Source of the DNA: Gemmatimonadota bacterium
GTDB taxonomy: Bacteria > Gemmatimonadota > Gemmatimonadetes > Gemmatimonadales > GWC2-71-9
Reading direction: 5' to 3'
Assembly (NCBI GenBank): GCA_039588335.1
Contig: JBDGZZ010000022.1
Span: 1,963 to 65,962, forward strand
DNA length: 64,000 nt
In this document: positions 1 through 64,000 of the stretch, one piece after another
How the letters are laid out: every line of letters starts with the position of its first letter
Position numbering within the stretch: the stretch's first letter is position 1
The notes under the pieces: model-generated
Databases searched by the model: none
What the model was told of the DNA's origin: nothing
The model's input: the letters and a program-made list of their open reading frames with translations, nothing else
Position numbers and translations under genes: made by a program

Positions 1-510
1 AACCACACCGTAGGCGATCGCCGCTCCTACCGGTAGCGGTACATGCCCTCCGGTCACTTGTTCGAAGACTATCCCCGCGCCTCGCATCTGTAAGGCGACG
101 TACGGGATGATGGCAATGACGCTTACAACGCCTGCTACGACCGCTACCCAGCGGCTCTCGAATCGATGGGCCAGCATGGACGCCTGCGTCACATAGCCGT
201 GTTTGCGTCCCAGGCGGGCAGCCCAGGGCCCGATCGCGAAATACGGCGCTACCCCGAGGACGCCATATGCGAGAATGTAGAAGGCCGCAGCCCCACGACT
301 GAATGCCCATCCCGGACCGCCCAGAAAGGCAAAAGCGGAGAACATCGTGGCACCGGTGACGAAGTACATCACCAGCGTGCCGAATCCGCGGTCTCCTGCC
401 ACGTATCCGGCAACGGAATCCGTAGACCGCGAACCCGCTCGAAGGCCTACTGCCAAATTGACGAGCAAGTACAGCATGACGATGAGGACGACTACACGCC
501 AGTCGCTCAC
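1..510 (-). CDS. sodium:solute symporter (SSF) family transporter, N-terminal part; the gene continues past the left edge
   Basis: Reverse-strand reading from GTG at 510 gives VSDWRVVVLIVMLYLLVNLAVGL...GFGTLVMYFVTGATMFSAFAFLGGPGWAFSRGAAAFYILAYGVLG, hydrophobic helices typical of SSF N-termini. The GTG overlaps the stop of the upstream 70-aa ORF (GTGA). It is absent from the ORF track because there is no stop inside the window. Confidence 0.75.
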   Translation of the reverse strand, partial: MSDWRVVVLIVMLYLLVNLAVGLRAGSRSTDSVAGYVAGDRGFGTLVMYFVTGATMFSAFAFLGGPGWAFSRGAAAFYILAYGVLGVAPYFAIGPWAARLGRKHGYVTQASMLAHRFESRWVAVVAGVVSVIAIIPYVALQMRGAGIVFEQVTGGHVPLPVGAAIAYGVV

Positions 511-719
511 TCGCTGTATACCCTATGGAGGAGGATGAAGACCACCAGTGCACCGAGGATCCAGATCAGGTACCATGCGAAAACGAAAGGAACTCCGAAG
601 ACCAGCGGCCTGATCGTGTTGAACGGGCCGATGCCCGGGAAGGTTAGCACTACGGCCATCGCAATGAAGTACACGAAGGCCCCATATGTGACCCAGCGCT
701 TGGATTCCCGTGATGGCAT
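507..719 (-). CDS. small two-helix membrane protein (DUF3311-like) that typically precedes SSF transporters
   Basis: 70 aa with two hydrophobic segments (YGAFVYFIAMAVVLTF, VPFVFAWYLIWILGALVVFILL). Start/stop overlap with the downstream symporter. Confidence 0.6.
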   Translation of the reverse strand: MPSRESKRWVTYGAFVYFIAMAVVLTFPGIGPFNTIRPLVFGVPFVFAWYLIWILGALVVFILLHRVYSE

Positions 720-820
720 TCAACAATCCTACCCTACTCCTCCCAGGTGTCAACAACGTCGGTTAAGTTTCTGGACCTTGACTGTTGCTGGGTAACCAAT
801 CACCACCCGAGAGATTTCAG

Positions 821-2053
821 GTGACAGAATACGATCTACGAGTGAACGCCGACAGATTGAACCGACGGATAGCCGAGTTGGCCGAATTCGGCCAGCTGCC
901 AGGTGGGGGGGTGAGCCGCGTCGCCTTTAGTGAAGCCGATGTCGAAGGTCGGCGCTATGCAATGAGTCTGATGCAGAACGCCGGCCTGAACGTTCGAGTA
1001 GATCCGGCAGGAAACATCTTGGGCCGGCGTGAGGGGGGCGTTGCGGGTGAAGGGGTCATCCTGGTCGGATCGCATATAGATACGGTGCCAGATGGAGGCG
1101 CCTACGACGGTGCTCTGGGGTCACTTGCCGCGATTGAAGTTGCGCACACATTGACGCATGCAGGCTATCGAAATCGGCATCCTCTGGACATCGTCATCTG
1201 GTGTGACGAGGAGAGCGGTCTCACGGGGAGTCGCGGCTTTGTTGGGGAATTGTCAACCGATGACATGAGTCGGCCGGGCAAAGATGGGACGACTCTGGCG
1301 GAAAAGGTACGAAGGATAGGAGGTGACCCGGCCAGGATACACGAAGCTAAGCCGGAACCGGGAAGCATTGCTGCCTATCTGGAATTACACGTGGAGCAGG
1401 GCAGTATCCTCCACAGCGAAGGAATCGACGTAGGGATCGTGCAAGGCTTCGTAGGTGTTCAGCATTACGATGTTGTCATCAAGGGTGTGCCCAACCACGC
1501 GGGTACTACACCCATGGATCGGCGCAGCAACGCCCTCCTTACAGCGTCCGAGTTGGTGCTCGCAGTGGATCGGATCGTCAAATCTACTCCCGGTCGGCAA
1601 GTGGGGACCGTGGGCAGACTCATAGTGCGTCCGGGAGCTGCGAACGTGATTCCCGGCCAGGTCGACTTGACGGTCGAACTCAGAGATATGGACATGACGA
1701 GCCTCCAGCCGATTTGGGAGGCTATAAGCAAAGAGTTGGAAGATCTCTCGGCGAAGCACGACACGACTGTTTCTTACGAGTTGAGACAATCGCTGGAAGG
1801 TACTGTGACCGATCCTGGCCTGCGAGCTGTAATTGCAGAAGTGTCAAAAGACCTCGGGTTATCGAGTACCGAGATGCCGTCCGGCGCCGGTCATGACGCT
1901 CAGAAACTGACAAAGGTATGCTCGGCGGGTATGATATTCGTGCCGTCCGTGGGTGGTGTGAGTCACTCTCCCGACGAATTCACGCGACCGGAAGACGTCG
2001 CGAACGGTGCCAACGTGCTGTTACAGTCGGTTCTGAAGGTTGATATGATGTAG
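821..2053 (+). CDS. M20-family Zn-dependent amidohydrolase (allantoate amidohydrolase / N-carbamoyl-L-amino-acid hydrolase type)
   Basis: 422-aa ORF (track start TTG 785; GTG 821 gives the typical N-terminus TEYDLRVNADRLNRRIAELAEFG). Motifs GSHIDTVPDGGAYDGALG and GAGHDAQ fit the amidase/hydantoinase/carbamoylase family. Confidence 0.85.
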   Translation: MTEYDLRVNADRLNRRIAELAEFGQLPGGGVSRVAFSEADVEGRRYAMSLMQNAGLNVRVDPAGNILGRREGGVAGEGVILVGSHIDTVPDGGAYDGALGSLAAIEVAHTLTHAGYRNRHPLDIVIWCDEESGLTGSRGFVGELSTDDMSRPGKDGTTLAEKVRRIGGDPARIHEAKPEPGSIAAYLELHVEQGSILHSEGIDVGIVQGFVGVQHYDVVIKGVPNHAGTTPMDRRSNALLTASELVLAVDRIVKSTPGRQVGTVGRLIVRPGAANVIPGQVDLTVELRDMDMTSLQPIWEAISKELEDLSAKHDTTVSYELRQSLEGTVTDPGLRAVIAEVSKDLGLSSTEMPSGAGHDAQKLTKVCSAGMIFVPSVGGVSHSPDEFTRPEDVANGANVLLQSVLKVDMM

Positions 2054-2177
2054 TCCCTTCTAGCTAGGAGCCTAGTCTCGGGTTAGTTTCGGGGACGTTA
2101 TGATGCTCAGTCTGATCGCTCATAGCTCGTTCGCAAGCCTTGAATCAGGCAAATAACAATAACTGACGGCACAGCAA

Positions 2178-3419
2178 ATGAATTCGACGGTCGATCATCG
2201 GAAGTTATACCGGGTACCCTGGAATCTATCAGACAACGCCATAGCATGGCTCGAGCCCACGGCCAAGTGCAATCTGGCCTGCGAGGGCTGTTATCGGGCC
2301 AACGTGAATCAACACAAATCGCTGGATGAAGTGGCTGCGGAACTGGATGTGTTTGAACGGTACCGGAACGTGGACGGCGTGTCTATCGCCGGAGGCGATC
2401 CTCTCACGCATCCCAAAGTCGTAGACATAGTGCGAATGGTGGCGGCAAGAGGTTGGAAGCCGATCCTCAACACCAATGGTCTTGCACTCACGTCCGAGTT
2501 GCTGCGCGAACTCAAGACGGTCGGGCTTTCCGGTCTCACGTTCCATATCGATAGCAAGCAGGGCAGGCCCAAGTGGAAGGGGAAGAACGAACAGGAACAC
2601 AATGAGCTGCGACTGCAGTACGCTCAGATGGTGGCGGAGGTCGGGGGACTATCCTGTGCATTCAATTCGACCGTTTATGGAGATACTCTGGATGCCGTTC
2701 CCGATCTAGTGGAATGGGCGCAGAAGCACATAGACATCGTCCATGTTATGGTATTTATCTGCTACCGGGCGGCGATACAGGAAGGCAATTTCGATTACTA
2801 CGCGGGAGGTGAAAAGGTCGACGTCAGCCCACTGGTGTACAGCTATGAGGACGCTCCTCAGCAGATCGACATCTCGGCGCACGATGTCGTGGCCAAGATC
2901 AGAGAGCGTTACCCCGACTACTCTCCGTGTGGCTATTTGAACGGAACGGAGTCGCCCGACTCCTTGAAGTGGCTCTTCGCGCTTCGTTTCGGCACTTCCG
3001 ATAGGGTCTACGGGTATGCCGGGCCGAAGATGATGGAGATGGCGCAGGTTTGGCACCACTTGCGAACCGGTAGGTACATGGCGTACGCCGATCCAAAGGT
3101 GTTGCGTAGAGGCAAGTCGATGATGTGGCTATGGCCGTTCGACAGGGGGGTTAGGCAGACCTTCGCACGTGCAGTGGTCGATCCGAAGATGATGTTCCGC
3201 AGACTGCACACTCAATCGATCATGATCATCCAACCGGTCGATGTGCTGCCTGATGGAAGGCAGAACATGTGTGATGGTTGCCCCGACATAACCGTCTGGG
3301 ACGGAAAGCTGGTTTGGTCTTGCCGGATGGAAGAATGCATAAACTATGGCCAGTTCATGCAGACCGTGCCTAAGGATAGCACAAAAAACAGTACGCAGGT
3401 CGAGTCGTCACTCTCCTGA
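2178..3419 (+). CDS. radical SAM protein with Cys-rich C-terminal extension
   Basis: CNLACEGCY (CxxxCxxC) at the N-terminus, followed by GGDPLTHP and a TIM-barrel-like region. The C-terminus has MCDGCPDITVWDGKLVWSCRMEEC. Confidence 0.85.
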   Translation: MNSTVDHRKLYRVPWNLSDNAIAWLEPTAKCNLACEGCYRANVNQHKSLDEVAAELDVFERYRNVDGVSIAGGDPLTHPKVVDIVRMVAARGWKPILNTNGLALTSELLRELKTVGLSGLTFHIDSKQGRPKWKGKNEQEHNELRLQYAQMVAEVGGLSCAFNSTVYGDTLDAVPDLVEWAQKHIDIVHVMVFICYRAAIQEGNFDYYAGGEKVDVSPLVYSYEDAPQQIDISAHDVVAKIRERYPDYSPCGYLNGTESPDSLKWLFALRFGTSDRVYGYAGPKMMEMAQVWHHLRTGRYMAYADPKVLRRGKSMMWLWPFDRGVRQTFARAVVDPKMMFRRLHTQSIMIIQPVDVLPDGRQNMCDGCPDITVWDGKLVWSCRMEECINYGQFMQTVPKDSTKNSTQVESSLS

Positions 3420-3553
3420 CAATGCCAAGCTCAAAGTGATTGGCGGATGGGCCATGGAAACGTGGCCCATCCGCAGTTACGCCGGTATCGCCGGCGTGCC
3501 CAGCCCCTGTATCAGTTACTTGCCCTGGCACCGCCAGACCGCTATCTCAACCA

Positions 3554-6500
3554 ATGATGGAAATGAAGAAGGGGATCTGCGGGATCTGCCCGGCCGGATG
3601 CTGGGTAGAGGTAGGTGTCGAAGATGGCCGGCTTGTTGGCATAGAAGCTGACACGGGCCATCCACTCGGCATGATCTGCTGGCGTGGTCGCTACGCTCCC
3701 GAGATAGTCCATTCCGAGCATCGTCTGCAGCATCCGATGCGTCGCATCGGTCCCAAGGGGTCCTACGACTTCGAGCGAATCACGTGGGACGAGGCCTACG
3801 ATAGCATTGTCGCCAACCTGAATACGATCAAGCGCGAGTCCGGTCCGGAAGCTGTCGCGATATACACTGGCCGAGGAGCGTTCGAACTTTCGTTGTGTGA
3901 CATGTTTCAGCCGAAGGGAGTAGCGGTCTCTTCGGCTTCCAACGTTCTGTTCCCGTTCGGATCGCCCAACACGATGGGAGTTGGGGCTCTCTGTTACGTC
4001 TCCTTTGCGATGATCGCACCACACGTGACGCTGGGCACGATGTTGGTGAATATGTTCAGCGACATCGAGAATGCTGAGTTGATCGTCGTGTGGGGAGCCA
4101 ATCCCGCAACCGACTCACCGCCGCTGGACATGCATCGATTGGAGGCCGCTGCAAGGCGTGGCGCGCGCGTGGTCGTGATCGATCCACGGAATACTGAAAC
4201 GGTGAAGCGTGTGAACGGCGAGTGGGTGCCCATCCGGCCAGGTAGTGACGGAGCGTTGGCGCTGGGCTTGATCAACGTGATGATCGAAGATGACCTGTAC
4301 GATGAAGATTTCGCGGTACACTGGTGCCACGGCTTCGACGATCTCGCTTCATACGTACAGCACTTCACGCCCGAGGTGGTGCAAGAGGTCACTGGCGTAT
4401 CAGCAGATACGGTGCGCACCCTGGCTCGTGCCATTTGCGCAGCGTCGGGAGCGTGCCCGCTCATGTACACGGGACTGGAGTACTCCAACAGCGGAGTCCA
4501 GGCGATCAGGGCCGTCCAGACTGTGTTTGCCTTGGCCGGGCATTTGGACGTGCCCGGGGGGATAGGGCTGGCAATGCGCGACAGCCATTTCCCAATCAAC
4601 CGGTCATGTAACATCCCCAATCCCAATGTCGATCGCGCCGTAGGGTGTGACGAGTTCCCCATCTACAGCAGCTACCGGGGGGAGTCACACGCACGCGGGC
4701 TGGTGGATTCAGTGCTTCAGGGCAGTCCATATCGCATCCGTGGACTGATCGTTCATGGGGCCTCGCTGCTGACGTCGTGGCCTCAGACGTCGGTTTGGAG
4801 CGACACCTTGCACGGGCTCGACTTTCTCGTCTGCATCGACCGCCAGATGACCGCGGACATGGCTGCAGCGGACATCATCCTTCCTGCCACGACGATGTTT
4901 GAGATCAACTCGTACATGGTCTACGGCCCCATCTTCCGATTGAGGGAGGCGCTGATCGATCCAGTGGGAGAGGCGAGAAACGACTATCTGATCATGGCGG
5001 AGTTGGCCAGGAGGCTGGGTTATGGAGACCGGTTTCCGCAGACTGAGGAAGAGTTGATTCGGTTCGCGTTGGATGGTTCGGGCCATTCGGTGGAGGAAAT
5101 CAGGGAGGCCGGTGGCTGGATCAAGATAGCCACACCGATGATGGAATACCGCAAGTGGGAGAAGGGCGGCCTTCGGGGTGACGGGGAGCCGGGGTTCGAT
5201 ACGCCGACCGGCAGGTTCGAGATACACTCGACGGTGCTGGAGGAGTACGGATACGAGCCGCTCCCGAAGTATGTGGAGCCGACAGAAGGGCCGCTGAACT
5301 CACCGGAGCTTCGTCAACAGTTTCCCCTCGTGTTCAATTCGGGTGCTAGACCGCAGACGGACTTCCGCTCGCAGCATCACGGGATCGATGCGCTGGTCAC
5401 GCATCATCCGGAGCCAACCGTTGAGTTGAATTCCCTGGATGCGGGTACCCGGGACATCCGGTCCGGCGATCTGGTAGAAGTACGGACGGGAAGGGGAGGT
5501 GTGAAGTTCCGTGCCCGGGTAACGGATGACATCGTTCCTGGCGCAGTCGAGTGCAGCATGGGTGGTGGCACGGCGGTCGGACCGAAAGCATGGCGCGAGT
5601 GGAACGTGAACCACCTCACCGACATTGCGAACCGTGATGAGATCAGCGGGTTTCCTGTCTACAAGGCCCTGTTGTGCGACGTGCGCAGGATCGAAAGAGG
5701 AGATTGCGCCACGCGTAATGGAGAACCCACGAGTTCCCTCCCCGAATCGGATGACTGGAGCAAGGCGATCGCAGAGCGAAGGGCACCGCGAAAGAGGATA
5801 TACCTCGATAATAATGCGACGAGCATCATGCCCGAAGCAGTGAGAGAAACGATGCAACCGTATCTGGCGTTTCTTCACGGCAATCCGTCGAGCATACACG
5901 GTGCGGGAAGGGATGCTCGAGCGGCTGTAGAGACGGCTCGCCGCCAGGTGGCAGGCCTGCTCAATTGCCGACCACGACGTGTGGTTTTCACAGGCGGCGG
6001 GTCAGAGTCGGATAACATGGCGCTCAAGGGCGTTGCCCTAGCTCATCGTGATCGCGGCAACCACATCGTCACCACGCGCGTCGAACACCCGGCCGTACTC
6101 GGCGCATGCGGTAGTCTGGAGAGAATGGGATTCCGCGTGACATACCTGCCGGTTGACGAATTCGGCATCGTCGACTCGGCCGATCTGAGTAAGTCGATTA
6201 CCGACAATACGATTCTCGTGTCCGTTATGATGGCAAACAATGAGGTTGGGTCGATACAGCCAATACGCGATCTCTGCGCTATCGCACACGAAAGAGGGGC
6301 CTTGTTTCATACCGATGCGGTACAGGCGGCAGGCAAGATACCTGTGGATGTGAATGAGTTGGATGTGGACCTTCTTACCGTGTCGGCGCACAAGCTTCAC
6401 GGTCCCAAGGGCGTCGGTGCCCTGTACAAGCGCAAGGAGATTCTCCTGGAACCGCTGATACACGGAGGAAAGCAGGAAAGCGGGCTTCGAGCGGGAACCG

Positions 6501-6949
6501 AGAACGTGCCAGCGATCGTTGGCTTTGGCAAGGCGGCTGAAATTGCCCGGCACTCGGTGGACGGTCATGACCGAGTGCAACAGCTTCGAGACTCGTTGGA
6601 ATCAACCATCAGGGAACGGGTACCAGAGGCAAAGCTCAACGGACATCCGGAACATCGCCTACCCAACACACTCAATCTCACTCTGCCCGGACTGCGAGGA
6701 GAGTCACTCGTGGTGGCGCTCGACCAACATGGCATCTCGCTGTCTTCTGGATCGGCGTGCAAGGCTGGATCACCGGACCCCACTCACGTCCTGATCGCCA
6801 TGGGAAAGACGCCGGAAGATGCACACTGTGCGGTGAGGTTCTCACTCTCGCGCTACACAACCGAAGATGAAGTGCGAGAAACCGGACGTGCCCTAGCCAG
6901 CGTGCTGGAGGAGATGGAGACGACGGTTAGGTTCCTACCCTGCAAGTAG
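3554..6949 (+). CDS. fusion protein: molybdopterin (bis-MGD) oxidoreductase N-terminal part plus NifS/IscS-type cysteine desulfurase C-terminal part
   Basis: The track ORF starts at 3440, but the conserved N-terminus MMEMKKGICGICPAGCWVEVG (CxxCxxxC...C 4Fe-4S motif) begins at 3554. A molybdopterin-binding beta-barrel (GDLVEVRTGRGGVKFRARVTDDIVPG) follows. After a ~35-aa linker comes IYLDNNATS...SAHKLHGPKG (PLP Lys)...SSGSACKAG (catalytic Cys). Confidence 0.85.
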   Translation: MMEMKKGICGICPAGCWVEVGVEDGRLVGIEADTGHPLGMICWRGRYAPEIVHSEHRLQHPMRRIGPKGSYDFERITWDEAYDSIVANLNTIKRESGPEAVAIYTGRGAFELSLCDMFQPKGVAVSSASNVLFPFGSPNTMGVGALCYVSFAMIAPHVTLGTMLVNMFSDIENAELIVVWGANPATDSPPLDMHRLEAAARRGARVVVIDPRNTETVKRVNGEWVPIRPGSDGALALGLINVMIEDDLYDEDFAVHWCHGFDDLASYVQHFTPEVVQEVTGVSADTVRTLARAICAASGACPLMYTGLEYSNSGVQAIRAVQTVFALAGHLDVPGGIGLAMRDSHFPINRSCNIPNPNVDRAVGCDEFPIYSSYRGESHARGLVDSVLQGSPYRIRGLIVHGASLLTSWPQTSVWSDTLHGLDFLVCIDRQMTADMAAADIILPATTMFEINSYMVYGPIFRLREALIDPVGEARNDYLIMAELARRLGYGDRFPQTEEELIRFALDGSGHSVEEIREAGGWIKIATPMMEYRKWEKGGLRGDGEPGFDTPTGRFEIHSTVLEEYGYEPLPKYVEPTEGPLNSPELRQQFPLVFNSGARPQTDFRSQHHGIDALVTHHPEPTVELNSLDAGTRDIRSGDLVEVRTGRGGVKFRARVTDDIVPGAVECSMGGGTAVGPKAWREWNVNHLTDIANRDEISGFPVYKALLCDVRRIERGDCATRNGEPTSSLPESDDWSKAIAERRAPRKRIYLDNNATSIMPEAVRETMQPYLAFLHGNPSSIHGAGRDARAAVETARRQVAGLLNCRPRRVVFTGGGSESDNMALKGVALAHRDRGNHIVTTRVEHPAVLGACGSLERMGFRVTYLPVDEFGIVDSADLSKSITDNTILVSVMMANNEVGSIQPIRDLCAIAHERGALFHTDAVQAAGKIPVDVNELDVDLLTVSAHKLHGPKGVGALYKRKEILLEPLIHGGKQESGLRAGTENVPAIVGFGKAAEIARHSVDGHDRVQQLRDSLESTIRERVPEAKLNGHPEHRLPNTLNLTLPGLRGESLVVALDQHGISLSSGSACKAGSPDPTHVLIAMGKTPEDAHCAVRFSLSRYTTEDEVRETGRALASVLEEMETTVRFLPCK

Positions 6950-6960
6950 TCGAGCGGCTG

Positions 6961-7869
6961 CTAGTTCACCGGGCCGCTTGTCTTGGAGTCCGGAGCCAAC
7001 CCCACTTGGGCTCCTGGAAGGATCATTGCCAGGCCTCCGAGAATGGCTGTAGCGCCAATCGCCACCCGCCAACTCAGAGTCTCACCGAGTACGGCCGCTC
7101 CAGCCATCACGGCAACCAGAGGGTGAACCAGGGCCATCGACATCACCTTGGTCACTTGCATGTGTCTGAGTAGCCAATAGAAAAGAAAGAACGCGAGTGC
7201 TGAGCCGAAGAGTGAAAGGTAGGCCAAAGAGGCGATGGCAGAAGGCGTCCAGGAAACTCCTACGGGACCGCCCTCGACTGCTATTCCGACCAGCAATAGA
7301 GTGGAGCCGCCGATCGTCATCTGGTAGCTGGCTATCACCAGCGGGTCGATGTGCGTCCCGCGAGCCTTTATGAGCACCTGTGCCAGCGCCATCGTGGCGG
7401 AGCCGAGTACAAAAGCCAAGCACCCCCATACGGCCAGCGTGCTCTCGGCCTCGAGCTGATCGGCGAAAATCACCGCTACACCGATCAGCCCCAGCAGGGC
7501 ACCTGCGAGCTTGCCCTTGGTCATCGGTTCCCCGGGCAGCCCAATGTGTGCGAACATCAGGGCAAAGAGGGGGACGGTCGAGAACATCACAGCCGTGAGA
7601 CCGGAACTCACGTACTGCTGTCCCCAGAACTGAGCCGAGTATGCAATCCCTATTGTCAGCAGACCCGTTGCTGTCAACAAGCGCCAATCTCTAGAGCTGC
7701 GCGGTAGCGGGACGCGCCTGACAGCAAGCACAACTCCCAGCACGACGGCGGCAACGAGGAATCGGATTCCAGCGAAGGTGATTGGCGGTATTTCGTCCAG
7801 GCCGATGCGTACCGCTAACCAGGTGAGGCCCCACACGACCGACAGCACCAGCCATGCGAGAGCAGCCAC
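6961..7869 (-). CDS. EamA/DMT-family transporter
   Basis: 302 aa, about 10 hydrophobic helices, two EamA-like halves. Confidence 0.85.
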   Translation of the reverse strand: MAALAWLVLSVVWGLTWLAVRIGLDEIPPITFAGIRFLVAAVVLGVVLAVRRVPLPRSSRDWRLLTATGLLTIGIAYSAQFWGQQYVSSGLTAVMFSTVPLFALMFAHIGLPGEPMTKGKLAGALLGLIGVAVIFADQLEAESTLAVWGCLAFVLGSATMALAQVLIKARGTHIDPLVIASYQMTIGGSTLLLVGIAVEGGPVGVSWTPSAIASLAYLSLFGSALAFFLFYWLLRHMQVTKVMSMALVHPLVAVMAGAAVLGETLSWRVAIGATAILGGLAMILPGAQVGLAPDSKTSGPVN

Positions 7870-7923
7870 AGCCGGGCGGCCCTGGGGGCTTAGTCTACTT
7901 GTTATGGGGTTGATGAGTCCGGG

Positions 7924-8559
7924 TCACCGGGATGCCGTCTCCAGATACAGCACAATCCTGGAGTACTGATCCGGAGTCAGGGTCCTCCCGAGCATCGTCT
8001 CCATTCGATCCATCATGCGACGGACCACAGCGATCCAGTCTTCGCTCGAGTGTTGTTGCGGGTCGGGCAGATCGTGGCAACCACTGCAGGTCTCGGCAAA
8101 GAAGTCTCGCCCCGGGCCCTGAGGCAGGTTGGCACTCACCTGAAGTGCGTTGTCGATCAGGTACTGCAGCATGACCTGTCGTTCGGCGGTGGTGGGTATG
8201 GGGACTCCGAACGACTCCGGGATTCCACCTGCTCTCAGCCACATACGGCGAATTGTGCGCGGCCAATCAGTGGTCGAATGAGCTAACGGAGCGGGGAGAT
8301 TGTGACAACTGATGCAGTACTGAACCAGGAACTGAGCCCCTTGCGAATCGGGATCCGGCAGGTCGGTTGGCGAAACTCCGGGTGGAGGAAGTGCAACTTT
8401 AGCCGACGCAAGCAGCAGTTGATCTGCGGGTGCCTGATTTGCTGTGTCTGTTTCCTGTGCTTCCTGGGAGGCCTGAGTGCAGGCTGCAGACATGATGGCG
8501 GCCAACGGTAGCAACGCCATTAGGCATATGTGAACAAGCGACGTAGAACGGTCAAACAT
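7924..8559 (-). CDS. dihaem c-type cytochrome, probable lipoprotein
   Basis: Signal peptide with lipobox-like IMSAAC. Two CxxCH motifs (CISCH, CSGCH) sit in two internally repeated modules. Confidence 0.75.
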   Translation of the reverse strand: MFDRSTSLVHICLMALLPLAAIMSAACTQASQEAQETDTANQAPADQLLLASAKVALPPPGVSPTDLPDPDSQGAQFLVQYCISCHNLPAPLAHSTTDWPRTIRRMWLRAGGIPESFGVPIPTTAERQVMLQYLIDNALQVSANLPQGPGRDFFAETCSGCHDLPDPQQHSSEDWIAVVRRMMDRMETMLGRTLTPDQYSRIVLYLETASR

Positions 8560-8688
8560 GTCTTGTTTCCAGGTCTCGTTCAGGAGGTTAAAAGGGGCCG
8601 AATCGGTTGTAAGAAACGGTCAACTCAGGAGGAATGTCAAGGCGTTGGGCCTGGTGGCGGCCTTGGCACTTACTCCAGCCGGCGGCGT

Positions 8689-9666
8689 TCAGCCTCTCGT
8701 CCCGTCCAGTAAGTACGCCAGTCCGGCGAAAGCGGGCAATGGATGTGTGATCAAGTAAGTCGGGATGGCCTTCATGTATTCGGTGAACCGTCCCTTGTCC
8801 TCGAAGCGAGTACGAAAGCGGGCAGCTTTGAATGCCGATCCCATCTTCGGCACTATGCCACCCGCGATGTAGACGCCTCCACGGGCTCCCAGGGATAGCG
8901 CGAGGTCGGATGCAACCGTGCCCAGCATTTCGCTGAACATGTCGATGGCGTGAGTGCAGGCTGGGCATGTTCCGGAAAGGGCTCGGCGCGTAATGGTTGC
9001 CGGTGTCAGGCGTTCAGATGGCTTCCCCTCCACTGGGGCCAGCGCCGAATACAGATTTACGAGGCCGGGGCCGGAGAGTACGCGTTCTGCGGAGACGTGT
9101 CCCCACTCCCGGCGCATAAAGCCCAAGACTCCCGCTTCGAAATTGTCGAATGCCGGCAGAGTAACGTGCCCGCCTTCGGTGGCCAGTGCTATGCGCCCTG
9201 TCTCGGAAAAAACCAAACATGATACTCCGAGCCCGGTCCCGGGCCCGAGAACCGCCACAGGGGCGGCCGGCACGCGTTTGCCGCGTCCCATTTTCCGTTT
9301 GTCTTCATGCGGGAGATCCGGTATGGCCAAGGCCACTGCCGCAAAGTCGTTGATCACCTCGAGTCGTTCGAGGCGTAGTGCTCTACGAAGTCGCTCGATG
9401 GAAAATGACCACGGGCTGTTGGTGAAATCGATGACGTCGCCATCTATTGGTGAGGCCACGGCAAAGGCAGCTTGATACGGTGCAGGGTCGGGCGTGAAGC
9501 GCTTCAAGTACTCTTTCAAAGCAGTCCCCAGCCCCTTGTAATCTCGACTCCGAAAGACTGCCACGTGCTGTGGTTCTCGCCCTGGCGCCTGCAGGGCGAA
9601 TCGTGCGTTGGTTCCGCCGATATCGGCAAGTAATCGAGGGGCCTTGGGATTCAGTTTCTTCGCCAT
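8689..9666 (-). CDS. glk: glucokinase
   Basis: LLADIGGTNARFAL and GPGTGLGV motifs. ATG at 9666 (MAKKLNPKAPR...) is preferred over the track start at 9798. Confidence 0.9.
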   Translation of the reverse strand: MAKKLNPKAPRLLADIGGTNARFALQAPGREPQHVAVFRSRDYKGLGTALKEYLKRFTPDPAPYQAAFAVASPIDGDVIDFTNSPWSFSIERLRRALRLERLEVINDFAAVALAIPDLPHEDKRKMGRGKRVPAAPVAVLGPGTGLGVSCLVFSETGRIALATEGGHVTLPAFDNFEAGVLGFMRREWGHVSAERVLSGPGLVNLYSALAPVEGKPSERLTPATITRRALSGTCPACTHAIDMFSEMLGTVASDLALSLGARGGVYIAGGIVPKMGSAFKAARFRTRFEDKGRFTEYMKAIPTYLITHPLPAFAGLAYLLDGTRG

Positions 9667-9865
9667 GTCTCCGTCTCTTTGAGTTCTCTTCTTGCCTAGC
9701 GTCATTCTGGATTGGCTCTCAATATAGCAACTGTGGTAGGCACGTGCGGTTGCGAGAGCATTTGCATTGCAAAGGTCCGCACGAGCGGTAACTTCCACAT
9801 GTTTAGCGAGTTCTCGAAGGCGTTGATTACCCCGCCTGCTAGCGGGATGTCGCGATAGGCCTCAC

Positions 9866-11269
9866 ATGCCGACTAAGTCCAAGGTTCTCTCCAATAGGTG
9901 GCCCGTAGTGGTCGTCGCCAACACGCTTCCCGTCCGCCGGGTAAGGGAGAAGGGAAAACCGTCCTGGGAACGAAGTCCCGGTGGACTGGTTTCAGCCCTG
10001 ACGCCGATAGTGGAGCGGTCTCAGGGAGCCTGGGTAGGCTGGTCGGGAACGGCGGGGCGGGCGCCCGAACCATTTGTGCACGACAACATAGCCAACATCC
10101 CCGTTTCGATTTCGGCGGCGGAGTTACGTGGGTTCTACCAGGGTGTGTGCAATCGGACCCTGTGGCCTCTTTATCACGACGCGGTGCGGCAGCCGGAGTA
10201 CCACCGCCATTGGTGGGTGCAATATGTGGAGGTGAACGACCGTTTTGCAGAGATGGCGGCGCAAACCGTGGCTCCGGGAGGAACGGTCTGGATCCACGAT
10301 TATCATCTGCAACTGGTGCCGCAGATGCTGAGAAAGCGGCGCGGCGATGTCAGAATAGGATTCTTCCTGCACATTCCGTTTCCTCCGGAGGAACTCTTCA
10401 CCCGCCTTCCGTGGCGACGCCAGATACTCGAAGGCATCCTCGGTGCGGACGTGGTCGGCTTTCAGACCAAGGCTGCAACACAGAATTTCTCGAGACTGGC
10501 TCAACGGTACACCGGTGCTCGCGGCAAGGGGTCGAGGCTTTCGTTTGACGATCGCTCGGTACACATAGGCGCTTTCCCGATATCGATTGACTTTCAGAAG
10601 TATGAGTCGGTGGCCCAGAATCCAGCCGTGATCAACCACTCGGAGGAACTGCGCAAGACCCTGGGTCTGGGACGCAAGATCATTCTTGGTGTGGACCGTC
10701 TGGACTACACGAAGGGCATAGATGTACGGGTAAAGGCGTTCGGAGAGCTGTTGTCGATGGGGCACGATACGATTCGCAATACCGTGTTGGTTCAAGTGGC
10801 AGTCCCGAGTCGGGTACGCATCGAAGAGTACCAGGAATTGAGAAGTACGGTGGAGGAGCTAGTCGGGCAGATCAACGGGCGTTTCGGTGAAGTCGGGGTA
10901 GCGCCCGTGCACTACCTGCGTCGTAACATGCCCTTCGAGGAACTCATTGCGATGTATCGTGCGGCCGACGTGATGCTGGTAACACCGTATTGCGATGGGA
11001 TGAACCTCGTAGCCAAGGAATACGTTGCGACTCGGTTCGACAACACCGGAGTGTTGGTCCTGAGTGAGTTTGCTGGTGCGGCCCCCGAACTGCGCAGCGC
11101 GCTGCTTGTGAACCCGCACGACGTAGATGGCTTGGCAGAGGGAATGGGCCGCGCCCTGTCTCTGTCTTCGAAGGATGCTCGTAGAAGAATGCGGGCAATG
11201 AGGCGGGTCGTGCGCCGCAATACGGTGCACGATTGGGCCAGTTCCTTCATGAAGGCGCTGAAGGCGTGA
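9866..11269 (+). CDS. otsA: alpha,alpha-trehalose-phosphate synthase (GT20)
   Basis: GGLVSAL, WVGWSG, LWPLYH, VWIHDYHL and FFLHIPFP motifs; 467 aa. Confidence 0.9.
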   Translation: MPTKSKVLSNRWPVVVVANTLPVRRVREKGKPSWERSPGGLVSALTPIVERSQGAWVGWSGTAGRAPEPFVHDNIANIPVSISAAELRGFYQGVCNRTLWPLYHDAVRQPEYHRHWWVQYVEVNDRFAEMAAQTVAPGGTVWIHDYHLQLVPQMLRKRRGDVRIGFFLHIPFPPEELFTRLPWRRQILEGILGADVVGFQTKAATQNFSRLAQRYTGARGKGSRLSFDDRSVHIGAFPISIDFQKYESVAQNPAVINHSEELRKTLGLGRKIILGVDRLDYTKGIDVRVKAFGELLSMGHDTIRNTVLVQVAVPSRVRIEEYQELRSTVEELVGQINGRFGEVGVAPVHYLRRNMPFEELIAMYRAADVMLVTPYCDGMNLVAKEYVATRFDNTGVLVLSEFAGAAPELRSALLVNPHDVDGLAEGMGRALSLSSKDARRRMRAMRRVVRRNTVHDWASSFMKALKA

Positions 11270-11280
11270 CGCGGACGTCC

Positions 11281-11700
11281 CTAATCCGTTAGCTCGTCGG
11301 TGCCTTCTTCTAGCTCGTCGGTGACTTTTTCCGGCGGCTCGGCCTCGAGTTCTTGTAGCCGTTGCTCCAGAAAGGCTGCCAGTTTGGCCGCCTCGGCCCG
11401 GTGCCGGCGGCGAAAACGGAGCCTGATCACTCCCCGCTTGCTGCCTGGGATGCCTTCAACCGTCTTCATGGTCTTGGTCCTAATGGACAGCTCGGCCTTG
11501 AACAGACTCTGCTTGTAGCTCACCGATGCTACATCGTCGGGTAGGATCTCCCGCTCCTCGACGCCCGAACGATACACGCCAAAGAACGCATCTTTCGACT
11601 CGTACTCCAGGACGAGCCGGCCACCCTCTACTCTTATCATTCCCTCGGCTTCTGTGAACATCGCGTCGGGAGTGTGAAACTTGACTGGTATGCTCGGCAT
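11281..11700 (-). CDS. hypothetical protein with acidic C-terminal tail
   Basis: 139-aa ORF with balanced composition. No recognisable motif. Confidence 0.5.
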   Translation of the reverse strand: MPSIPVKFHTPDAMFTEAEGMIRVEGGRLVLEYESKDAFFGVYRSGVEEREILPDDVASVSYKQSLFKAELSIRTKTMKTVEGIPGSKRGVIRLRFRRRHRAEAAKLAAFLEQRLQELEAEPPEKVTDELEEGTDELTD

Positions 11701-11920
11701 TAGTAGTCCCAGGAATTCACGATCGAATCAGCACCATCTGCCAGCAGGACTGGTGCTTGGCAAGAGAATCTGGCAAAAACAATGGCCGCTGGCAACGGTC
11801 GGCCCACGGTGAGCCCGACTCGCGGACTGCAACCGCTGCCGATATCTTAGCGGCCTAGGTGCTGCGAAATACCGGGAGCCTATGACGGTCTGCCGGTACC
11901 CGAGGACACAAGGAGAGATA

Positions 11921-13852
11921 ATGCGCGGACAGATATGCGTTCCCTTACTTGCGGGAATACTACTACTGCCAGCCTCGCCACTTCATACCCAGGTATTTCC
12001 GGAATCGGACTCCGATACGACATGGTACACTGTGAATGGGAAGAGGCACGGCGTGAGCTTCTTCCCAGAGCATCGACACCCCGGCGTGCAATACGAAGCC
12101 AGTGAGACACTGACGTTCGATCGATACCACACCGCCAACGTCATGTACGAATGGCTCAAACGTTGGGCGGAGCAGTATCCGAACATCTTGGAGCTGTACG
12201 AAGTTGGCAGGAGCTTCGAAGGCAGGCCGATTATGCAGGTGACCATAACAAACAAGGAGACGGGCAGGGCAGAAGACAAACCGGCTGCGTTCTTCGAAGG
12301 AGGAAGACACAGCGGGGAGATCACTAGTAGTGAGTCAGTGCTGTGGCTAGCCAAGCATCTCCTGGAGAGCTACGGCACGGATGAAGCTATCACCGACCTC
12401 ATCGACACGAAGGCGATATACCTCAAGCCTCAGAACAATCCTGATGGTTCGAACCTCTATCTGAACACGGCACAATCGAACCGTAGTACACTGAGGCCAC
12501 ACGACAACGACCGCGATGGCTTGATCGACGAGGATCCGCCGGAAGATCTCGATGGTGACGGAGTCATTTACCAGATTCGGTACCGCCCCGGTCTAGATGA
12601 TGACGAAGAAGCCACGATGATTCTGGACGATCGCGATCCGTCGGGGCGTCTGATGCGACGTGCGACGAATCCCGCTGAAGGTGAATGGATCGTCCTTTCT
12701 GAAGGCATAGACAACGATGGCGATGGTCGATTCAACGAGGATGGTATCGGAGGACTCGATCTACATCGCAACTACCCTGAGAATTGGCGACCAGACGCCG
12801 GAGGAGACAAAACAGGTCGTGGTTACACGCAGTCTGGCGCCGGCGAGTTTCCCCTGAGCGAAACGGAAACGCGGGCAACCGTGCTGTGGGTCCTTTCACA
12901 CCCGAACATATCCGTCGCCAACTCGATGGACACCAGAGTCCCGATGCACCTCCGGCCGCCTTCCACGTCGAAGAGTGCAGAACGCATGTATCCCGAGGAC
13001 CTCGCGTACTATGTCTACTTCGACAGCGTAGGCATCGACGTCACGGGATATCCTTGGGCAGGCGACGTTTACGAAACGTATCGAACGCGTGTTCCCATCA
13101 ATCCGTTCACCGGCGACTCAGCGCGGCCAAGTCCACTCTTCGGGCACAGTCCCGACTTTGGATACTGGTATTACGGGGCAATCTGGTACGGTGACGAACT
13201 GTGGAACGGCGGTGCCATGGAGGACTACAATGAAGACGGACTGCTGGATCAGGTCGACGCACTCACGTGGGATGACGAAGGCAATGGTGGAAACGGATTC
13301 CGCGAGTGGGAGCCGTTCGAGCATCCGACGCTGGGCCAGGTAGAGGTCGGAGGGTTCCACCCCAAGTTCTTCTCCCAGAACGGCCCACCAGAGGAACTGG
13401 AGCGCTGGGCCCGCGGTCAGGCCTTGTTCAATCTACAGATGATGTTGCATTTGCCTCAGATCGATGATGTCGCAGCGAACGTTCGCACACTGAGTGAGGA
13501 CGGCGACAGCACTACCTATGAGATCACCGTGAGCTGGTCCAACAGCGGGCAGCTCCCCACCGCACTACGTCAGGCGCAACTCGTCAAGATCGTCCGCGAG
13601 GACAGAGTACGGCTGGAATTCGACAACTCCTTCATGGACGATGAAGATCGCAAATTGAGGATCGTAACGCCGAGTCGGAGGGACAAGGTGGTTGGAGCTG
13701 GTTGGACGCAGCCTAGCGAATCGAAGTCGGTGACGTTCGAGGTACGGACCTACGGCATTCCGGGTGTCGAAGGAACCGTACATGTCATGTCTACCCGCGG
13801 CGGACTCGTGAAAGTACCGCTCGTGCTAGGTGAACCGGAGAGTTCTCAGTAG
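11921..13852 (+). CDS. secreted M14-family zinc carboxypeptidase-like protein with Asp-rich Ca-binding-type inserts
   Basis: Signal peptide from ATG 11921 (MRGQICVPLLAGILLLPASP). Zn motif GGRHSGEITSSE. DNDRDGLIDEDPPEDLDGDGVI and DNDGDGRFNEDG repeats. Confidence 0.85.
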   Translation: MRGQICVPLLAGILLLPASPLHTQVFPESDSDTTWYTVNGKRHGVSFFPEHRHPGVQYEASETLTFDRYHTANVMYEWLKRWAEQYPNILELYEVGRSFEGRPIMQVTITNKETGRAEDKPAAFFEGGRHSGEITSSESVLWLAKHLLESYGTDEAITDLIDTKAIYLKPQNNPDGSNLYLNTAQSNRSTLRPHDNDRDGLIDEDPPEDLDGDGVIYQIRYRPGLDDDEEATMILDDRDPSGRLMRRATNPAEGEWIVLSEGIDNDGDGRFNEDGIGGLDLHRNYPENWRPDAGGDKTGRGYTQSGAGEFPLSETETRATVLWVLSHPNISVANSMDTRVPMHLRPPSTSKSAERMYPEDLAYYVYFDSVGIDVTGYPWAGDVYETYRTRVPINPFTGDSARPSPLFGHSPDFGYWYYGAIWYGDELWNGGAMEDYNEDGLLDQVDALTWDDEGNGGNGFREWEPFEHPTLGQVEVGGFHPKFFSQNGPPEELERWARGQALFNLQMMLHLPQIDDVAANVRTLSEDGDSTTYEITVSWSNSGQLPTALRQAQLVKIVREDRVRLEFDNSFMDDEDRKLRIVTPSRRDKVVGAGWTQPSESKSVTFEVRTYGIPGVEGTVHVMSTRGGLVKVPLVLGEPESSQ

Positions 13853-13966
13853 AGAGATCGACTACAGAATTGGCGGGCAGAGAATCAGAGCCGAAGGGGC
13901 GACGCATTGCGTAGCCCGAACACCGAGAGGCAGAGGGGCAGACAAACCAACAATGGAGGCGATGTT

Positions 13967-14173
13967 ATGGCCCATCACGTCTACAAGAAGACTGAGATAG
14001 TTGGCACGTCGCCGACGAGTATCGAAGATGCCGTGACAACGGCGGTTGACCGAGCATCTAAGACCCTGCGCAACATGCGCTGGCTGGAAGTGAAGGAAAT
14101 CCGAGGCCACATCGAGGACGACAAGCTGAGCCACTGGCAGGTCGTGATGCAGATCGGGTTTACGTTGGAGTAA
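13967..14173 (+). CDS. dodecin-family flavin-binding protein
   Basis: MAHHVYKKTEIVGTSPTSIEDAVTTAVDRASKTLRNMRWLEVKEIRGHIEDDKLSHWQVVMQIGFTLE matches the dodecin pattern. GGAGG lies about 8 nt upstream of ATG 13967. Confidence 0.8.
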   Translation: MAHHVYKKTEIVGTSPTSIEDAVTTAVDRASKTLRNMRWLEVKEIRGHIEDDKLSHWQVVMQIGFTLE

Positions 14174-14284
14174 AACAGGTAGCAGGGAGCAGGGAGCGGT
14201 TCACTCCTGGGGGAGCTGAGATCCAATCGCTGTTCCTAGGCTCTGCTCCCCGCTCCCGGCTCTTTGCTCCCTGCTCCCCGTTTT
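14173..14284. terminator. long imperfect inverted repeat between convergent genes (candidate bidirectional terminator) built from heptamer repeats
   Basis: The left arm AAAACAGGTAGCAGGGAGCAGGGAGCGG pairs with the right arm CCGCTCCC..TGCTCCCTGCTCCCCGTTTT. It is flanked by A4/T4 tracts. Confidence 0.45.
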
Positions 14285-17200
14285 AGAACATCCCCCCGAT
14301 CACTCCATCCACCCTTGGCTGTAGGCGTTGCAGCCAATCCTCGAAGTACTGCAGTTGTGATCTCTCATCGGCTGTGAACTCGCGGGGCCAATTGCTCACT
14401 TGGCCGTACAGGCGCGAAAGGCGGTTGCGGAGTTCAGTGAGAAGAGGCCGGATGGCCGCGATCTCCTCGGACACGGCAGTGTACTGGCTTGCTGAGTCTT
14501 CTGGCATGCCCTCGATCCGCTCCGCGATCTTGGATACGGTGTCGACAGTGACCAAATGTCTCCGCAGCAGCCCGGCGACGTATTGCACCTGCTCGTGCCA
14601 GCCCAATAACTCCGATTCGGCCACCGCAACACGTGGGTCCTGGAGTACGGTGACAGTCTGCTCCTGGCTGCTCTCACCTGTGGTGAGCCGTACCGTGTAC
14701 ACACCTGGGAGCACCCAAGGACCGGAGGGGCCCCGGTTCATTCCGGAGACGGGCATGGGCGGCCCCAGGTTCTCATACCTGAGGTTCCACAGTATGCGAT
14801 TCACGCCTCCGGATGTCTGACTCCTCAGTCGACTCACCTGATCTCCAGCTGCGTCGAAGACCGTCACTGTAACGTTGTCATCTTCGTTCTTCTCACGCAG
14901 GTAGTAGTCGATGATCGCCCCGGGTGGCTGATTCTGGCCTCGGAATATCATGTCGCCGGTATGGCCGCGCTCGCCGCCATAACGAATCATCCGAATGGGC
15001 TCTATGCCGAACAGATGAGCATCCGATGCGAGTACCGCGGGCGTCGTTTCCTGCAGCGAGTTGATGTTGTCCAAGATCCATATGCCACGTCCGTGAGTTC
15101 CCACAACTAGGTCGTTGTCGCGGGGGTGCACAACGAGGTCATTGAACGCGAGGGTGGGCATATTGCTCTTCAGTTCTATCCAATGGTCTCCCCCATCGTT
15201 GGTGTAGAAGAGACCCAGCTCCGTACCGAGATAGACAACCTGGGCGTTACGCGGATCTTCTCGCACCGTACGCAGGACGCGATCTGCCGGAAGGTCGCCC
15301 GTGATGGACGTCCACGTGTTGCCGTTGTCGTTTGACTGGAACAGGTAGTTGGCGAAATCATCATTCCGGTAGTTGTTGACGGCGACGTAGACTCTTCCTT
15401 CGACAAATCGTGAGGGTTCGATTCCGGAAATCCAGGAAGAGGACGGCAGTCCGGGCACAGCGTCAGTCACGTTGTTCCAGGTTGCCCCATCGTCGAGGGA
15501 CACTTGCAGGTTACCATCGTCTGTGCCGGCGTACAGAAGACCTTGCCTCACCGGCGACTCGACAATTGCAGTCAGCGTCGGGTAATAGGGAATGCCGTCG
15601 TCAAGCGAAAGCGTCGTGTCGTGTGCCCGTTCTCCCATGAGCGGCAGTTCTCGACGGTTGACGCCGGTTGTGAGATCTCCCAGTGACACCCAGGTATCCC
15701 CGCGATCGGTGCTCTTCCAAGCCTGGTTGGTGCCCGCATAGATGGTGTTGTTGTCATGCGGTGAGATGTAGAACGGGCCGTCCCAGTTTGCCGGGGCCAT
15801 CGCGTTGCCCAACTCGGGTTCTGGCGTTCCCGGGCCCCAAGCATCCCAATTTCTGCGGGCGCCTATTGCACCGCGAGGAGCATCGGGTCGGATCCAGGCG
15901 CGGGCCCCGCTTGCGAGGTCGACGCGCGAGAGACCGAGATACTGGGACTCGGTGTAAAGAGTGCGGTTGTCAGTCGTGTCCACGAGGTTGAGGAAACCAT
16001 CCCCGCCACCCGTCTTGATCCAGTCTTGGAACAGAATACCCTCTGCTCGGAACGTGGTGCTCGGACCCATCCAGCTTCCGTTGTCCTGAAGTCCACCGTA
16101 TACCCAGTAAGGCTCCCTCATATCGACAGTCACACGGTAGAATTGGCTCACGGGCAGGTTCGTTACGTAGAGCCAGGTCACACCGCGATCGTAGGAGATG
16201 CCGAGTCCTCCATCGTCTGCCTTCATCACATGGCGTGAATCATGCGCACTCACCCACACCAGTCTGTCGTCTCCGTGCAGCGACTGTCGTGCAGGCCGAA
16301 AAGTCTTCCCACCGTCATCAGAATAGCTGTAGGTGTTCACCATGTAGATGCGCTGGTCGTCGTTGGGGTCGACAAGCGGTTGACTGGCGTACATCGGACG
16401 AGGGTTCCAGTCGCTCATGAACTCCCAGGTTTCGCCCTTATCTTCCGAGCGATAAACGCCGGCCCTGCGTTCTCCGTAGGCCGTTGAAGCGTTGTAACGA
16501 TACCCTTGCTCGACGGATATGTAGACGATGTTGGGATCGGACCTGTAGATTGATATGCCGATGCGGCCCTTGTCTCCCTGAGGAAGATCGTTGGTCAACT
16601 CACGCCAATTCCGGCCGCCGTCGGTCGATTTGTAGAGTCCGCTCCCAGGCCCGCCACCGTTGAAGCCGTATGGTCTCCGTCGTCTCTGGTACATGGCCGC
16701 ATACATCGTGGTCGGGTCCAGTGGGTCGATCGCGACGTCAACGGCTCCTGTGTTCTCGTCTACATGCAGCACCCGAGTCCAGGAAGTGCCTCCGTCCTCT
16801 GACATATAGAGGCCGCGCTCTTCGCTTGGACCCCAGAGGTGACCCATGGCAGCGACGAACACGATGTCCGGGTGGGTCGGGTGCAGCACGATCCGCCCGA
16901 TATGGTGACTGTCCTCTAGTCCCATGTTGGTCCACGTAGCGCCACCGTCCGTGGACTTGTACGCCCCGTTTCCCCATGATGAGCTTTGGCGGCTAGCCCG
17001 CTCACCCGTGCCCACCCAGACCACACTCGTGTCGAGCTGGTGAACGGTCACGTCCCCGACCGAATGCGTGGCCTCACGGTGGAACACCGGCGTGAACGTG
17101 ATCCCGTTATTCCCAGTCTTCCAGACGCCACCGGTGGCAGAGGCCACGTAGAACGTGTATGGGTTTGACTCGACCACAGCGAGATCGACGATACGGCCGC

Positions 17201-17342
17201 TCATTGTAGCAGGTCCGATCTCGCGAAACCGTAGGTTGGAGAAGGCCTGCTCGGTTGTGGACTGGGCCTCTATGGTGGAGGCCAAGGACACCGCCAGACA
17301 CGTGGCGAGGCCGATCCGGATGTATGCAACGTGACGCTTCAT
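14283..17342 (-). CDS. secreted BNR/Asp-box repeat protein (sortilin/VPS10-like, glycosyl-hydrolase-like beta-propellers)
   Basis: Signal peptide. At least 10 Asp-box motifs (STDGGATW, SEDGGTSW, STDGGRNW, SEDKGETW, SDDGGKTF, SYDRGVTW, STDRGDTW, SLDDGATW, SNDNGNTW, TNDGGDHW). Confidence 0.85.
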   Translation of the reverse strand: MKRHVAYIRIGLATCLAVSLASTIEAQSTTEQAFSNLRFREIGPATMSGRIVDLAVVESNPYTFYVASATGGVWKTGNNGITFTPVFHREATHSVGDVTVHQLDTSVVWVGTGERASRQSSSWGNGAYKSTDGGATWTNMGLEDSHHIGRIVLHPTHPDIVFVAAMGHLWGPSEERGLYMSEDGGTSWTRVLHVDENTGAVDVAIDPLDPTTMYAAMYQRRRRPYGFNGGGPGSGLYKSTDGGRNWRELTNDLPQGDKGRIGISIYRSDPNIVYISVEQGYRYNASTAYGERRAGVYRSEDKGETWEFMSDWNPRPMYASQPLVDPNDDQRIYMVNTYSYSDDGGKTFRPARQSLHGDDRLVWVSAHDSRHVMKADDGGLGISYDRGVTWLYVTNLPVSQFYRVTVDMREPYWVYGGLQDNGSWMGPSTTFRAEGILFQDWIKTGGGDGFLNLVDTTDNRTLYTESQYLGLSRVDLASGARAWIRPDAPRGAIGARRNWDAWGPGTPEPELGNAMAPANWDGPFYISPHDNNTIYAGTNQAWKSTDRGDTWVSLGDLTTGVNRRELPLMGERAHDTTLSLDDGIPYYPTLTAIVESPVRQGLLYAGTDDGNLQVSLDDGATWNNVTDAVPGLPSSSWISGIEPSRFVEGRVYVAVNNYRNDDFANYLFQSNDNGNTWTSITGDLPADRVLRTVREDPRNAQVVYLGTELGLFYTNDGGDHWIELKSNMPTLAFNDLVVHPRDNDLVVGTHGRGIWILDNINSLQETTPAVLASDAHLFGIEPIRMIRYGGERGHTGDMIFRGQNQPPGAIIDYYLREKNEDDNVTVTVFDAAGDQVSRLRSQTSGGVNRILWNLRYENLGPPMPVSGMNRGPSGPWVLPGVYTVRLTTGESSQEQTVTVLQDPRVAVAESELLGWHEQVQYVAGLLRRHLVTVDTVSKIAERIEGMPEDSASQYTAVSEEIAAIRPLLTELRNRLSRLYGQVSNWPREFTADERSQLQYFEDWLQRLQPRVDGVIGGMF

Positions 17343-17558
17343 TTAGGGGGGATACCTCCGTTGCCGTGAACGGGTGTAACGGCCTTGGGGTCGATGGGCC
17401 TCAAGGTATCGCACCGGCACCCTCGGGGGTAGCCGCGAATGCCTCTGACCGGTAGGTACCGCTCCCAGCTCCCGCTCCCCTGTCGGAATCGCTTTCGACC
17501 GGTAGATTCCCCTCGATTCGCAAGTCCCGCACGCAGCGTAATAACCAGGGAGGATCCG

Positions 17559-20366
17559 ATGAGCCGCCGGAGCCTAGGCGTCGCCTTGGCTGGTGTTGCC
17601 ATCTTTGGAACATGGCACGCTTCGCCAGTCAGTGCGCAGTCCCACGACTCGACGTATGCCGCCAGAATCAGTGAATACACCACCGACGATCGTTTCATCA
17701 ATGAACTGGTGGACCATCTGCCACTGTCGGCGGAGGTGCCGTCGCCCATGGATCATTTCGGCACGATCATAGGGGCGCCCGACATTCTTCATACAACAAC
17801 CGACATCTACGGTTACATGAGGGCTCTGGAATCGGCTTCGTTGCGGGTAGCGGTCCGGGCAATCGGGAAGACCGAAGAGAACCGTGACATGATAGAGGTC
17901 GTGATCGCGGACGAGAATACGATCGCTGATTTGGAGCGCTATCGGGGCTACCTCAATGCGATTGCCGACCCCCGTGGGATCAGTGACGAAGAGGCACAAG
18001 CACTTCTGGCAGATGCGAAGCCGGTCTATTACGTGATGGCTGGCCTGCATTCTCCCGAGACCGGCCCCCCCGAGATGGTGATGGAACTAGCGTACCGGCT
18101 TGCGGTCGAGGAATCGTCATTCATCCGGGCCATTAGAGACAACGTCATCGTGGTCATCTTGCCCGTGGCAGAGCCTGACGGGCGCGACCGGATGGTAGAT
18201 GCTTACCGGTACAAGAAAGCGAATCGTGAAGTTGGTCCGTCCCTGCGGTATTGGGGTAAGTACGTCGCTCATGACAACAACCGCGATGGCTATGGCCTGG
18301 GGCTGGCATTGACTCGCAACGTGTTGGGGTCGTTCATGCACTGGAAGCCCACCGTGATGCACGATCTGCATGAGTCGGGATACTTCCTCTACGTATCGAC
18401 TGGGACTGGCCCGTACAATCAGGAAATAGATGCACTGACGATAGACGAGTGGCACAACATAGCGCACGAAGAAGTGACGCAGCTGACCAAATACGGCATG
18501 CCAGGAGTATGGACACACGCGTTCTACACCGGATGGGCTGCCAACTACCTGTCTTGGATTGCAAACACACGCAACAGCATTGGCCGCTTCTACGAGACTC
18601 TGGGTAACGGGGGAGCCGATACCCGGGAACGCGAACTACCTGCCCGTGCGACGTCTAGAGAGTGGTATCGCCCGAGTCCGCCGTTGGAGAAAGTGACGTG
18701 GTCACTGAGGAACAACACCAATTACATGCAGAGTGGAGTCCTAGTTGCACTCAAGTACGCTGCGGACAATCGCGAGGACTTCGTGGAGAACTTCTACCTA
18801 CGAGGAAAGCGAGCGGTCGAGCGTGGCCGGACGGAGGCTCCATTCGCCTGGGTGATCCCGCAAGGACAGCGGCGGCCGACGGCGGCGGCCAACCTGGCCA
18901 ACCTCATGCTGCAGCAGGGAGTTGAGTTACATGTAGCGGAGCGGGAGCTCGAATGGTTCTCTGACTCTGCTGCGGACGAGCGGAGTACAGCAGCAGAAGG
19001 GTCGTTTGTGATTCGCATGGATCAGCCGTACCGCACCGTGGTACAGGTCCTGTTTGGTGAGCAGGAGTTCCCGAGCGGTGCGACTCCACCCTACGATGAT
19101 GTGGGCTGGACGCTTCCGTATCTCCATGGAGTGGAGGCAATTCCGGTAGCTGATTCGAGCATTCTGGAAGCCAGAATGCGGCCGCTTGCAGAGCCGGTGG
19201 CCCACAGCGGCAGATTCGAGGGTAAGAATCGTTCCTACTACCTGGTCAACAACACCACCGACGACAATGTCACCATGTTCAGATTCCGGCTGGGTGACGT
19301 TCAGATGGAGGCCGCGGAACAGGAATTCGTGATCGACGACCGTACCTATAGCAGCGGGAGTCTCATCATTCGGTCAGAGGGAAACGCACAAGAGGTCGTA
19401 GAACGAGTGGAGGCCGTTGCCGAGGACCTTGGGATCGAGGTGACGGGTGTACGGGACCGTCCGGCTGTGAGCACTCACGACCTGGATGTCCCACGGATAG
19501 CTCTGGTGCACACGTGGGTGTCGACTCCGCAGGATGCAGGATGGTGGCGTCTCACCTTCGACCGATTCGAGATTCCCTATAGCTATCTCTCAGAGCAGGA
19601 TCTGGCGGTGAACGATCTGAGTGAGTTCGATGTCGTGATCATGCCCAATCACCGGGCGAGTCCCCAGAACCTGGTGAGCGGTACCACGGTAGTCGGTGAT
19701 CCGATTCCCTGGCAAAGAACGGACGAGTACTCGGCCATCGGGATCATTGACGAGACTTCAGATTTGAGGCAGGGAATGGGATATGAGGGCCTGAAGAACC
19801 TCAAATCCTTCGTGGAACGGGGAGGCGTGTTCATTACTGAGGGGAGCGCAGCAGCCTTTCCGATCCACATGGCCATAACGCGACGGGTGAGTATCAGAGC
19901 ACCGCGTCAACTAGTCGCTCGTGGCTCGGTGCTCAAGACCAGCGTGGAAGACGATACGAGTCCGATCGTGTACGGGTATCCGGAGTCTGTCGGAGCCTAT
20001 TTCAGCTCGCAGCCCGTATTTCAGGTGGACAAGAACGACGGTGGTACGAGCTCACCCGAATGGCTACGGGACGAGGTATGGGAAAAAGAGATCCCACGGG
20101 TCGTATTGAGTTTCGCGGAGAAGGACGTGCTCATGAGTGGTATGCTGAGTGGCGAGAGTGAGATTGCCGGCACACCGGCAATCGTAGACGTACCCGTGGG
20201 GCAGGGACACGTAGTGCTGTTCGCTATCAGGCCATTCTGGCGTCTGGAGACATTCGGCAGTCACGCATTCGTGTTCAACACGATGCTTCACTGGAACGAC
20301 CTTCGTGTGGGGTGGCCCACACGTCCGGTCGAGGAGGAAGATGAAACGGTAGCTGGAGGTCGATAG
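17559..20366 (+). CDS. secreted large M14-family metallocarboxypeptidase-like protein
   Basis: ATG 17559 is preceded by AGGGAGGA. Signal peptide MSRRSLGVALAGVAIFG...VSAQ. Zn motif AGLHSPETGPPE. Confidence 0.85.
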   Translation: MSRRSLGVALAGVAIFGTWHASPVSAQSHDSTYAARISEYTTDDRFINELVDHLPLSAEVPSPMDHFGTIIGAPDILHTTTDIYGYMRALESASLRVAVRAIGKTEENRDMIEVVIADENTIADLERYRGYLNAIADPRGISDEEAQALLADAKPVYYVMAGLHSPETGPPEMVMELAYRLAVEESSFIRAIRDNVIVVILPVAEPDGRDRMVDAYRYKKANREVGPSLRYWGKYVAHDNNRDGYGLGLALTRNVLGSFMHWKPTVMHDLHESGYFLYVSTGTGPYNQEIDALTIDEWHNIAHEEVTQLTKYGMPGVWTHAFYTGWAANYLSWIANTRNSIGRFYETLGNGGADTRERELPARATSREWYRPSPPLEKVTWSLRNNTNYMQSGVLVALKYAADNREDFVENFYLRGKRAVERGRTEAPFAWVIPQGQRRPTAAANLANLMLQQGVELHVAERELEWFSDSAADERSTAAEGSFVIRMDQPYRTVVQVLFGEQEFPSGATPPYDDVGWTLPYLHGVEAIPVADSSILEARMRPLAEPVAHSGRFEGKNRSYYLVNNTTDDNVTMFRFRLGDVQMEAAEQEFVIDDRTYSSGSLIIRSEGNAQEVVERVEAVAEDLGIEVTGVRDRPAVSTHDLDVPRIALVHTWVSTPQDAGWWRLTFDRFEIPYSYLSEQDLAVNDLSEFDVVIMPNHRASPQNLVSGTTVVGDPIPWQRTDEYSAIGIIDETSDLRQGMGYEGLKNLKSFVERGGVFITEGSAAAFPIHMAITRRVSIRAPRQLVARGSVLKTSVEDDTSPIVYGYPESVGAYFSSQPVFQVDKNDGGTSSPEWLRDEVWEKEIPRVVLSFAEKDVLMSGMLSGESEIAGTPAIVDVPVGQGHVVLFAIRPFWRLETFGSHAFVFNTMLHWNDLRVGWPTRPVEEEDETVAGGR

Positions 20367-20411
20367 ACCGCCAGCGGAAGGGTCCGGCGGCTGATTGCCC
20401 TCGAGCGACGA

Positions 20412-21602
20412 TTAGGCGGTACTGGTTGTAGGTGCCCGGTCTGGTTCGGGCCGACCCAACCTGCGGAGCCAGTGGAAGTGCGACGACATGGCCGAGCGCA
20501 GAGACCTGTGCGAGTGGTACTTCACACCGAACTTCCTGCATACCGACTCTACGATGGGTGCCAGATCAGCGTAGTGAAGGTGACAGATTTTCGGGAACAA
20601 GTGATGTTCGATCTGAAAGTTGAGTCCACCGACGTACCAGGTGAGCAGTCTGTTGTGCCTGGCGAAATCGACGGTACTGGCTGCCTGATGCACCGCCCAT
20701 TCATCTTCCATCCGATTCGATCCGTCGACCGGGACTGGGAAATCCGCCTCTTCCACACAGTGCGCCATCTGAAACACGATGCCCAGTACGACGCCTATCG
20801 CTAGGGCAGTGAAACAATAGAACAGTGCGACAAGCCAGAATGGGTGTAACATCGCCGGTATCACAAACGCGAGCGTGACAAATGCCGCCTTGCCGCCCAG
20901 GAAAACAGCCAGGTCTTTGCCGCGGGGTCGCGGGATCGTCCGAGCGCCAACATGGCCTCTTATGAGTTCCTTGTAGTCGTCCACCAGGTGCCACTTCAGT
21001 GCGACAAAACCGTATAGCGGCCACATGTAGAAGTGCTGGAACCGGTGGAAGCCGTAGCGTGGCTGCTGCGGCGCCAATCGCCCCAAGGGACCGATATTGA
21101 TGTCGTCGTCGGCGCCGTCGATGTTCGTGTAACTGTGGTGTAAGACGTTGTGCTTCCAGCGCCACAGATACGAACTCCCGCCGATAACGTCCAGGGTCTT
21201 GGCGGCGATGCCATTGATGATCTTGAAGTTGGAGTAGCCGCCATGGGAACCGTCGTGCTGTATGTCCATCCCGATAGCTGCGGCAGCCAAGGCCAGTGAC
21301 ACTGCCAATCCGAGTGCCACCCACCACACGTTGGCCACGAAGACCAACAGGAGATATGAGGTAGTGAACCAGGTCAGGATGATGCCTGACTTGACGTACA
21401 TGCTTGGCAAGTCACGCGGGGGACGTCGGGACGAGTCGAAGTACTCTGTCACTCGTGCCTTGAGTTCAGCGTGGAACTCCGACGCTTTGGCGAACTTTAT
21501 TGTAATGCTACCCAGGCTTTCGCTCCTTGTGTACTTTAGGCGCTGGCTGCTGCGCCCATCTGTACCATGGGCTGGCTTTCGGTCGTCTTGAGGTAGGCGC
21601 AC
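20412..21602 (-). CDS. membrane fatty-acid desaturase (di-iron, three His boxes)
   Basis: HDGSHG, HNVLHH and QIEHHLFP boxes. The start is uncertain: GTG 21602 overlaps the upstream gene by 67 nt, whereas CTG 21515 has a perfect AAGGAG 7 nt upstream. Confidence 0.9.
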   Translation of the reverse strand: MRLPQDDRKPAHGTDGRSSQRLKYTRSESLGSITIKFAKASEFHAELKARVTEYFDSSRRPPRDLPSMYVKSGIILTWFTTSYLLLVFVANVWWVALGLAVSLALAAAAIGMDIQHDGSHGGYSNFKIINGIAAKTLDVIGGSSYLWRWKHNVLHHSYTNIDGADDDINIGPLGRLAPQQPRYGFHRFQHFYMWPLYGFVALKWHLVDDYKELIRGHVGARTIPRPRGKDLAVFLGGKAAFVTLAFVIPAMLHPFWLVALFYCFTALAIGVVLGIVFQMAHCVEEADFPVPVDGSNRMEDEWAVHQAASTVDFARHNRLLTWYVGGLNFQIEHHLFPKICHLHYADLAPIVESVCRKFGVKYHSHRSLRSAMSSHFHWLRRLGRPEPDRAPTTSTA

Positions 21603-22970
21603 GGATCGTGGTGCAGCGCTCCCTCAGGAAGCCACTCCCAAAGTGGCCCGAGATCCTTTCGTACGCGATTGACGAAGAACTCGGGCAGGTCCGTTGTCTC
21701 ACCGTCGAAATAGCGCTTGAAATGGGTGTCTGTGTCAAGTCGACTACGCACTTCGGAGTAGTATCCGATCCGCCCGAACCCTTCGGAGGATATAGCGCGC
21801 ACAACGTTCATCCAACGAGGGATCCTTGCCTTCACGGCCCGGAACCGTCTGAATATCGAACGCCATGAGAATGTATGTTTGCTCAAGTCGATCACGCGAT
21901 CGTAGAAGTCAGGCCACGAGTAGTTCTTGGGCCGAATGTTCATGGCGTGGTTGTTGTTCAGGAAATGGAACGGGAATGGTAGGATCCTCCCATCACGTTG
22001 ATACGTGAGATTTAGTGGGGCGGCGCTACCGAATCCGGACAGCAAGGAGTAGCCGGGAAACGCTCCCGGTGTGAGATCCACGAATTGTCTGTTTCCCGGT
22101 CTTGGATTTGTTCCCCAGATCATACCACGATTCGATGCCCGGCAGCATGGCCTTGAAACCATTCCGTTTGAGCCGTTTGAGCCGTGGCTCTGATAGCAGA
22201 GACAAGCTGCTCTCTGCTACGAAATCGATGCTGTCGGGCGGGGCGGCTTCCTCGATTGCGTCGAGGAAGGAGTCGAATCTCACGCCGAAGTTGGGGTCAT
22301 GCCACCCTACGCGTGGGCGGCGGTACTTCTGTCGCAGAAAAATGAGATCTTCTTTGATCACGTCCAGATCGAGGCTTTGATGGGGTACCTCCGAGTCGAT
22401 GCAGAAACTGCACGTGTACGGACAACCGAGGCTGCCGAGCATCGGCACGATCTTGATGAGCGGAGCTTTCTTGAGTGTCTGTTCAATGAACTTCCACCGC
22501 TCGCGCACTCCGGGAAGCTCGGTAGGCTGTTGGCCAGCCGATAGTAGAACGCCACGGTCGCGGTGAGGAGCGGGATCGTAAAGGAGGTCGGCGACGGTCT
22601 GCTTGTCAGTGAACCCGAATACGTAGTCAAAATACAACTGTGAGTCTTGCGGGTAGCAACGCGCGTGCGGACCACCGAGTATCGTGATCGCACCCTTCGA
22701 GCGGAAGAGGTTGCTCAACGCGTACGCCAGTTGTGCTGATTGAGAAAAAGCACTCATGAACACGAGATCGACGTCGGCCGGCAACTCGTCGACGATATCT
22801 TCCAGGCCAGTGTAGCAGATGAAAGTCACTTCGTGTCCCTCATCTTCGCACCACTTGGCCACAACCTGGGACATGATGCCCGCCAGATTTGCATGCATCA
22901 GGCGAGCATATAAGGATCGATTTGGACCCTTGGTTACAAGGTCAAGAACGCCGATTCTGAGTCTGCGCAC
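21536..22970 (-). pseudogene. B12-binding-domain radical SAM protein, interrupted by a 1-nt frameshift near 22092-22097
   Basis: ORF 22026-23390 carries the B12-binding-like domain and CPYTCSFC (CxxxCxxC). It ends 20 codons after GIESWYDLGNKSKTG. ORF 21536-22162 continues plausibly in the +1 frame (FVDLTPGAFPGYSLLSGFGSAAPLNL...). The probable start is GTG 22970, because the upstream part of the track ORF overlaps the GH15 gene. Confidence 0.7.
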
Positions 22971-23192
22971 GGGAACTCTCAGACGGGAGAAGGATGGAGC
23001 AAGATACCGGTAGATGGTGAAATGGCAAGTGGGACACCGGTTTGCGGGCGTTGCATGAGTCCGGGCTGCCGGTGGACGAGCCTTGATGTGGGCCCGTACA
23101 TTGGGAATACAGGAGGTCCCGGTGAGCCCAGTACGAATCAACTCCGGTAGGGCATGGGGAGTGACAATACAAGGCATGAGATCGAGGTCCGA

Positions 23193-25028
23193 ATGAGCTA
23201 CAAGCCAATCGAAGACTATGGGATCATTGGCAACATGCACACGGCCGCACTGGTGGGTGTCGACGGCTCCATCGACTGGTACTGCTATCCACATTTCGAT
23301 TCGCCCAGTGTTTTCGGGGCTATTCTCGATGAGCGCAATGGGGGACATTTCAAAGTCTGTCCAGTACGACCAGACGTCACTCGCAAGCAATTCTATTGGC
23401 CCGACACAAACGTCCTGGTGACTCGGTTCCTAACCGCTGATGGAGTTGGACAGGTCGTCGACTACATGCCGGTGGACGTTCAGAAGGGCGACGCTGGATA
23501 TCATTGGCTCATCAGACGTATCCAGGTTGTTCGGGGGAGCATGGCGTTCCACATGGAATGCCGCCCCGCGTTCAACTACGCCCGGATGGAACATGAGGTG
23601 GCCATCTCTGACGAAGGGGCATGTTTCCTTTCTCGGGATCTGAACCTTGGACTGGCAACGCGATTGCCACTGGAACGCGACGATGCAGGAGTGAGCTGCG
23701 ATTTCACTCTCGCTGAGGGTGAGAGTGCGATCTTGGCACTGCGCGAGGTAGAGGGAGGCCGAGGTTGTGGGATTGGCCTGTCCGAGCAGGAGGCCTTCGA
23801 GGTTTTCAACCGCACTGTTCAGTACTGGCGGCACTGGCTGTCGCAATGCACTTACCAAGGGCGGTGGCGTGAGGCGGTGCATCGGTCGGCGCTTGCCCTC
23901 AAGCTCCTCACTTACGAGCCGACGGGTGCGATCGTAGCAGCGCCAACTTGCAGCTTGCCGGAATCCATAGGAGGCGTGCGGAACTGGGACTACCGATACA
24001 CCTGGATCCGGGACGCTGCGTTCACGTTGTATGCATTTATGCGCATCGGGTTCACCGAGGAGGCTGCCGGATTCACGCACTTCCTCGAGAAGATCTTCCA
24101 AGATGCCAAGCGCGGCGAAGGCTTGCAGATCATGTACGGCATCGACGGCCGCCGAACCTTGACAGAGGAAGTGTTGGAGCATCTGGAGGGGTACAGAGAG
24201 TCACGCCCGGTTCGGATCGGAAACGGTGCTCATGACCAACTGCAACTGGACATATATGGCGAGTTGTTGGATTCAGCCTACCTGTACGACAAGTATCGCA
24301 CGCCGATCTCATACGACGGGTGGGTCAGAATACGGGAGTTCGTAGATTGGGTGTGTGACAATTGGGGTCGCAAAGATGAAGGGATTTGGGAGGTCAGGGG
24401 CGGTCGCCAGCATTTCCTATACTCGAAGCTAATGTGCTGGGTTGCAATCGACCGCGGGTTGCGACTCGCTAACAAGCGATCGTTCCCGGGCGACCGCCGC
24501 AGATGGCTGGCCGAACGGGACCGGATTTTCGAAGAGATCATGAAAAAGGGATGGAGTGAGAAGAGGGGAGCCTTCGTTCAGTATTACGGCGGTGAGGCTC
24601 TCGACGCCGCCAGTCTGATCATGCCGCTGGTGTTCTTTCTGTCGCCAACTGATCCCAGAGTTCTCGGGACAATAGACGCGATCTGCGAGTCGCCCGAGCG
24701 AGGTGGTCTGTTGTCGAACAGCTTGGTGTACCGTTACAACGCGAGTGCGGGCGTAGATGGCCTAGCTGGCGACGAGGGCACGTTCAATATGTGTACGTTC
24801 TGGCTTGTCGAGGCACTGACACGGGCCGGACGCGTTTATCCTGAGCGGCTCGATCAGGCGCGGTTGACGTTCGAGGAGATGCTAGGTTATGCCAATCACC
24901 TCGGGCTCTATGGCGAGGAGACCGGTCACAGCGGCGAGGCACTTGGGAATTTCCCCCAGGCGTTTACACACCTTTCGTTGATCAGTGCGGCGTTCAACCT
25001 AGATCGCGAGCTTGGTGGCGGAGACTAG
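23193..25028 (+). CDS. glycoside hydrolase family 15 protein (glucoamylase/trehalase-like)
   Basis: [15 protein letters not shown]-terminus, [15 protein letters not shown] motif, (alpha/alpha)6-type C-terminal part. Confidence 0.9.
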
Positions 25029-25771
25029 CCCGGTTCCCTGAGTCCAGCAGCGGCGTCGCGGTCCAACATCCAGGTTACGGTGCCGTCTGAGGGTCGTACG
25101 AGGCTCGCCGGCAACCGCCGGTCACCCCCAAGCTTCTTTGAGCTGAAGATCTGGGCGAGGACCGCAGCCTTCTCTCTTCCCGCCACGATAAACATCACTT
25201 GACGTGCGGCATTGATTGTCCGCAGGCTAAACGACACTCGATCCCGTGGTGGGGCCGGACTCAACGTGGCCACCACGAGGCGTTCCTCGCTCTCCAGATT
25301 TGCCGTGCCGGGGAACAGTGATGCCGTATGTCCGTCCGACCCGATCCCCAGCAGGATCAGATCGAAGCGCGGTGCGCGGCGCCCCAAGCACCGTTCAAGC
25401 TCGTCAGCGTAGAGTGAGGCCGCGGTGCCCGGGTTTGCTTCTCCTTGAATCCTGTGAATCGCTTCCGTTCGCACGTTCACCTGAGATACGAAGGCCTTGA
25501 CTGCCATGCGGTAGTTACTGTCCGGATGATCGGGAGGTACCGAGCGCTCGTCGCTCCAAAAGAGATCGACACGCTCCCAGTTCACCCGTCGCCTGAACTC
25601 ATCCCGGGCCAGCAGGTCGTAAGCCCCCCGCGGAGTATTACCGCCAGCCAACGCCAAATTGCACGTCCCGCGTGCTGCAATCGTTTCTTCAACCAGGTTT
25701 AATAGTTCGGATGCCACGGCCCGGTGCAGCTCTGCTGGGTCAGCGAGAATCAGGGAGCGATCTTGGTGCAT
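25025..25771 (-). CDS. pgl: 6-phosphogluconolactonase
   Basis: [18 protein letters not shown] and [15 protein letters not shown] motifs. Confidence 0.9.
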
Positions 25772-27245
25772 GGAGGTTTGCGAGGTCGACTGGTGGGTGC
25801 CACACGTGACCGGACCGGGCGAGCAGAGCGTCGGCCTCGCTCGGGCCCCATGTTCCTGCAGGATATGGATGTGTTGGCAAACCGGCGCCGAGGAGCGGTT
25901 CGTAGAGCTGCCACGATGTCTCCGCTTCTCCGGCGTGCACGAACAGAGTCTGATCCCCTTTCAACACGTCCAACAGCAGAGTCTGGTATGCATCGGGAAT
26001 CGGCTCGAATGCCTCATCATAGAAGAAATGGAGCGGTAGAGTCCGAAGCCCAAAGGGTTCTCCCGGAACCTTTACGTCTAGAAACAGAGCGAACCCCTCG
26101 TTTGGCTGCAGCGTGAGCAAGAGGACATTGGGATGCATGTCTCTGACGCCAACCGACTCAAATAGCCAGACAGGTGGGCGGCGAAAGGTCACGGCGATCT
26201 GCGTTACTCGCCGATTCATGCGTTTGCCAGAGCGCACGTAGAATGGCACTCCCTGCCACCTCCACGTGTCGATGCTGAATTTCAAGGCGACGAGAGTCTC
26301 AGTATTCGATTCAGGAAGTACGTCCGGCTCCTCTCTGTAGCCGACTACTTCCTCTCCATCGATCGCGCCCGCTGCATACTGGCCGAACACAACGTCCTGC
26401 GCATCGATCGGTGAAATGGAGTTGAGCAATTTCACTTTCTCGTGGCGGACAGAGTCTGCCGTGAACTCACCAGGCACTTCCATCCCCATGAGAGACAACA
26501 GTTGAGTTACGTGGTTCTGGACCATGTCGCGCAATGCGCCGGTCTTGTCGTAGTAACCAGCTCTGCTACCCACCCCAAGGCTCTCGGCCACGGTGATCTG
26601 AATGCTCTCCACCCGATCTCTGTTCCACACGGACTCGAACAAAGGGTTAGCGAACCGGAAGACGAGCAAGTTCTGGACTGTTTCCTTGCCGAGGTAGTGA
26701 TCTATTCGATAGATCTGTGATTCGTCGAAATAACGGTGGACTAACTCGTTGAGGTCTCGAGCGCTAGTGAGGTCGCGCCCGAAGGGCTTCTCAATCACTA
26801 GGCGGGTCTGACCAGCGCTGCGGTTGAGGTTGGCCTCTCCCAAGCCCGTGATGGTGGACGGGAATGCACCCGGAGGAAGAGAGAGGTAGAAAGTCCGATT
26901 TCCGCTCAGGCCGCGGTTCCGCTCGATCTCCACGATTCGCTCCCCAAGGCGGCGGTAGTCCTCGGGTGTTCCCGACTCCAGCTGCTGATAATGCAACGAG
27001 CCTTGGCACCAGGGAGCCAGTTCTTCGGTTGTCAGGCCTGCCTCCGAGAGGGCGGCGAGAGACCACTCTCGGAATGACGTGTCGTCGTACCCACCGCGGC
27101 GTGATACTGCCAGCACGGAATGCCTCTCACCCAGTTGACCCTGTTTTTGGAGTTGACCCAGAGCCGGCAGGAGCTTGCGACGCATTAGGTCGCCCGTTCC
27201 TCCGAAGATCACGAACAGATGCGGTTCCACGATCCCGGTCTGCAT
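25740..27245 (-). CDS. zwf: glucose-6-phosphate 1-dehydrogenase
   Basis: FVIFGGTGDLMRRKLLPAL and RIDHYLGKE motifs. ATG 27245 lies 1 nt after the gnd stop. Confidence 0.95.
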   Translation of the reverse strand: MQTGIVEPHLFVIFGGTGDLMRRKLLPALGQLQKQGQLGERHSVLAVSRRGGYDDTSFREWSLAALSEAGLTTEELAPWCQGSLHYQQLESGTPEDYRRLGERIVEIERNRGLSGNRTFYLSLPPGAFPSTITGLGEANLNRSAGQTRLVIEKPFGRDLTSARDLNELVHRYFDESQIYRIDHYLGKETVQNLLVFRFANPLFESVWNRDRVESIQITVAESLGVGSRAGYYDKTGALRDMVQNHVTQLLSLMGMEVPGEFTADSVRHEKVKLLNSISPIDAQDVVFGQYAAGAIDGEEVVGYREEPDVLPESNTETLVALKFSIDTWRWQGVPFYVRSGKRMNRRVTQIAVTFRRPPVWLFESVGVRDMHPNVLLLTLQPNEGFALFLDVKVPGEPFGLRTLPLHFFYDEAFEPIPDAYQTLLLDVLKGDQTLFVHAGEAETSWQLYEPLLGAGLPTHPYPAGTWGPSEADALLARSGHVWHPPVDLANLHAPRSLPDSR

Positions 27246-27246
27246 C

Positions 27247-28155
27247 TCAGCTGTCTCGCTTGATTGCGTGACCACCGAACTGGTTTCGCATCGCCGCCAA
27301 GAGTCTATCTGCGTACGACTCGCCATCGCGCGAACGGATCCGCTGAATCAGAGATAGAGCCGTGACTGGGGCGGGTACGTCGAGTTCAATGGACTCATAT
27401 ACGGTCCACCGTCCCTCTCCGGAGTCCTGCACGTACGGAGCGATGTTTTCGAGAGTCTGGTCTTCGGCGAGCGCCCGGGCTGTGAGGTCCAGCAGCCATG
27501 AACGGACTACACTGCCGTGGCGCCAGATCTCAGCTACTTGATGGAGATCCAGCGCGAAGTCCGTCTTGTGTCTCATGAGCGAGAATCCCTCGGCGAACGC
27601 CTGCATCATGCCGTATTCGATTCCGTTGTGTACCATCTTGACGAAGTGACCCGCTCCGGTGGGCCCAACGTGACCCCACCCCTGGTTAGAGCCCGGCGCC
27701 AGGGTCTCAAGAATCGGCTGAATGCGTTCCACGATTCCGTCGGATCCGCCGACCATGAGGGAGTACCCCTCTTTCAGGCCCCATACGCCGCCACTAGTGC
27801 CCACGTCGATAAAATGCATACCGCGTTTCTCGATCGTGGCACCGCGGCGCACAGTGTCCTTGTAGTTGGAATTGCCTCCGTCCAGAATTACGTCGTCACC
27901 GGCCAGTAGCGGCACGAGAGCCTCGATTGTCTCGTCGACCGGGTCGCCTGCTGGAACCATGATCCAGATCGCCCGCGGCGGCGCCAGTTGCTCGACCAGT
28001 GACTCAATGGAATCAGCTGCTGTTGCCCCCACGTCAGCCATGCGATCCACGGCTTCCTTGCTTCGATCGTAGGCCACCACGCGATGATCTCCGTTGAGGA
28101 GCCGCTCAGTCATGTTGGCGCCCATTCGTCCCAAGCCGATCATGCCGAGTTCCAT
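27247..28155 (-). CDS. gnd: 6-phosphogluconate dehydrogenase, decarboxylating (short ~300-aa form)
   Basis: MIGLGRMGANM Rossmann N-terminus, 302 aa, located between pgi and zwf. Confidence 0.9.
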   Translation of the reverse strand: MELGMIGLGRMGANMTERLLNGDHRVVAYDRSKEAVDRMADVGATAADSIESLVEQLAPPRAIWIMVPAGDPVDETIEALVPLLAGDDVILDGGNSNYKDTVRRGATIEKRGMHFIDVGTSGGVWGLKEGYSLMVGGSDGIVERIQPILETLAPGSNQGWGHVGPTGAGHFVKMVHNGIEYGMMQAFAEGFSLMRHKTDFALDLHQVAEIWRHGSVVRSWLLDLTARALAEDQTLENIAPYVQDSGEGRWTVYESIELDVPAPVTALSLIQRIRSRDGESYADRLLAAMRNQFGGHAIKRDS

Positions 28156-28187
28156 GTCATTCCCTTTCTGAAGGATGGGCGGTCTGG

Positions 28188-29822
28188 TCAGGGTAACGCG
28201 GCGAGTACGCTCTCGAGACCTTCTGCCGCACTCGTTCCCAGATTGACGCGTAAAACTCTTCGCTCTCTCTGAACCAGCGCGCTGTAATCCCCAAGAGCCT
28301 GTGCACTTATCAACCGCTTGAACGTGTAATCGGTTTCGGGAACTGCGACGTCCTGGTTGGGCTCGTCGATTAGTTGCAGGAAGTGGCCGGTGTTCGGCCC
28401 GCCCTTGTGCAGCTGTCCGGTGGAGTGTAGGAAGCGAGGTCCGTAACCAGTCGTCGTGGCCACTCCCATCAGAGCGCCCAGTTTGGCCCTTAATTCCTGT
28501 AGTGCCTTCGTAGTGGCCGCATCTGCCGCGAGGTATGCCTGAACTGCCACATAGTCACCGGGCGCGGCCTGGGCCCAGTCGGAGAGCTGGCGGCTCAGCT
28601 CCTCCCGTCTACTGGCTGAGACGGGTTCTGCGACCGTGGAAGAGGCTCCCTCGGTGCTCTTCTCCATGGCCTGACGGGCGAGCTCTTTTGCCAGTTGAAC
28701 GTCGGGCTGGTCAAACGGGTTGATGTCGAGGATTGCTCCGGCAGCCGCCACGGCCATTTCCCAACGGAACATCTCCTGCCCCAGATCGCTCGTGTCGCCC
28801 AGCTCAATCTTGATGACGGGATGACCAGCACGCTCGAGTGCCTCAGTATCGTTCCAGTTCGTGGCCTCGTCTTCTGCTAGTGATATAAGCACGAAGAACC
28901 GGTCATCGCCGTACTTCAGCGACACTCGTTGCGGCTCACTTTCCACCGGCAGGATGCCCTTTCCGTTCTTCCCCGTGCTTTCAGCAATCAGTTGCTCGAT
29001 CCAGGCTGGGAACGCAGTCAGCGAAGGGGAGGTTAGGAAGGTCACCTTATCCAAGCCTATGTGGGCCAATTCTCCCAGCGCTGCCCCAAGCTGAAGGCCC
29101 GGGCTATCCGGCGCTCCAGCCATTGCAGCACCGGCCTTGAGCAATCGTTCGATGTCGCCGCCTATGAGTGCGGCGGGGACCAAACCGAACGGTGTGAGCG
29201 CCGAGTAACGCCCGCCGACGTCCGAGGGAGCATTCACAACGTCTCTGAACTGCCGCTCTTCGCCCAACCGCTGCAGAGGAGTACCGGCATCGGTGATGGC
29301 TACGAAGTGGCGTCCTGGAGTATTGGTAGTACGGCTAACTCGATTCCAGAAAGTGCGATAGAGTGACAATGTCTCCAGCGTCGTGCCCGATTTGCTCGAG
29401 ACCACGAAGAGGGTGCGTTCGAGATCGATGCGGCTCTCCGTAGCGACTACGGCACGTGGGTGAGTACTGTCGAGCACAACAAGCTCGGGGTAGCCAGATG
29501 CAGCACTGAGCGTATGAGCGAACACCTCAGGTGCCAGGCTCGATCCGCCCATGCCCAAAACCACGACGTGCTGCATTCCGTCGGCTAGGACCGCATCTGC
29601 CAGAGTCTCAAACTCGGCTACCCGCGGCAGCATTGTCTCGGGGAGGTCCAGCCATCCCAGGCGGTCAACCAGTTCCGGAATGGGTTGGGGGGACCAAACC
29701 GTGTGGTCTCGCTGCCGGATTCGGCGCTCCAAGCCTTCAGCCTGCCACATGCCCATGCGCCGGTCCACCGACTGCATATGTGGACCGAGATTCAACGTTT
29801 GAAGGTCAACTCTGGGTGACAT
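28188..29822 (-). CDS. pgi: glucose-6-phosphate isomerase (PGI domain of the transaldolase/PGI type)
   Basis: SIS-domain motif VVVLGMGGSSLAPEV, 544 aa, first gene of the pgi-gnd-zwf-pgl string. Confidence 0.85.
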   Translation of the reverse strand: MSPRVDLQTLNLGPHMQSVDRRMGMWQAEGLERRIRQRDHTVWSPQPIPELVDRLGWLDLPETMLPRVAEFETLADAVLADGMQHVVVLGMGGSSLAPEVFAHTLSAASGYPELVVLDSTHPRAVVATESRIDLERTLFVVSSKSGTTLETLSLYRTFWNRVSRTTNTPGRHFVAITDAGTPLQRLGEERQFRDVVNAPSDVGGRYSALTPFGLVPAALIGGDIERLLKAGAAMAGAPDSPGLQLGAALGELAHIGLDKVTFLTSPSLTAFPAWIEQLIAESTGKNGKGILPVESEPQRVSLKYGDDRFFVLISLAEDEATNWNDTEALERAGHPVIKIELGDTSDLGQEMFRWEMAVAAAGAILDINPFDQPDVQLAKELARQAMEKSTEGASSTVAEPVSASRREELSRQLSDWAQAAPGDYVAVQAYLAADAATTKALQELRAKLGALMGVATTTGYGPRFLHSTGQLHKGGPNTGHFLQLIDEPNQDVAVPETDYTFKRLISAQALGDYSALVQRERRVLRVNLGTSAAEGLESVLAALP

Positions 29823-30013
29823 GGGAGTAGCTCCAGGTACTGTAGACTCGATCCGTTTCAGTGGCCCTATAGTCGCCTAGTTTGTGGCGCCGTGCCAGTA
29901 TTGAGACGGGCTCCTGGCTACGACCTGGAATCGATGGACATTCGTCGGTAGATTCTTGCGCGTCGGAAGGACACCGATGCGCATACGTGACCGCTCGAAT
30001 GATGGAGACATAA

Positions 30014-30511
30014 ATGCCAACAAAAGCTGTTGAGGCTGCAATCAACGATCAGATTGCGATGGAATTCGAATCAGCCTATGTGTACCTGGCGATGGCAGCC
30101 TATTTCGATGTGAACAACCTTCCGGGCTTCTCGCACTGGATGCGGATGCAGCATCAAGAGGAGACGGCCCACGCGATGAAACTGTTCGATTTCGTGCTCG
30201 ATAACGGTGGGCATGTTGCACTCAAGGCCCTGGCGAAACCGCCCGTACAGTTCAAGAGCCCACTGCATGTGATGAAGCAGAGCCTCGAGCACGAGCAGAA
30301 GGTTACGACTGCGATCACCAAGCTGTATGAACTGGCTGTGAAGGAGAAGGACTACCCGGCTCAGATCCTGCTGCAGTGGTTCATCGCCGAGCAGACCGAA
30401 GAGGAGAAAACGGTGGGCGACATCATCGCCCAGATGGACATGGTCGGCGACAGTGGGTCCGGCTTGTTGCTCATCGACCAACAACTGGCCGGCAGGACTG
30501 TCGAAGAGTAG
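30014..30511 (+). CDS. ferritin
   Basis: INDQIAMEFESAYVYLAMAAYF...QHQEETAHAMKLFDF ferroxidase-centre pattern; 165 aa. Confidence 0.9.
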   Translation: MPTKAVEAAINDQIAMEFESAYVYLAMAAYFDVNNLPGFSHWMRMQHQEETAHAMKLFDFVLDNGGHVALKALAKPPVQFKSPLHVMKQSLEHEQKVTTAITKLYELAVKEKDYPAQILLQWFIAEQTEEEKTVGDIIAQMDMVGDSGSGLLLIDQQLAGRTVEE

Positions 30512-30525
30512 ACAGCCAACCGGAT

Positions 30526-30555
30526 CCCGCGGCGCCCTGATAGAGGTGCCGCGGG
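30526..30555. terminator. GC-rich hairpin between convergent ferritin and CBS genes
   Basis: CCCGCGGC (30526-30533) and GCCGCGGG (30548-30555) form an 8-bp stem with a 14-nt loop. There is no clear U tract. Confidence 0.4.
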
Positions 30556-30560
30556 AGCCG

Positions 30561-30995
30561 TCACCTCACGTTGAAGATGTAGCTGTTCAGGTACTGGATG
30601 GTGGCTTCCTGGTCCTCGACCTGAAAAGCCAGCAGGTCGCCACTAGTAACGATGCCGGCCAACCCATTGTCGTCGGCTACCGGAAGATGCCGGATTCGCT
30701 TGGCAGTCATGACAGCCCCGCATTCCTCGAGCTTGGCCTCCGGTAAGCAGCTTACTACGGGTGCCGTCATCACTTCTCGAAGGGTAGTGGCTGCCGGATC
30801 CCGTCCCTGAGTGATAACTCGGCGCAGCACGTCCCGCTCGGTGAACATTCCGACCATTTCACCGTCGTCGGTAACGACGATACCGCCTATTCCCCGATCG
30901 TTCATGAGGTGGGCTGCGTTGAGAACGGACTCGTCCGCAACCATTGAGATTACTTCCCGGCCCTTGCGGTCCAAGATGTTGTCTGCGGTGGGCAT
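30561..30995 (-). CDS. CBS-pair domain protein
   Basis: 144 aa with two CBS-like repeats (VISM...VLNAAHLMNDRGIGGIVV; VVSC...LEECGAVMTAKRIRHLPV). Confidence 0.85.
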   Translation of the reverse strand: MPTADNILDRKGREVISMVADESVLNAAHLMNDRGIGGIVVTDDGEMVGMFTERDVLRRVITQGRDPAATTLREVMTAPVVSCLPEAKLEECGAVMTAKRIRHLPVADDNGLAGIVTSGDLLAFQVEDQEATIQYLNSYIFNVR

Positions 30996-31054
30996 ACTAC
31001 CTCCACTTGAGGGCGACTATTCCATTCTAAGACGCTGAGGGGAATGGCGCCACT

Positions 31055-32335
31055 CTACGACAAGCTTTCGATCACTTCTGTGGCCCGATCTACCTGCTCG
31101 AGCGTGTTATAGATATGAGGCGAGAGGCGCAATCCCGTGAAATCTCCGCCCATGGCCGCTCCAGCAATGTCGTATTCCGAGTAAAGCGTCCGGAACAGTT
31201 CGCTCGTGTCCATTGACGGTGGAGCGAAGACGACTACACCTGCGCTCAACTCCGGCTCCATGGGAGTGTGAAAGCTGATTCCAGGGATTCTCGCTCTAAG
31301 GCCCTCTTTCAGGGCGGCCGCCAGTGTCCTGACCCGGTCTTCAACCTGCCCGGCACCGATGGTGGTGTGAAACGTTACGGCCGTTCCCATCGCGGAAACT
31401 GCTGCGTCGTCTCTCTGGCCCAGATTCTCGAACTTGCGAGCTCCATTCTCGAGCGCACCCTCCCAGCCTACTCCGACGTCGCTGGCCCAAAGTTCTTCGA
31501 TCCGGGCACGCTTTACGTATAGAAGTCCGGCCTCCTTGGGACCGACGAGCCACTTGTGAGAGCTGCCGGTGTAGGAGTCACAACCCGTTTGGCGCAGGTC
31601 TACCTGAATTGAACCGAAGGTCTGGGCTCCGTCGACCAGAGTGAAGACACCGTTTTCACCCGCCAAGTGACATAGTTGCCTTGCGGGAAGGGCGACACCT
31701 GAGACGTTGGAAACGTGGCTGAATGCCAGGACCCGGGTACGCGGCGTGATTGCCTCGGCAAATGGCCGGGTCAGATCCTCGTCCGACTGAGGTTGGGGCG
31801 GAGTCCCTACTCTTCGTACCGTGAACCCTAGTCGACGGGACCTGACGTCCCAGGCGATGTTGTTTGTCGGGTGATTCTGATCCCAGATCACGACTTCATC
31901 TCCCGGTCCCAGATCGAGTCCGTTGACAATGGTGTTGTTTCCCTCGCTGGTGTTCCGCGTGATGGCCACCTCGTCAGCATCCACACTCAGGTACTCGGCC
32001 AGGGCTCTTCTGGCTTCCTCCCGCAGCTCGCCGAATTTGGCCCGATTCTGAAACGACGCATCAGAATCCACGTCGCGAGTCAGTTTCGTAACAGAGTCGA
32101 TAACGGGGTAGGGAGACGGGCACAGGTTGGCGGCATTCATGAGGATCAGGCCCGATCTCAACGGGAACTGTCGCCGAACGAGCTGCCAGAACCCCTCGTC
32201 TGCTGTCGTTGGTGTGAGGAGAGGTGACGGCCGCGATTCTCCATCACGAAGCTGGAGGGTACTGGGGATGGCAGCTGCCGCAGTCACGCCGCCCGCCATT
32301 TGTCTCAGGAACCGGCGCCGATCGGGAGAGTGCAT
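31055..32335 (-). CDS. class V aminotransferase-fold PLP enzyme with twin-arginine signal
   Basis: MHSPDRRRFLRQMAGGVTAAAAIPS Tat-type N-terminus. PLP lysine context YTGSSHKWLVGPKEAG. Confidence 0.8.
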   Translation of the reverse strand: MHSPDRRRFLRQMAGGVTAAAAIPSTLQLRDGESRPSPLLTPTTADEGFWQLVRRQFPLRSGLILMNAANLCPSPYPVIDSVTKLTRDVDSDASFQNRAKFGELREEARRALAEYLSVDADEVAITRNTSEGNNTIVNGLDLGPGDEVVIWDQNHPTNNIAWDVRSRRLGFTVRRVGTPPQPQSDEDLTRPFAEAITPRTRVLAFSHVSNVSGVALPARQLCHLAGENGVFTLVDGAQTFGSIQVDLRQTGCDSYTGSSHKWLVGPKEAGLLYVKRARIEELWASDVGVGWEGALENGARKFENLGQRDDAAVSAMGTAVTFHTTIGAGQVEDRVRTLAAALKEGLRARIPGISFHTPMEPELSAGVVVFAPPSMDTSELFRTLYSEYDIAGAAMGGDFTGLRLSPHIYNTLEQVDRATEVIESLS

Positions 32336-32526
32336 TGGGTTACCTCCGGGATCTGATGGCCGCAGCTACTCGAGCGTCAGGGCAATTATACGGGATGTGG
32401 GGCGGAGCAGAAAGCAGATATACCGCGAATCGGAACTGGAGCCCACCGCGCTGCTTACGACCTGGTTGGCCCGCGGATAATTTTGTTGGCTAACTTCTGG
32501 ACAGGATCAACCCGAGGAACGCCACC

Positions 32527-33762
32527 ATGTACCGGACAATCCGTTCGCTGACCGTCACTGCGCTGTTGGGATCCCTTCTCATTACCGGAGCGGCCGCGGC
32601 ACAAGATGATGGCCGTCCAGTGGCACTGGTAGGTGCTACGATCATCGACCCGGTAGACGGCCATTCAATCGAGAGTGGTACGGTGGTAGTGGAACAGGGG
32701 AAGATCCGCAGCGTGTCGGAAGGGCAGAATGTACCACCTAACGCGCGAGTGATCGATGTGTCCGGTCGCTTTCTGTTGCCGGGGCTGATCGACGCTCACG
32801 TTCACATTGGCACCTTCGAAGCCGCTCGTCGCGCGCTGCGATCAGGCGTTACCACGGCGCGAAGCATGGGCGTCGGTTTCGTCGATGTGGGACTCAGGGA
32901 GTTGGCAGCCAAAGGTGCAATAGAGTCTCCTGAGTTGGTGGCATCCGGCTACCACGTCCGGCCCACCCCGGCGGACGGTTTCTTCATCGATGAACCGGGT
33001 CTGTCCGACCTGCTCGAGACTGGGGTTCACGGCCAGGAGGACCTGCGCCGGATGGTGCGCGCGATGATCTCGCGTGGTGTAGGTGTGATCAAGGTGAATG
33101 CGACGGCGAGGGCGGGGCTGCCCGAGACCGATCCACGTGAGCCGTACTACGATGAGGCTGAACTCCGAGCAGTTGTAGAGGAAGCCGCTCGGGCTGGCCT
33201 TTCCGTAGCGGCTCATGCCCACGGCGACGAGGGGGCGCGCGCTGCTGTTCTTGCCGGCGTCAGGAGCATCGAACACGGTACTTACCTGAGCGATGAAACC
33301 CTCGATCTGATGGTGTCGAGGGGTACCTATCTGGTTCCCACGATAGCCGTGGTAGCCGACCTGACTCTTCCCGGAGGCGACTACGACAATGCCATGCTCC
33401 AGGTTCGGGGAAGGCACATGCTGCCGCGAGTTCGAGACATGGCAGCCAGGGCGCACGGCAAGGGAGTCCGAATCGCGGCCGCTACTGACACCGGCTACGG
33501 TCCGGAGAGCGTGCTGCGTCTCAGCCACGAGTTGATGGAGTTGGCCGACGCCGGCCTTACCCCACTGCAGGTCCTCCAGTCAGCCACCACGGTTGCCGCG
33601 GAACTTCTGGGTGTGGCTGATCATACAGGAAGGCTGGTCGCCGGATACGATGGCGACCTCTTGCTCCTCGACCGAAACCCCCTCTGGGAAGCAGGAGCCT
33701 ACCAGGACGTGCTGTTGGTCATGGTGGATGGTCAGATCGCCCTGAACCGGCTGGAGTGGTAA
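32527..33762 (+). CDS. secreted amidohydrolase-family metal-dependent hydrolase
   Basis: Signal peptide; LPGLIDAHVHIG (HxH) metal motif; AHAHGDEG. Confidence 0.85.
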   Translation: MYRTIRSLTVTALLGSLLITGAAAAQDDGRPVALVGATIIDPVDGHSIESGTVVVEQGKIRSVSEGQNVPPNARVIDVSGRFLLPGLIDAHVHIGTFEAARRALRSGVTTARSMGVGFVDVGLRELAAKGAIESPELVASGYHVRPTPADGFFIDEPGLSDLLETGVHGQEDLRRMVRAMISRGVGVIKVNATARAGLPETDPREPYYDEAELRAVVEEAARAGLSVAAHAHGDEGARAAVLAGVRSIEHGTYLSDETLDLMVSRGTYLVPTIAVVADLTLPGGDYDNAMLQVRGRHMLPRVRDMAARAHGKGVRIAAATDTGYGPESVLRLSHELMELADAGLTPLQVLQSATTVAAELLGVADHTGRLVAGYDGDLLLLDRNPLWEAGAYQDVLLVMVDGQIALNRLEW

Positions 33763-33985
33763 AACGACCTCCTAAGTGCCTAGTACTAGGTAGTTTGAGG
33801 CGAACGTGAAGGACCCTTAACTTTTCAGGCCAATCCACACGCCCGGGCCAGGCTTAGTTATTTTCTTTAGTTGAGTTAACCGAAGGCCGGGGCTCAGGCA
33901 GCCTGGTTGATGGCAGCCTGAGGTCCCCGAGAGGATTCAGGTCGATTCAGGCAATTGAAACGCAAGACTCTCATGAAGGCATAAG

Positions 33986-35902
33986 ATGACCACGACAACT
34001 CCTGCCCCGAGGACGGATTCGTTGCCCAAGATAGCTACGAAGAGGAAGAGACCGAGAGTCATCAAGGTAAAAGAGCACACGGTAGAGGTCGTGTCGGACT
34101 CTGGTGAAGGCGCACAGAAGTGTAGCCAGATCTTCGCTTCCGTCTCGGCCAAGATGGGCAACGGTGTCTGGACTGTTGAGATAATACCGGCGGAGATCCA
34201 GCCGCCACCGAGGACCCCGACCAGTGCCAGCGGTAACCGAATTCGCATCGGGGCCGGCCCGGTCACCAATTGGGGAGACGCTGCCAACCTCGTCATGGCG
34301 TTCAACGAGCAAGTGTTGCTCAACCGACACCGTCTCGATGCGCTCGCCGAGGATGCGATCATCCTGATCGACGATATGTGGCTGAAGCACGATGACCCGG
34401 ACATCCGCAAGCAGTGGGAGGAAGCGATCGAGGAGATGTCCGGACGTAACTACCGGTTCGTGATGGTGCCTCTGGAGGAGCAATCTCTCACAATCGTTGA
34501 GAATCCACGCCGGGGCAAGAACATGTTCGCACTCGGTGTGCTCGCCGCAATCTACTCCCGCGACTTGGACAAGATCCGCGACTTGATTGCTCTCCAGTTC
34601 AAGCGCAAGGCCAAAGTAATCTACGAGAATAACGTGGCGCTGCTGGAGTTGGGGCACAAATGGGCGAAGGAAAACCTCGACTTCCGAGTCGAGGTTCCCA
34701 CCAAAGAGTCTGATCGCCCGATGGTGGTGATGAACGGCAACCAGGCGGTCGGGTTCGGCGCCATAGCTGCTGGCATGGAGCTGTGCTCCATGTACCCGAT
34801 CACGCCGGCTACATCGGCGTCGCACCACCTGAGCGACATCTTCGAGCAGTTTGGCGGGGTCGTACACCAGGCCGAAGACGAGATCGCGGCGGCCGGCGTG
34901 GCGATCGGCGCGTCGTTTGCCGGTAAGGTTGCGTTTACCATCACATCAGGACCAGGCATGGCGTTGAAGACCGAGTTCCTCGGACTAGCCATCATGACCG
35001 AGGTCCCGCTGGTGGTAGTCGATGTGCAGCGCGGAGGCCCAAGTACCGGGCTCCCGACCAAGATTGAGCAAGGTGACCTGCTGTCCTCCATCTTCGGTCA
35101 GCCGGGCGATGCTCCGCACGTGGTAATGGCTCCGGCAACGATGGAAGAGTGTTTCCTATGTATGACCACTGCCCGGCGGATTGCAGAGGCATTCCGCTGC
35201 GTGGTCATAGTGCTGTCGGATGCCAATCTGGCTACGGGCGTGCAGCCGTTTCCACGGCCCGACCTCAAGTCGGAGTGGATGGCAGCCCCACTCGATCTGG
35301 CTCGGGTGCCCGAGGGCACGCTTCCCTACGATTGGGATACGCAGCTCGGTCTGTCCCAGCGGGTCATTCCGGGACAGCCGGGCGGGATGCACATTGTGAC
35401 CGGGCTCTCCCACGATGAGAACAGCAAGATCGGATACAGCCCCGACGTGCATGAGCGGGGCTGTCAGATGAGAGCTCGCAAGATGGCGGTATTCCAGCAG
35501 ACCCTGAAAAAGCCGGTGGTGCATGGAGACGAGTCAGGGGACCTGCTGGTAGTTGGATGGGGGAGCACTTGGGGGGCGATCGAGGAAGCGGTGGACCGGA
35601 GTCGTGAGGAGGGTTTGTCAGTTTCCTCACTTCACCTGCGTTTCCTCTCTCCGCTGGAGCCTGGCCTCAAGGACATCTTCAGCCGATTCAAGAAAGTGAT
35701 GACGGTTGAGGTCAATTACAGCGACGACCCGGGCGACCCCTTCATCACGGATGAGAATAGGCGCCGGGGCCAGCTCAGCTGGCTGCTAAGGGCCAGCACG
35801 CTTGTCGATGTTGATTGCTGGACCAGGGTTCCGGGCCAGCCGTTGCGTCCGGTTAACATTCTAGATGCCATTCGTCGTCACATGCCGAATGGGGTGAAAT
35901 AA
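33986..35902 (+). CDS. korA: 2-oxoacid (2-oxoglutarate):ferredoxin oxidoreductase, fused gamma/alpha subunit
   Basis: 638 aa. SDSGEGAQ...AEIQPP gamma-type N-terminus followed by an alpha domain (MYPITPATSASHHL, GPGMALKTE, DVQRGGPSTGLPTK). Confidence 0.85.
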   Translation: MTTTTPAPRTDSLPKIATKRKRPRVIKVKEHTVEVVSDSGEGAQKCSQIFASVSAKMGNGVWTVEIIPAEIQPPPRTPTSASGNRIRIGAGPVTNWGDAANLVMAFNEQVLLNRHRLDALAEDAIILIDDMWLKHDDPDIRKQWEEAIEEMSGRNYRFVMVPLEEQSLTIVENPRRGKNMFALGVLAAIYSRDLDKIRDLIALQFKRKAKVIYENNVALLELGHKWAKENLDFRVEVPTKESDRPMVVMNGNQAVGFGAIAAGMELCSMYPITPATSASHHLSDIFEQFGGVVHQAEDEIAAAGVAIGASFAGKVAFTITSGPGMALKTEFLGLAIMTEVPLVVVDVQRGGPSTGLPTKIEQGDLLSSIFGQPGDAPHVVMAPATMEECFLCMTTARRIAEAFRCVVIVLSDANLATGVQPFPRPDLKSEWMAAPLDLARVPEGTLPYDWDTQLGLSQRVIPGQPGGMHIVTGLSHDENSKIGYSPDVHERGCQMRARKMAVFQQTLKKPVVHGDESGDLLVVGWGSTWGAIEEAVDRSREEGLSVSSLHLRFLSPLEPGLKDIFSRFKKVMTVEVNYSDDPGDPFITDENRRRGQLSWLLRASTLVDVDCWTRVPGQPLRPVNILDAIRRHMPNGVK

Positions 35903-36855
35903 TGACACAGACAGAGTGCTCGCTGCTGGGCTGCGGAGTAGACGAGGACCAGTGGTACTCGATGGACGATTACGAAGGTGCGGTTGCGCGCTGGTGCCCG
36001 GGATGTGGTGACCATGCAGTGCTGACGGCCGTACAACGCCTTCTCGAAGCCGAGCAGTTGGTGCCAGAGAAGACGGTGTTCGTATCGGGTATCGGTTGCT
36101 CGAGCCGCTTCCCACACTACCTGAAGACATATGGGTTCCACGGACTCCACGGCAGAGCGCTGCCGGTGGCAACGGGAGTCAAGCTGCGCCGTCCGGATCT
36201 TCAAGTATTTGCGGTCATGGGCGACGGGGATTGCTGCTCGATCGGTGCAGCTCACTGGATCCACACCGTGCGCTACAACCCCAACATGGTTGCCCTGATG
36301 CTGGACAACGGGGTATACGGTCTGACCAAGAACCAGACGTCACCAACTTCTCCGGAGGGCTATCCCAGCAACACGCAGCCACGCGGTGCGGTTCTGGAAC
36401 CGATGAACCCTATTGCGACAACGCTCGGAGTAACGAATGCGTCTTTCGTGGCTCAGACTGGCGACTGGATTCCAGATCACTTGTACGAGACCATCGCGGC
36501 CGGATATCGACACAAAGGCTTTTCGTTCATCCGAGTGCTGCAGCGGTGCCCGGCGTACACGACTCCCCTGTTCGAGGAGGCTGTGCGCAACCCCGAATTG
36601 GTGGAGTTGATGGTGCATCCTGACGGCATACCGGTCAACGGTCTGGAGCAGATCTACAAGAACCATGTACCACACGATCCATCTGATTTGCACAACGGTC
36701 AACGGCTGGCGGACTTCGATTCCAAGATCCGGCTGGGCCTGTTCTACCGAAACGAGAGCATTCCCCGCTACGAAGAGGTCCGGCACCAGGCGAACCGTAC
36801 CGCGGAGGAAAAGATACAGTTGCTGAATGCGGAGCTAGATCGATATGCCGTCTGA
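35902..36855 (+). CDS. korB: 2-oxoacid:ferredoxin oxidoreductase beta (TPP-binding) subunit
   Basis: WCPGCGDHAVL, GIGCSSRFP and GDGD motifs. The ATG overlaps the korA stop (TAATG). Confidence 0.85.
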   Translation: MTQTECSLLGCGVDEDQWYSMDDYEGAVARWCPGCGDHAVLTAVQRLLEAEQLVPEKTVFVSGIGCSSRFPHYLKTYGFHGLHGRALPVATGVKLRRPDLQVFAVMGDGDCCSIGAAHWIHTVRYNPNMVALMLDNGVYGLTKNQTSPTSPEGYPSNTQPRGAVLEPMNPIATTLGVTNASFVAQTGDWIPDHLYETIAAGYRHKGFSFIRVLQRCPAYTTPLFEEAVRNPELVELMVHPDGIPVNGLEQIYKNHVPHDPSDLHNGQRLADFDSKIRLGLFYRNESIPRYEEVRHQANRTAEEKIQLLNAELDRYAV

Positions 36856-37858
36856 CGAACGGACCGAATTGGCGATCAAGGCGCTGGCTGGGCAGACGCA
36901 AGGCTTCCGGTCGGCGCTCGCCACTACCATAGAACAGATTCGCAGTTTCTTGGCGTCGCACGGATCGGCCACTGACGGGAAGGCGGTCCGATTCATGACT
37001 GAACTGGGCCCTTTTGCCGAGGGACTGATCGATGCAGATAGATTCTCAGCGTTGTTCGCTGACAACCTGAAACTCGATACGGTCACACTCGACACCATCG
37101 GGAAAGCGCTGGATACGCTGACGGAACTCGCGGATCGCGGAGATGACATCTTCAAGGTCGATATAGAAAGCGGCGAGAGCCTCAGAGAAGGTGTCGCAGG
37201 CGCTCTGGATGATTGCGGCCGAGCATTTGGGGCGGCACGTGTGTTCGAGTTATCGAAGTTCGGCCGGTTTCCGGACAGCGAGCACGCCCGCTCACTTGGC
37301 TCTTTCCCGTTCCACCGGTGGAGCAGGGGTGAGCGAAGGCTCGCCCCTCCCTTGGTCGTAAGTGTCGACGGGAGCGATTTGCGGGCTGCAGGGCTGGCAG
37401 ATTTCATGGATGGCACGCAGAAGATAGTGCTCGTGGTAAGGGGGGAGTCGACTCCCGTGCCGCTAGTGCGCCTGATCACTCCAGGCGTGTTCGTACAACA
37501 GACAACCGAGCCGGGCGACATCAGTCGGCTGGCTGCCTGTGACGGACCGGGCGTGACAGCCATCGTTCCGGAGTCCGCCGCCCGCTTCGTTCATGACCCG
37601 TCCGTTGGTCGAGAAGCTGGAGAACGTCTCACTGTTTCGACGTTGCCAGAGGAGAGACGCAGGAAGCCGGTCGGTGGCGTGAGTGTCTCGCAGCAGTCCG
37701 AGGAGTTGCTCCAGTTGAAGGTGCTGTCGGGGCAGATGGGGGCAGCAGCTCAGGTTGGTACGGCCGAACCTGTGGGGGCAGTGAGTGCATCCGCCGATCC
37801 GGTGGACAAGTTGGCAGCCTGGCTCTTGAGTCAAGCCGACTTGAAGGACCTCGGTTAG
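36845..37858 (+). CDS. hypothetical soluble protein (337 aa) embedded between korB and rnfB
   Basis: The ATG overlaps the korB end by 11 nt, and the stop lies 9 nt before rnfB. Amino-acid composition is normal, whereas the antisense ORF 36835-37563 is S/P/A/R-biased. No recognisable motif and only 2 Cys. Confidence 0.6.
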   Translation: MPSDERTELAIKALAGQTQGFRSALATTIEQIRSFLASHGSATDGKAVRFMTELGPFAEGLIDADRFSALFADNLKLDTVTLDTIGKALDTLTELADRGDDIFKVDIESGESLREGVAGALDDCGRAFGAARVFELSKFGRFPDSEHARSLGSFPFHRWSRGERRLAPPLVVSVDGSDLRAAGLADFMDGTQKIVLVVRGESTPVPLVRLITPGVFVQQTTEPGDISRLAACDGPGVTAIVPESAARFVHDPSVGREAGERLTVSTLPEERRRKPVGGVSVSQQSEELLQLKVLSGQMGAAAQVGTAEPVGAVSASADPVDKLAAWLLSQADLKDLG

Positions 37859-37867
37859 TCTGAGCCA

Positions 37868-38719
37868 ATGGAAGTCTCGACCATCCTTGGTTCTGCAGCG
37901 ATACTCGGAGGGGTAGGGCTCACGTTCGGCACGCTGATCTCCCTTGCCCACCTGAAGCTCAAGGTTTGGGAAGATCCCCGAATCGACGAAGTCACAGACC
38001 TTCTGCCAGGTACGAACTGCGGAGCCTGCGGACGAGCCGGATGCCATGCGTTCGCTGAGGCGTTGGTAGACGGCAACGTGCAGCCGGCGACATGTACAGT
38101 CATGGGCCCTGACGATGTGTTCGACGTGGCTGGGTACCTTGGCGTGGAGGCTGGCGAAGCCAACAAACGTGTGGCTCGCCTGCTCTGCGCGGGCGGATGC
38201 GATGTCGCCGAGCAACAGGCCGAGTATAGAGGCTTGCGGAACTGCAAGGCCGCTGTGACGGTTGCCGGAGGCGGTAAGGGATGCGCCTGGGGTTGCCTAG
38301 GGCTGGACGACTGTGAACGATCGTGTGATTTCGAAGCGATCTACATGAACGCAGTTGGGATTCCGATTGTCATCCCCGAGAAGTGTACGGCGTGCGGTGA
38401 CTGCGTTGAAGCTTGCCCTCTCGATTTGTTCACTCTGATGCCGATCGAGCAGAAGTTGATCGTGCAGTGCAAGAACCTGATAGATGGTGACGAGGCGGAG
38501 GCCGCCTGCAAGGTTGCGTGCACGGCGTGCGGCAGGTGCGCCGCTGACGGGGCACCAGGCCTGATCGAGATGGTCAACGGCCTCGCAGTTATTGACTACG
38601 ACAAAAACGAGTTGGCTACTCCGGACGCCATCGCCCGGTGTCCGACGGGGGCCATCGCATGGGTTGATGGAGCTCAGTTTGCTGATACGCCCGAATTGGC
38701 GAGGAGCGCTACGGTATGA
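37868..38719 (+). CDS. rnfB: Rnf complex subunit B (membrane-anchored polyferredoxin)
   Basis: N-terminal TM helix, NCGACGRAGCHAFAEAL...ATC motif, and ferredoxin-type CTACGDCVEACP and CTACGRC...RCP clusters. Confidence 0.9.
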   Translation: MEVSTILGSAAILGGVGLTFGTLISLAHLKLKVWEDPRIDEVTDLLPGTNCGACGRAGCHAFAEALVDGNVQPATCTVMGPDDVFDVAGYLGVEAGEANKRVARLLCAGGCDVAEQQAEYRGLRNCKAAVTVAGGGKGCAWGCLGLDDCERSCDFEAIYMNAVGIPIVIPEKCTACGDCVEACPLDLFTLMPIEQKLIVQCKNLIDGDEAEAACKVACTACGRCAADGAPGLIEMVNGLAVIDYDKNELATPDAIARCPTGAIAWVDGAQFADTPELARSATV

Positions 38720-41700
38720 AACGCAACAAAGCTAGTGAAGCATCAGCTAAGGCCAAGTACCCCGGGATCGTTACCGCGGTTGACGGGAGTACGGCAGTCG
38801 TCGAGGTGGAAACTGCGGCCAGCGAAGCGGCCGGTGCATATCCGATCACGCCGTCCACGCAGATGGGTGAGGGGTGGGCTGCCGCGTTGGCGGCGGGCAG
38901 GAAGAACGTAAATGGCCGCAAGCTGATCTTCTTCGAGCCCGAAGGAGAACATGCGGCAGCGGCGGTGACCGCCGGTATGTCGATGACCGGTCTGCGGGCA
39001 ACGAATTTCTCCAGCGGTCAGGGCATCGCATACATGCACGAATCGCTGTACCCGGCGGTGGGTAAGCGGCTGACCTATGTGCTGAACGTCGCAGCTCGCG
39101 CGATGACAAAGCACGCCTTGAACGTGCATGCCGGGCACGACGACTACCACGCGGTCGATGATACGGGTTTCTTCCAGCTCTTCGCCAAGAACCCTCAGGA
39201 GATAGCCGACCTCACGCTGATCGCGCACCGGACGGCCGAGCTGTCGCTGAATCCGGGGCTGTGTGCCCAAGACGGGTTCCTCACCAGTCATGTGATCGAG
39301 TCGGTGAGGCTGCCTGAGCGCGAGATGATCAAGGAGTATCTCGGCGATCCGTCAGACATCATCGAATCGCCCACGCCGGCGCAACGTCTCGTCTTCGGTG
39401 AGAAGCGCCGCCGGATTCCGGAGATGTTCGACCTAGACTACCCGGCGATGATCGGTGTCGTTCAAAACCAGGATTCCTACAATCAGGGCGTCGCTGCCCA
39501 GCGTCCGTTCTACTTCGATCACGTAGTGGCTCTTGCCGATCAGGCGATGGCCGAGTTCGAGGCGCTGACCGGCCGGCGCTATGCTCGCGTAATGTGCTAC
39601 CGCATGGATGATGCGGAATACGTGATCGCGGGACAGGGATCGCTGGTGTCAAATGCCGAGGTTGTTTGTGACTATCTGCGCGAGAGTAGGGGTCTCAAGG
39701 TCGGGGTCCTGAATGTCACCATGTTCCGTCCGTTCCCTTCAGACCTGATGTCTGAGACGTTGCGGGGCAAGAAATCCATCACGGTACTCGAACGAACAGA
39801 TCAGCCATTGGCTGTAGATGCCCCACTATTGCGAGAGATGCGGGCGGCCATGGGCAAAGCTCTGGAGAACTCGCGGGCAGGTGCTGGTGAAGTCCCGCAT
39901 TCGGGCGTTGTGTCGTGCGGTGCAGATGAGATCCCGGAGTTCTTCTCTGGTTGCTTCGGACTCGGCAGCCGGGACATTCAGCCCGGTCAACTCGTGGCCG
40001 CAGTTGAGAACATGTTGGAGGATGGAAAGAGACGACGTCAGTTCTATCTGGGGATCGATTTCGTGCGTGCGGGGACCCAGTTGCCCAAGCTTCAAATCTG
40101 GCAGGAACAACTGCTCGAGGGCTATCCCGACATTGCGGATCTGGCGCTGGCGTCGAAGGAGGATCTCAACCTACTGCCCGAGGATGCTATCTCCATCCGT
40201 ATCCACTCAGTGGGTGGATGGGGAGCCATCACCATGGGGAAGAACCTGGCAATGACGGCGGCCGACCTTTTCGGCCTCAACATCCAGGCGAATCCCAAGT
40301 ATGGGTCCGAGAAGAAGGGGCAACCGACCACGTTCTACGCGACGCTGGCAGAAGAGGTGCTGCGGCTGAATTGTGAGTTGAAGCATGTCAACGTTGTCCT
40401 CGCTCCTGACCCCAATGTGTTCAAGCACTCGAATCCGCTGGCAGGGATTGCGGACAACGGTGTCTTCATCATCCAGAGCGATTTCGACGCAGAGACTTTC
40501 TGGAACAGCCTGCCGGGGACGGCGCAACGCGCGCTGAAGTCGAAGGGCGTGAAGGTCTACCTGCTAGACGCGTTCGCGATCGCTTCGGCCGAGGCATCGG
40601 ATCCGGCACTGCGGTATAGGATGCAGGGTGCGGCATTCATGGGTGCGTTCTTCCACGTTTCACCTCTAGTCGATCGGTATAAGCTGGAAGAGGAGAAGCT
40701 ATTTGACGGCATTCGCGCGCAGCTGAAGAAGAAGTTCGGGCACCTGGGCGAACGTGTGGTTGAGGACAACGTCCGGGTCATTCGGAGGGGCTTCGATGAG
40801 ATCAGGGAACTGGACATCGAGCACCTGAGTACAGAGAAGTCAGAAGCTGGTTCAGTGCCGCAGATGCCGGACGTTCTGGACGGTGCGGGCTGGCAGGACG
40901 GAATTGGCAACCCCGGAAGATTCTGGGAGCAGGTCTGCCATCTCTACAAGACGGGAGATGATGGCATTGCTGATCCGTTCGCGGCGATCAGCGCGATTCC
41001 GGCAGCAACGAGTACCATCCGCGATATGACGGATGTTCGCTTTGAGATCCCGGACTTCGTGGCGGAGAAGTGTACCGGTTGCGGCCAATGTTGGGTGCAA
41101 TGTCCGGATACTGCGATTCCGGGATTGGTGACCGAAGTCGACCAGGTCATCTACGCGGCCATAAATACGGTGTCCAACGGTAAGTCGTACGACCGATTGC
41201 GACAGGTGGTACCGCATATCGCTCGCGAATCGCGGCGCATAATGAAGGGCGTCGCAGTCAAATCGTTTGCCGATATCATGTCGAGCGCTTATGAGAGTGT
41301 GGCGGAAAAGCTGAAGCTCGATCCGGAGCGGCGTTCGGCACTCGACGGCGAATTCGGTTCAGTCTATTCAGCCTTGGCCGACTTCCCGCTTGCGAAAACA
41401 GCCCCATTCTTCGATGTCCCCGAGGATCAGGAGAAGGGAACCGGAGCGCTCCTCTCAATCACGGTCAATCCGGAGACGTGCAAGGGGTGCAATATCTGTG
41501 TAGACGTGTGCCCTGACGAAGCACTCGTGACGATCAAACAAGATGAAGAGGCAGTTGACAAGCTGCGGCGGAATTGGGCGTTGTGGCAAAACCTGCCGGA
41601 AACGGACGATCGGTACATCAACATCTCTAACATGGACGAAGGCATCGGGGTTCTCTCGTCCCTGTTGCTCAAGAAGCACAATTACAGGTCTATGATGGGT

Positions 41701-43755
41701 GGTGACGGGTCATGCATGGGCTGCGGTGAGAAGACGGTCATTCACCTGGTCTTGTCAGCAGTCAACGCGCTCATGATTCCACGAGTGCAGAAATATGTAG
41801 ACAAGTTGGACGACCTCATATCACGACTCGATGCCAAGGCTCGGGACATACTCGTATCTGAGGCAGATCTGGATAAGGTCGGGTCAAGTGAGGGTGAGGT
41901 GGAGATCCCCCTCGAGAAATCGAAGCAGGGACAGGTCGAGCACTTGAACAGTGTCATGCACGATCTGAAGGATCTCCGCTGGCGATATGCGGAGGGACCA
42001 AGCGGGAAAGGTAGGTCGACCTTGGGCATGACGAACGCCACGGGTTGCTCATCCGTGTGGGGGAGTACCTATCCATATAACCCGTACCCATTCCCATGGA
42101 CCAACCATCTGTTCCAGGATGCGCCTTCCATTGCGATCGGAATCTTCGAAGGCCACATGCGGAAGATGGCAGATGGTTTCATTGCCGTCCGTCGCGCTGA
42201 GCTGGAGTTGAGCGGAGAGTATGAGGCCGAGACACACGAGCCTTTCTTCTCTGAGTTTGACTGGCGCCAGTTCGATGACGCCGAGTTCGCCATGTGTCCG
42301 CCGATCTTTGCCGTGGGCGGCGACGGCGCGATGCTCGACATCGGTTTCCAGAACCTGTCGCGACTGCTGGCATCTGGGAAACCGATTCGGGTTATCGTAC
42401 TGGACACACAAGTCTACTCGAATACGGGAGGACAGGCCTGCACCAGCGGATTCCTGGGTCAGGTGTCCGACATGGCGGCCTACGGTGCCGGGCAGCATGG
42501 GAAGGAGGAGATGCGCAAGGAACTTTCTCTGATCGCCATGGCACATGGGCGAGTCTTCGTACTTCAGTCAACGCAGGCGGCTGCATCACATTTGATCGAA
42601 GGTGTACTGAAGGGGCTCCAATCCAAGTGTCCTGCCGTGTTCGGGCTGCATTGCCCTTGTCCTCCAGAGCATGGACTGGGCGACGACCAGGCCACCAGGG
42701 CATCACGTCTCGCCATGGAGAGTCGAGCCTACCCGGTTCTGATGTACGATCCGTTCGGTGGGGACTATATCAGCGAACAGCTGACTCTGGACGGGAACCC
42801 CTCGGTAGACGAGACATGGCCTACCTATGAGGTCAGCTACCTCGACGACGGTGGTGAAGAGAAACGACTCGAGTTGCCGGTTACGATTGCCGACTGGGCT
42901 GCCACGGAGACGCGGTTCCAGAAACACTTCAAGACGATCAAGGGCGATGTAGATGAAGACGGCCTGGTGCCGTTTCACGAGTACATGGTACTACCGAGCG
43001 ACGAACGTGAGGAAAAGACTCCCATCATCTATCAGATTGATGACGAGAAAAAGCTCACACGTCTCTTTGTGTCCGGCGAGATGGTCGAGCTGGCCGAGGA
43101 TCGGCTGCGAGTCTGGTCGCAACTCAAACAAATGGCTGGACTCGAGTTGGCACCCGACGTGAGGGACGGTGTCGAGTATGAACTGGAGGCGGAGTTCAAC
43201 AAGAAGGCAGAAGCTCTGCAAACAGAGTACACAGCGCAGTTGGCGCAGTTGAAGGCGCGGTATCCAGCCCTGGTGGCTCGCAAGCTGGCCGAAGGGCTCG
43301 TGCGGGCAGGAAACGGTGGGCGGACAGTCGAGGACTTGCTGGCTCAGGTTCAGGAAATGCCGCTTGCTCCCGTCACGGCCGAGATGGCTGGTGACGGCGA
43401 CCTTGCGGCGGCTCCGGCGGCTGCAACGGCGCCGGGAACAGTAGCGGCGGCTACAGCCGTGGCTGAGGCACCTGCGGCCGTAGAGGAGGAGGAAGAGGAG
43501 GGGCTGGTGATGGAGCCGTACATCGATTCGGCTCGATGCACCACGTGCGATGAATGCACGAACCTCAACAATAAGATGTACGCATACAACGAGAAGAAAC
43601 AGGCATATATAAAGGATCCCAGGGCAGGAACTTTCAAGCAACTTGTGCAGGGTGCCGAGAAGTGTCCCGTTCGCATCATACATCCGGGAACACCTCTCAA
43701 CCCGAGGGAGAAAGATCTGGAGAAGTGGGTCAAGCGGGCCGAGCCCTTCAACTGA
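38716..43755 (+). CDS. por: PFOR/NifJ-family single-polypeptide 2-oxoacid:ferredoxin oxidoreductase, unusually long (1679 aa) with a C-terminal ferredoxin domain
   Basis: AYPITPSTQMGE (domain I); HSVGGWGAITMGKN...PKYGSEKKGQPT (domain III); CTGCGQCWVQCP and CKGCNICVDVCP (domain V); GDGSCMGCGEK, ATGCSSVWG, GGDGAMLDIGFQNL and VLDTQVYSNTGGQ (TPP domain). The C-terminal part has an Ala/Pro/Glu linker followed by CTTCDEC...CP. Confidence 0.9.
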   Translation: MKRNKASEASAKAKYPGIVTAVDGSTAVVEVETAASEAAGAYPITPSTQMGEGWAAALAAGRKNVNGRKLIFFEPEGEHAAAAVTAGMSMTGLRATNFSSGQGIAYMHESLYPAVGKRLTYVLNVAARAMTKHALNVHAGHDDYHAVDDTGFFQLFAKNPQEIADLTLIAHRTAELSLNPGLCAQDGFLTSHVIESVRLPEREMIKEYLGDPSDIIESPTPAQRLVFGEKRRRIPEMFDLDYPAMIGVVQNQDSYNQGVAAQRPFYFDHVVALADQAMAEFEALTGRRYARVMCYRMDDAEYVIAGQGSLVSNAEVVCDYLRESRGLKVGVLNVTMFRPFPSDLMSETLRGKKSITVLERTDQPLAVDAPLLREMRAAMGKALENSRAGAGEVPHSGVVSCGADEIPEFFSGCFGLGSRDIQPGQLVAAVENMLEDGKRRRQFYLGIDFVRAGTQLPKLQIWQEQLLEGYPDIADLALASKEDLNLLPEDAISIRIHSVGGWGAITMGKNLAMTAADLFGLNIQANPKYGSEKKGQPTTFYATLAEEVLRLNCELKHVNVVLAPDPNVFKHSNPLAGIADNGVFIIQSDFDAETFWNSLPGTAQRALKSKGVKVYLLDAFAIASAEASDPALRYRMQGAAFMGAFFHVSPLVDRYKLEEEKLFDGIRAQLKKKFGHLGERVVEDNVRVIRRGFDEIRELDIEHLSTEKSEAGSVPQMPDVLDGAGWQDGIGNPGRFWEQVCHLYKTGDDGIADPFAAISAIPAATSTIRDMTDVRFEIPDFVAEKCTGCGQCWVQCPDTAIPGLVTEVDQVIYAAINTVSNGKSYDRLRQVVPHIARESRRIMKGVAVKSFADIMSSAYESVAEKLKLDPERRSALDGEFGSVYSALADFPLAKTAPFFDVPEDQEKGTGALLSITVNPETCKGCNICVDVCPDEALVTIKQDEEAVDKLRRNWALWQNLPETDDRYINISNMDEGIGVLSSLLLKKHNYRSMMGGDGSCMGCGEKTVIHLVLSAVNALMIPRVQKYVDKLDDLISRLDAKARDILVSEADLDKVGSSEGEVEIPLEKSKQGQVEHLNSVMHDLKDLRWRYAEGPSGKGRSTLGMTNATGCSSVWGSTYPYNPYPFPWTNHLFQDAPSIAIGIFEGHMRKMADGFIAVRRAELELSGEYEAETHEPFFSEFDWRQFDDAEFAMCPPIFAVGGDGAMLDIGFQNLSRLLASGKPIRVIVLDTQVYSNTGGQACTSGFLGQVSDMAAYGAGQHGKEEMRKELSLIAMAHGRVFVLQSTQAAASHLIEGVLKGLQSKCPAVFGLHCPCPPEHGLGDDQATRASRLAMESRAYPVLMYDPFGGDYISEQLTLDGNPSVDETWPTYEVSYLDDGGEEKRLELPVTIADWAATETRFQKHFKTIKGDVDEDGLVPFHEYMVLPSDEREEKTPIIYQIDDEKKLTRLFVSGEMVELAEDRLRVWSQLKQMAGLELAPDVRDGVEYELEAEFNKKAEALQTEYTAQLAQLKARYPALVARKLAEGLVRAGNGGRTVEDLLAQVQEMPLAPVTAEMAGDGDLAAAPAAATAPGTVAAATAVAEAPAAVEEEEEEGLVMEPYIDSARCTTCDECTNLNNKMYAYNEKKQAYIKDPRAGTFKQLVQGAEKCPVRIIHPGTPLNPREKDLEKWVKRAEPFN

Positions 43756-43762
43756 TCTTCCA

Positions 43763-45085
43763 ATGTTCCACAAGTTCACGTTCCGGCACGGGGTCCACCC
43801 GCCCGAGCTCAAGCAGCTGACCGAGTCGCTTCGGATCCGGCGCATGCCGTTTCCGGACGAAGTGGTGCTACCGCTCAGTCAGCACACTGGGAAACCGGCT
43901 ACGGTAATGGTGCGTCCGGGAGACCGGGTCGAACGCGGCGACAAGATAGCTGATGCCGACGGGTTCATCTCCGCTCCGGTCCACGCGTCCGCCGCAGGGA
44001 CAGTGGAAGACATCGGTCTGTGGCCACACCCGCTGGGGTCATACTCGCCGGCGGTCCGAATAACAGTGGACCGCTATTCGGCACAAGCTGCGAGGCCCCG
44101 AGTAGTACCGGAGTGGGAGGGCCTCACTCCCGACGGGATTCGCCAGGCCGTGAAGGACGGTGGGCTGGTGGGATTGGGAGGCGCCGCGTTCCCCACCCAT
44201 GTGAAACTGAGTCCCCCCAAAGACAAGCAACTCGACACCCTCATCATAAATGGCTGCGAGTGCGAGCCCTATCTGACGACTGACCATCGTACCATGGTGG
44301 AGTATCCCGAGCGCGTGCATCTGGGGATTCGCATAATGATGCAATGTCTGGGTGTGGGCCGCACGATGATCGGTATCGAAAAGAACAAGCCGGATGCTAT
44401 CGACGCAATTCGGGATACGCTTCCTGCCGACCTGGATGTGACGGTACATCCATTGACGGTGAAATATCCCCAGGGTGCGGAGAAGATGCTCATCGAGGCT
44501 TTGGCGGAGAGGGAGGTGCCTTCTGGAAAGCTGCCGCTAGACGCCGGTGTGGTGGTACAGAACGTTGCATCGGTTGCCACTATAGCGGAAATCTTTGAAA
44601 CCGGGCTGCCACTGATCGAGCGTATCGTCACAGTCACCGGTCACGGCATCAAGGACCCGTCCAACCTGATCGTTCCGGTCGGTACCAAATTGGCTGATCT
44701 GCTCGATACGTGTGGCGGCCTCACGGACGACGCTTTCGAGATCGTGTTTGGCGGTCCCATGATGGGTGCTGCGCAGGCCAACCTCGACGTGCCGATTCTC
44801 AAGGGCACTACTGGAGTAGTGGTCCTCACGGAATCGCAATGCAGGGCCAAGGAGTCTCATCCGTGCATCAGGTGTGGGCACTGTCTGGATGCCTGTCCCG
44901 TCTTCTTGAACCCACAGTTGTTGGGGAGTTTGGCGCGAGCAGAGCGGTGGGAAGAGATGGAAGGCAACCACCTTCTCGACTGCATGTTGTGTGGCTGCTG
45001 TTCCTATGCGTGTCCCTCCAATATTCCGCTGAGCCAGATGTTTGCACTGGGCAAGGCTGCTCTACGAAAGAGCAAGGCGGCGTGA
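43763..45085 (+). CDS. rnfC: Rnf complex subunit C
   Basis: MFHKFTFRHGVHPPE N-terminus, GLVGLGGAAFPTHVKL, CIRCGHCLDACP and CMLCGCCSYACP motifs. ATG 43763 is preferred over the track start at 43643. Confidence 0.9.
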   Translation: MFHKFTFRHGVHPPELKQLTESLRIRRMPFPDEVVLPLSQHTGKPATVMVRPGDRVERGDKIADADGFISAPVHASAAGTVEDIGLWPHPLGSYSPAVRITVDRYSAQAARPRVVPEWEGLTPDGIRQAVKDGGLVGLGGAAFPTHVKLSPPKDKQLDTLIINGCECEPYLTTDHRTMVEYPERVHLGIRIMMQCLGVGRTMIGIEKNKPDAIDAIRDTLPADLDVTVHPLTVKYPQGAEKMLIEALAEREVPSGKLPLDAGVVVQNVASVATIAEIFETGLPLIERIVTVTGHGIKDPSNLIVPVGTKLADLLDTCGGLTDDAFEIVFGGPMMGAAQANLDVPILKGTTGVVVLTESQCRAKESHPCIRCGHCLDACPVFLNPQLLGSLARAERWEEMEGNHLLDCMLCGCCSYACPSNIPLSQMFALGKAALRKSKAA

Positions 45086-46086
45086 CGACACCTTCCTTTC
45101 TGATAACTGCCTCTCCACACCTGGGATCACGCGATACCACGCCGACTATCATGTGGTCGGTAGTCCTCAGTTTAGTTCCGGTCGTGGCGGTATCGATCTT
45201 CTACTTCGGACCCTCTGCTGTCCTTGTGATTTCAGCTGCAACCGCCGGGGCAGTCATCACGGAGTATGCATTTGGTGCCAAGGGAACTCTGAAAGACGGA
45301 TCGACTGCCATAACCGGAGTGCTGCTGGGATTGACGCTCCCCCCGGGATTGCCGATATGGATGGCCTTTCTGGGTGGGGTTTTCGGTATCGGATTCGGGA
45401 AGCTGATTTTCGGAGGCCTGGGGCAGAACATCTTCAATCCAGCACTCCTTGGGCGAGCGTTCCTGCAGGCGGCTTTTCCCGTTGCGATCACGACCTGGCC
45501 AGCGCTGGGTGGTAGCTGGTGGAGTCTGCGGGGCGACAACTTCGCACTTCCCTTGATGAGTCCCAATGTCCCGGACGCTTTGACCGGTGCAACACCGCTC
45601 GGGCTCATGAAATTCGATCAGATGACGACCGCGAGCAGCGATCTAATAATGGGGTCGGTGGGTGGTTCACTGGGGGAGACTTCCGGTGTCGTCATTCTGA
45701 TTTGCGGTGCCTATCTTGCTCTGAGGAACCACCTCAATTGGCGAATCCCGGCGAGCATATTCCTGACGGTGGCAGTTTTGGCCGGCGGAGTACACTTGCT
45801 CGATCCGGTGCGTTACCCCAACGCGATCTTCATGCTGTTTTCCGGCGGCCTGATGCTGGGAGCGGTGTACATGGCGACCGACATGGTGACTTCGCCGGTC
45901 ACAAACCGCGGCTGCTGGGTGTTCGGATTCGGTATCGGGTTTCTGGTGGTGGTCATCAGACTGTGGGGTGGGCTGCCCGAAGGAGTCATGTACGCAATCC
46001 TGCTCATGAACGCGCTGGTTCCGTTCATTAATCGGGCGACGCAACCACGAGTGTTCGGTACTCGGCTGAAGGAGGCACGGTCTTGA
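45082..46086 (+). CDS. rnfD: Rnf complex subunit D
   Basis: Polytopic membrane protein. GTG overlaps the rnfC stop (GTGA). DALTGATPL flavinylation motif; YMATDMVTSP. Confidence 0.9.
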   Translation: MTTPSFLITASPHLGSRDTTPTIMWSVVLSLVPVVAVSIFYFGPSAVLVISAATAGAVITEYAFGAKGTLKDGSTAITGVLLGLTLPPGLPIWMAFLGGVFGIGFGKLIFGGLGQNIFNPALLGRAFLQAAFPVAITTWPALGGSWWSLRGDNFALPLMSPNVPDALTGATPLGLMKFDQMTTASSDLIMGSVGGSLGETSGVVILICGAYLALRNHLNWRIPASIFLTVAVLAGGVHLLDPVRYPNAIFMLFSGGLMLGAVYMATDMVTSPVTNRGCWVFGFGIGFLVVVIRLWGGLPEGVMYAILLMNALVPFINRATQPRVFGTRLKEARS

Positions 46087-46766
46087 CCGGCGGTAGCCAG
46101 CAGGGCCAGGCGAACGGACCAGGGGCACCTCCCATGAGACCGGAGGTTCCTCCGTGGAAGTTACTGTCCACGCTCGGCACGGCCGGGGCTGTTGCTGGCC
46201 TCTTGATCGTCTTCGTTTTCGTTGCGACTGAGCCGGCCATCAAGGCCCACAAGGCTGAGGTGTTGAGGTTGGCGATCCAGGAAGTCCTCAAAGGTCCTGA
46301 CAGTTTCGACACGCTGTTTGTGGTTGAGGGGAGGCTGGAGGAGGAGCCACCAGCAGGAGTGAATCTCGAGGCACTCGAGCATGTGTACGTTGGGTACGGA
46401 GTGGATGGGAACCAGCTGGGATTTGCGATTGCCTCCGGGGAACCTGGGTTTCAGGACATAATCCGACTGATCTTCGGTTATGACGCATTCAATCGTACCG
46501 TCCTGGGCATGAAGGTCTTGGAGAGCAAGGAGACACCGGGGCTAGGGGACAAGATTGAGAAGAATCTGGATTTCGTGCAACAATTCGAAGGTGCAGTGAC
46601 GCCCCTCGAGGGAGTGAACCCGAGGCGCGCCACAGGTGACGAGCACGAAATCGACATGATCACGGGAGCGACGATATCCTCCCGTGCGGTAGTACGCATC
46701 ATCAACAACGCAATGGAGCGGCTGGGGCCGCTCATTGACGAATACAATGGCGGAGGGAGCCGATGA
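46083..46766 (+). CDS. rnfG: Rnf complex subunit G (FMN-binding)
   Basis: Single N-terminal TM helix and the DMITGATISSRAV FMN-attachment motif. The TTG start overlaps the rnfD stop; an alternative ATG lies at 46134. Confidence 0.85.
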   Translation: MTGGSQQGQANGPGAPPMRPEVPPWKLLSTLGTAGAVAGLLIVFVFVATEPAIKAHKAEVLRLAIQEVLKGPDSFDTLFVVEGRLEEEPPAGVNLEALEHVYVGYGVDGNQLGFAIASGEPGFQDIIRLIFGYDAFNRTVLGMKVLESKETPGLGDKIEKNLDFVQQFEGAVTPLEGVNPRRATGDEHEIDMITGATISSRAVVRIINNAMERLGPLIDEYNGGGSR

Positions 46767-47419
46767 GAGCGACGACTCCGCAGCAGGATTTCATGCGTGG
46801 CATCTGGAGAGAGAATCCAGTGCTCATTCAGATGCTCGGACTGTGTCCTGCGCTGGCGGTGACCAATACGGTGAAAAACAGCATCGCCATGGGGCTCGCC
46901 ACGTTTTTCGTGCTGACGGGGTCCAGCCTCTTGGTCTCTCTATTCAAGCGGTTCATACCGCACGAGGTACGCATATCCACATATATCCTGATCATTGCGA
47001 CGTTCGTGACGATCGCCGACATGACGCTCGAGGCGGTGGTCCCCGACATACACAAGGCGTTGGGTGCGTTCATTGCGCTGATCGTTGTCAACTGCATGAT
47101 CCTCGGACGCCAAGAAGCCTTTGCGTCGAAGAAGCCGGTGGGCCGCGCGCTATTGGACGCCTTTGGAACGGGGATCGGTTTCATAATAGCCATGTTGATG
47201 ATGGGTACCGTCAGGGAAGTGTTGGGCAACGGATCGTTCCTCGGCGTCAGCCTGTTCGGTCCCAATTTTGAACCGTGGGTGGTGTTCATACTTCCTCCAG
47301 GCGGATTCCTGACGATCGGATTCATCTTGCTGGGGTTGAGTTGGATCGAGCGCAGGAGAAAACAGAAGCCTATGGTGCGGGAATGGCCTGAAGGCGTAGC
47401 CTCGGAGAAGGCGGCATGA
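46763..47419 (+). CDS. rnfE: Rnf complex subunit E
   Basis: NPVLIQMLGLCPALAVT motif, 6 TM helices, ATGA overlap with rnfG. Confidence 0.9.
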   Translation: MRATTPQQDFMRGIWRENPVLIQMLGLCPALAVTNTVKNSIAMGLATFFVLTGSSLLVSLFKRFIPHEVRISTYILIIATFVTIADMTLEAVVPDIHKALGAFIALIVVNCMILGRQEAFASKKPVGRALLDAFGTGIGFIIAMLMMGTVREVLGNGSFLGVSLFGPNFEPWVVFILPPGGFLTIGFILLGLSWIERRRKQKPMVREWPEGVASEKAA

Positions 47420-47997
47420 CCAGCGACCTGCTATGGATCCTGATCTCGGCGATGGTGGTAAATAACTTCACGCTCGCCTATTTCCTCGGTCTGTGCCCCT
47501 TCATGGGAGTATCTGGTCGAGTGGAGACCGCCATCAGGATGGGGGCAGCGAACATATTCGTCCTGACCATCACGGCCATCTGTGCGTGGTTTCTCAACAC
47601 ATATATTCTGCCATATGCGCCATACTTGCGACTGATTTCTTTCATTGTCGTCATAGCATCCCTGGTGCAGATCGTTGAAATGACGATCAAGAAGATCAGT
47701 CCCACGCTGTTCAGACAACTTGGGATATATTTGCCTTTGATAACCACGAACTGCGCAATCCTCGGTTTTGCTATCTTCGCAACAAACCGGGGTTACGGGT
47801 TCTTCCAAGGTCTCTCATTTGCCATCGGTGCCGGGCTTGGCCTGACGCTTGCATTGGTGCTCATGGCATCCATAAGAGAGAATAGTGAGTTGGTGGATGT
47901 ACCAGAAGTTGCCAAGGGAACGGCCCTCGTGTTCATCATTGCCGGATGTCTGTCCTTGGCGTTCATGGGATTCGCCGGACTGTTGACTTCCACATGA
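47416..47997 (+). CDS. rnfA: Rnf complex subunit A
   Basis: NNFTLAYFLGLCPFMGVS motif, 6 TM helices, ATGA overlap with rnfE. Confidence 0.9.
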   Translation: MTSDLLWILISAMVVNNFTLAYFLGLCPFMGVSGRVETAIRMGAANIFVLTITAICAWFLNTYILPYAPYLRLISFIVVIASLVQIVEMTIKKISPTLFRQLGIYLPLITTNCAILGFAIFATNRGYGFFQGLSFAIGAGLGLTLALVLMASIRENSELVDVPEVAKGTALVFIIAGCLSLAFMGFAGLLTST

Positions 47998-48167
47998 TTG
48001 AAGTCCTGGCCATTCTTGGGTTTGCAGTACTGTTCGCGGTATTTGGAGCCCTCCGGGGCAGGGTGCAGGAGTCGCATCGGTGCGATGCCTGCCCGGGCCG
48101 GGAAGATCCGGGTGCCTGCGGGATCTGTCATACCTTACGCGATATTTCGGAGTCAAGCCATGCATAA
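47994..48167 (+). CDS. 57-aa membrane miniprotein: one TM helix plus a 2x CxxC tail (NqrM-like or FeoB-associated Cys-rich type architecture)
   Basis: MIEVLAILGFAVLFAVFGALRGRVQESHRCDACPGREDPGACGICHTLRDISESSHA. The ATG overlaps the rnfA stop (ATGA), and the stop overlaps the apbE start by 8 nt. Confidence 0.55.
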   Translation: MIEVLAILGFAVLFAVFGALRGRVQESHRCDACPGREDPGACGICHTLRDISESSHA

Positions 48168-49158
48168 AACTGAGTCGACTGATGCCTCTGGTCCCAGTCG
48201 GCGTGATGTAGTCCTACTAGGGATTGGTGCGTTTGCTGTTGCGGCGGTCCCGTTCCTAGGGGTGGGCCGTAGGCGTCTCTTTAGAAGGACCGTACCCGTG
48301 ATGGGTACGGTCGCTGACATAGGTGTAGTGGACAGAAACAACGACTATGCGCAGGCTGCTATTGATGCCGCAATCCAGCAGTTACGCTACGTCGATCGCA
48401 CGATGTCGCGGTTCAGTGAGGCATCAGACGTCGGTCGGGCAAACCGATTGGCTGCTGCTGACGGTACATGCATCACGAAAGCCACAGCAACCGTGATCGA
48501 AGAGGGACTGCGTTGGGCGGCGGCCAGTGAAGGTGCGTTCGATCCATGCCTCGGCACAGCCGTCGGTCTCTGGGATGTGAAACATCGTACCAAGCCCCCG
48601 GAGAAAGACCAAGTTGCCCAACTGGCAGGCCGAAACCTCTACAGAAAGCTCGATTTGGGTGAATCCGGCGACAGGCCGGTCGTACGCCTCACAGAGGCTG
48701 ATGTCGCGATCGACCTGGGCGGCATCGCCAAGGGCTACGGAGTGGACCTGGCAGTGCAGTCGCTCAGGGAGTGGGGTATCGAACACGCGCTGGTCAACGT
48801 GGGTGGAGATCTGTACGCCATGGGTGAGTCGGAGGACGGTGATCCCTGGAGTGTAGGAGTCAGATCGCCTTACGCTCCCAGCAAGGTGACACACCGCTTC
48901 GAGATCGCCGACCAGGCAGTCGCTACCTCAGGCGATTATCTCCAGTACTTCCGTTATGGGGGCAGGAGTTACCACCATCTGCTCGATCCCAGTACGGCTG
49001 CCCCTCGACGCGGGGACGTCCACAGCGTGACGGTGACAGCCGACAATTGCATGGCTGCGGACGCCGCGGCTACTGCGGTGTTCGGAATGCCACGCGAAGA
49101 GGCAGATGCGTTACTCGGTATCAGAGCGCCCAGCGCGAAGATAGTAAGCGTGGACTAG
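48160..49158 (+). CDS. apbE: FAD:protein FMN transferase
   Basis: Export-type N-terminus (SRRDVVLLGIGAFAVAAVPF), DLGGIAKGYGVD motif, TSGDY motif. ATG 48160 is preferred over the track start at 47998. Confidence 0.85.
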   Translation: MHKTESTDASGPSRRDVVLLGIGAFAVAAVPFLGVGRRRLFRRTVPVMGTVADIGVVDRNNDYAQAAIDAAIQQLRYVDRTMSRFSEASDVGRANRLAAADGTCITKATATVIEEGLRWAAASEGAFDPCLGTAVGLWDVKHRTKPPEKDQVAQLAGRNLYRKLDLGESGDRPVVRLTEADVAIDLGGIAKGYGVDLAVQSLREWGIEHALVNVGGDLYAMGESEDGDPWSVGVRSPYAPSKVTHRFEIADQAVATSGDYLQYFRYGGRSYHHLLDPSTAAPRRGDVHSVTVTADNCMAADAAATAVFGMPREEADALLGIRAPSAKIVSVD

Positions 49159-49182
49159 GGCAAGAGAACTCAGCGTACATGT

Positions 49183-49219
49183 GGGGAACGGGATATGCGC
49201 CCCGTTCCCCTTTTTCTTT
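49183..49219 (+). terminator. rho-independent terminator closing the kor-rnf-apbE operon
   Basis: GGGGAACGGG (49183-49192) and CCCGTTCCCC (49201-49210) form a perfect 10-bp stem. It is followed by TTTTTCTTT. Confidence 0.8.
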
Positions 49220-49285
49220 GGGGATGCTAATTTGGCAGTGTGGCACGAGCATGGTTACACGACGCAGTAGACGGTGGTTCTTGTC

Positions 49286-50107
49286 ATGTCCGACGTACGA
49301 AAGCCAGCTGTAGCCGGACAGTTCTATCCAGATGACCCAGCCCAGTTGAGCGCGCTGGTCGGCGGGATGTTGAATGATGCCGCCTCCGAGGCGCGACCAT
49401 CCTTTGGTGGCATCGTGCCACATGCCGGTCTGATCTACTCTGGCGCGTGCGCCGCACGCGTCTTCAGTCGAGTAGCGTTTCCCGAAATCACGGTCATATT
49501 GGCCCCGAACCACACCGGGATGTGGAATAACCGGGGTGGAGCAGGGGCGTGGGATAGAGGCAGCTTTGAGACGCCGTTGGGGTCGATCTCGGTGGCCGAG
49601 GGCTTCATGTCGCGATTAGAGGACGAGTGCGATCTGGTGGCGCACGATGTCGCGGCACATCGATTTGAGCATGCAGTCGAGGTCGAGCTGCCGTTCCTGA
49701 AGCGCGTGGCACCCGGATCCACCCTGGCTCCCCTGGTCTTGGGATGGGACGACTGGGATAGGTGCAAGGCCCTGGCAGATGCCCTGGCTCGAGTTGTTGC
49801 GGAGTGGCCGGAGGACGTTCTACTGCTCGCATCTTCGGACATGACACACTACGAATCGGCGGAGTCTGCCGCTGCTAAAGATCGACTTGCTCTGAGAGCT
49901 GTCGAGCAACTGAATGGTGAGGAACTGCTAGAGGTTTGCGGGCGAGAGAACGTGACGATGTGCGGACGGGCGCCCGCCGCAGTGGTGTTGGAGGCGGCGA
50001 GGCAACTTGACGCAGAGACCGCGGATGTGGTTGACTACCGGCACAGCGGCTGGGTGTCAGGCGACGACACCAGTGTCGTGGCTTATGCGGGGGTCGTGAT
50101 CACCTAG
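49286..50107 (+). CDS. Memo-like / AmmeMemoRadiSam system protein B
   Basis: MSDVRKPAVAGQFYP N-terminus, PHAGLIYSG, SSDMTHY motifs. Confidence 0.8.
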   Translation: MSDVRKPAVAGQFYPDDPAQLSALVGGMLNDAASEARPSFGGIVPHAGLIYSGACAARVFSRVAFPEITVILAPNHTGMWNNRGGAGAWDRGSFETPLGSISVAEGFMSRLEDECDLVAHDVAAHRFEHAVEVELPFLKRVAPGSTLAPLVLGWDDWDRCKALADALARVVAEWPEDVLLLASSDMTHYESAESAAAKDRLALRAVEQLNGEELLEVCGRENVTMCGRAPAAVVLEAARQLDAETADVVDYRHSGWVSGDDTSVVAYAGVVIT

Positions 50108-50144
50108 GTTGTGCAGGGCGGGACGGTGCCCACTGACGGCCTCG

Positions 50145-51170
50145 CTACTCCACTCTCCAAGTCTGGCCAACTCGAAGCAACTCACTCAGGTTCGGATCCG
50201 GATACTTGGATTTCGCTACTCTAATCTGCGAGTGAATCTCCGCGTCGTAAGCCTGGGCTGGATCGCAGTACAGGACTCCGAGCGCCATGGGAAACTCAGG
50301 GGTGTCCAAGGATGCGAGCAGCACGGCGAGGTTTCGGTTGGTTTCGTCGTGAACGAGTATGTCATCTTCCGTTATCCCGTTTTCGCCAACCGTCGCCACC
50401 TGGATCTCCAAGCACCCGGATTTCATGGTGAGTCCGCGGTTCATGTCCTTGCCAAACAGTAACGGCTTGCCGTGCTCTACGAGGAGCTGCCTATCTGCCG
50501 CTACTTCTCGGTTGGTGAACCGGTCGAACGTCGCGTCGTTGAACACGACGCAGTTCTGGAAGATTTCGACGAACGAGGCCCCTTGGTGTGTGTGCGCGCG
50601 CTTCAGCGTTTCCACCAAGTGAGATTGCTGTGTGTCAACCGAACGTGCTACAAAACGTGCTCCGGCACCCAGGGCGAAAGCGGCAGGTGTAACCGGAAGC
50701 TCGACCGAGCCGTGCGGTGTGGAAGGGGACCTCGTTCCTCTCCTGGACGTGGGAGAGTATTGCCCTTTCGTGAGACCGTAGATCTCGTTGTTGAACAGCA
50801 GGATTTGAAGATCCACGTTGCGGCGAAGTGCATGTAGCGTGTGATTGCCGCCTATGCTCAAGCCATCTCCATCACCAGTTACAACCCACACGTCCAACTC
50901 CGGATTCGCCAGCTTGATTCCAGTTGCTATGGCAGGCGCCCTCCCGTGGATCGTGTGGAATCCATACGTGGACATGTAGTATGGAAAGCGGGACGAGCAT
51001 CCGATGCCGGACACGAACACATGCTTCTCCCGCGGAGTTCCCAAGTCTGCCAAGGTGCGCTGCATAGCTTTGAGGATCGCGTAATCCCCACAGCCCGGGC
51101 ACCAACGAACCTCCTGATCGGAGGCAAACTCCTTGGGTTTCAAGGTGTCGGCTGGCGTGGCTACCGTCAT
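50145..51170 (-). CDS. korB: 2-oxoglutarate/2-oxoacid:ferredoxin oxidoreductase beta subunit (second copy)
   Basis: WCPGCGDYAILKA, GIGCSSRFPYY and GDGDG motifs. ATG 51170 lies 1 nt after the korA2 stop. Confidence 0.85.
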   Translation of the reverse strand: MTVATPADTLKPKEFASDQEVRWCPGCGDYAILKAMQRTLADLGTPREKHVFVSGIGCSSRFPYYMSTYGFHTIHGRAPAIATGIKLANPELDVWVVTGDGDGLSIGGNHTLHALRRNVDLQILLFNNEIYGLTKGQYSPTSRRGTRSPSTPHGSVELPVTPAAFALGAGARFVARSVDTQQSHLVETLKRAHTHQGASFVEIFQNCVVFNDATFDRFTNREVAADRQLLVEHGKPLLFGKDMNRGLTMKSGCLEIQVATVGENGITEDDILVHDETNRNLAVLLASLDTPEFPMALGVLYCDPAQAYDAEIHSQIRVAKSKYPDPNLSELLRVGQTWRVE

Positions 51171-51171
51171 A

Positions 51172-52992
51172 TCAGCTCTCCAACAAAGATTCGATTTCGG
51201 CAGTGATTTCGCGAACCTTGAACGGTTTGCCGGAAACCTTGGGAAGTCCAACTGCGGGCAGGAGATATGTACTTCGCAACATGGTCACGAGCTGCCCCGT
51301 GTTCATTTCCGGGACCAGGATGTGATTGAATCCCTGTAGCAGATCGCCCAGGTTGCGAGGGAATGGGTTCAGATAGCGGATGTGGATGTGCGATACCTTG
51401 CGGCCTTCACCTGTGGCTTTCTTGACTGCCTGCCGTATGGGGCCGAAGGTGGATCCCCATCCTACGATCGCTATCTCTCCGCGTTGCGCTCCCAGTGTTA
51501 CCTCCTGTGGCGGTATGTCGTCTGCTATGCCCGCCACCTTGGCAGTGCGTATCTCCAGCCCACCGATACGGTGCTCGAGTCCGGGAGTCCCCGGTATAGC
51601 CCACGGCCGGGCCAACGAGCCTTCGTTTCTCTGAAACGGCTGAAACCCTTCCGGATCTGTGCGGAACGGCACCTTGAACTCCGGAACCCTGTCGATGTCC
51701 GGGATGTGCCACGGTTCTGCAGCGTTGGCCAGGTACGCGTCAGTCAGTACCATGACGGGGGTCATGTATTTTGACGCCAGGCGGACCGCTTCGATGGCCA
51801 CATCGAAGCAATCAGTAGAGGTGGCTGCGGAGAGAACCGGTAGCGGAGCATCCCCATTACGGCCGTAAACGGCCTGGTACAGGTCGGATTGCTCCGTCTT
51901 GGTCGGCATCCCGGTCGACGGTCCGGCACGTTGTGAGTTGATGACTATGAGCGGCAGCTCGGTGGCGATTGCCAACCCAAGAGCCTCGCCCTTCAGTGCA
52001 ATCCCGGGTCCGGAGCTGGACGTGACTCCGAGCGAACCCGCGAAAGACGCGCCAATCGCCGAGCAAATCGCAGCGATCTCGTCCTCGGCCTGGAATGTGA
52101 TCACACCGAACTCCTTCAAGCCGGCTAGCGTGTGCAGCAGAGGTGAAGCTGGGGTGATCGGATACGAACCGAACATGATGTTGAGGCCAGCGGCGCGTGC
52201 CCCGGCTAGCAGTCCCCAGGCGAGTGTTTGGGTCCCAGTCACGGTTCTGTATTCGCCAGGAGATATGTCTGCTTCGACTATGCTGTAACCAACGGCATAG
52301 TTGGGCATTTCGGCCGTTTCGCCGAATGCGTGACCTGCGTTCAGAGCTGCTATGTTGGCTTCAGCAATCTCGGGTAGCTCTTTGAACTTCTTGCGCAGCC
52401 AGTTGATCGTAACTTGCCGGTCTCTGTCATACATCCACAGTGTGAGACCGAGGGTCCACATGTTACGGCTGCGGAGCGCCTCTTTTGAGCTGAGTCCGAA
52501 TTCCCTGACTGCGTCCAGTGTGAGCCTGCCGATGTCCAGCGGAATGACCTGATAGGGCACCATCGAGCCGCTCTCGAGCGGATTGTCCTCGAATCCGGCT
52601 TTCTGGAGGTTCCTCCTGGTGAACGATCCCGAATCGACAATGACCGTACCGCCCACCCGCAGGTCGTCCAGGTTGACCTTGAGCGCGGCTGGGTTCATTG
52701 CAACCAGAACGTCCAGTTCGTCACCGACGGTCGAGATGTCAGTCACACCGAAGTGAATCTGGAATGCGGAGACACCGAAGGTGGTTCCGGCCGGCGCCCG
52801 TATCTCTGCTGGGTAGTCAGGAAAGGTCGCAAGATCGTTCCCGACCATTGCCGTTTCCTGAGTGAACTGTGAGCCAGTGAGCTGCATACCGTCACCCGAA
52901 TCTCCCGCGAAGCGGATGACCACCGTATCCCTGACCTCACGCGGCAGCTTGCTGCGCAGATGCTCTGCGCGGACTCCATTGTCTGCAGCCAT
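51172..52992 (-). CDS. korA: 2-oxoglutarate/2-oxoacid:ferredoxin oxidoreductase alpha subunit (second copy)
   Basis: FAGDSGDGMQLTG...PAEIRAP N-terminus, SYPITPASPLLH, GPGIALKGE, NSQRAGPSTGMPTK. AGGAGA RBS. Confidence 0.85.
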   Translation of the reverse strand: MAADNGVRAEHLRSKLPREVRDTVVIRFAGDSGDGMQLTGSQFTQETAMVGNDLATFPDYPAEIRAPAGTTFGVSAFQIHFGVTDISTVGDELDVLVAMNPAALKVNLDDLRVGGTVIVDSGSFTRRNLQKAGFEDNPLESGSMVPYQVIPLDIGRLTLDAVREFGLSSKEALRSRNMWTLGLTLWMYDRDRQVTINWLRKKFKELPEIAEANIAALNAGHAFGETAEMPNYAVGYSIVEADISPGEYRTVTGTQTLAWGLLAGARAAGLNIMFGSYPITPASPLLHTLAGLKEFGVITFQAEDEIAAICSAIGASFAGSLGVTSSSGPGIALKGEALGLAIATELPLIVINSQRAGPSTGMPTKTEQSDLYQAVYGRNGDAPLPVLSAATSTDCFDVAIEAVRLASKYMTPVMVLTDAYLANAAEPWHIPDIDRVPEFKVPFRTDPEGFQPFQRNEGSLARPWAIPGTPGLEHRIGGLEIRTAKVAGIADDIPPQEVTLGAQRGEIAIVGWGSTFGPIRQAVKKATGEGRKVSHIHIRYLNPFPRNLGDLLQGFNHILVPEMNTGQLVTMLRSTYLLPAVGLPKVSGKPFKVREITAEIESLLES

Positions 52993-53178
52993 TGCTAGGT
53001 TCTTCTCCTGGGTAACTGACCGAAAAGCCTCTCACACGGTTACCGAATCGGTCGAAGGAAGGTTCCAGTGCGAAGGGCCTGCAGAAAGGTACTTGGCTGT
53101 TGCCGTGTTAGACCAGCGGTAGTGCACGTATGGTGGGATGGGCCCTGGAAATGGCTCCGCGTGAGTGGGCGGGCGAGA

Positions 53179-53217
53179 GGCGGGCGAACCGAGTCGACTC
53201 ACCCGGTTCCACCCGCC
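53179..53217 (-). terminator. GC-rich hairpin just downstream of the vWA gene stop
   Basis: GGCGGGCGAACCGAGTC / GACTCaccCGGTTCcaCCCGCC centred on the palindrome GAGTCGACTC. There is no U tract. Confidence 0.45.
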
Positions 53218-53230
53218 CGACTCGCGGTTG

Positions 53231-53992
53231 CTACAGTCTCCTACTCCTCACTCTGAAGTCTACGTTGTCTTGGATCCAGCTCCACAAGGCATCCTGGTTG
53301 CCTTCCTCAAGGTCAGGATCAATCTGTTCTCGCCAACCGCTCATTACTTGGGCGTCAACGGTCCACATGCGGACTCTCCGGGTATCGATCTCACGTTCCC
53401 AAGCCACGCTGGTGGTTGGAGAACCATAGAGGAGCCGCACGGTCACGCTACGTGAGAGGTATTCCAGCGGCGACAGGTTGATCTGCGCATAGGCGCTCTC
53501 GTTTGCGGCCGACGTAGTACCGCCCACAGCATCGGGCACGCCGTCGCTGAGCACCACGATATTCAGCGGTGCCAAGATGAGACCTTGGCGCTTCACCAGC
53601 GTGGCAACGCGGTCGAAGAACGCGTTGAAGTCCGTGAACGTATCTTCTGGAGGGAAGTGCTCACGCAACACGGTCGCAATCTCCTCGGCGTTCTTTCCCT
53701 GGAAAGCGTGAATCGGTTGGAACGATTTCGGTTCTCCAGGCCGGGCACCGCCTACCGATCCGACGAATACTGCCGAAGGTACTCTGAGTTCGCCCATTGC
53801 GTTCAAATGGCCGTACAGATAGGTGGATGCAAACTCTATTGCATCCTCATAGTTGCCGGTGGATCGGAACGATCCACTCACATCGACCCCTATGACAAGC
53901 GTCGAGCGTGCCTGCCTCGCCGGTTGGTCCGTGGGAGTGCACGCTACAGACGCCGCCAGAGCGATCATCACGGCTCTGCGGAGTCGAATCAT
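53231..53992 (-). CDS. vWA-like (MIDAS) lipoprotein
   Basis: Lipobox AASVAC. DVSGS (DxSxS) MIDAS motif in VIGVDVSGSF. 253 aa. Confidence 0.65.
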   Translation of the reverse strand: MIRLRRAVMIALAASVACTPTDQPARQARSTLVIGVDVSGSFRSTGNYEDAIEFASTYLYGHLNAMGELRVPSAVFVGSVGGARPGEPKSFQPIHAFQGKNAEEIATVLREHFPPEDTFTDFNAFFDRVATLVKRQGLILAPLNIVVLSDGVPDAVGGTTSAANESAYAQINLSPLEYLSRSVTVRLLYGSPTTSVAWEREIDTRRVRMWTVDAQVMSGWREQIDPDLEEGNQDALWSWIQDNVDFRVRSRRL

Positions 53993-55260
53993 GCAGCACC
54001 TCCGTCGTGAAGTGGCTGAGGCGCCGCAGACCGAGGTGGCGGTGTGGCGGTCCGACCCGCTATCAGCTTCGGTGTCGCAATCAGTACGTCATTGATGGAC
54101 CGGAAAGGCAACGAGAACATCGGTCGCGCGCCAATGGCCACAACGGCGAAGTTGACGGCCGCAGCAAAGAGCTGGAGCACCGGAAGCGAAAGCAATTCGA
54201 AGGCTGTCTGTGCTTCCTTCTTGAACCATTCCGACTCGGCCTTGAGCTGCAGAATCGGCGCCCGTAGCGGATCGGTGTGCGCAGGCATCTGGAGCGGACT
54301 CGTCGGGGTCTCCTGTCGGATCGTCTCGCGGGCGAGCACCGCCACAAGAGCGGGCGTACCGTAGCGTCCGAACAGGAACCACGTCATGCCGCGGACGCCA
54401 ATCCAGCCAAACGAAGCCAACATCAAGGTCGAGACGAGACCCAGCTGTAGTCCCTCGTTTGTTTGTTGAGCGATCCACGGAGTGATCGCGTCGATCAACT
54501 CACGGTACAGGAAGATGACCTCGAAGAACATGACGAAGAGTTCCACGAAAGCCATCTGGATGATCCCGGCGTAGTCCTTCTTGCGCATGGCCTCAGCAAG
54601 CGCGAACACGCAGGCAAAGCTGCCCAGGACCAAGAAGAACAGGAAGATCCACAGGATCGGGCCCAGCAGCCGGGCGTCGGGCTCGTACCCCGTGATGCCA
54701 GCCAGCACCTCTGTAAGTGTCGGCCGCAGGGTGTACATGAATATCAACGCCTCTACTGCCGACCACAGCAGTAGAGCGAGGAAGGCGAGCCAAGGAACGC
54801 CCGGTTTGAAGTAGTTCCGGGAAGTCCAATCCAGCACCCGCATGGGAGACTGGATGGACCCCTTTATGACCGCACCGACCATCCCGACGGCCAGCCTGAG
54901 GAGTCCCCAGGTCCAGCCCACCGCCAGGACGAAGAGGCGGACAATCCCGGCCCAATAGAACCAGGCGCTACGGCCGGCGTCCCACCACGAAGTGAGCATT
55001 GCCGTCACGAAGCGGCCACGGTTCGACCGGAACGGAATCGTGTAGAGCGATACCATGGTTATCCAGATACCACTCACGAGCAACAACACTGGCAGCAGCA
55101 GTACTATCCGCTTGAACAGTATCTCACCGGTGGATTCACCATACCATATGAGGTTCACCATTGCCGCATGCCAGCCCGGAATCCAGGACACTGGTGCTGA
55201 GAGCGCATCTACCGCGCCTCGCCATTCATCCGGGACGAAGGCCTGGATGGAGTGAAGCAT
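53989..55260 (-). CDS. polytopic membrane protein of unknown function
   Basis: About 10 hydrophobic helices. ATG 55260 is preceded by AAGGAG. Its stop overlaps the start of the vWA gene (ATGA). Confidence 0.65.
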   Translation of the reverse strand: MLHSIQAFVPDEWRGAVDALSAPVSWIPGWHAAMVNLIWYGESTGEILFKRIVLLLPVLLLVSGIWITMVSLYTIPFRSNRGRFVTAMLTSWWDAGRSAWFYWAGIVRLFVLAVGWTWGLLRLAVGMVGAVIKGSIQSPMRVLDWTSRNYFKPGVPWLAFLALLLWSAVEALIFMYTLRPTLTEVLAGITGYEPDARLLGPILWIFLFFLVLGSFACVFALAEAMRKKDYAGIIQMAFVELFVMFFEVIFLYRELIDAITPWIAQQTNEGLQLGLVSTLMLASFGWIGVRGMTWFLFGRYGTPALVAVLARETIRQETPTSPLQMPAHTDPLRAPILQLKAESEWFKKEAQTAFELLSLPVLQLFAAAVNFAVVAIGARPMFSLPFRSINDVLIATPKLIAGRTATPPPRSAAPQPLHDGGAA

Positions 55261-55636
55261 GATTTTGACACTCCTTCTTGCGAAACAGGTGAAAAGACAA
55301 ACGCCGGAACGGCCCTGGGCCGTCCTCGGCATGTACGGATCTTGTGGTTGTGACACAACAGTGCGGCCCGACTCGGCTGGCAACGATGAGCTAAATCACA
55401 GTTCTTCGGGTCATTGTCCTTGGGATATGTTCGGTGGGATATTATGTGAAGGCCTTTAAATATTGCAATGACAAGTGCTTAGGTGAAGGCCCTTAATGTG
55501 GATAATAGGTGAACCCTGGGATTTGCGACCGAACTTGTAAGTCGATTCGTGGCGGTGCGGGCCCCGCGATGGCCTGGCCGGAAGGGTCAGTGTTACATAC
55601 CGTGTGCAGGCGCTTTGTCGACTGAGGATTCTGAGT

Positions 55637-56839
55637 ATGAGCGATAATCGAAGAGTCTTTTCTGTAACGTTCCTGGTTCTTGCAGCAACGCTGGCTGTCC
55701 CCTCGTTCATAACGGCTCAGGTAGCGACCCCGAGCAGGGCTCGAATTGCGGAATCGACGTTTGCAGGACCGCTGGCCCGATTCGAGGAGCAGCTCAAACT
55801 CGATGTGGAGCAGGACGGGGTAGGGGCAGTCACGGCTGCAGTCATGATCGGAGATTCACTGGTGTGGGCGAGGGCCTTTGGCTGGGTGGATCGCGAGGCG
55901 GAGCGTGCGGCGGAGATAGAGACAATCTACCGAACGGGGTCGATCTCAAAGACCTTCACGGCGGTCCTGTTCATGCGATTGGTGGAGCGGGGAACCGTTG
56001 GCCTGGACGATCCGGTCGTAACATATCTGCCGGAGTTTGAGTTACTGGATGGGCCGCCTGAGGAGGTCCGATCCATCACGCTGCGTCAGCTCGCTAGTCA
56101 CACAGGTGGTCTGATCAGGGAACCGGGTTTGGAGCACGCTGCGGCTGGCCCGATTGACCGCTGGGAGTCAAAGGTCCTCCAGTCCATTCCGATCACTTCG
56201 CTTCAGTCCACTCCCGGTGCGGAGTATTCCTACTCGAATATTGGCTTCGGCATACTGGGCCTGGCGCTTTCGAGGGCCGCAAACAGGCCGTTCATGGAGC
56301 TGGTGCGAGAATTCGTGTTTGATCCGTTGGAGATGCGGAGTAGTACTTTTGTCGTTCCTCCGGGACTGGAAAGCCGCTTGGCTGTGGGCTACGCCAACCG
56401 ACCCGATGGCAGCGTCAACGCTGAGCTGCCTGCTTTGGAGCATTCTGGGCGCGGCTATAAGGTGCCCAACGGCGGAGTCTACTCCACGGTGGAAGACCTG
56501 GGGCAGTTCATGGCAGGATTGAGTGGCAGTTCAGCCACGGAACTCCTATCCGCCGACAGCAGGCGAGAGATGTTAGCTGTCCAGACTCCGGAAAGTCCGA
56601 GCCGAGGATATGGCTTGGGGCTTTCATTGCGAACTACGGAAACTGGAATCTGGCTTGCAGGACACGGCGGATCGGTAGCGGGCTACAACGCTTACATGGT
56701 GTTTGACCCCGACTCCAAGATTGGTGTCGTGCTACTCAGGAACTACAACCGGGGGGAGACCAACCTAGGCCGTGCGGCGTCCGGTTTGTTGGAGGAACTC
56801 GCAAGGGGAGTGCGGGGAGCGGGCGGAGGGGAGCTGTGA
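55637..56839 (+). CDS. secreted serine hydrolase, beta-lactamase/PBP4* (class C-like) family
   Basis: Signal peptide from ATG 55637. SISKTF (SxxK) and YSYSN (YxN) motifs. Confidence 0.85.
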   Translation: MSDNRRVFSVTFLVLAATLAVPSFITAQVATPSRARIAESTFAGPLARFEEQLKLDVEQDGVGAVTAAVMIGDSLVWARAFGWVDREAERAAEIETIYRTGSISKTFTAVLFMRLVERGTVGLDDPVVTYLPEFELLDGPPEEVRSITLRQLASHTGGLIREPGLEHAAAGPIDRWESKVLQSIPITSLQSTPGAEYSYSNIGFGILGLALSRAANRPFMELVREFVFDPLEMRSSTFVVPPGLESRLAVGYANRPDGSVNAELPALEHSGRGYKVPNGGVYSTVEDLGQFMAGLSGSSATELLSADSRREMLAVQTPESPSRGYGLGLSLRTTETGIWLAGHGGSVAGYNAYMVFDPDSKIGVVLLRNYNRGETNLGRAASGLLEELARGVRGAGGGEL

Positions 56840-56847
56840 TTTCCCGT

Positions 56848-58011
56848 TCAGTGGAACTCAATAGCGTGTTTCGAAATCAAATCCCAATAGGTCAGGTAGC
56901 CTCCGTTGCGTGATTCGGTCACGAAGCTCTGTAGTGTTTGCAGCAATTGGGTGCTGTTGTAGCCCAGCACGTAGTTGGATGGGAGCCGGGAGTAACCCCG
57001 ATTGAAGTAGCTCCGGATGATCACGGAACGCTGATCGATTGGGAGTCCCTCAACCGTCTTGGCAAACGTGCCGAAGTCACCCTGACGCATCAAGTAAAAC
57101 TCGACGTTGGACGTGTACAGCCCCGAAACGGTCTGTCCTAGGCCTGCTGCGTATTCCCCGATTGCAGCCAATGCATGGGGACCAGCGAGGTTGCCAACGA
57201 CGGGAATTATGAGATTTCGATCCTGTAGCGCTTTTACGAATTGGAAGTCGTTCTCGCTGGCCAGGTAGTTTGCCTGCCGCCCAGTGAGGTCAGATTCAAG
57301 AAGGAGCTGCCGCAAGGTTGGATAGTCCCGACGGGGCGGCCGGTTGAAGCTCTGGAACCGCAGACTCAGCCCCGCGTTGATGAACGCGTCGTGGAACCGG
57401 GCGATCGTCATCAAGTCACCGGCTTCGAGGGGCAACCCGAAGCCGGTGACTCTTTCCGCAACTGTTACCCGCAGAGCCTCAACAAGAGTGAGATCGGGCT
57501 CTGTGGCGTCTACATACTCGATGAGTTCGTCAATTGACCTGGCGTCCCACTCGCCCAGGTCTCGAGGTGGCGGTCGGCCGGTGAGGAGGCACAAATACTC
57601 GATTCTGTTGTGGCCAATCTCGAAGAGCGACTTAAACAGAAGGTGCTCGAGCAGGTTGTCGCGCCGGATGTCGATTATGAATGCGACGGTCGGTCGAATC
57701 TGTGCTATGTAGGAGAAGTTCTGACCGGGACCGACACCCACGTACACGCCACCACTTACCTCCAGCTCACGCAGCTTTCCTATGACGTGGAGGTACGACG
57801 TCTCGTTCGAAATTAGATTGTCAGTGTCGAAATAGCCGCCGGGCTCGGAAAGACTCTGTATGAGTCGGGCGAACTCAGTGGTCGCGACAGCCTGCTGTGT
57901 CGACCGACTGCGGTCCGGGTCGCCCTGGCCCTCCGCGCACTGGCCGCCACAAGCGGCCAGGCCATACAGGAGCAACAGCCCCGTCTGGAGCGCATAGAAT
58001 GTATTCTTCAT
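56848..58011 (-). CDS. conserved-looking hypothetical lipoprotein
   Basis: Lipobox GLAACGG. 387 aa with normal composition. No catalytic motif recognised. Confidence 0.6.
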   Translation of the reverse strand: MKNTFYALQTGLLLLYGLAACGGQCAEGQGDPDRSRSTQQAVATTEFARLIQSLSEPGGYFDTDNLISNETSYLHVIGKLRELEVSGGVYVGVGPGQNFSYIAQIRPTVAFIIDIRRDNLLEHLLFKSLFEIGHNRIEYLCLLTGRPPPRDLGEWDARSIDELIEYVDATEPDLTLVEALRVTVAERVTGFGLPLEAGDLMTIARFHDAFINAGLSLRFQSFNRPPRRDYPTLRQLLLESDLTGRQANYLASENDFQFVKALQDRNLIIPVVGNLAGPHALAAIGEYAAGLGQTVSGLYTSNVEFYLMRQGDFGTFAKTVEGLPIDQRSVIIRSYFNRGYSRLPSNYVLGYNSTQLLQTLQSFVTESRNGGYLTYWDLISKHAIEFH

Positions 58012-58065
58012 GCTGTGGTCCCAGTGGTCCTGAATGTTCTAGGTCCCGCTATTGCACGATTCGTT

Positions 58066-59220
58066 CTACCCAAGCGCCTGTTTGAAGTCGTCTATCACGT
58101 CGTCCGTGTGTTCGATTCCAACGGATACCCTTATCAACTCGTCTGAGATCCCTGCCTTCTGGCGTTCCTCCGGCGAGAGACCCGAGTGTGATGTGGTTGC
58201 AGGCCGGGTCAGCAAGGTCTCGATGCCGCCGAGACTGGGGGCCACTATGGGCAAGCGCGTCTTTTCCATGAACTGATCCGCAGCGTCAACGCCACCGTGC
58301 AGCTCGAAGCTCAGCATTCCGCTGAATCCGTCGAACATGCGCTTGGCCAGGGAGTTTGCTGGGTGACTCTCGAGCCCTGGATAGTTGACCTTCTTCACGG
58401 CCGGATGTTTCTCCAAGAACGAAGCTATCCCAAACGCACTGCGGTTCTGGTAGGCCACTCGCACCGATAGTGTCTTGACTCCGCGATGAAGGAGGAAGCA
58501 TGCGTGTGGGTCGAGCGTGCCTCCCAAATGGTTGAGCTTGTGCGTGATCTTCGTGATCAAGTCTGCACGACCGATCACAGCGCCGGCGACGATGTCCGAG
58601 TGTCCGTTCAAGTACTTCGTGCAACTGTGAAGCGATAGGTCGAATCCCCATTCGGACGGACGGAAGTTCATCGGGCTGGCGAACGTGTTGTCAATCAGCG
58701 TGATGAGTTCGTTTTCTTTCGCGAATTCCACTACGGCTTCGAGTTCCGGCACGTCCATGAGCGGATTGGCCATGGTCTCTACGTAAACCGCCTTGGTCGT
58801 AGGCTTGAGTTTGGCTTTCCACGAGTCAGGTGCGTCGCCCTCGATGAAGTCAAAAGAAATGCCGTATTCGCCAAGGTCCTTCGTCACCAGGTCGTAGGTC
58901 CCGCCATACAGACAGTTCTGTGCCAGCAGGTGGTCTCCGGAAGAGAGGATCGTGAGCAGAGACGTCGAAATGGCCGCCATGCCGCTCGATGTTACGAGGG
59001 CCGACTCGGCGTTTTCTAACGCCGCGAGCTTGCGATGCAAGGCCAGGTGGTTTGGCGTATTGTTGAGGCGAATGTACTTGATATCATGATAGCTCTTCTC
59101 CCCGACGTACTCGAACATGGCCGACTGAAAGATCGGCATCGCCACGGCACCCCCAATTCGAGGGTTCGGCTCGCCAGCGTGGATGAGCTTGGTCTCAATG
59201 TGTCCTCGGTTTCCCGCCAT
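58066..59220 (-). CDS. Cys/Met-metabolism PLP enzyme (cystathionine gamma-synthase / beta-lyase / methionine gamma-lyase family)
   Basis: TKLIHAGE N-terminus, HSCTKYLNGHSD PLP-lysine motif. Confidence 0.85.
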   Translation of the reverse strand: MAGNRGHIETKLIHAGEPNPRIGGAVAMPIFQSAMFEYVGEKSYHDIKYIRLNNTPNHLALHRKLAALENAESALVTSSGMAAISTSLLTILSSGDHLLAQNCLYGGTYDLVTKDLGEYGISFDFIEGDAPDSWKAKLKPTTKAVYVETMANPLMDVPELEAVVEFAKENELITLIDNTFASPMNFRPSEWGFDLSLHSCTKYLNGHSDIVAGAVIGRADLITKITHKLNHLGGTLDPHACFLLHRGVKTLSVRVAYQNRSAFGIASFLEKHPAVKKVNYPGLESHPANSLAKRMFDGFSGMLSFELHGGVDAADQFMEKTRLPIVAPSLGGIETLLTRPATTSHSGLSPEERQKAGISDELIRVSVGIEHTDDVIDDFKQALG

Positions 59221-59372
59221 GGGCTGTCCGTGCCTCCTCCGTCACCAAGGTGTTGGATGTGGGCTGCAGCAAGATCACAATTTAACTGTTTGAGCGTGGA
59301 CTGCCGACATTCTCCAGTGTCGATTAGCTTCAGGCGTCTCCCTCTCGTTCGGTCTAGCCTCTGGAGCGTTGG

Positions 59373-60428
59373 ATGACGTGGCGTGGTGTAATAGAAGAGT
59401 TCCGTGACTACCTCCCGCTCGATCCGAGCATCAATGCTGTCACACTCCTGGAGGGAAACACGCCACTGCTGGAGGCCCCCAGGTTGGCGCAAATCCTTGG
59501 GTTTGAGGGCCGGTTATTCCTCAAGTGCGAAGGTCAGAATCCCACTGGCTCCTTCAAGGACCGGGGCATGACCGTGGCCATCTCGGCGGCCGTGACACAG
59601 GGAGCGGAGGCGGTGATCTGCGCATCTACCGGCAACACATCGGCCGCGGCCGCAGCCTACGCTGCCAAGGCGGGGATGCAGGCTTTTGTCATCGTGCCTG
59701 ATGGAAAGGTCGCGGCAGGGAAGCTCAGTCAGGCCGTGGTGCACGGTGCGCGGGTCGTTGCCATCTCGGGAAGCTTCGACGACGCGCTCACGATAGTGAG
59801 CGAGGTAGCGAAATCAGGTCGCGCGATAGTGGTGAACTCGATCAACCCCTATCGGATTCAAGGGCAAAAGACCGCCGCCTTCGAAATCTGTGGAGCGTTG
59901 GGGGGTGTGCCAGACTACCACTTCCTGCCCGTGGGGAACGCCGGTAACATCACGGCGTACTGGCTCGGATATCGGGAGTACCATGAGGCTGGGATCACGG
60001 ACCGGTGGCCAAGGATGATGGGATTCCAGGCCGAGGGCGCGGCGCCGATCGTACTAGGGCATGTGGTTACGGAACCCGAGACTGTGGCCACTGCGATCCG
60101 AATCGGGAATCCGGCAAGTTGGGAGGGCGCGGCAAAGGCGCGCGACGAGTCCGGTGGATTGATTGCATCGGTCACCGATGCGGAGATTCTGGAGTGTTAT
60201 CGTGCGGTGGCAGCAACTGAAGGCGTCTTCTGCGAACCGGCGTCTGCGGCCTCGTTGGCCGGACTCAAGAAGATGGTTGGCACAGGCAAGATGGAACCGT
60301 CCGCGACCGTTGTCTGCACACTCACCGGCCACGGACTCAAGGACCCGGATACCGCTACCTGTGAGTCTCCCGCGCCACTAAGGGCCGGCGCGGACCTCGG
60401 CGACGTCAGCAGGGCATTGGATCTGTGA
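59373..60428 (+). CDS. thrC: threonine synthase
   Basis: LLEGNTPLL, NPTGSFKDRG and GNAGN motifs; 351 aa. Confidence 0.9.
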   Translation: MTWRGVIEEFRDYLPLDPSINAVTLLEGNTPLLEAPRLAQILGFEGRLFLKCEGQNPTGSFKDRGMTVAISAAVTQGAEAVICASTGNTSAAAAAYAAKAGMQAFVIVPDGKVAAGKLSQAVVHGARVVAISGSFDDALTIVSEVAKSGRAIVVNSINPYRIQGQKTAAFEICGALGGVPDYHFLPVGNAGNITAYWLGYREYHEAGITDRWPRMMGFQAEGAAPIVLGHVVTEPETVATAIRIGNPASWEGAAKARDESGGLIASVTDAEILECYRAVAATEGVFCEPASAASLAGLKKMVGTGKMEPSATVVCTLTGHGLKDPDTATCESPAPLRAGADLGDVSRALDL

Positions 60429-60446
60429 GAGGGGGATGATTTCACC

Positions 60447-61253
60447 ATGAGGTTCGCTGTTTGTGAGGCATCACCTCAGTTGATACATGCCGACGATGGC
60501 TGGAAGCAGATTGCAGGCCAATGTGGCAAAGAACGACCGGACATGCTGCTTCTGAATGAGATGCCTTTTGGCAACTGGGTGTCGGTAGGCCCCGAGCCGA
60601 ACCGTGAGCAGCTGCTGACCTCTCACAATCTGCACGACCACGGCCTCGACCACTTGGCAGAGTTCTCCGTGCCGACCGTGTTCGGGAGCCGCCCAACGTT
60701 CGAGCAAGACCGTAGTGTCAATCAGGCCTTCGTATGGAAGAGAGATGGCAATCTGCAGGCAGTTCACACAAAACAGTTCTTTCCCGACGAACCAGGTTAT
60801 TACGAGGCGCGATGGTTTGAGCGCGGTGAACTACGGTTTGAGCTCGGGGAGGCAGATGGAATCCAGATCGGGTTCCTGACTTGCACTGACGTGATGTTCC
60901 CGGAATGGGCGCGCTACTACGGTCACAGCGGTGCCCAAGTCATCTGTGTTCCGCGGGCGACGCCGGCGCCATCGCTGGATCGCTGGAAGACGGTCATCTC
61001 GACAGCTGCGATCATATCAGGCTGCTATGTAGCGAGCTCCAACCGTGTGGGGACGGACACCAACGGGCAGGAGTTCGGAGGTGGCGGATGGATATTCGAT
61101 CCCGCCGGAGAATTGATCGCCGCAACCTCGACGCAGCATCCGGTGGCTACAGCGGAGCTGGATCTTGGGCTGGTGGAGAGGGCAAAGCAGGGATATCCGG
61201 CGTATGTAGAGGGGCTCCCTGTGGAGGCTATCACGAAGGTCCTGAGTAGGTGA
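60447..61253 (+). CDS. carbon-nitrogen hydrolase (nitrilase superfamily) protein
   Basis: Putative E-K-C triad contexts LLLNEMPF, VHTKQFFP, FLTCTDVMFPE. Confidence 0.8.
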   Translation: MRFAVCEASPQLIHADDGWKQIAGQCGKERPDMLLLNEMPFGNWVSVGPEPNREQLLTSHNLHDHGLDHLAEFSVPTVFGSRPTFEQDRSVNQAFVWKRDGNLQAVHTKQFFPDEPGYYEARWFERGELRFELGEADGIQIGFLTCTDVMFPEWARYYGHSGAQVICVPRATPAPSLDRWKTVISTAAIISGCYVASSNRVGTDTNGQEFGGGGWIFDPAGELIAATSTQHPVATAELDLGLVERAKQGYPAYVEGLPVEAITKVLSR

Positions 61254-61265
61254 AACACATGACGT

Positions 61266-61299
61266 TGGGGAGGTAACTGACAGTGCAGCTCCCTCCCCA
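61266..61299. terminator. hairpin between convergent C-N hydrolase and M14 genes
   Basis: TGGGGAGG (61266-61273) and CCTCCCCA (61292-61299) form an 8-bp stem. Confidence 0.4.
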
Positions 61300-61320
61300 G
61301 CCTTCCCGTCAATCCGCTTG

Positions 61321-64000
61321 CTACTGTCCTCCTGGTGCCTCTCCAAGCCTCACTTCCTCGGTGCCAGCCAGGTAGATGCCGTTGAACAAGAACTTGTAGG
61401 TCCCATGTGGCTGACTGCGGCGCAGGATCTCGGGTCCGAAGAGGTAGAGGGATCCGTTGCCCACCTTGGCGTCGATTATGGCTACACCGTCCTTGAGGTG
61501 TTCCTGTCCCCAGGCCCAGCCGCTGCTCAACGGATTGGCGGTGTCGAACCAGGCCACAGGAGTCACCCCCTGCGCATCGGGTTCGAGTCTGAAAACGGGA
61601 TTGCGGCTGAACGAGACCTGGATGCGCTCGTCCAGTCCCCACGCTACTGGGACAGTGTTGTCGACTGCGACTTCGAGGATCGATCCCGGAACGAAATAGT
61701 CGTCGTTGGATAACGGCCTGCCGTCCTCACCCAAGAGATGATTTCCAACCGGCACGTTCGCGTGCTGAGCCATGGCGGTAGAAGATCCGATGGTTATGAT
61801 GGTGCCCCCATTCCGGAGGAAATCGCTGAGACGTTGTACCGTGGTGTCGACACTTACGCGTCCAAGCCGGCCGCGATACTCCTCGGGGATCGAAGACAGA
61901 TCAGGTGACCCTCCCCCAAATCTGCCAGACCGCTGTCCCGCCCGCGGATCGGCGAGCGGAATCGCCCCGGGGACGAACACCAACACGTCGTATTTGTCCA
62001 AGAGGTTGCCCTCGTTCAGATCCTGAGGGAAAGCCAACTCGTACTGAAACTCGAATTGCTCCAGCACCCAGCGGGCCCAGCCGGAAGGCATGGAGCCGCC
62101 GTAACGGTCCCACAGTCCCACCTTCACGGTTCTCATCTTCAGCGCATCGCTGGCCGGAGCTGACGGCACGCCATCGAAGTCCAGGCCCAATTCTGAGGCC
62201 ATTTGCTCCAACTGACCGAGTGTGGACGCCTTTGCGTTGATGTAAACGGTGCCGGCGGGGTAGGTCTTTCCGTTGGCCTGAACCTCCTGACGCAGCCAAT
62301 ACACGTCTTCGCCATTCTTCATCAGGCGGTTGGTCGCTATGAATCCATCGTTTACACTGTGGCTTAGCATGAAGCCGGCTGCTCCGTCTGCGTTCGCAAC
62401 CGCACCGGCCAAAGGCGTCGCGTATCCCTCGATCTCCTCGAACGGTCCGTCGAACCCATCAAAGACGCGATCGAACTCAACACCCATCTGTAACGCCAGC
62501 GTCCATCCGGCGTTGTCATACGGGGCGATCGGTGGTCCGCCCGGGTATGCGAAGTCGTTGGGATGATCTTGGGGCTCGAACATGTCCATGATGTGGGGCC
62601 GAAAAGCCTGCGCTGCATGCACGACGTAAGAGCCCGCGGGATACTGCTTACCCGCCACCTCGAAGTCACCTGTCGCCTGCTCGATCTTGATCCCGTTCTT
62701 GATGAGTGCGTTCACGAATTTCGTGGCGGTAGGAAAGTCAGCCTGATCCGACGGAATGATGTATCCCCTGGGGTCTCGAGCTGCAGGGTCATGCAACACC
62801 TCGTCGTAGTAGCTGGGCGGGACGCCGCGAAACCGTCTCCCCTGCTGCTGGGATTGCACACCCTGACCTTGACTCGCCGCCGCGTTCAATGCCTCGATGC
62901 GCTCGGGGTGTACCGTCCAATGGTCCCGACTCCCCCGGTCGATCGCGTTCCTTCCCATCAGATAGATGTTGAAGAGCAGCGTTTCACGGTACCGTGACGC
63001 ATGGTCCAAAACGGCCCGGTTTGCCGTGACGGAGTAGTCTATCGACTGTCTGAAGTGCCAAACCTGGGGTCTGATGGGGTACGGAAGGTCATTACGGGGT
63101 AGCTGCCGACTCGAGATCAGAGGTATCTCTATTGGGGTCGGATTGCCGATGGTCTCCGTCAGCAGGCCAATCATGTTGTGGAAATAGACCGTCGTTCGAA
63201 GGCCGCCGTTCCACCATGTGGAATAACTGGCCCCAGATCTCATCGTGGTTCCCGGCTTGCCCTCGGCCACAAACCGGCTGTGCATCGCGGCTCCGACCAT
63301 CTCTACGCCGAGAGGAATGAGCGGATCGAAATTGTAATTGAACGGGTCGCGGAATGGCGGCGCGAACATGACGGTTCCCGCCGGGCCTGTCTGATGGTGA
63401 TTGTACACGATCTGGGGGAACCACTCTCGGAACATGATACGGGCCATGTTCTCCGTTTCTGGCTGGCTCGCCATGAAGAAGTCACGGTTGTTGTCGTGAC
63501 CGATGTACTTGTGATAGAGGCGAGGGATTCCGGAAGACGATCTGTTCTCCGGCACGGGTTCTCTCATATACCAGTTTGAGACCAGCTCCATCCCGTCCGG
63601 GTTGGCATGCACCGCGAGCACGATCACGTCATTCAGGAACCGCAACGTCTCTTCGTCAGTCTTGCTCACCAACTGATACACTGTCTCGATCAACTGATGT
63701 GCCCCCAATACCTCTGTTGCGTGCAACCCTCCGTCGATCCAGACGATTGCGCGCCCTTCTTGGGCTAGACTGCGTGCCTCCTCGTCTGTCAGCCCCTCTG
63801 CCATCGTCAGCCTTCGAGCGATGTCCTGATAGCGCCCGAGATTCGCGTGGTTTTCGGGGGACGTGATTATTGCCATCAGCTGTGTGCGGCCTTCTGCTGT
63901 CGGCCCGATCTCCTCGAGCACCATCCGTGGCGATTCCTCTGCAAGCTTGTGCCAGTAGGTTTCGAATTGAGCGTAGTTGGCAAGGTTGTAGTCGTCGCCG
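61321..64000 (-). CDS. large M14-family metallocarboxypeptidase-like protein; 5' end lies beyond the right edge
   Basis: Zn motif GGLHATEVLGAHQ. The reading frame stays open upstream of the track ATG (63924) to the window edge (GDDYNLANYAQFETYWHKLAEESPR-MVLEE...). It is a paralogue of 17559-20366. Confidence 0.85.
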   Translation of the reverse strand, partial: GDDYNLANYAQFETYWHKLAEESPRMVLEEIGPTAEGRTQLMAIITSPENHANLGRYQDIARRLTMAEGLTDEEARSLAQEGRAIVWIDGGLHATEVLGAHQLIETVYQLVSKTDEETLRFLNDVIVLAVHANPDGMELVSNWYMREPVPENRSSSGIPRLYHKYIGHDNNRDFFMASQPETENMARIMFREWFPQIVYNHHQTGPAGTVMFAPPFRDPFNYNFDPLIPLGVEMVGAAMHSRFVAEGKPGTTMRSGASYSTWWNGGLRTTVYFHNMIGLLTETIGNPTPIEIPLISSRQLPRNDLPYPIRPQVWHFRQSIDYSVTANRAVLDHASRYRETLLFNIYLMGRNAIDRGSRDHWTVHPERIEALNAAASQGQGVQSQQQGRRFRGVPPSYYDEVLHDPAARDPRGYIIPSDQADFPTATKFVNALIKNGIKIEQATGDFEVAGKQYPAGSYVVHAAQAFRPHIMDMFEPQDHPNDFAYPGGPPIAPYDNAGWTLALQMGVEFDRVFDGFDGPFEEIEGYATPLAGAVANADGAAGFMLSHSVNDGFIATNRLMKNGEDVYWLRQEVQANGKTYPAGTVYINAKASTLGQLEQMASELGLDFDGVPSAPASDALKMRTVKVGLWDRYGGSMPSGWARWVLEQFEFQYELAFPQDLNEGNLLDKYDVLVFVPGAIPLADPRAGQRSGRFGGGSPDLSSIPEEYRGRLGRVSVDTTVQRLSDFLRNGGTIITIGSSTAMAQHANVPVGNHLLGEDGRPLSNDDYFVPGSILEVAVDNTVPVAWGLDERIQVSFSRNPVFRLEPDAQGVTPVAWFDTANPLSSGWAWGQEHLKDGVAIIDAKVGNGSLYLFGPEILRRSQPHGTYKFLFNGIYLAGTEEVRLGEAPGGQ

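Follow-up and report, generated by a model that had tools for sequence, protein, structure and literature searches.

The stretch of DNA analysed here (64,000 nucleotides, hereafter the window) contains at positions 3554-6949 a gene whose product is very probably an orthologue of metallopterin-dependent ergothioneine synthase (MES), and on the evidence of sequence comparison we put the probability of this assignment at roughly 0.88. The gene family to which it belongs is already known as molybdopterin- or metallopterin-dependent ergothioneine synthase, and the current understanding of the enzyme is unchanged. MES constitutes a third, oxygen-independent route to ergothioneine, and no other Mo/W enzyme is known to form a C-S bond. 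It was described by Beliaeva and Seebeck (JACS Au 2022, PMC9516567) in the form of four proteins, CaMES (UniProt A0A7V4WV16), hvMES, EaMES and AbMES. The original prediction knew of no characterised example of this bacterial fusion and had named beforehand a search of domain architectures as a check that could overturn it; searching architectures and literature led to a known family with an assigned function, the functionally tested MES (PMC9516567), and the claim is refuted.

Gene structure and domain composition

ORF listing and translation show a single unbroken gene on the forward strand, 1131 codons long and with no internal stop. The longest ORF extends from a TTG at 3440 to 6949, and the ATG at 3554, which gives 1131 amino acids, is the likely start, since homologues begin with the same M-x-x-KKGICGIC. 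No twin-arginine motif was found in the 38-codon upstream extension, which argues that the protein has no Tat signal, in agreement with the original prediction. Pfam matches are Molybdop_Fe4S4 (residues 3-54), Molybdopterin (57-486, E 1.8e-40), Molydop_binding (599-705) and Aminotran_5 (749-1108, E 3.7e-82), and this order within one polypeptide (PF04879, PF00384, PF01568, PF00266) is the MES architecture. The single ORF and the ordered domains thus confirm the predicted uninterrupted fusion of a Mo enzyme, a linker and a desulfurase. The features are as follows.

3554-6949, + strand: predicted MES gene, complete, 1131 codons, stop at 6947-6949; 61% full-length identity to Caldithrix abyssi MES (L081:34-3441)
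3554-3715, + strand: Fe4S4 cluster domain, residues 1-54 (Pfam PF04879)
3722-5011, + strand: molybdopterin (bis-MGD) catalytic domain, residues 57-486 (Pfam PF00384, E 1.8e-40)
3992-3994, + strand: Cys147 codon, predicted Mo/W ligand, equivalent to CaMES Cys153; invariant in 114/114 homologues
5348-5668, + strand: molybdopterin dinucleotide-binding domain, residues 599-705 (Pfam PF01568, E 2.1e-17)
5690-5794, + strand: variable interdomain linker, residues 713-747; conservation 0.41, the protein minimum; length varies here (alignment A1)
5798-6877, + strand: class V PLP-dependent cysteine desulfurase domain, residues 749-1108 (Pfam PF00266, E 3.7e-82)
6392-6394, + strand: Lys947 codon, PLP lysine (SAHK), equivalent to CaMES Lys952 by alignment
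6758-6760, + strand: Cys1069 codon, predicted persulfide-forming cysteine (SGSAC), equivalent to CaMES Cys1074
6827-6829, + strand: Cys1092 codon, equivalent to CaMES Cys1097; present in 113/114 homologues
6941-6943, + strand: Cys1130 codon, penultimate residue, in the tail ...RFLPCK, equivalent to CaMES Cys1135; candidate relay cysteine

The N-terminal CxxCxxxC...C cluster noted earlier is formed by C9-x2-C12-x3-C16...C42; these Fe4S4 cysteines correspond to CaMES Cys14/17/21/48 and are invariant in 114 of 114 homologues. Cys147 aligns with the cysteine of the acetylene hydratase motif MYMCIGN and of the PsrA motif SLCTAP, which we take to be the metal ligands Cys141 and Cys173, respectively. 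Among the structures in the copy of the PDB that was searched, which include no full-length MES, the one nearest to the N-terminal module is the W-dependent acetylene hydratase (2e7z, E 2.4e-65), as it is for CaMES (PMC9516567). The linker, predicted at about 35 residues and found at residues 713-747, is the least conserved segment, with a mean majority fraction of 0.41 versus 0.67-0.78 in the rest of the protein. The C-terminal part is a complete class V desulfurase, as had been proposed, with its PLP lysine at K947 and its catalytic cysteine at C1069. It passes the NCBIfam model of an IscS subfamily (NF002806, 318 bits, cut-off 304) and stays under the cut-offs of NifS (TIGR03402, 486 bits, cut-off 530.75) and IscS (TIGR02006, 385 bits, cut-off 643). 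Profile search of the window protein returned no MES-specific model from Pfam or NCBIfam, and public databases label these proteins "cysteine desulfurase NifS", "IscS subfamily" or "aminotransferase class V". Recognition as MES gives a gene listed as NifS a concrete predicted product, and its practical value lies in corrected annotation.

Conservation of functionally implicated residues

The importance of several of these residues is known from CaMES mutants: C153S produces hardly any ergothioneine, K952A abolishes synthesis, C1074S and C1135S each reduce output 2000-fold, and mutation of the conserved Cys1097 has only a 2-fold effect (PMC9516567). Equivalents of CaMES Cys153, Lys952, Cys1074, Cys1097 and Cys1135, the family criteria of Table S1 in that paper (PMC9516567), are all kept in the window protein. 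Altogether nine functionally implicated residues are present, each invariant in 113-114 of 114 homologues; the one homologue without Cys1130 is a truncated sequence.

Relationship to tested enzymes and distribution

Over 1130 residues, the window protein shares 61% identity with the Caldithrix abyssi enzyme, whose activity has been tested. For hvMES the identity is no lower than 62.6% and for EaMES no lower than 55.9%; these values are lower bounds, as both sequences come from machine-read (OCR) supplement text with errors, for which reason the genuine C. abyssi locus was used for residue mapping. Across 72 EgtD-linked homologues, 308 alignment columns show conservation of 97% or more; the window protein matches 305 of them, and the three mismatches (T231S, E246D, V442I) are all conservative. 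A neighbor-joining tree places the window protein in a clade with hvMES, which is also active in Escherichia coli and converts trimethylhistidine (PMC9516567), and with four EgtD-linked loci (L010, L012, L014, L016) whose proteins are 70-72% identical to it. Gemmatimonadetes homologues are included in Table S1 of the original description (PMC9516567).

More than 120 database proteins share this fusion, as do 145 genomic loci from many bacterial phyla and from archaea, at 54-80% identity, which rules out an assembly artefact. Identity to the window protein lies at 70-80% in at least 120 full-length fusion proteins, and a collection with one genome per species contains 359 stretches that encode a relative. 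The family thus extends far beyond the roughly 55-80 genomes that had been reported in 2022.

Genomic neighborhood

De novo clustering of neighboring genes identified a sole widely conserved neighbor, an EgtD-type methyltransferase (Pfam Methyltransf_33, E about 1e-103), present at 40 of the 80 loci examined first, in most cases immediately 3' and on the same strand, and it was the identity of this neighbor that allowed the fusion to be recognised as MES. Where the full gene is flanked by at least 1.5 kb on both sides, egtD adjoins MES in 65 of 96 loci. Co-encoding of EgtD was reported for 55 of about 80 genomes and is supportive rather than strictly defining (PMC9516567). The window itself departs from this pattern, as tblastn found no EgtD (Methyltransf_33) homologue within its 64 kb (best E 0.82), and an adjacent egtD is likewise rare (about 3 of about 30) among the relatives that share 70% identity or more with the window protein. 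When genome contigs were scanned for EgtD, the matches listed came mostly from Actinomycetota and other lineages, and the few Gemmatimonadota EgtD loci among them had no MES within 3 kb. The nearest complete genome is CP070666.1.

The window also encodes Rnf and three sets of 2-oxoacid:ferredoxin oxidoreductase, in keeping with the anaerobic niche in which MES carriers are reported to live (PMC9516567). A convergent gene for an EamA-type transporter lies 11 bp downstream of the MES gene. The radical SAM gene upstream (2178-3419) was considered as a functional partner and rejected: it stands beside the fusion in only five Gemmatimonadota loci, unrelated genes, for a B12-radical SAM protein and a DAO oxidoreductase, intervene before the fusion in two loci (L003 and L017), and its matches are to generic radical-SAM core models only, all far under the cut-offs. 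Further upstream, an M20 amidase (785-2053) was considered as a possible connection to the breakdown of ergothioneine; conserved in position in L001 and L002 only, it scores 410 bits with the ErtE model (cut-off 520) but passes a model of the allantoate-amidohydrolase subfamily.

Alternative explanations

The window protein lies in a large clade of MES genes, from Gemmatimonadota, KSB1, Latescibacterota, Fidelibacterota and others, in which egtD is mostly unlinked. A reading that we consider unlikely is that these enzymes use hercynine scavenged from the environment or sulfurate another heterocycle; either, if true, would take Mo-dependent formation of C-S bonds further than the de novo synthesis of ergothioneine. 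Unlikely, too, is a MES-like paralogue, in a clade that has lost its egtD linkage, whose substrate would be another heterocycle or a different compound altogether rather than trimethylhistidine. The missing egtD in the window and the mostly unlinked closest homologues speak for such a paralogue, as does the suggestion of the MES authors that related Mo enzymes might sulfurate other heterocycles (PMC9516567). Against it, among the 42 unlinked sequences, the window protein included, only 4 of the 308 conserved columns fall below 90% retention, each still reaching 88%. EgtD-linked members are nested in the same clade, whose member hvMES accepts trimethylhistidine, and neighbor clustering gave no alternative conserved neighbor.

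It is very improbable that the protein is instead a Moco sulfurase or maturation factor, in which the sulfido ligand would be installed once, for an unrelated redox reaction of its own or for another enzyme. The idea rests on an analogy with ABA3/MOCOS or IscS-FdhD raised when the gene was first described, and cysteine desulfurases do sulfurate Moco in other systems (PMC9516567). Against this, a MOSC domain is missing from the Pfam matches, and the domains are arranged in the opposite order to those of ABA3/MOCOS. Moreover, the metal site of CaMES K952A remains active and moves 34S back and forth between ergothioneine and trimethylhistidine (PMC9516567), which indicates that in CaMES sulfur is supplied at each turnover and solely in cis; in vivo, cysteine-derived sulfur enters the CaMES product stoichiometrically over many turnovers. 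We regard as practically negligible the chance that two genes, a Mo oxidoreductase and a NifS, were merged through an assembly or sequencing error at the junction. One public assembly, of a protein in the same 90% cluster, does show fragmentary gene calls (381, 713 and 745 aa, on a contig of 8.5 kb), and an in-frame TTG (5672) and GTG (5681) lie shortly 5' of the desulfurase domain, so that the earlier statement that no independent start could give an intact NifS is not strictly right. Judged from these codons, internal initiation of the desulfurase is conceivable and may occur, which would leave the main conclusion unaffected. An error at the junction is nevertheless refuted by the conservation of the same unbroken fusion in so many independent proteins and loci, and the finding that the fusion is functionally obligatory in CaMES (PMC9516567) also speaks against it.

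Proposed mechanism

In MES the C-terminal PLP domain converts L-cysteine to alanine by desulfuration (PMC9516567). According to the published proposal, which is backed by the mutants (PMC9516567), this would load a persulfide onto the equivalent of Cys1069, from which sulfur would be relayed within the same polypeptide, via the tail cysteine (Cys1130), to a Mo or W bis-MGD centre held by Cys147. In the proposed further steps a Mo(VI)=S species would form, hercynine (N-alpha-trimethylhistidine) would attack its sulfido ligand through C2 of the imidazole ring, and ergothioneine would depart from Mo(IV), the centre being resulfurated before the next turnover. We infer that the window protein acts likewise, on hercynine supplied by an EgtD encoded elsewhere or by uptake. 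Of the two functions originally envisaged, the self-sulfurating Mo enzyme matches this mechanism, although its substrate and product (trimethylhistidine to ergothioneine) had been missed; an enzyme acting on polysulfide generated in cis is unsupported.

Comparison with known systems

CaMES, hvMES, EaMES and AbMES resemble the window protein in being four-domain fusions with no Tat signal. CaMES is of nearly the same length (1136 versus 1131 aa) and shares the C-terminal tail ...RF(L/I)PC(K/R). The window protein falls in the hvMES clade, most of which has lost the linkage to egtD; in the clade of CaMES and EaMES that linkage is almost always kept. The host of the window protein, unlike that of CaMES, is a Gemmatimonadota-like genome.

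Acetylene hydratase of Syntrophotalea (Pelobacter) acetylenica (2E7Z) is likewise cytoplasmic, with an N-terminal Fe4S4 cluster, bis-MGD and a cysteine metal ligand. It has CQSCD where the window protein has CGICP, so that Asp13, the catalytic Asp of acetylene hydratase that follows the second cluster cysteine, is replaced by Pro; furthermore, acetylene hydratase lacks a desulfurase domain and hydrates its substrate with no sulfur transfer. Polysulfide and thiosulfate reductases (PsrA/PhsA) were rejected as candidates, given the missing twin-arginine motif and an NCBIfam PhsA score of 243 bits against a cut-off of 694. So was a housekeeping NifS/IscS, which would be a free-standing protein of about 400 aa, since the domain is fused here and misses the TIGR03402 and TIGR02006 cut-offs.

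In ABA3/MOCOS and IscS-FdhD, as is proposed for MES, a NifS-type desulfurase passes cysteine sulfur to Moco as a terminal sulfido ligand. Those systems sulfurate once, at maturation, through a MOSC domain or an FdhD partner, whereas in MES the sulfido ligand would itself be the transferred group, renewed at every turnover within a DMSO-reductase-family enzyme. ABA3/MOCOS combine an N-terminal NifS-like with a C-terminal MOSC domain; in the window protein the desulfurase is C-terminal and its partner belongs to the DMSO reductase family. Finally, the O2-dependent sulfoxide synthase EgtB and the rhodanese-type EanB serve the same step as MES, C2-sulfuration of EgtD-made trimethylhistidine, but with unrelated folds and chemistry.

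Architecture and distribution of the fusion

The sole open frame at the fusion gene on the + strand runs from 3440 (TTG) to 6949 (ORF list), and its translation from ATG 3554 gives 1131 residues without a stop. Pfam recognizes four domains in this protein, in the following order:

residues 3-54, Molybdop_Fe4S4
residues 57-486, Molybdopterin (E 1.8e-40)
residues 599-705, Molydop_binding (E 2.1e-17)
residues 749-1108, Aminotran_5 (E 3.7e-82)

Among NCBIfam models the C-terminal part is nearest to NifS/IscS, and the N-terminal part gives weak matches to FdhF, PhsA and DmsA, all far under cut-offs. The cluster motif C9-x2-C12-x3-C16...C42 lies at the extreme N-terminus. Since no twin-arginine motif was found in the 38 codons 5' of ATG 3554 and aligned homologues share the start M-x-x-KKGICGIC, the protein is predicted to be cytoplasmic. 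The 35-residue linker between the modules is poorly conserved (conservation 0.41). The ORF list, translation, Pfam order, N-terminal cysteine cluster and missing Tat motif bear out the anatomy given in the original prediction; its claim that no independent start could yield an intact NifS part is not strictly accurate, as in-frame TTG 5672 and GTG 5681 lie just 5' of the desulfurase domain.

The domain-architecture search proposed earlier found the fusion to be widespread: the protein database holds the same four Pfam domains in at least 120 full-length proteins at 70-80% identity, and a one-genome-per-species scan found 359 stretches encoding a relative, which together rule out an artefact. 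One database match is 100% identical to the window protein and carries only the name 'cysteine desulfurase NifS'. For the first neighbor analysis 80 of the 359 stretches were fetched, originating from Gemmatimonadota, KSB1, Latescibacterota, Fidelibacterota, Acidobacteriota, Actinomycetota, Chloroflexota, cable bacteria, Desulfomonilaceae and Nitrospinota, and, among archaea, from Methanoculleus and one MAG labelled Thaumarchaeota. In the cluster of near-identical sequences around the database match P0001, one public assembly (8.5-kb contig) has the sequence called as fragments of 381, 713 and 745 aa, the first named 'anaerobic selenocysteine-containing dehydrogenase'; gene callers or errors in the local sequence thus sometimes break up the fusion.

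Assignment to a known enzyme family

ORFs around the fusion in the 80 loci were called and clustered without prior assumptions. The sole widely conserved neighbor family is a protein of ~336 aa (40/80 loci), mostly encoded directly 3' of the fusion in the same direction, at a median distance of 55 bp. Judged by its sequence and its match to Pfam Methyltransf_33 ('histidine-specific methyltransferase', E about 1e-103), this neighbor is EgtD, which catalyzes the first step in making ergothioneine. Exactly this fusion was described by Beliaeva & Seebeck (JACS Au 2022, PMC9516567) as metallopterin-dependent ergothioneine synthase (MES). The homologues CaMES (from Caldithrix abyssi), EaMES, AbMES and hvMES in E. 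coli formed ergothioneine from trimethylhistidine (hercynine), the C-terminal module alone is an active cysteine desulfurase, and the CaMES variants C153S, K952A, C1074S and C1135S are essentially inactive (PMC9516567). Sulfur transfer is confined to one polypeptide, the metal site exchanges sulfur reversibly between ergothioneine and trimethylhistidine, and Table S1 of that study already includes three Gemmatimonadetes homologues (PMC9516567).

We compared the window protein with the C. abyssi gene product (locus L081:34-3441, 1136 aa), and found 61% identity over 1130 aligned residues with 6 gap positions. All residues serving as family criteria in PMC9516567 are present in the window protein.

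Key residues of CaMES and their counterparts in the window protein
Fe4S4 cluster: Cys14/17/21/48, Cys9/12/16/42
Mo/W ligand (predicted in the window protein): Cys153, Cys147
PLP lysine: Lys952, Lys947
Persulfide cysteine: Cys1074, Cys1069
Conserved, minor effect: Cys1097, Cys1092
C-terminal relay cysteine: Cys1135, Cys1130

These residues are invariant in 113-114 of 114 full-length homologues. Among 72 EgtD-adjoining homologues 308 columns are at least 97% conserved, and the window protein matches 305 of them, its three mismatches being T/S, E/D and V/I. On this evidence the gene appears to be an ordinary MES orthologue of an already known family. The suggestion of a 'self-sulfurating Mo enzyme' was thus close to the truth, sulfur transfer in MES taking place within one polypeptide, and what did not stand is the statement that no characterised example exists, as a 2022 paper had already described the family, its product and what the key residues do (PMC9516567). 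Two points are left over, namely the missing annotation and where the unlinked clade described below obtains its hercynine.

Linkage to egtD

No EgtD homologue is encoded within the whole 64-kb window. EgtD occurs in 87/145 MES loci and in 65 of the 96 that have the complete gene with 1.5 kb or more on each flank; of the relatives sharing at least 70% identity with the window protein, only about three have it. In a neighbor-joining tree the family falls into two clades. CaMES and EaMES belong to one that is almost always EgtD-linked; the other contains the window protein together with the experimentally active hvMES, a large number of unlinked genes, and linked members here and there (loci L010, L012, L014, L016, L019, L025, L029 and others). 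Because the family-conserved columns are retained in the unlinked sequences (only four fall below 90% retention, each at 88%), the simplest reading is loss of linkage, not change of function.

Flanking genes and the rest of the window

The genes adjoining MES are syntenic only with Gemmatimonadota MAGs, e.g. CP070666.1:

785-2053, +, hydantoinase/carbamoylase-family (M20) amidase, two genes upstream of MES
2178-3419, +, radical SAM protein, 413 aa, directly upstream of MES
6961-7869, -, EamA/YedA-type metabolite transporter, convergent with MES, 11-bp gap

This synteny makes Gemmatimonadota the most likely phylum of origin of the window. Beyond close relatives in that phylum these three genes are not conserved, and we therefore leave them out of the MES system. 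The amidase scores 425 bits on the allantoate-amidohydrolase subfamily model (cut-off 399) and 410 bits, under the cut-off of 520, on that of ErtE, the N-carbamyl-L-glutamate amidohydrolase of ergothioneine catabolism; the position of this amidase near an ergothioneine synthase is probably coincidence. The radical SAM protein gives generic core matches alone (Tes, NirJ2, HpnH, W-cofactor maturase; about 50 bits, far under cut-offs) and has 71-75% identical counterparts in five Gemmatimonadota loci; in L003 and L017 unrelated genes lie between it and MES. The transporter is kept after MES in L002 and L023, and that it moves hercynine or ergothioneine is pure speculation. In L043-L059 (Desulfomonilaceae and relatives) a metallo-beta-lactamase-fold protein, a tungsten-type aldehyde:ferredoxin oxidoreductase and a ferredoxin recur upstream of MES-EgtD (clustering, Pfam), which is probably lineage synteny.

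Other features of the window are as follows:

8689-11269 and 23154-29822, sugar-metabolism genes
11882-13852, 17439-20366 and 61321-63924, three large M14 zinc-carboxypeptidase-domain proteins
14283-17342, 1019-aa BNR/sortilin-repeat protein
31055-32335, -, second class V aminotransferase-fold protein, stand-alone, 426 aa (Aminotran_5, E 1e-45)
33986-36855, +, and 50145-52992, -, two two-subunit 2-oxoacid:ferredoxin oxidoreductase sets
37868-49158, +, Rnf-type cluster: RnfB-like FeS protein, RnfC, RnfD, FMN-binding RnfG, RnfE/A, then ApbE

An ORF for a 1679-aa fused pyruvate:ferredoxin-oxidoreductase-like protein (38716-43755) lies between the RnfB-like gene and RnfC, an unusual arrangement, and three OFOR/PFOR systems are found in 20 kb. 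Rnf, ApbE and the three 2-oxoacid:ferredoxin oxidoreductase sets are in keeping with the low-oxygen lifestyle that has been reported for organisms with MES. The window also encodes a fatty-acid desaturase and a c-type cytochrome. The sugar genes comprise glucokinase, trehalose-6-phosphate synthase OtsA, a GH15 trehalase-like hydrolase and an oxidative pentose-phosphate block (6-phosphogluconolactonase, G6PD, 6PGD, PGI). The M14 and BNR/sortilin-repeat proteins suggest an extracellular protein-degrading lifestyle.

Proposed mechanism and comparison with known enzymes

Cysteine desulfuration at the PLP site has been shown for the MES family, and mutants support a route by which the sulfur passes as a persulfide from Cys1074 via Cys1135 to the metallopterin module, all within one chain (PMC9516567). 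It was proposed that the trimethylhistidine imidazole attacks a Mo(VI)=S sulfido, and that ergothioneine leaves Mo(IV), after which the center is resulfurated (PMC9516567). The window protein would perform the same chemistry via Cys1069, Cys1130 and Cys147, and its poorly conserved linker would let the two modules dock.

Among solved structures, tungsten acetylene hydratase (2e7z, E 2.4e-65) comes closest to the N-terminal module, with Thermus PsrA next. Acetylene hydratase has a catalytic Asp after the second cluster Cys, whereas the window protein has Pro at the same place; we therefore rejected a hydratase identity. Acetylene hydratase as the nearest structure agrees with the report for MES itself (PMC9516567).

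Follow-up and report, generated by a model that had tools for sequence, protein, structure and literature searches.

The window analysed here is a 64,000-nt stretch of a metagenomic contig. Between 33986 and 49158 it carries 12 genes on the + strand, all in frame and with a single stop codon each, and every junction between them is an overlap or a gap of at most 9 nt (Table 1). The first-pass annotation had described a single compact operon with these junctions, and all of them are present in the sequence at the positions listed.

Table 1. Features of the operon, with the spacing to the next gene (negative values are overlaps, in nt)
Feature	Position	Strand	Description	Spacing to next gene
korA	33986..35902	+	638 aa; alpha subunit of a two-subunit 2-oxoacid:ferredoxin oxidoreductase; Lys/Arg-rich N-terminal tail	-1 (TAATG)
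korB	35902..36855	+	317 aa; beta subunit; TPP motif GDGD; Cys for one [4Fe-4S] cluster	-11
orf337	36845..37858	+	337 aa; conserved orphan between korB and rnfB	+9
rnfB	37868..38719	+	283 aa, 21 Cys; N-terminal membrane helix; polyferredoxin type; ferredoxin-side subunit; FeS + Fer4	-4
Long PFOR-family protein (1679 aa), catalytic body	38716..43365	+	aa 1-1550; from Pfam domain order and alignments to 6CIN and 1B0P	
PFOR linker	43366..43515	+	about aa 1551-1600; Ala/Pro/Glu-rich, variable; lowest conservation in the protein	
PFOR C-terminal ferredoxin domain	43516..43755	+	aa 1601-1679 plus stop codon; single cluster; Fer4_13	+7
rnfC	43763..45085	+	440 aa; NAD(H)-side subunit; RnfC_N + Complex1_51K + SLBB + Fer4	-4
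rnfD	45082..46086	+	334 aa; GTG start; NQR2_RnfD_RnfE 343 bits; flavinylation motif TGAT at residue 168	-4
rnfG	46083..46766	+	227 aa; TTG start; FMN_bind; flavinylation motif TGAT at residue 194	-4
rnfE	46763..47419	+	218 aa; Rnf-Nqr 214 bits; conserved Cys pair, GLCP + VNC	-4
rnfA	47416..47997	+	193 aa; Rnf-Nqr 185 bits; conserved Cys pair, GLCP + TNC	-4
orf57	47994..48167	+	57 aa; small membrane protein; one N-terminal helix; four-Cys cluster	-8
apbE	48160..49158	+	332 aa; FAD:protein FMN transferase; ApbE 245 bits; twin-arginine-type N-terminus (SRRDVVLLGIGAFAVAA)	
Intrinsic terminator	49183..49219	+	10-bp stem with 8 G-C pairs (49183-49210), then TTTTTCTTT (T-run)	

Tight junctions recur in related loci: korB/orf337 (-11) in 55 of 58, rnfB/PFOR (-4) in 59 of 71 and korA/korB (-4) in 44 of 53, with PFOR/rnfC the loosest junction (median 12 nt, maximum 283). 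This conservation indicates that compaction has been selected rather than arising by chance. The terminator after apbE, previously singled out as the only convincing one, is the sole strong + strand terminator in 32000-51500. Within the operon, terminator-like matches (9 versus 12.7 in shuffled sequence) and promoter-like matches (5 versus 5.9, for a sigma-70 consensus that is little informative in this phylum) did not exceed shuffled expectation. The annotated start codons are supported by alignments to Pfam and NCBIfam, which start no more than a few residues away, and by the KorA and KorB N-termini, which are kept in orthologues, with in-frame stops just 5′ of them. A public gene caller placed the korA and korB starts later.

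KorA contains POR, POR_N and PFOR_II domains, scored 533 bits against TIGR03710 (cutoff 482.75), and has the Magnetococcus OGOR (6N2N, E = 6e-80) as its best solved relative. KorB (TPP_enzyme_C and PFO_beta_C) scored 233 bits against TIGR02177, under the cutoff of 261.9, and carries the motifs CPGCGDH, GIGCSS and MGDGD, together with an N-terminal CSLLGC motif conserved in orthologues. The pair resembles 6N2N and the Sulfolobus-type OFOR 5B46 in its fused gamma-alpha subunit, its single-cluster beta subunit and the absence of a delta subunit; unlike those enzymes, KorA has a basic N-terminal tail and translation of korAB is coupled to that of orf337 and rnfB. OFORs of the KorAB type normally work with soluble ferredoxin.

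The orf337 product begins with a helical part, continues with an alpha/beta domain and a disordered region, and closes with a conserved helix (PVDKLAAWLL). It had no match in Pfam or NCBIfam, its homologues form 958 clusters, each named 'hypothetical', and its AlphaFold2 model (mean pLDDT 82.6) returned no fold match in the PDB at E ≤ 0.001. Found in 64 of the first 80 loci, orf337 may be an accessory specific to the korAB-bearing version of the module.

The long PFOR-family protein combines domains I-II-III, a ferredoxin domain, a TPP domain, two insertions of ~80 aa and a C-terminal helical extension; the 12 Cys of three [4Fe-4S] clusters and a GGDG motif are present without exception in 77 orthologues. 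Its domain order, three clusters, TPP GDG motif and YPITPS and ARA substrate-site motifs are those of the homodimeric PFORs of Desulfovibrio africanus (1B0P) and Moorella thermoacetica (6CIN). It differs from them in being only ~30% identical, in the insertions (one within the ferredoxin domain, the other after the GCGE motif), in a 330-aa C-terminal extension that ends in a tethered ferredoxin, and in its genetic bond to Rnf. With 422 bits against TIGR02176 (cutoff 911), the protein is a PFOR-family member and not the canonical enzyme implied earlier, and because the score lies under this equivalog cutoff, pyruvate is only a putative substrate. With that qualification, domain and family matches upheld the assigned gene names (KorAB, RnfB, giant PFOR, RnfCDGEA and ApbE).

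The tail domain matched D. africanus ferredoxin I (1DAX, E = 9e-4), and in the 77 orthologues C1608, C1611 and C1614 are 100% conserved and C1650 99%. It follows ~57 residues (aa 1551-1607) with AlphaFold2 pLDDT below 50 and no secondary structure; linkers of the Ala/Pro/Glu type also occur in distant relatives. The tail is kept in relatives down to ~33% identity and in most of the third locus set, a minority of whose long PFORs lack it by motif test; it is also missing from the relative P0252, although rnfB is upstream in its closest locus. The operon contains no separate ferredoxin gene. Since the PFOR carries its own ferredoxin domain, the module appears truly self-contained, as the first-pass annotation had proposed. 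The idea of a 2-oxoacid enzyme with its carrier covalently attached through a flexible linker has parallels in the pyruvate:NADP+ oxidoreductase of Euglena and Cryptosporidium, a PFOR fused to its acceptor, and in 2-oxoacid dehydrogenase E2, with its swinging-arm domains on Ala/Pro-rich linkers. Unlike in those cases, the attached domain here is a small [4Fe-4S] ferredoxin and the end partner would be a membrane ion pump.

The Rnf portion contains all six subunits and the cofactor motifs of rnfBCDGEA-type Rnf (Chlorobium, Bacteroides) and of the solved A. woodii and C. tetanomorphum complexes. RnfB passed TIGR01944 (76.4 bits, cutoff 68.7) and matched the likewise polyferredoxin-type proteins of A. 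woodii (9ERI, E = 3e-56) and C. tetanomorphum (7ZC6, E = 2e-50); RnfC scored 524 bits against TIGR01945 (cutoff 246), and the rnfG start has a strong Shine-Dalgarno sequence, GAAGGAGG, upstream. A gene of the orf57 form follows rnfA in 43 of 49 rnfA-holding loci of the first set, and is also present in six distant loci checked from Bacteroidota and gamma- and beta-proteobacteria. Weak matches to PF12669, a FeoB-associated Cys-rich membrane protein family, were obtained for 19 of 37 orthologues (best E = 8.9e-6); the window's own copy did not match PF12669, and none of the 37 matched the NqrM Pfam family.

This arrangement recalls the Na+-NQR operon (nqrABCDEF-apbE-nqrM), in which the pump genes are likewise followed by ApbE and a small one-helix Cys-rich membrane protein, and many related loci have an FNR-family gene after rnfA, at the nqrF position. 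Unlike in that operon, the small protein leans towards PF12669 and not NqrM, and RnfB and RnfC are retained; the system is Rnf, not NQR. According to a 2025 Rnf/Nqr review (PMC12174285), the Fe-S centre that NQR has within the membrane seems to require NqrM. The orf57 product is a candidate Fe or Fe-S delivery factor, possibly a helper for the RnfA-RnfE Fe-S centre. The first-pass annotation had left orf337 and orf57 unnamed and had missed the tethered ferredoxin.

Three scans of species-representative genomes returned 459, 166 and at least 560 relatives; the core layout is thus common, occurring in hundreds of bacterial species. Carriers include members of Gemmatimonadota, Proteobacteria, Bacteroidota, Acidobacteriota and Planctomycetota, with Ectothiorhodospira mobilis and Cecembia rubra as named examples. 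Among 240 related loci, rnfC is the next gene after the long PFOR in 182 of the 193 testable ones (non-adjacent in about 11); the gene just before the PFOR is rnfB in 170 of 199, most of the others having rnfB after rnfA. Genetically, the long PFOR is thus a nearly obligate companion of Rnf of this type, which strengthens the proposed 2-oxoacid/ferredoxin/Rnf/NAD+ chain in either direction. PFOR divergence correlates with that of the Rnf subunits (Spearman 0.79-0.92), a correlation that shared descent alone also predicts.

Accessory genes differ by lineage. The korAB pair is also found next to the module in Myxococcales and deltaproteobacterial MAGs, Cyclobacteriaceae and Acidobacteriota; PEP synthase adjoins the module in 16 loci, mostly of sulfur oxidisers and their relatives, and an FNR-like reductase in many others. 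These neighbours fit a pyruvate/ferredoxin hub.

Known rnf operons share the B-first order, as reported for Chlorobi and Bacteroidetes (PMC5736913; PMC4014512), but differ in lacking the 5-kb PFOR gene between rnfB and rnfC and korAB with orf337 upstream; they also use soluble ferredoxin, whereas a PFOR-tethered domain is proposed here. The extra rnf-operon genes named in the available parts of PMC12174285 and PMC4014512 are an added cytoplasmic subunit (Azotobacter Rnf1) and an endonuclease III gene; the 2025 review makes no mention of PFOR, nor the 2014 evolution paper (PMC4014512) of pyruvate. A full-text literature search, together with Rnf/Nqr reviews, yielded no description of an rnf operon with a built-in PFOR. 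As far as searched, the arrangement is apparently undescribed though widespread. Gene identities, the single operon and the chain logic of the first-pass annotation held, while its implied rarity did not.

Our best reading, which we hold to be somewhat better than an even bet, is that the module works as a reversible 2-oxoacid:NAD+ oxidoreductase, hard-wired and coupled to ion transport. The operon would form one dedicated electron path in which the long PFOR-family enzyme, and probably the adjacent KorAB-type enzyme, exchange electrons with Rnf via RnfB. The carrier would be the PFOR ferredoxin domain on its flexible linker, so that the module would require no soluble ferredoxin; Rnf would link this electron flow with the NAD+/NADH couple and with translocation of Na+ or H+, and ApbE would flavinylate RnfD and RnfG. 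Gene content, cofactor motifs, the tether and the conserved linkage are observed, whereas a physical association of PFOR and Rnf, the electron route, the substrates and the direction are inferred. Counting against this reading are the loose PFOR/rnfC junction and the roughly 11 loci in which rnfC is not next to the PFOR; the tail could also serve another partner, or intramolecular transfer only.

An assembly chimera of unrelated kor, por and rnf fragments, conceivable for a metagenomic contig, found no support and is vanishingly improbable: base composition is uniform across the joints, and recurrence of the full gene order in dozens of independent assemblies, complete chromosomes among them, and of the core order in isolate genomes rules it out. 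It is also unlikely that co-transcription serves stoichiometric supply only, with no Rnf-PFOR complex, electrons travelling via soluble ferredoxins encoded elsewhere, and the C-terminal ferredoxin acting as an internal or protective extension comparable to domain VII of D. africanus PFOR. Operon membership by itself never proves contact, soluble ferredoxin is the usual partner of KorAB-type enzymes, and the tailless long PFORs, including P0252 with its rnfB-bearing closest locus, would suit such an account; against it stand the position of the PFOR gene, which lies between rnfB and rnfC in different phyla and keeps its 4-nt overlap, and a ferredoxin with invariant Cys ligands on a long disordered linker, which is how a swinging carrier is built and not a packed protective domain.

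Direction is harder to assign. If the hard-wired reading is right, we lean slightly towards net oxidation in this organism, whereby 2-oxoacids from sugar and peptide catabolism would yield acyl-CoA, CO2, NADH and ion export. The window also encodes peptidases, pentose-phosphate genes and an aminotransferase, and the organism therefore looks heterotrophic; neither ATP-citrate lyase nor any other marker of autotrophy turned up within the 64-kb window, and the same module occurs in anaerobic fermenters (Kiritimatiellae, Spirochaetaceae, Hydrogenedentota). The same hardware could instead run in reverse, a possible but less probable account in which Rnf, powered by NADH and the membrane potential, would reduce the tethered ferredoxin. 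The role would then be anaplerosis, assimilation of C2 units or CO2 fixation, and the tether would shield low-potential electrons from O2. Many carriers are aerobic or microaerobic (methanotrophs, Ectothiorhodospira, Flavobacteriia), and genes for an O2-dependent fatty acid desaturase and a c-type cytochrome are also present in the window. The Magnetococcus OGOR, the closest solved relative of KorA, belongs to a reductive-TCA organism, although homology to a carboxylating enzyme does not fix direction. The gene immediately downstream encodes PEP synthase in tubeworm symbionts, Sedimenticolaceae, Thiohalomonas and sulfur oxidisers related to them, and Azotobacter Rnf is known to run backwards (PMC12174285). 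In the Riftia symbiont, however, a 'PFOR-like' gene and the dimeric korAB(3), possible counterparts of the present cluster, are co-regulated and fell as rTCA genes rose; the authors of that study (PMC11636981) count the OFOR isoforms and the direction of RNF among the unknowns. Net oxidation does not hold for all carriers, because several are aerobes or autotrophs and a PEP synthase neighbour fits pyruvate synthesis. Several carriers are cultured isolates, which makes the arrangement testable in culture.

Using the long PFOR of the window (a 1679-aa PFOR-family protein encoded between rnfB and rnfC) as query, we scanned one genome per species and recovered 459 relatives. The best 80 of these 459 come mostly from Gemmatimonadota MAGs, with some from Planctomycetota, Rokubacteria, Acidobacteriota and Eisenbacteria. 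Every long-enough contig among them keeps, with very few exceptions, the order korA-korB-orf337-rnfB-PFOR-rnfCDGEA-(orf57)-apbE, where orf337 encodes an orphan protein and orf57 a small Cys-cluster membrane protein. Two new queries from the PFOR-like family, sharing 36-38% identity with the window protein, yielded 166 and at least 560 more relatives. Carriers in these further, far more diverse scans comprise Methylococcales methanotrophs, Beggiatoa-like bacteria, Sedimenticola, Ectothiorhodospira, Thiorhodospira, tubeworm and clam symbionts, methylotrophic Betaproteobacteria, Kiritimatiellae, Spirochaetaceae, Hydrogenedentota, Acidobacteriota, Myxococcota and many Bacteroidota. Cultured isolates such as Ectothiorhodospira mobilis DSM 237, Sedimenticola hydrogenitrophicus, Methylotuvimicrobium sp. 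KM1, Novimethylophilus kurashikiensis La2-4, Cecembia rubra DSM 28057 and Flagellimonas lutimaris are among the carriers.

Across 240 related loci, rnfC lies directly 3' of the long PFOR in 182 of 193 testable cases, and rnfB directly 5' of it in 170 of 199; the remainder without an upstream rnfB mostly display the Bacteroidota order PFOR-rnfCDGEA-small protein-FNR-like-rnfB. The gene-neighbourhood survey proposed in the first-pass annotation revealed a rnfB/long PFOR/rnfC linkage that recurs across phyla. Synteny in the 240 loci rules out an assembly chimera, and the rarity that the annotation had implied is refuted by the yield of the three scans. The widespread core consists of rnfB, the long PFOR, rnfCDGEA and a small Cys protein, and the operon of the window is one elaborated version of it. 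Divergence of the long PFOR correlates with that of each Rnf subunit (Spearman 0.79-0.92), a pattern that shared descent alone would also yield. Five loci of Methyloprofundus and relatives (L092, L093, L094, L099, L106) carry a tandem pair of rnfC-like genes 3' of the PFOR, and five Methylococcales loci (L081, L084, L098, L101, L103) show no rnfC after the PFOR within the sequence available.

Within the window, the operon contains twelve ORFs separated by at most 9 nt. Its junctions include six to seven 4-nt ATGA/GTGA/TTGA overlaps, one TAATG, one 11-nt overlap and one 8-nt overlap, and all junction coordinates of the first-pass annotation agree with the sequence. The start codons chosen there are backed by Pfam and NCBIfam family-model alignments that begin within a few residues of them, and by KorA and KorB N-termini conserved among orthologues, with in-frame stops just 5' of the starts; a public gene caller places later starts for korA and korB. 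The terminator after apbE, a 10-bp hairpin with 8 G-C pairs followed by a T-run, is the only strong one on the + strand in a scan of the operon region, as had been claimed. Promoter-like and terminator-like matches inside the operon did not exceed the shuffled expectation, which is weak evidence for a single transcript, the sigma-70 consensus being probably not valid for this phylum. The 223-nt region 5' of korA contains two inverted repeats, one a perfect-centre palindrome and the other a hairpin with 11-nt arms. A conserved operator at this position was considered and rejected, as 54 orthologous upstream regions shared no widely common k-mer or motif. Searches of the 64-kb window against Rfam returned no family at gathering score.

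Coordinates of features in the window and in related loci
Feature	Sequence or loci	Coordinates	Strand
Molybdopterin oxidoreductase-aminotransferase-like fusion ORF	window	3440-6949	+
Inverted repeat 5' of korA	window	33774-33795	
Inverted repeat 5' of korA	window	33893-33922	
Operon, korA to apbE	window	33986-49158	+
KorA aa 1-30	window	33986-34080	+
orf337	window	36845-37858	+
Long PFOR	window	38716-43755	+
Terminator after apbE	window	49183-49219	+
Memo-like gene	window	49274-50107	+
Second KorAB-type OFOR pair	window	50145-52992	-
FNR-like locus, Bacteroidota type and others (example)	L148	19177-21113	
Further examples of FNR-like loci	L146, L151, L189, L201, L218, L231, L233		
ppsA loci	L112, L115, L116, L118, L121, L122, L127, L134		
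ppsA loci, continued	L136, L142, L143, L152, L157, L173, L180, L182		

All six Rnf subunits, RnfB, RnfC, RnfD, RnfG (FMN_bind), RnfE and RnfA, are encoded, each with Pfam/NCBIfam matches above cutoff. The flavinylation motif [S/T]GA[T/S] occurs as TGAT at residue 168 of RnfD and residue 194 of RnfG, RnfA and RnfE carry conserved Cys pairs in GLCP/xNC motifs, RnfC combines Complex1_51K and RnfC_N domains (FMN/NADH module), and the membrane-anchored Fe-S subunit RnfB matches 9ERI_B. This part of the operon belongs to the Rnf family and to the B-first operon type, which two studies describe for Chlorobi and Bacteroidetes (PMC5736913; PMC4014512). According to a 2025 Rnf/Nqr review, RnfB forms the ferredoxin side and RnfC the NAD(H) side of a reversible, ion-coupled reaction, and RnfD and RnfG are flavinylated by ApbE (PMC12174285). 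The ApbE of the window scores 245 bits against PF02424 (cutoff 25.6), and its N-terminus, a twin-arginine motif followed by a hydrophobic stretch, has the form of an export signal. The predicted activity of the window Rnf is that of a ferredoxin:NAD+ oxidoreductase coupled to Na+/H+ transport.

KorA reaches 533 bits against TIGR03710 (cutoff 482.75); KorB contains TPP_enzyme_C and scores 233 bits against TIGR02177, under the cutoff of 261.9. Together they are a two-subunit OFOR for which the subfamily model is reached on the alpha side only. The best solved relative of KorA is the Magnetococcus OGOR 6N2N, though no equivalog cutoff is reached; 2-oxoglutarate, which the name 'Kor' implies, is a candidate substrate. 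KorB retains a single-cluster Cys set and a TPP motif, with no delta subunit beside KorAB; enzymes of this type lack a ferredoxin subunit of their own. Convergent with the operon, and separated from it by a Memo-like gene, lies another two-subunit OFOR of the KorAB type; this neighbourhood is shared by the closest relatives alone (L002 and L004).

The long PFOR possesses domains I, II and III, a ferredoxin domain and a TPP domain, an organisation that places it in the OFOR superfamily. Its name in the first-pass annotation holds at the level of the PFOR family and fails for canonical homodimeric PFOR, with 422.5 bits against the TIGR02176 equivalog cutoff of 911.35 and about 30% identity to solved PFORs. 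Neither the GGDG TPP motif nor any of the twelve Cys of three [4Fe-4S] clusters varies among 77 orthologues. The protein also retains YPITPS and VAARA, and it gains about 80 residues at each of two insertions and 330 in a C-terminal extension. The extension comprises a long helix, a poorly conserved Ala/Pro/Glu stretch and a Fer4_13 single-cluster ferredoxin domain, in which three Cys ligands are 100% and the fourth 99% conserved. Residues 1551-1607 are predicted to be disordered (AlphaFold2, pLDDT <50). The same linker and ferredoxin tail, with an IIHPGTP motif, ends relatives as distant as about 33% identity, and the operon contains no separate ferredoxin gene.

A search of 1.84 billion representative proteins uncovered PFOR-like proteins, 1500-1780 aa long, that make up a large family. 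This family includes a sister set of about 1500-1580 aa (P0252, P0269, P0274, P0280, P0292, P0301, P0311) without the C-terminal ferredoxin, which ends in a helical region instead. The data offered no contrast in favour of the notion that only tailed PFORs are Rnf-linked: with the tail-less P0252 as query, most of the genes retrieved had the tail and were linked to Rnf, and rnfB also lies upstream in the locus closest to P0252 (L161, Binatia).

Low-potential ferredoxin is the electron partner of OFORs. Because the tether is disordered and the gene, flanked by rnfB and rnfC, keeps a conserved 4-nt overlap, the ferredoxin on its linker of about 57 residues probably acts as a private carrier between the distal cluster of the PFOR and RnfB. 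If so, the whole module would constitute an ion-coupled 2-oxoacid:NAD+ oxidoreductase that dispenses with a free ferredoxin pool. That KorAB also uses the tethered ferredoxin is speculation. The 2-oxoacid/ferredoxin/Rnf/NAD+ logic proposed in the first-pass annotation holds and is strengthened by the comparative linkage, while the tether, orf337 and orf57 had been missed. Residues 1-30 of KorA form a tail rich in Lys/Arg, a compositional bias that orthologues share although their sequences differ, and the long PFOR linker ends in a Glu run directly before the ferredoxin domain; a putative electrostatic docking role for the two is conceivable.

The orf337 product is a genuine orphan protein and is conserved, with 958 homologue clusters of which none bears a name; in 55 of 58 loci its gene overlaps korB by the same 11 nt. 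Neither Pfam nor NCBIfam returned a significant match for the window copy, nor Pfam any match for all 40 aligned members. The AlphaFold2 model is confident (mean pLDDT 82.6) and has no significant PDB fold match; its top weak matches, TPP-enzyme middle domains at E 0.1-0.7, are not significant.

The orf57 product has one membrane helix and a Cys cluster. Of the best 80 loci, 49 contain rnfA, and in 43 of these a gene of the same form lies after it; all six distant loci checked (Bacteroidota, gamma- and beta-proteobacteria) have such a gene after rnfA as well. Weak PF12669 matches occur in 19 of 37 orthologues (best E=8.9e-6), the window copy having none; PF12669 is the FeoB-associated Cys-rich membrane protein family. 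Identity with NqrM (DUF539) was rejected, since 0 of 37 orthologues match at E<=1 and NCBIfam also gives nothing; the two proteins are alike in form only, with one helix and a Cys cluster beside apbE. With ApbE and a small Cys-rich membrane protein side by side, the operon nonetheless resembles the end of the nqr operon as outlined in PMC12174285.

Accessory genes vary among loci. The Gemmatimonadota type has korAB with orf337 and apbE, and korAB without orf337 occurs in Myxococcales and deltaproteobacterial MAGs, Cyclobacteriaceae and Acidobacteriota. Many other loci carry an FNR-like reductase. In Bacteroidota-type and many other loci this FNR-family gene (NAD_binding_1) comes after rnfA and the small Cys protein, just as nqrF comes after nqrE, and rnfB is still present. 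An origin of NQR in Bacteroidota, through gain of an FNR-family subunit by an rnfBCDGEA operon, is put forward in PMC12174285 and PMC4014512. The clade with the FNR-like gene and small Cys protein may be close to the Rnf lineage ancestral to Na+-NQR, and may be informative on the Rnf to NQR transition.

In 16 loci, mostly of sulfur oxidisers and relatives, a PEP synthase gene (ppsA) adjoins the module on the same strand, a short way 3' of rnfA and the small Cys protein; this arrangement occurs in tubeworm symbionts, Sedimenticolaceae, Thiohalomonas, other Gammaproteobacteria and one Novimethylophilus MAG. These neighbours point to pyruvate as the candidate metabolite of the long PFOR. They also speak for the main rival on direction, a net reductive flow, some of the sulfur-oxidising lineages being autotrophs, and so do the many aerobic carriers. 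On the other side, the window encodes peptidases, pentose-phosphate genes and an aminotransferase, a heterotrophic content, and fermentative lineages are among the carriers. Judged from gene content, and given a reversible, ion-coupled enzyme, net 2-oxoacid oxidation would be the somewhat probable direction in the window organism, and the reductive direction an improbable one, though to be taken seriously.

A more far-reaching reading, which we regard as rather doubtful in its entirety, would unite Rnf and the long PFOR in a physical supercomplex, in which the tail ferredoxin swings between the distal cluster and RnfB and possibly serves KorAB. The supercomplex would be an ion-coupled pyruvate/2-oxoglutarate:NAD+ oxidoreductase of the membrane, independent of free ferredoxin. 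The kinship of the FNR-bearing clade with NQR would be part of the same proposal. Run in reverse, such a complex would make pyruvate and 2-oxoglutarate from acyl-CoA, CO2 and NADH at the cost of membrane potential, with low-potential electrons shielded from O2 in aerobic and microaerobic bacteria such as Gemmatimonadota, Flavobacteriia, methanotrophs and sulfur oxidisers.

Rnf is usually viewed as a pump drawing on a soluble ferredoxin pool, and the Rnf reviews consulted mention no dedicated, genetically embedded donor enzyme for it. That hundreds of species encode a PFOR with a tethered ferredoxin within their rnf operons suggests that low-potential electrons have a private path there, and many carriers are aerobes, for which dependence on O2-sensitive ferredoxin chemistry would not be expected. 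If true, the forward reaction would replace pyruvate and 2-oxoglutarate dehydrogenases with better energy efficiency, and the backward reaction would use membrane potential to drive CO2 incorporation in animal symbionts and in abundant bacteria of soils, sediments and the sea. The arrangement would surprise a specialist, and the question is directly testable because cultured carriers exist.

The first-pass annotation had allowed that the arrangement might be already described and common: common it is, and full-text searches outside subscription journals returned no description of a PFOR within an rnf operon; PMC12174285 and the 2014 evolution study PMC4014512, as consulted, likewise gave none. 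In the Riftia symbiont transcriptome, a 'PFOR-like' gene and dimeric korAB fall together, and that study lists RNF and OFOR isoforms as of unknown direction (PMC11636981). The module is present in related tubeworm symbionts; the Riftia genes are candidate members of it.

Elsewhere in the window, an unusual domain combination occurs in a 1169-aa ORF, where a molybdopterin oxidoreductase (aa 41-743, with Fe4S4, Molybdopterin and Molydop_binding domains) is fused to a class-V aminotransferase/cysteine-desulfurase-like domain (aa 787-1146).

Follow-up and report, generated by a model that had tools for sequence, protein, structure and literature searches.

A long-form PFOR-like gene with a tethered ferredoxin domain between rnfB and rnfC suggests direct wiring of 2-oxoacid oxidation to the Rnf complex

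Organization of the operon

The stretch of DNA that was analyzed (hereafter, the window) is 64 kb long and has a uniform base composition throughout. It contains a 12-gene operon with the order korA-korB-X-rnfB-POR-rnfC-rnfD-rnfG-rnfE-rnfA-apbE, extending from the korA start (33,986) to the apbE end (49,158). All genes are co-oriented on the + strand and their junctions are either overlaps or gaps not exceeding about 10 nt. The one strong terminator-like hairpin (49,183–49,210, + strand; 10-bp stem with 8 GC pairs, T-rich tail) is located 25 nt past the apbE stop codon and closes the operon. Membership of an operon by itself could mean co-regulation only.

The first gene, korA (33,986–35,902), encodes the alpha subunit (a gamma-alpha fusion) of a two-subunit 2-oxoacid:ferredoxin oxidoreductase. 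Its product scored 533 bits against TIGR03710 OAFO_sf (cut-off 482.75), matched the Pfam families POR, POR_N and PFOR_II, and had 6n2n as the top PDB match (E 6e-80). The korB gene (35,902–36,855) encodes the TPP-binding beta subunit with the Pfam domains TPP_enzyme_C and PFO_beta_C; its score against TIGR02177 (233 bits) was slightly below the cut-off of 261.9.

The identities of RnfB, RnfC, RnfD, RnfG, RnfE, RnfA and ApbE were confirmed using both Pfam and NCBIfam. The rnfB gene (37,868–38,719) encodes the ferredoxin-side electron entry subunit, which consists of an N-terminal transmembrane helix, a 4-Cys FeS domain and a polyferredoxin part, with 21 cysteine residues in total; the transmembrane helix was mapped. 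It matched Pfam FeS (PF04060) and Fer4 families, exceeded the TIGR01944 cut-off and aligned with the A. woodii RnfB (9eri_B, E 3e-56) over residues 5–264. RnfB's C-terminal domain acts as the cytoplasmic-ferredoxin acceptor (review PMC12174285). The NAD(H)-side subunit is encoded by rnfC (43,763–45,085; Pfam RnfC_N, Complex1_51K, SLBB and Fer4; 524 bits against TIGR01945, cut-off 246). It is followed by rnfD (45,082–46,086; NQR2_RnfD_RnfE, E 6e-102) and rnfG (46,083–46,766; FMN_bind), with TGAT FMN-attachment motifs at residues 168 and 194, respectively, and by rnfE (46,763–47,419; Rnf-Nqr, E 2e-63) and rnfA (47,416–47,997; Rnf-Nqr, E 1e-54). The last gene, apbE (47,998–49,158), encodes the enzyme that flavinylates RnfD and RnfG, an FAD:protein FMN transferase (Pfam ApbE, E 2e-72). 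The Pfam match begins at residue 102, and the true start is probably downstream of 47,998. Thus, the Rnf set is complete, including the FMN-attachment motifs, the transmembrane helix and cysteine set of RnfB, and ApbE.

A gene of 5040 nt (POR; 38,716–43,755, + strand) separates rnfB from rnfCDGEA. Its ATG overlaps the TGA of rnfB as ATGA (GGTATGAAACGC), four nucleotides (38,716–38,719) being shared. Its stop codon TGA (43,753–43,755) is followed by seven nucleotides, tcttcca, and then by the ATG of rnfC at 43,763. These are the boundaries and the approximate gene size that a first-pass annotation of this DNA had reported. The rnfB-por-rnfCDGEA order given there also holds, but korAB and X upstream had been missed, and the unit extends as far as apbE.

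Long-form POR with a tethered ferredoxin domain

The POR gene encodes a protein of 1679 aa (POR-Fd) in which the PFOR domains I, II, III, V and VI are present and no cofactor ligand is missing. It shares the domain order, the TPP/Mg motif, three [4Fe-4S] clusters and the substrate-binding Thr/Arg with the canonical homodimeric PFORs (D. africanus 1B0P, M. thermoacetica 6CIN; NifJ/TIGR02176). However, it is approximately 450 residues longer than these enzymes, with insertions of approximately 85 aa in domains V and VI and a C-terminal extension of approximately 200 aa that carries a linker and a ferredoxin domain, and its gene is embedded in rnf. The insertions are helical (about residues 803–905 and 1004–1092), and the C-terminal extension includes a long helix (about 1480–1531) according to the secondary structure of the AlphaFold 2 (AF2) model. 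The score against TIGR02176 was 422 bits, while the cut-off is 911. An ordinary canonical PFOR was therefore rejected on the basis of protein length, the score below this cut-off and the tethered ferredoxin domain. What the first-pass annotation named PFOR is a long form and not an ordinary PFOR.

A motif census and alignments to 6cin and 1b0p revealed that the substrate- and TPP-binding residues are kept (T45, E78, R128, G1202-D-G and N1236-x-GG). All eight domain-V cysteines (C786/789/792/796 and C922/925/928/932) and all four proximal-cluster cysteines (C1000/1003/1111/1315) are present, and the residue equivalent to Ile123 is Val. In a 41-sequence alignment, the cysteine ligands, GDG and NTGGQ were invariant. 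These characteristics suggest that POR-Fd is a catalytically competent 2-oxoacid:ferredoxin oxidoreductase with pyruvate as the most likely substrate, although the predicted specificity would rest on a few residues. Catalytic degeneration is seen in most of the wider Rnf-embedded family. In principle, the POR of the window could likewise lack enzymatic activity and act solely as an Fe-S wire or scaffold, which would leave KorAB as the only catalytic oxidoreductase of the operon. We consider this improbable, since the window POR and its close family retain all ligands checked (T45, E78, R128, GDG, NTGGQ and the proximal-cluster cysteines).

The catalytic part is followed by an Ala/Pro/Glu-rich flexible linker (43,357–43,545; residues about 1548–1610) and a C-terminal single-cluster ferredoxin domain with a CxxCxxC...CP pattern (43,522–43,683; residues about 1603–1656). 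In the AF2 model, which was of moderate quality (mean pLDDT 67), the linker had pLDDT < 50 (model residues 1069–1131). Across family members it is hypervariable and of low complexity, whereas its flanks are conserved. The ferredoxin domain was attributed to Pfam Fer4_13 (E 2.6e-7) and matches the D. africanus Ferredoxin I (PDB 1dax). Its motif was found in 116 of 121 POR family members, and its four cysteines are invariant in the 41-sequence alignment.

Protein X

Gene X (36,845–37,858) encodes a conserved soluble protein of 337 aa, to which no function was assigned: it had no Pfam or NCBIfam match, and all of its 958 homologues are annotated as hypothetical. A comparison of its AF2 model (pLDDT 82.8) with the PDB gave no fold match with E < 0.2. 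Using hhalign, similarity was found to the 845-aa X protein of a distant cluster, L083 (probability 80%, E 1.4e-5), and to residues 1148–1375 of POR (E 0.0036, with a consistent register). X is also the fastest-evolving gene of the cluster (median identity 45%). Judging from these alignments, X is probably a degenerate, TPP-domain-like remnant of a POR paralogue that lacks the Fe-S ligands.

Conservation of the arrangement

The search for syntenic loci that the first-pass annotation had proposed demonstrated strong conservation. Relatives of POR-Fd were found in 459 species genomes, and 80 related loci with a POR identity of 61–83% were compared (denominators vary by gene). The gene directly upstream of POR was rnfB in 65/65 loci, and rnfC followed POR in 58/60, the two exceptions being an assembly gap and a mobile-element (IS91/integrase) insertion. 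The upstream genes X (60/60), korB (56/57) and korA (52/54) were also kept, and apbE followed rnfA in 36 of 48 loci. The rnfB stop codon overlapped the POR start in 68 of 74 loci (by 4 nt in 60 and by 1 nt in 8 more), while the POR-rnfC spacer was looser (−31 to +283 nt). With a median identity of 67%, compared with 68% for rnfB and 71% for rnfC, POR matches the Rnf core in conservation, and it co-diverges with the Rnf core genes (Spearman 0.6–0.8). Since the rnfB-POR-rnfC order recurs in essentially every related locus, it is not due to chance.

Distant relatives in the same position

POR relatives with 27–38% identity occupy the position between rnfB and rnfC in other phyla, namely in MAGs labelled Calditrichota, Cloacimonadota, Planctomycetota and Methylococcaceae. 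In the Methylococcaceae MAG only the upstream rnfB is visible, and POR is followed by IS1. Had a PFOR gene recently entered an rnfBCDGEA operon in one lineage only, without functional meaning, this would fit the contiguous rnfBCDGEA operons of related FCB-group bacteria. Given the arrangement conserved over the 80 loci and the relatives in 459 species genomes, the occupied position in these distant phyla and the uniform base composition of the window, such an origin is extremely unlikely; an unconserved insertion of this kind is ruled out by the synteny across related loci.

In most distant Rnf-embedded relatives, the catalytic residues and the proximal cluster are gone, and only the two domain-V clusters remain. 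The retention of a dead enzyme between rnfB and rnfC is best explained if it serves Rnf as a partner in electron transfer or as a scaffold. In the catalytically degenerate distant clusters, a POR paralogue occupies the X position and bears the linker and ferredoxin module. Thus, either POR or X has the tethered carrier in every cluster with a readable X position.

The conserved order, also found in other phyla, favours a functional, and probably physical, coupling of POR with RnfB. The stoichiometric co-synthesis that the first-pass annotation suggested may also occur. Co-regulation alone would instead mean that POR is a free cytoplasmic enzyme, made together with Rnf as producer and consumer of reduced ferredoxin without a stable complex, its ferredoxin domain docking on RnfB transiently or serving other acceptors too. 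This is conceivable but rather unlikely. In passages of PMC10542786 and PMC7414866, other bacteria couple a canonical PFOR and Rnf via diffusible ferredoxin; moreover, no membrane segment was predicted in POR or X, and no RnfB-POR fusion was found among the homologues listed. On the other hand, co-regulation of a working enzyme cannot explain why dead POR-like proteins are kept in this position across phyla, the ATGA shared with rnfB hardly varies, and a covalently tethered carrier would be pointless unless its acceptor were near.

Proposed role and comparison with known systems

In hundreds of genomes, POR-Fd is encoded between rnfB and rnfC, an arrangement that suggests a direct link of 2-oxoacid oxidation to the ion-pumping Rnf complex. 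We consider it likely that POR-Fd, KorAB and Rnf form a hard-wired 2-oxoacid:NAD+ module, in which the tethered ferredoxin would feed Rnf. A 2-oxoacid would be oxidized by POR with CoA, and the three internal clusters would pass the electrons on to the ferredoxin domain. This domain, carrying a single [4Fe-4S] cluster on a disordered linker of approximately 60 residues, may then swing to the polyferredoxin part of RnfB, after which Rnf would deliver the electrons to NAD+ at RnfC and export Na+ or H+. KorAB has no ferredoxin domain of its own and probably shares the carrier of POR. If this is true, the module would do the work of the pyruvate and 2-oxoglutarate dehydrogenases while pumping ions, independently of any pool of free ferredoxin.

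Because the chemistry is reversible, these components could also drive reductive carboxylation. NADH and the ion gradient could then reduce the tethered ferredoxin via Rnf, and this would drive pyruvate synthesis by POR and 2-oxoglutarate synthesis by KorAB for CO2 or acetate assimilation (reductive TCA (rTCA) cycle or anaplerosis). The reversibility of the Rnf and oxidoreductase reactions is described in PMC12174285, and the Riftia symbiont has Rnf clustered with rTCA genes as well as a 'PFOR-like' gene that co-varies with a dimeric korAB (PMC11636981). In addition, ATP-citrate-lyase-like and isocitrate dehydrogenase genes lie next to a distant type-B cluster, L094, a hint of a reductive role in that cluster. 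However, L094 is one distant locus and its neighbours are not transferable to this lineage. No ATP-citrate lyase, fumarate reductase or other rTCA marker was found within the 64-kb window, which contains genes for peptidases, sugar catabolism, the oxidative pentose-phosphate pathway and an O2-dependent fatty-acid desaturase, a heterotroph profile. The reductive direction is therefore the less probable one in this lineage, and electron flow from the 2-oxoacid to NAD+ is preferred.

Two known systems have partly similar designs. In the pyruvate:NADP+ oxidoreductase (PNO) of Euglena and Cryptosporidium, PFOR is hard-wired to a pyridine-nucleotide reductase; unlike the proposed Rnf module, PNO is soluble, is fused with a flavoprotein and does not pump ions. 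The swinging arms of 2-oxoacid dehydrogenase E2 likewise place a carrier on a flexible Ala/Pro-rich linker, although this carrier is lipoate and not an Fe-S cluster. The overall chemistry also resembles that of fermenters (Thermotoga, Prevotella, acetogens), in which, according to passages of PMC7414866, PMC10542786 and PMC12174285, electrons pass from the 2-oxoacid via ferredoxin and RnfB to NAD+ with ion export. There, the ferredoxin is diffusible and the genes are unlinked, whereas the window has a covalently tethered carrier and interleaved genes with translational coupling.

The B...CDGEA order of the window corresponds to the Chlorobi/Bacteroidetes type rnfBCDGEA (PMC4014512), as had been proposed for this locus; rnfBCDGEA is also contiguous in Caldithrix abyssi (PMC5317091). 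The contiguous operons of Bacteroidota, Chlorobiota and Caldithrix share the subunit order and the long polyferredoxin RnfB with the window, but in them rnfB and rnfC are adjacent and korAB-X is absent upstream. The first-pass annotation further stated that the rnf genes are uninterrupted in every known order, which was mistaken, since in the rnf2 operon of the Solemya velum gill symbiont a PFOR gene lies between rnfB2 and rnfC2 (Dmytrenko et al. 2014, PMC4287430). Prior art for a PFOR gene within rnf is one sentence in that genome paper, whose authors proposed pyruvate as the electron donor of this Rnf. That operon is gammaproteobacterial, and the paper contains no analysis of protein length, tethered ferredoxin, catalytic state, korAB/X or distribution. 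The relative in the Methylococcaceae MAG (L084) suggests that the Solemya velum PFOR belongs to the same protein family.

Catalytically intact long PORs without a ferredoxin domain were also found away from rnf, and a Nfn/GltD-like gene follows two of the four that were checked. Thus, the long form itself is not specific to Rnf.

Organization of the Gene Cluster

Analysis using Pfam and NCBIfam showed that all six Rnf subunit genes are present in the window, and that the genes flanking that of the long pyruvate:ferredoxin-oxidoreductase-like protein (POR) encode RnfB, RnfC (TIGR01945, 524 bits), RnfD, RnfG, RnfE and RnfA, followed by ApbE. The rnf genes are located on one strand in the order B, C, D, G, E, A and are not contiguous, since the 5040-nt POR gene (1679 codons; gene position 38716–43755, + strand, stop codon at 43753–43755) parts rnfB (37868–38719, + strand) from rnfC. 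The junction at position 38716 reads GGTATGAAACGC, so the TGA of rnfB and the ATG of POR share ATGA, and the POR stop codon is separated from the ATG of rnfC (43763) by a 7-base spacer, tcttcca. The ORF table, the ATGA junction, the 7-nt spacer and the Pfam/NCBIfam assignments bear out the first-pass annotation, in which a PFOR-type gene was said to split rnfB from rnfCDGEA.

Three more genes were found upstream of rnfB on the same strand, with boundaries that overlap or nearly abut, namely korA (33986–35902, +), korB (35902–36855, +) and the gene of a 337-aa protein without a family match, designated X (36845–37858, +). KorA scored 533 bits, above the TIGR03710 cut-off of 482.75, and KorB scored 233 bits, just under the TIGR02177 cut-off of 261.9; the closest PDB relative was 6n2n. 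A hairpin scan revealed a sole strong terminator-like hairpin on the + strand, located just 3' of apbE (49183–49210, +). These upstream genes and the single strong hairpin after apbE therefore delimit a ~15-kb, 12-gene operon, korA-korB-X-rnfB-POR-rnfCDGEA-apbE. A promoter scan gave 5 sites against 5.9 expected. The observation made in the first-pass annotation stood, and its interpretation was supported in part. The unit is larger than first described, by korA, korB, X and apbE.

A gene for a Memo-like/AmmeMemoRadiSam system protein B (49274–50107, +) lies directly past the operon terminator, and the same gene follows in the related loci L002, L004 and L006. A second two-subunit 2-oxoacid:ferredoxin oxidoreductase (OFOR) pair (50145–52992, − strand; korA2 51172–52992, korB2 50145–51251) is oriented convergently with the rnf operon, facing its end; a second korAB pair is also located downstream of the cluster in L002, L004 and L039.

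The TGAT motif for covalent FMN attachment was found at residue 194 of RnfG and residue 168 of RnfD, and ApbE was assigned as a flavin transferase (E 2e-72). RnfB contains PF04060 (4-Cys FeS) and Fer4 families, a hydrophobic N-terminal segment (residues 6–28) and 21 cysteine residues, and its residues 5–264 align with RnfB in the known structures of the complexes from A. woodii and C. tetanomorphum (9eri_B, 7zc6_B). Judging from the FMN motifs, the RnfB helix and cysteines and the alignment to solved complexes, the Rnf set looks functional.

Architecture of the POR Protein

The domain order of POR is POR_N, PFOR_II, POR, two Fer4 motifs and TPP_enzyme_C, which is the PFOR order I-II-III-V-VI in one chain. 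The protein is not an ordinary PFOR. Its score against TIGR02176 was 422.5 bits with a cut-off of 911.35, and at 1679 aa it is ~450 residues longer than canonical single-chain PFOR (~1170–1230 aa); assignment as a canonical PFOR (TIGR02176/NifJ) was ruled out by score and length. When aligned with the PFOR structures from M. thermoacetica and D. africanus, POR has ~85 additional residues separating the paired cluster motifs of domain V, another ~85 between proximal-cluster ligands 2 and 3, and ~200 in a C-terminal extension.

A motif census showed that POR keeps T45 (YPITP), E78 and R128 (AAR), which align with 6cin residues. T45 and R128 correspond to the pyruvate-binding Thr and Arg, and E78 to the TPP-activating Glu, of the D. 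africanus enzyme. All eight domain-V cysteines and the proximal-cluster residues C1000, C1003, C1111 and C1315 are also kept, as is the TPP/Mg motif (GDG at 1202–1204 with NTGGQ, the NxGG element); ligands for three [4Fe-4S] clusters are present. In an alignment of 41 family sequences, the Cys ligands, GDG and NTGGQ were invariant. The idea that the protein is a pseudo-enzyme was rejected on this motif conservation, and the motifs show the window POR to be, by prediction, an intact catalytic POR.

The C-terminal extension consists of a long helix, a ~60-residue low-complexity stretch rich in Ala, Pro and Glu, and a single-cluster ferredoxin domain with the motif CxxCxxC...CP (Pfam Fer4_13; matching D. 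africanus ferredoxin I). The low-complexity stretch is hypervariable among relatives and has pLDDT < 50 in the AlphaFold 2 model, and 116 of the 121 close family members carry the ferredoxin motif. The end of POR is read as a ferredoxin domain on a flexible tether.

Conservation in Close Relatives

A scan for POR relatives with one genome per species gave 459 genomes, and the best 80 loci had 61–83% identity. They come mostly from Gemmatimonadota MAGs, and some are labelled Rokubacteria, Planctomycetota, Acidobacteriota, Eisenbacteria and others. Window proteins were mapped onto these 80 loci, and neighbours were counted among loci with flanks long enough. Directly upstream of POR, rnfB was found in 65/65 loci; further genes upstream were X (60/60), korB (56/57) and korA (52/54). 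Downstream, rnfC was found in 58/60, rnfD in 51/53, rnfG, rnfE and rnfA in 47/49 each, and apbE in 36/48. Of the two loci lacking rnfC, L001 is cut short by a scaffold gap of 100 N, and L072 has an IS91 transposase and integrases right after POR (6292–10464 of that locus). In L061, from a Gemmatimonadaceae MAG, apbE (11124–12125) is located between rnfG and rnfE and not after rnfA.

Among 74 loci, the rnfB stop and the POR start share 4 nt in 60 and 1 nt in another 8; at the sequence level, rnfB and POR are shown to be translationally coupled. The POR–rnfC spacer is more variable than this overlap (median 10 nt, maximum 283). POR equals the Rnf core in degree of conservation, and the two diverge together; X is the fastest-evolving gene of the cluster.

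A recent insertion of POR, or its arrival on a horizontally transferred island, was ruled out by the base composition, which is uniform across the window, together with the universal synteny. The first-pass annotation had named a recent, unconserved insertion as the result that would speak against it, and the syntenic loci showed a conserved arrangement. The RnfB homologue search gave close relatives only (at least 68% identity) and so provided no outgroup for dating the insertion.

Distant Relatives and Paralogues of X

POR residues 480–1679 were used as the query of a wider, exhaustive search. Among the best 150 cluster representatives, 77 were at least 1400 aa long, with 27–64% identity, and some of the long POR-like proteins belong, by source names, to Methylococcaceae, Calditrichota, Cloacimonetes, Leptospiraceae and Propionibacteriaceae MAGs. 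The rnf genes adjoin 8 of the 12 distant representatives for which gene context was retrieved. The order was rnfB-POR-rnfC-rnfD in L081 (36% identity), X-rnfB-POR-rnfC in L082, and korA-korB-X-rnfB-POR-rnfCDGEA in L083 (27% identity; X of 845 aa), L085 (Calditrichota MAG; X of 1460 aa) and L094 (X of 847 aa). Cloacimonetes loci L088/L089 carry korB-X-rnfB-POR-rnfCDGEA with an X of 763 aa, a Methylococcaceae MAG (L084) has rnfB-POR followed by IS1 (15053–15810 of that locus), and a Planctomycetota bin (L093) has a layout identical to that of the window.

The Rnf-embedded long POR family was delimited as POR-like proteins of at least 1400 aa whose domains V and VI contain helical insertions, with rnfB directly before and rnfC after, and with a linker-tethered CxxCxxC...CP ferredoxin domain on POR or on a paralogue upstream of rnfB. 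This gene position was found in the window, the best 80 loci, L081–L085, L088, L093 and L094 (with IS1 after POR in L084). The tethered ferredoxin is located on POR in the window and on X in L082, L083, L085, L088 and L094.

Three groups were revealed by the motif census. Catalytic residues, GDG/NxGG and proximal-cluster cysteines are all kept only in the family of the window and a few others. The second group (proteins P0365, P0374, P0381 and P0383) keeps all cluster ligands and lacks the catalytic Thr and Glu. In the third, which comprises most of the distant Rnf-embedded members, just the eight domain-V cysteines are retained, and one such protein, P0412, lacks any cysteine in the stretch corresponding to domain VI. 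The POR of L093 is P0374, so this locus, though arranged like the window, may differ from it in catalytic integrity. In the source records, the family is named ‘pyruvate-ferredoxin/flavodoxin oxidoreductase’ or ‘2-oxoacid:acceptor oxidoreductase family protein’; since most distant members bear such names without catalytic residues and a proximal cluster, metabolic reconstructions of MAGs may over-call PFOR activity.

In clusters whose POR retains only the domain-V cysteines (type B), the long X is a paralogue of POR, with 27–30% identity to POR residues from ~982 or 1126 to 1678, and the linker and ferredoxin domain are found at the end of X and not of POR. Profile alignment of the window X with the 845-aa X of L083 gave a probability of 80% (E 1.4e-5), and alignment with the TPP domain of POR gave a weak match in the same register. 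The window X had no Pfam or NCBIfam matches, and Foldseek comparison of its confident AlphaFold 2 model with the PDB gave no fold match below E 0.2. The window X is probably a degenerate remnant of a POR paralogue. In L085, X (3742–8124) is a 1460-aa near-full-length POR paralogue with a tethered ferredoxin, aligning to window POR residues 3–358, 526–887 and 982–1678; it looks like an intermediate in a putative decay series of X from 1460 through 845/763 to 337 aa.

Four long PORs (P0378, P0379, P0403 and P0435) have intact catalytic residues and no ferredoxin domain, and none of them adjoins rnf. Two of them, found in Leptospiraceae and Propionibacteriaceae MAGs (L086, 10001–18397, and L087, 10001–17041), are instead followed by a gene for an Nfn/GltD-like NAD(P)-linked oxidoreductase (Fer4_20, Pyr_redox_2), the L086 gene also containing FAD_binding_6, NAD_binding_1 and DHODB_Fe-S_bind. 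Such a pair would pass electrons from POR to NAD(P)+ without a membrane complex.

Comparison with Described rnf Clusters

Most Proteobacteria have the rnf order ABCDGE, and the Chlorobi/Bacteroidetes order is BCDGEA (PMC4014512); the order CDGEAB, with closest relatives in Firmicutes, has also been described (PMC3534657), and Caldithrix abyssi carries six contiguous rnfBCDGEA genes (PMC5317091). The order in the window matches the Chlorobi/Bacteroidetes type, whereas its contiguity differs, with POR between B and C. The first-pass statement that rnf genes are contiguous in all known orders is contradicted by the Solemya velum symbiont, in which Dmytrenko et al. (2014) described PFOR genes between rnfB2 and rnfC2 and suggested pyruvate as the donor (PMC4287430). 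Given this published precedent, the POR/Rnf gene order is not categorically new. In the literature searched, no description of a PFOR gene in this position was found apart from that one sentence (PMC4287430), and such POR-containing clusters are absent from a 2025 review of Rnf and Nqr. Searches on Gemmatimonadota and Rnf, tethered ferredoxin and rnf gene clusters found the architecture undescribed except for the S. velum sentence and a Riftia ‘PFOR-like’ mention, and no published account was found of the long-form POR, the tethered ferredoxin, the korAB-X partners, the X-ferredoxin paralogues, the catalytically dead derivatives or the spread across > 450 species genomes. As a form of the PFOR/Rnf partnership, the POR–Rnf operon is widespread and uncharacterised, and its proposed mechanism is distinctive.

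Proposed Function and Direction of Electron Flow

Rnf is usually viewed as a six-subunit machine supplied by freely diffusing ferredoxin, and in fermenters PFOR and Rnf work together via free ferredoxin. Rnf couples ferredoxin:NAD+ electron transfer reversibly to ion translocation, and the C-terminal polyferredoxin domain of RnfB is the electron acceptor from cytoplasmic ferredoxin (PMC12174285). The conserved multi-phylum operon, with a giant PFOR-type protein carrying its own ferredoxin encoded between the input subunit gene and the other rnf genes, points to substrate-level electron input into Rnf without a free ferredoxin pool. The tethered ferredoxin would shuttle electrons between the distal cluster of POR and RnfB and would probably take electrons from the single-cluster KorAB too; Rnf would then receive the electrons from pyruvate and 2-oxoglutarate oxidation with no soluble ferredoxin pool involved, and NADH and an ion gradient would result. 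Such a system would be an energy-conserving substitute for the pyruvate and 2-oxoglutarate dehydrogenases or, in reverse, would supply dedicated low-potential electrons for reductive carboxylation.

POR-like proteins that bear clusters but have lost catalysis are kept between rnfB and rnfC, which speaks for a physical association between the POR scaffold and Rnf. In a further reading, somewhat less likely than not, POR (or the degenerate proteins descended from it) and X would be genuine components of a larger Rnf supercomplex. This supercomplex would work in the membrane as a 2-oxoacid:NAD+ oxidoreductase that pumps ions, a ferredoxin on a swinging arm taking the place of the soluble pool; in other phyla the decayed enzyme would serve as an Fe-S wire or scaffold that still docks KorAB onto Rnf.

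Gemmatimonadota are generally considered aerobic, and the finding offers a rationale for ferredoxin-linked central metabolism in them. Genes in the neighbourhood of the operon encode peptidases and a fatty-acid desaturase as well as enzymes of sugar catabolism and of the oxidative pentose-phosphate pathway, and this setting looks heterotrophic and O2-exposed. The desaturase is of the O2-dependent type (20412–21602, −), the pentose-phosphate string (25025–29822, −) comprises 6PGL, G6PD, 6PGD and PGI-like genes, and glucoamylase, glucokinase and trehalose-6-P synthase genes are located near them. The desaturase and sugar genes suggest an O2-exposed heterotroph, which is notable beside the oxygen-sensitive OFOR/Rnf machinery.

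In L094 (1–3354), genes for an ATP-citrate-lyase-like protein (ATP-grasp_2, Citrate_bind) and isocitrate dehydrogenase were found directly upstream of a type B cluster (korAB, X with ferredoxin, rnfB, dead POR, rnfCDGEA); these neighbours hint at some connection with the reductive TCA cycle. In the Riftia symbiont, Rnf was linked with rTCA genes and, separately, a ‘PFOR-like’ gene co-varies with dimeric korAB (PMC11636981).

Other Features of the Window

No Pfam matches were obtained for a pair of neighbouring ORFs (253 and 464 aa; 53231–55383, −). A 1169-aa ORF (3440–6949, +) encodes a molybdopterin oxidoreductase (Molybdop_Fe4S4, Molybdopterin, Molydop_binding) with a C-terminal class-V aminotransferase/cysteine-desulfurase-like domain, which is an unusual fusion.
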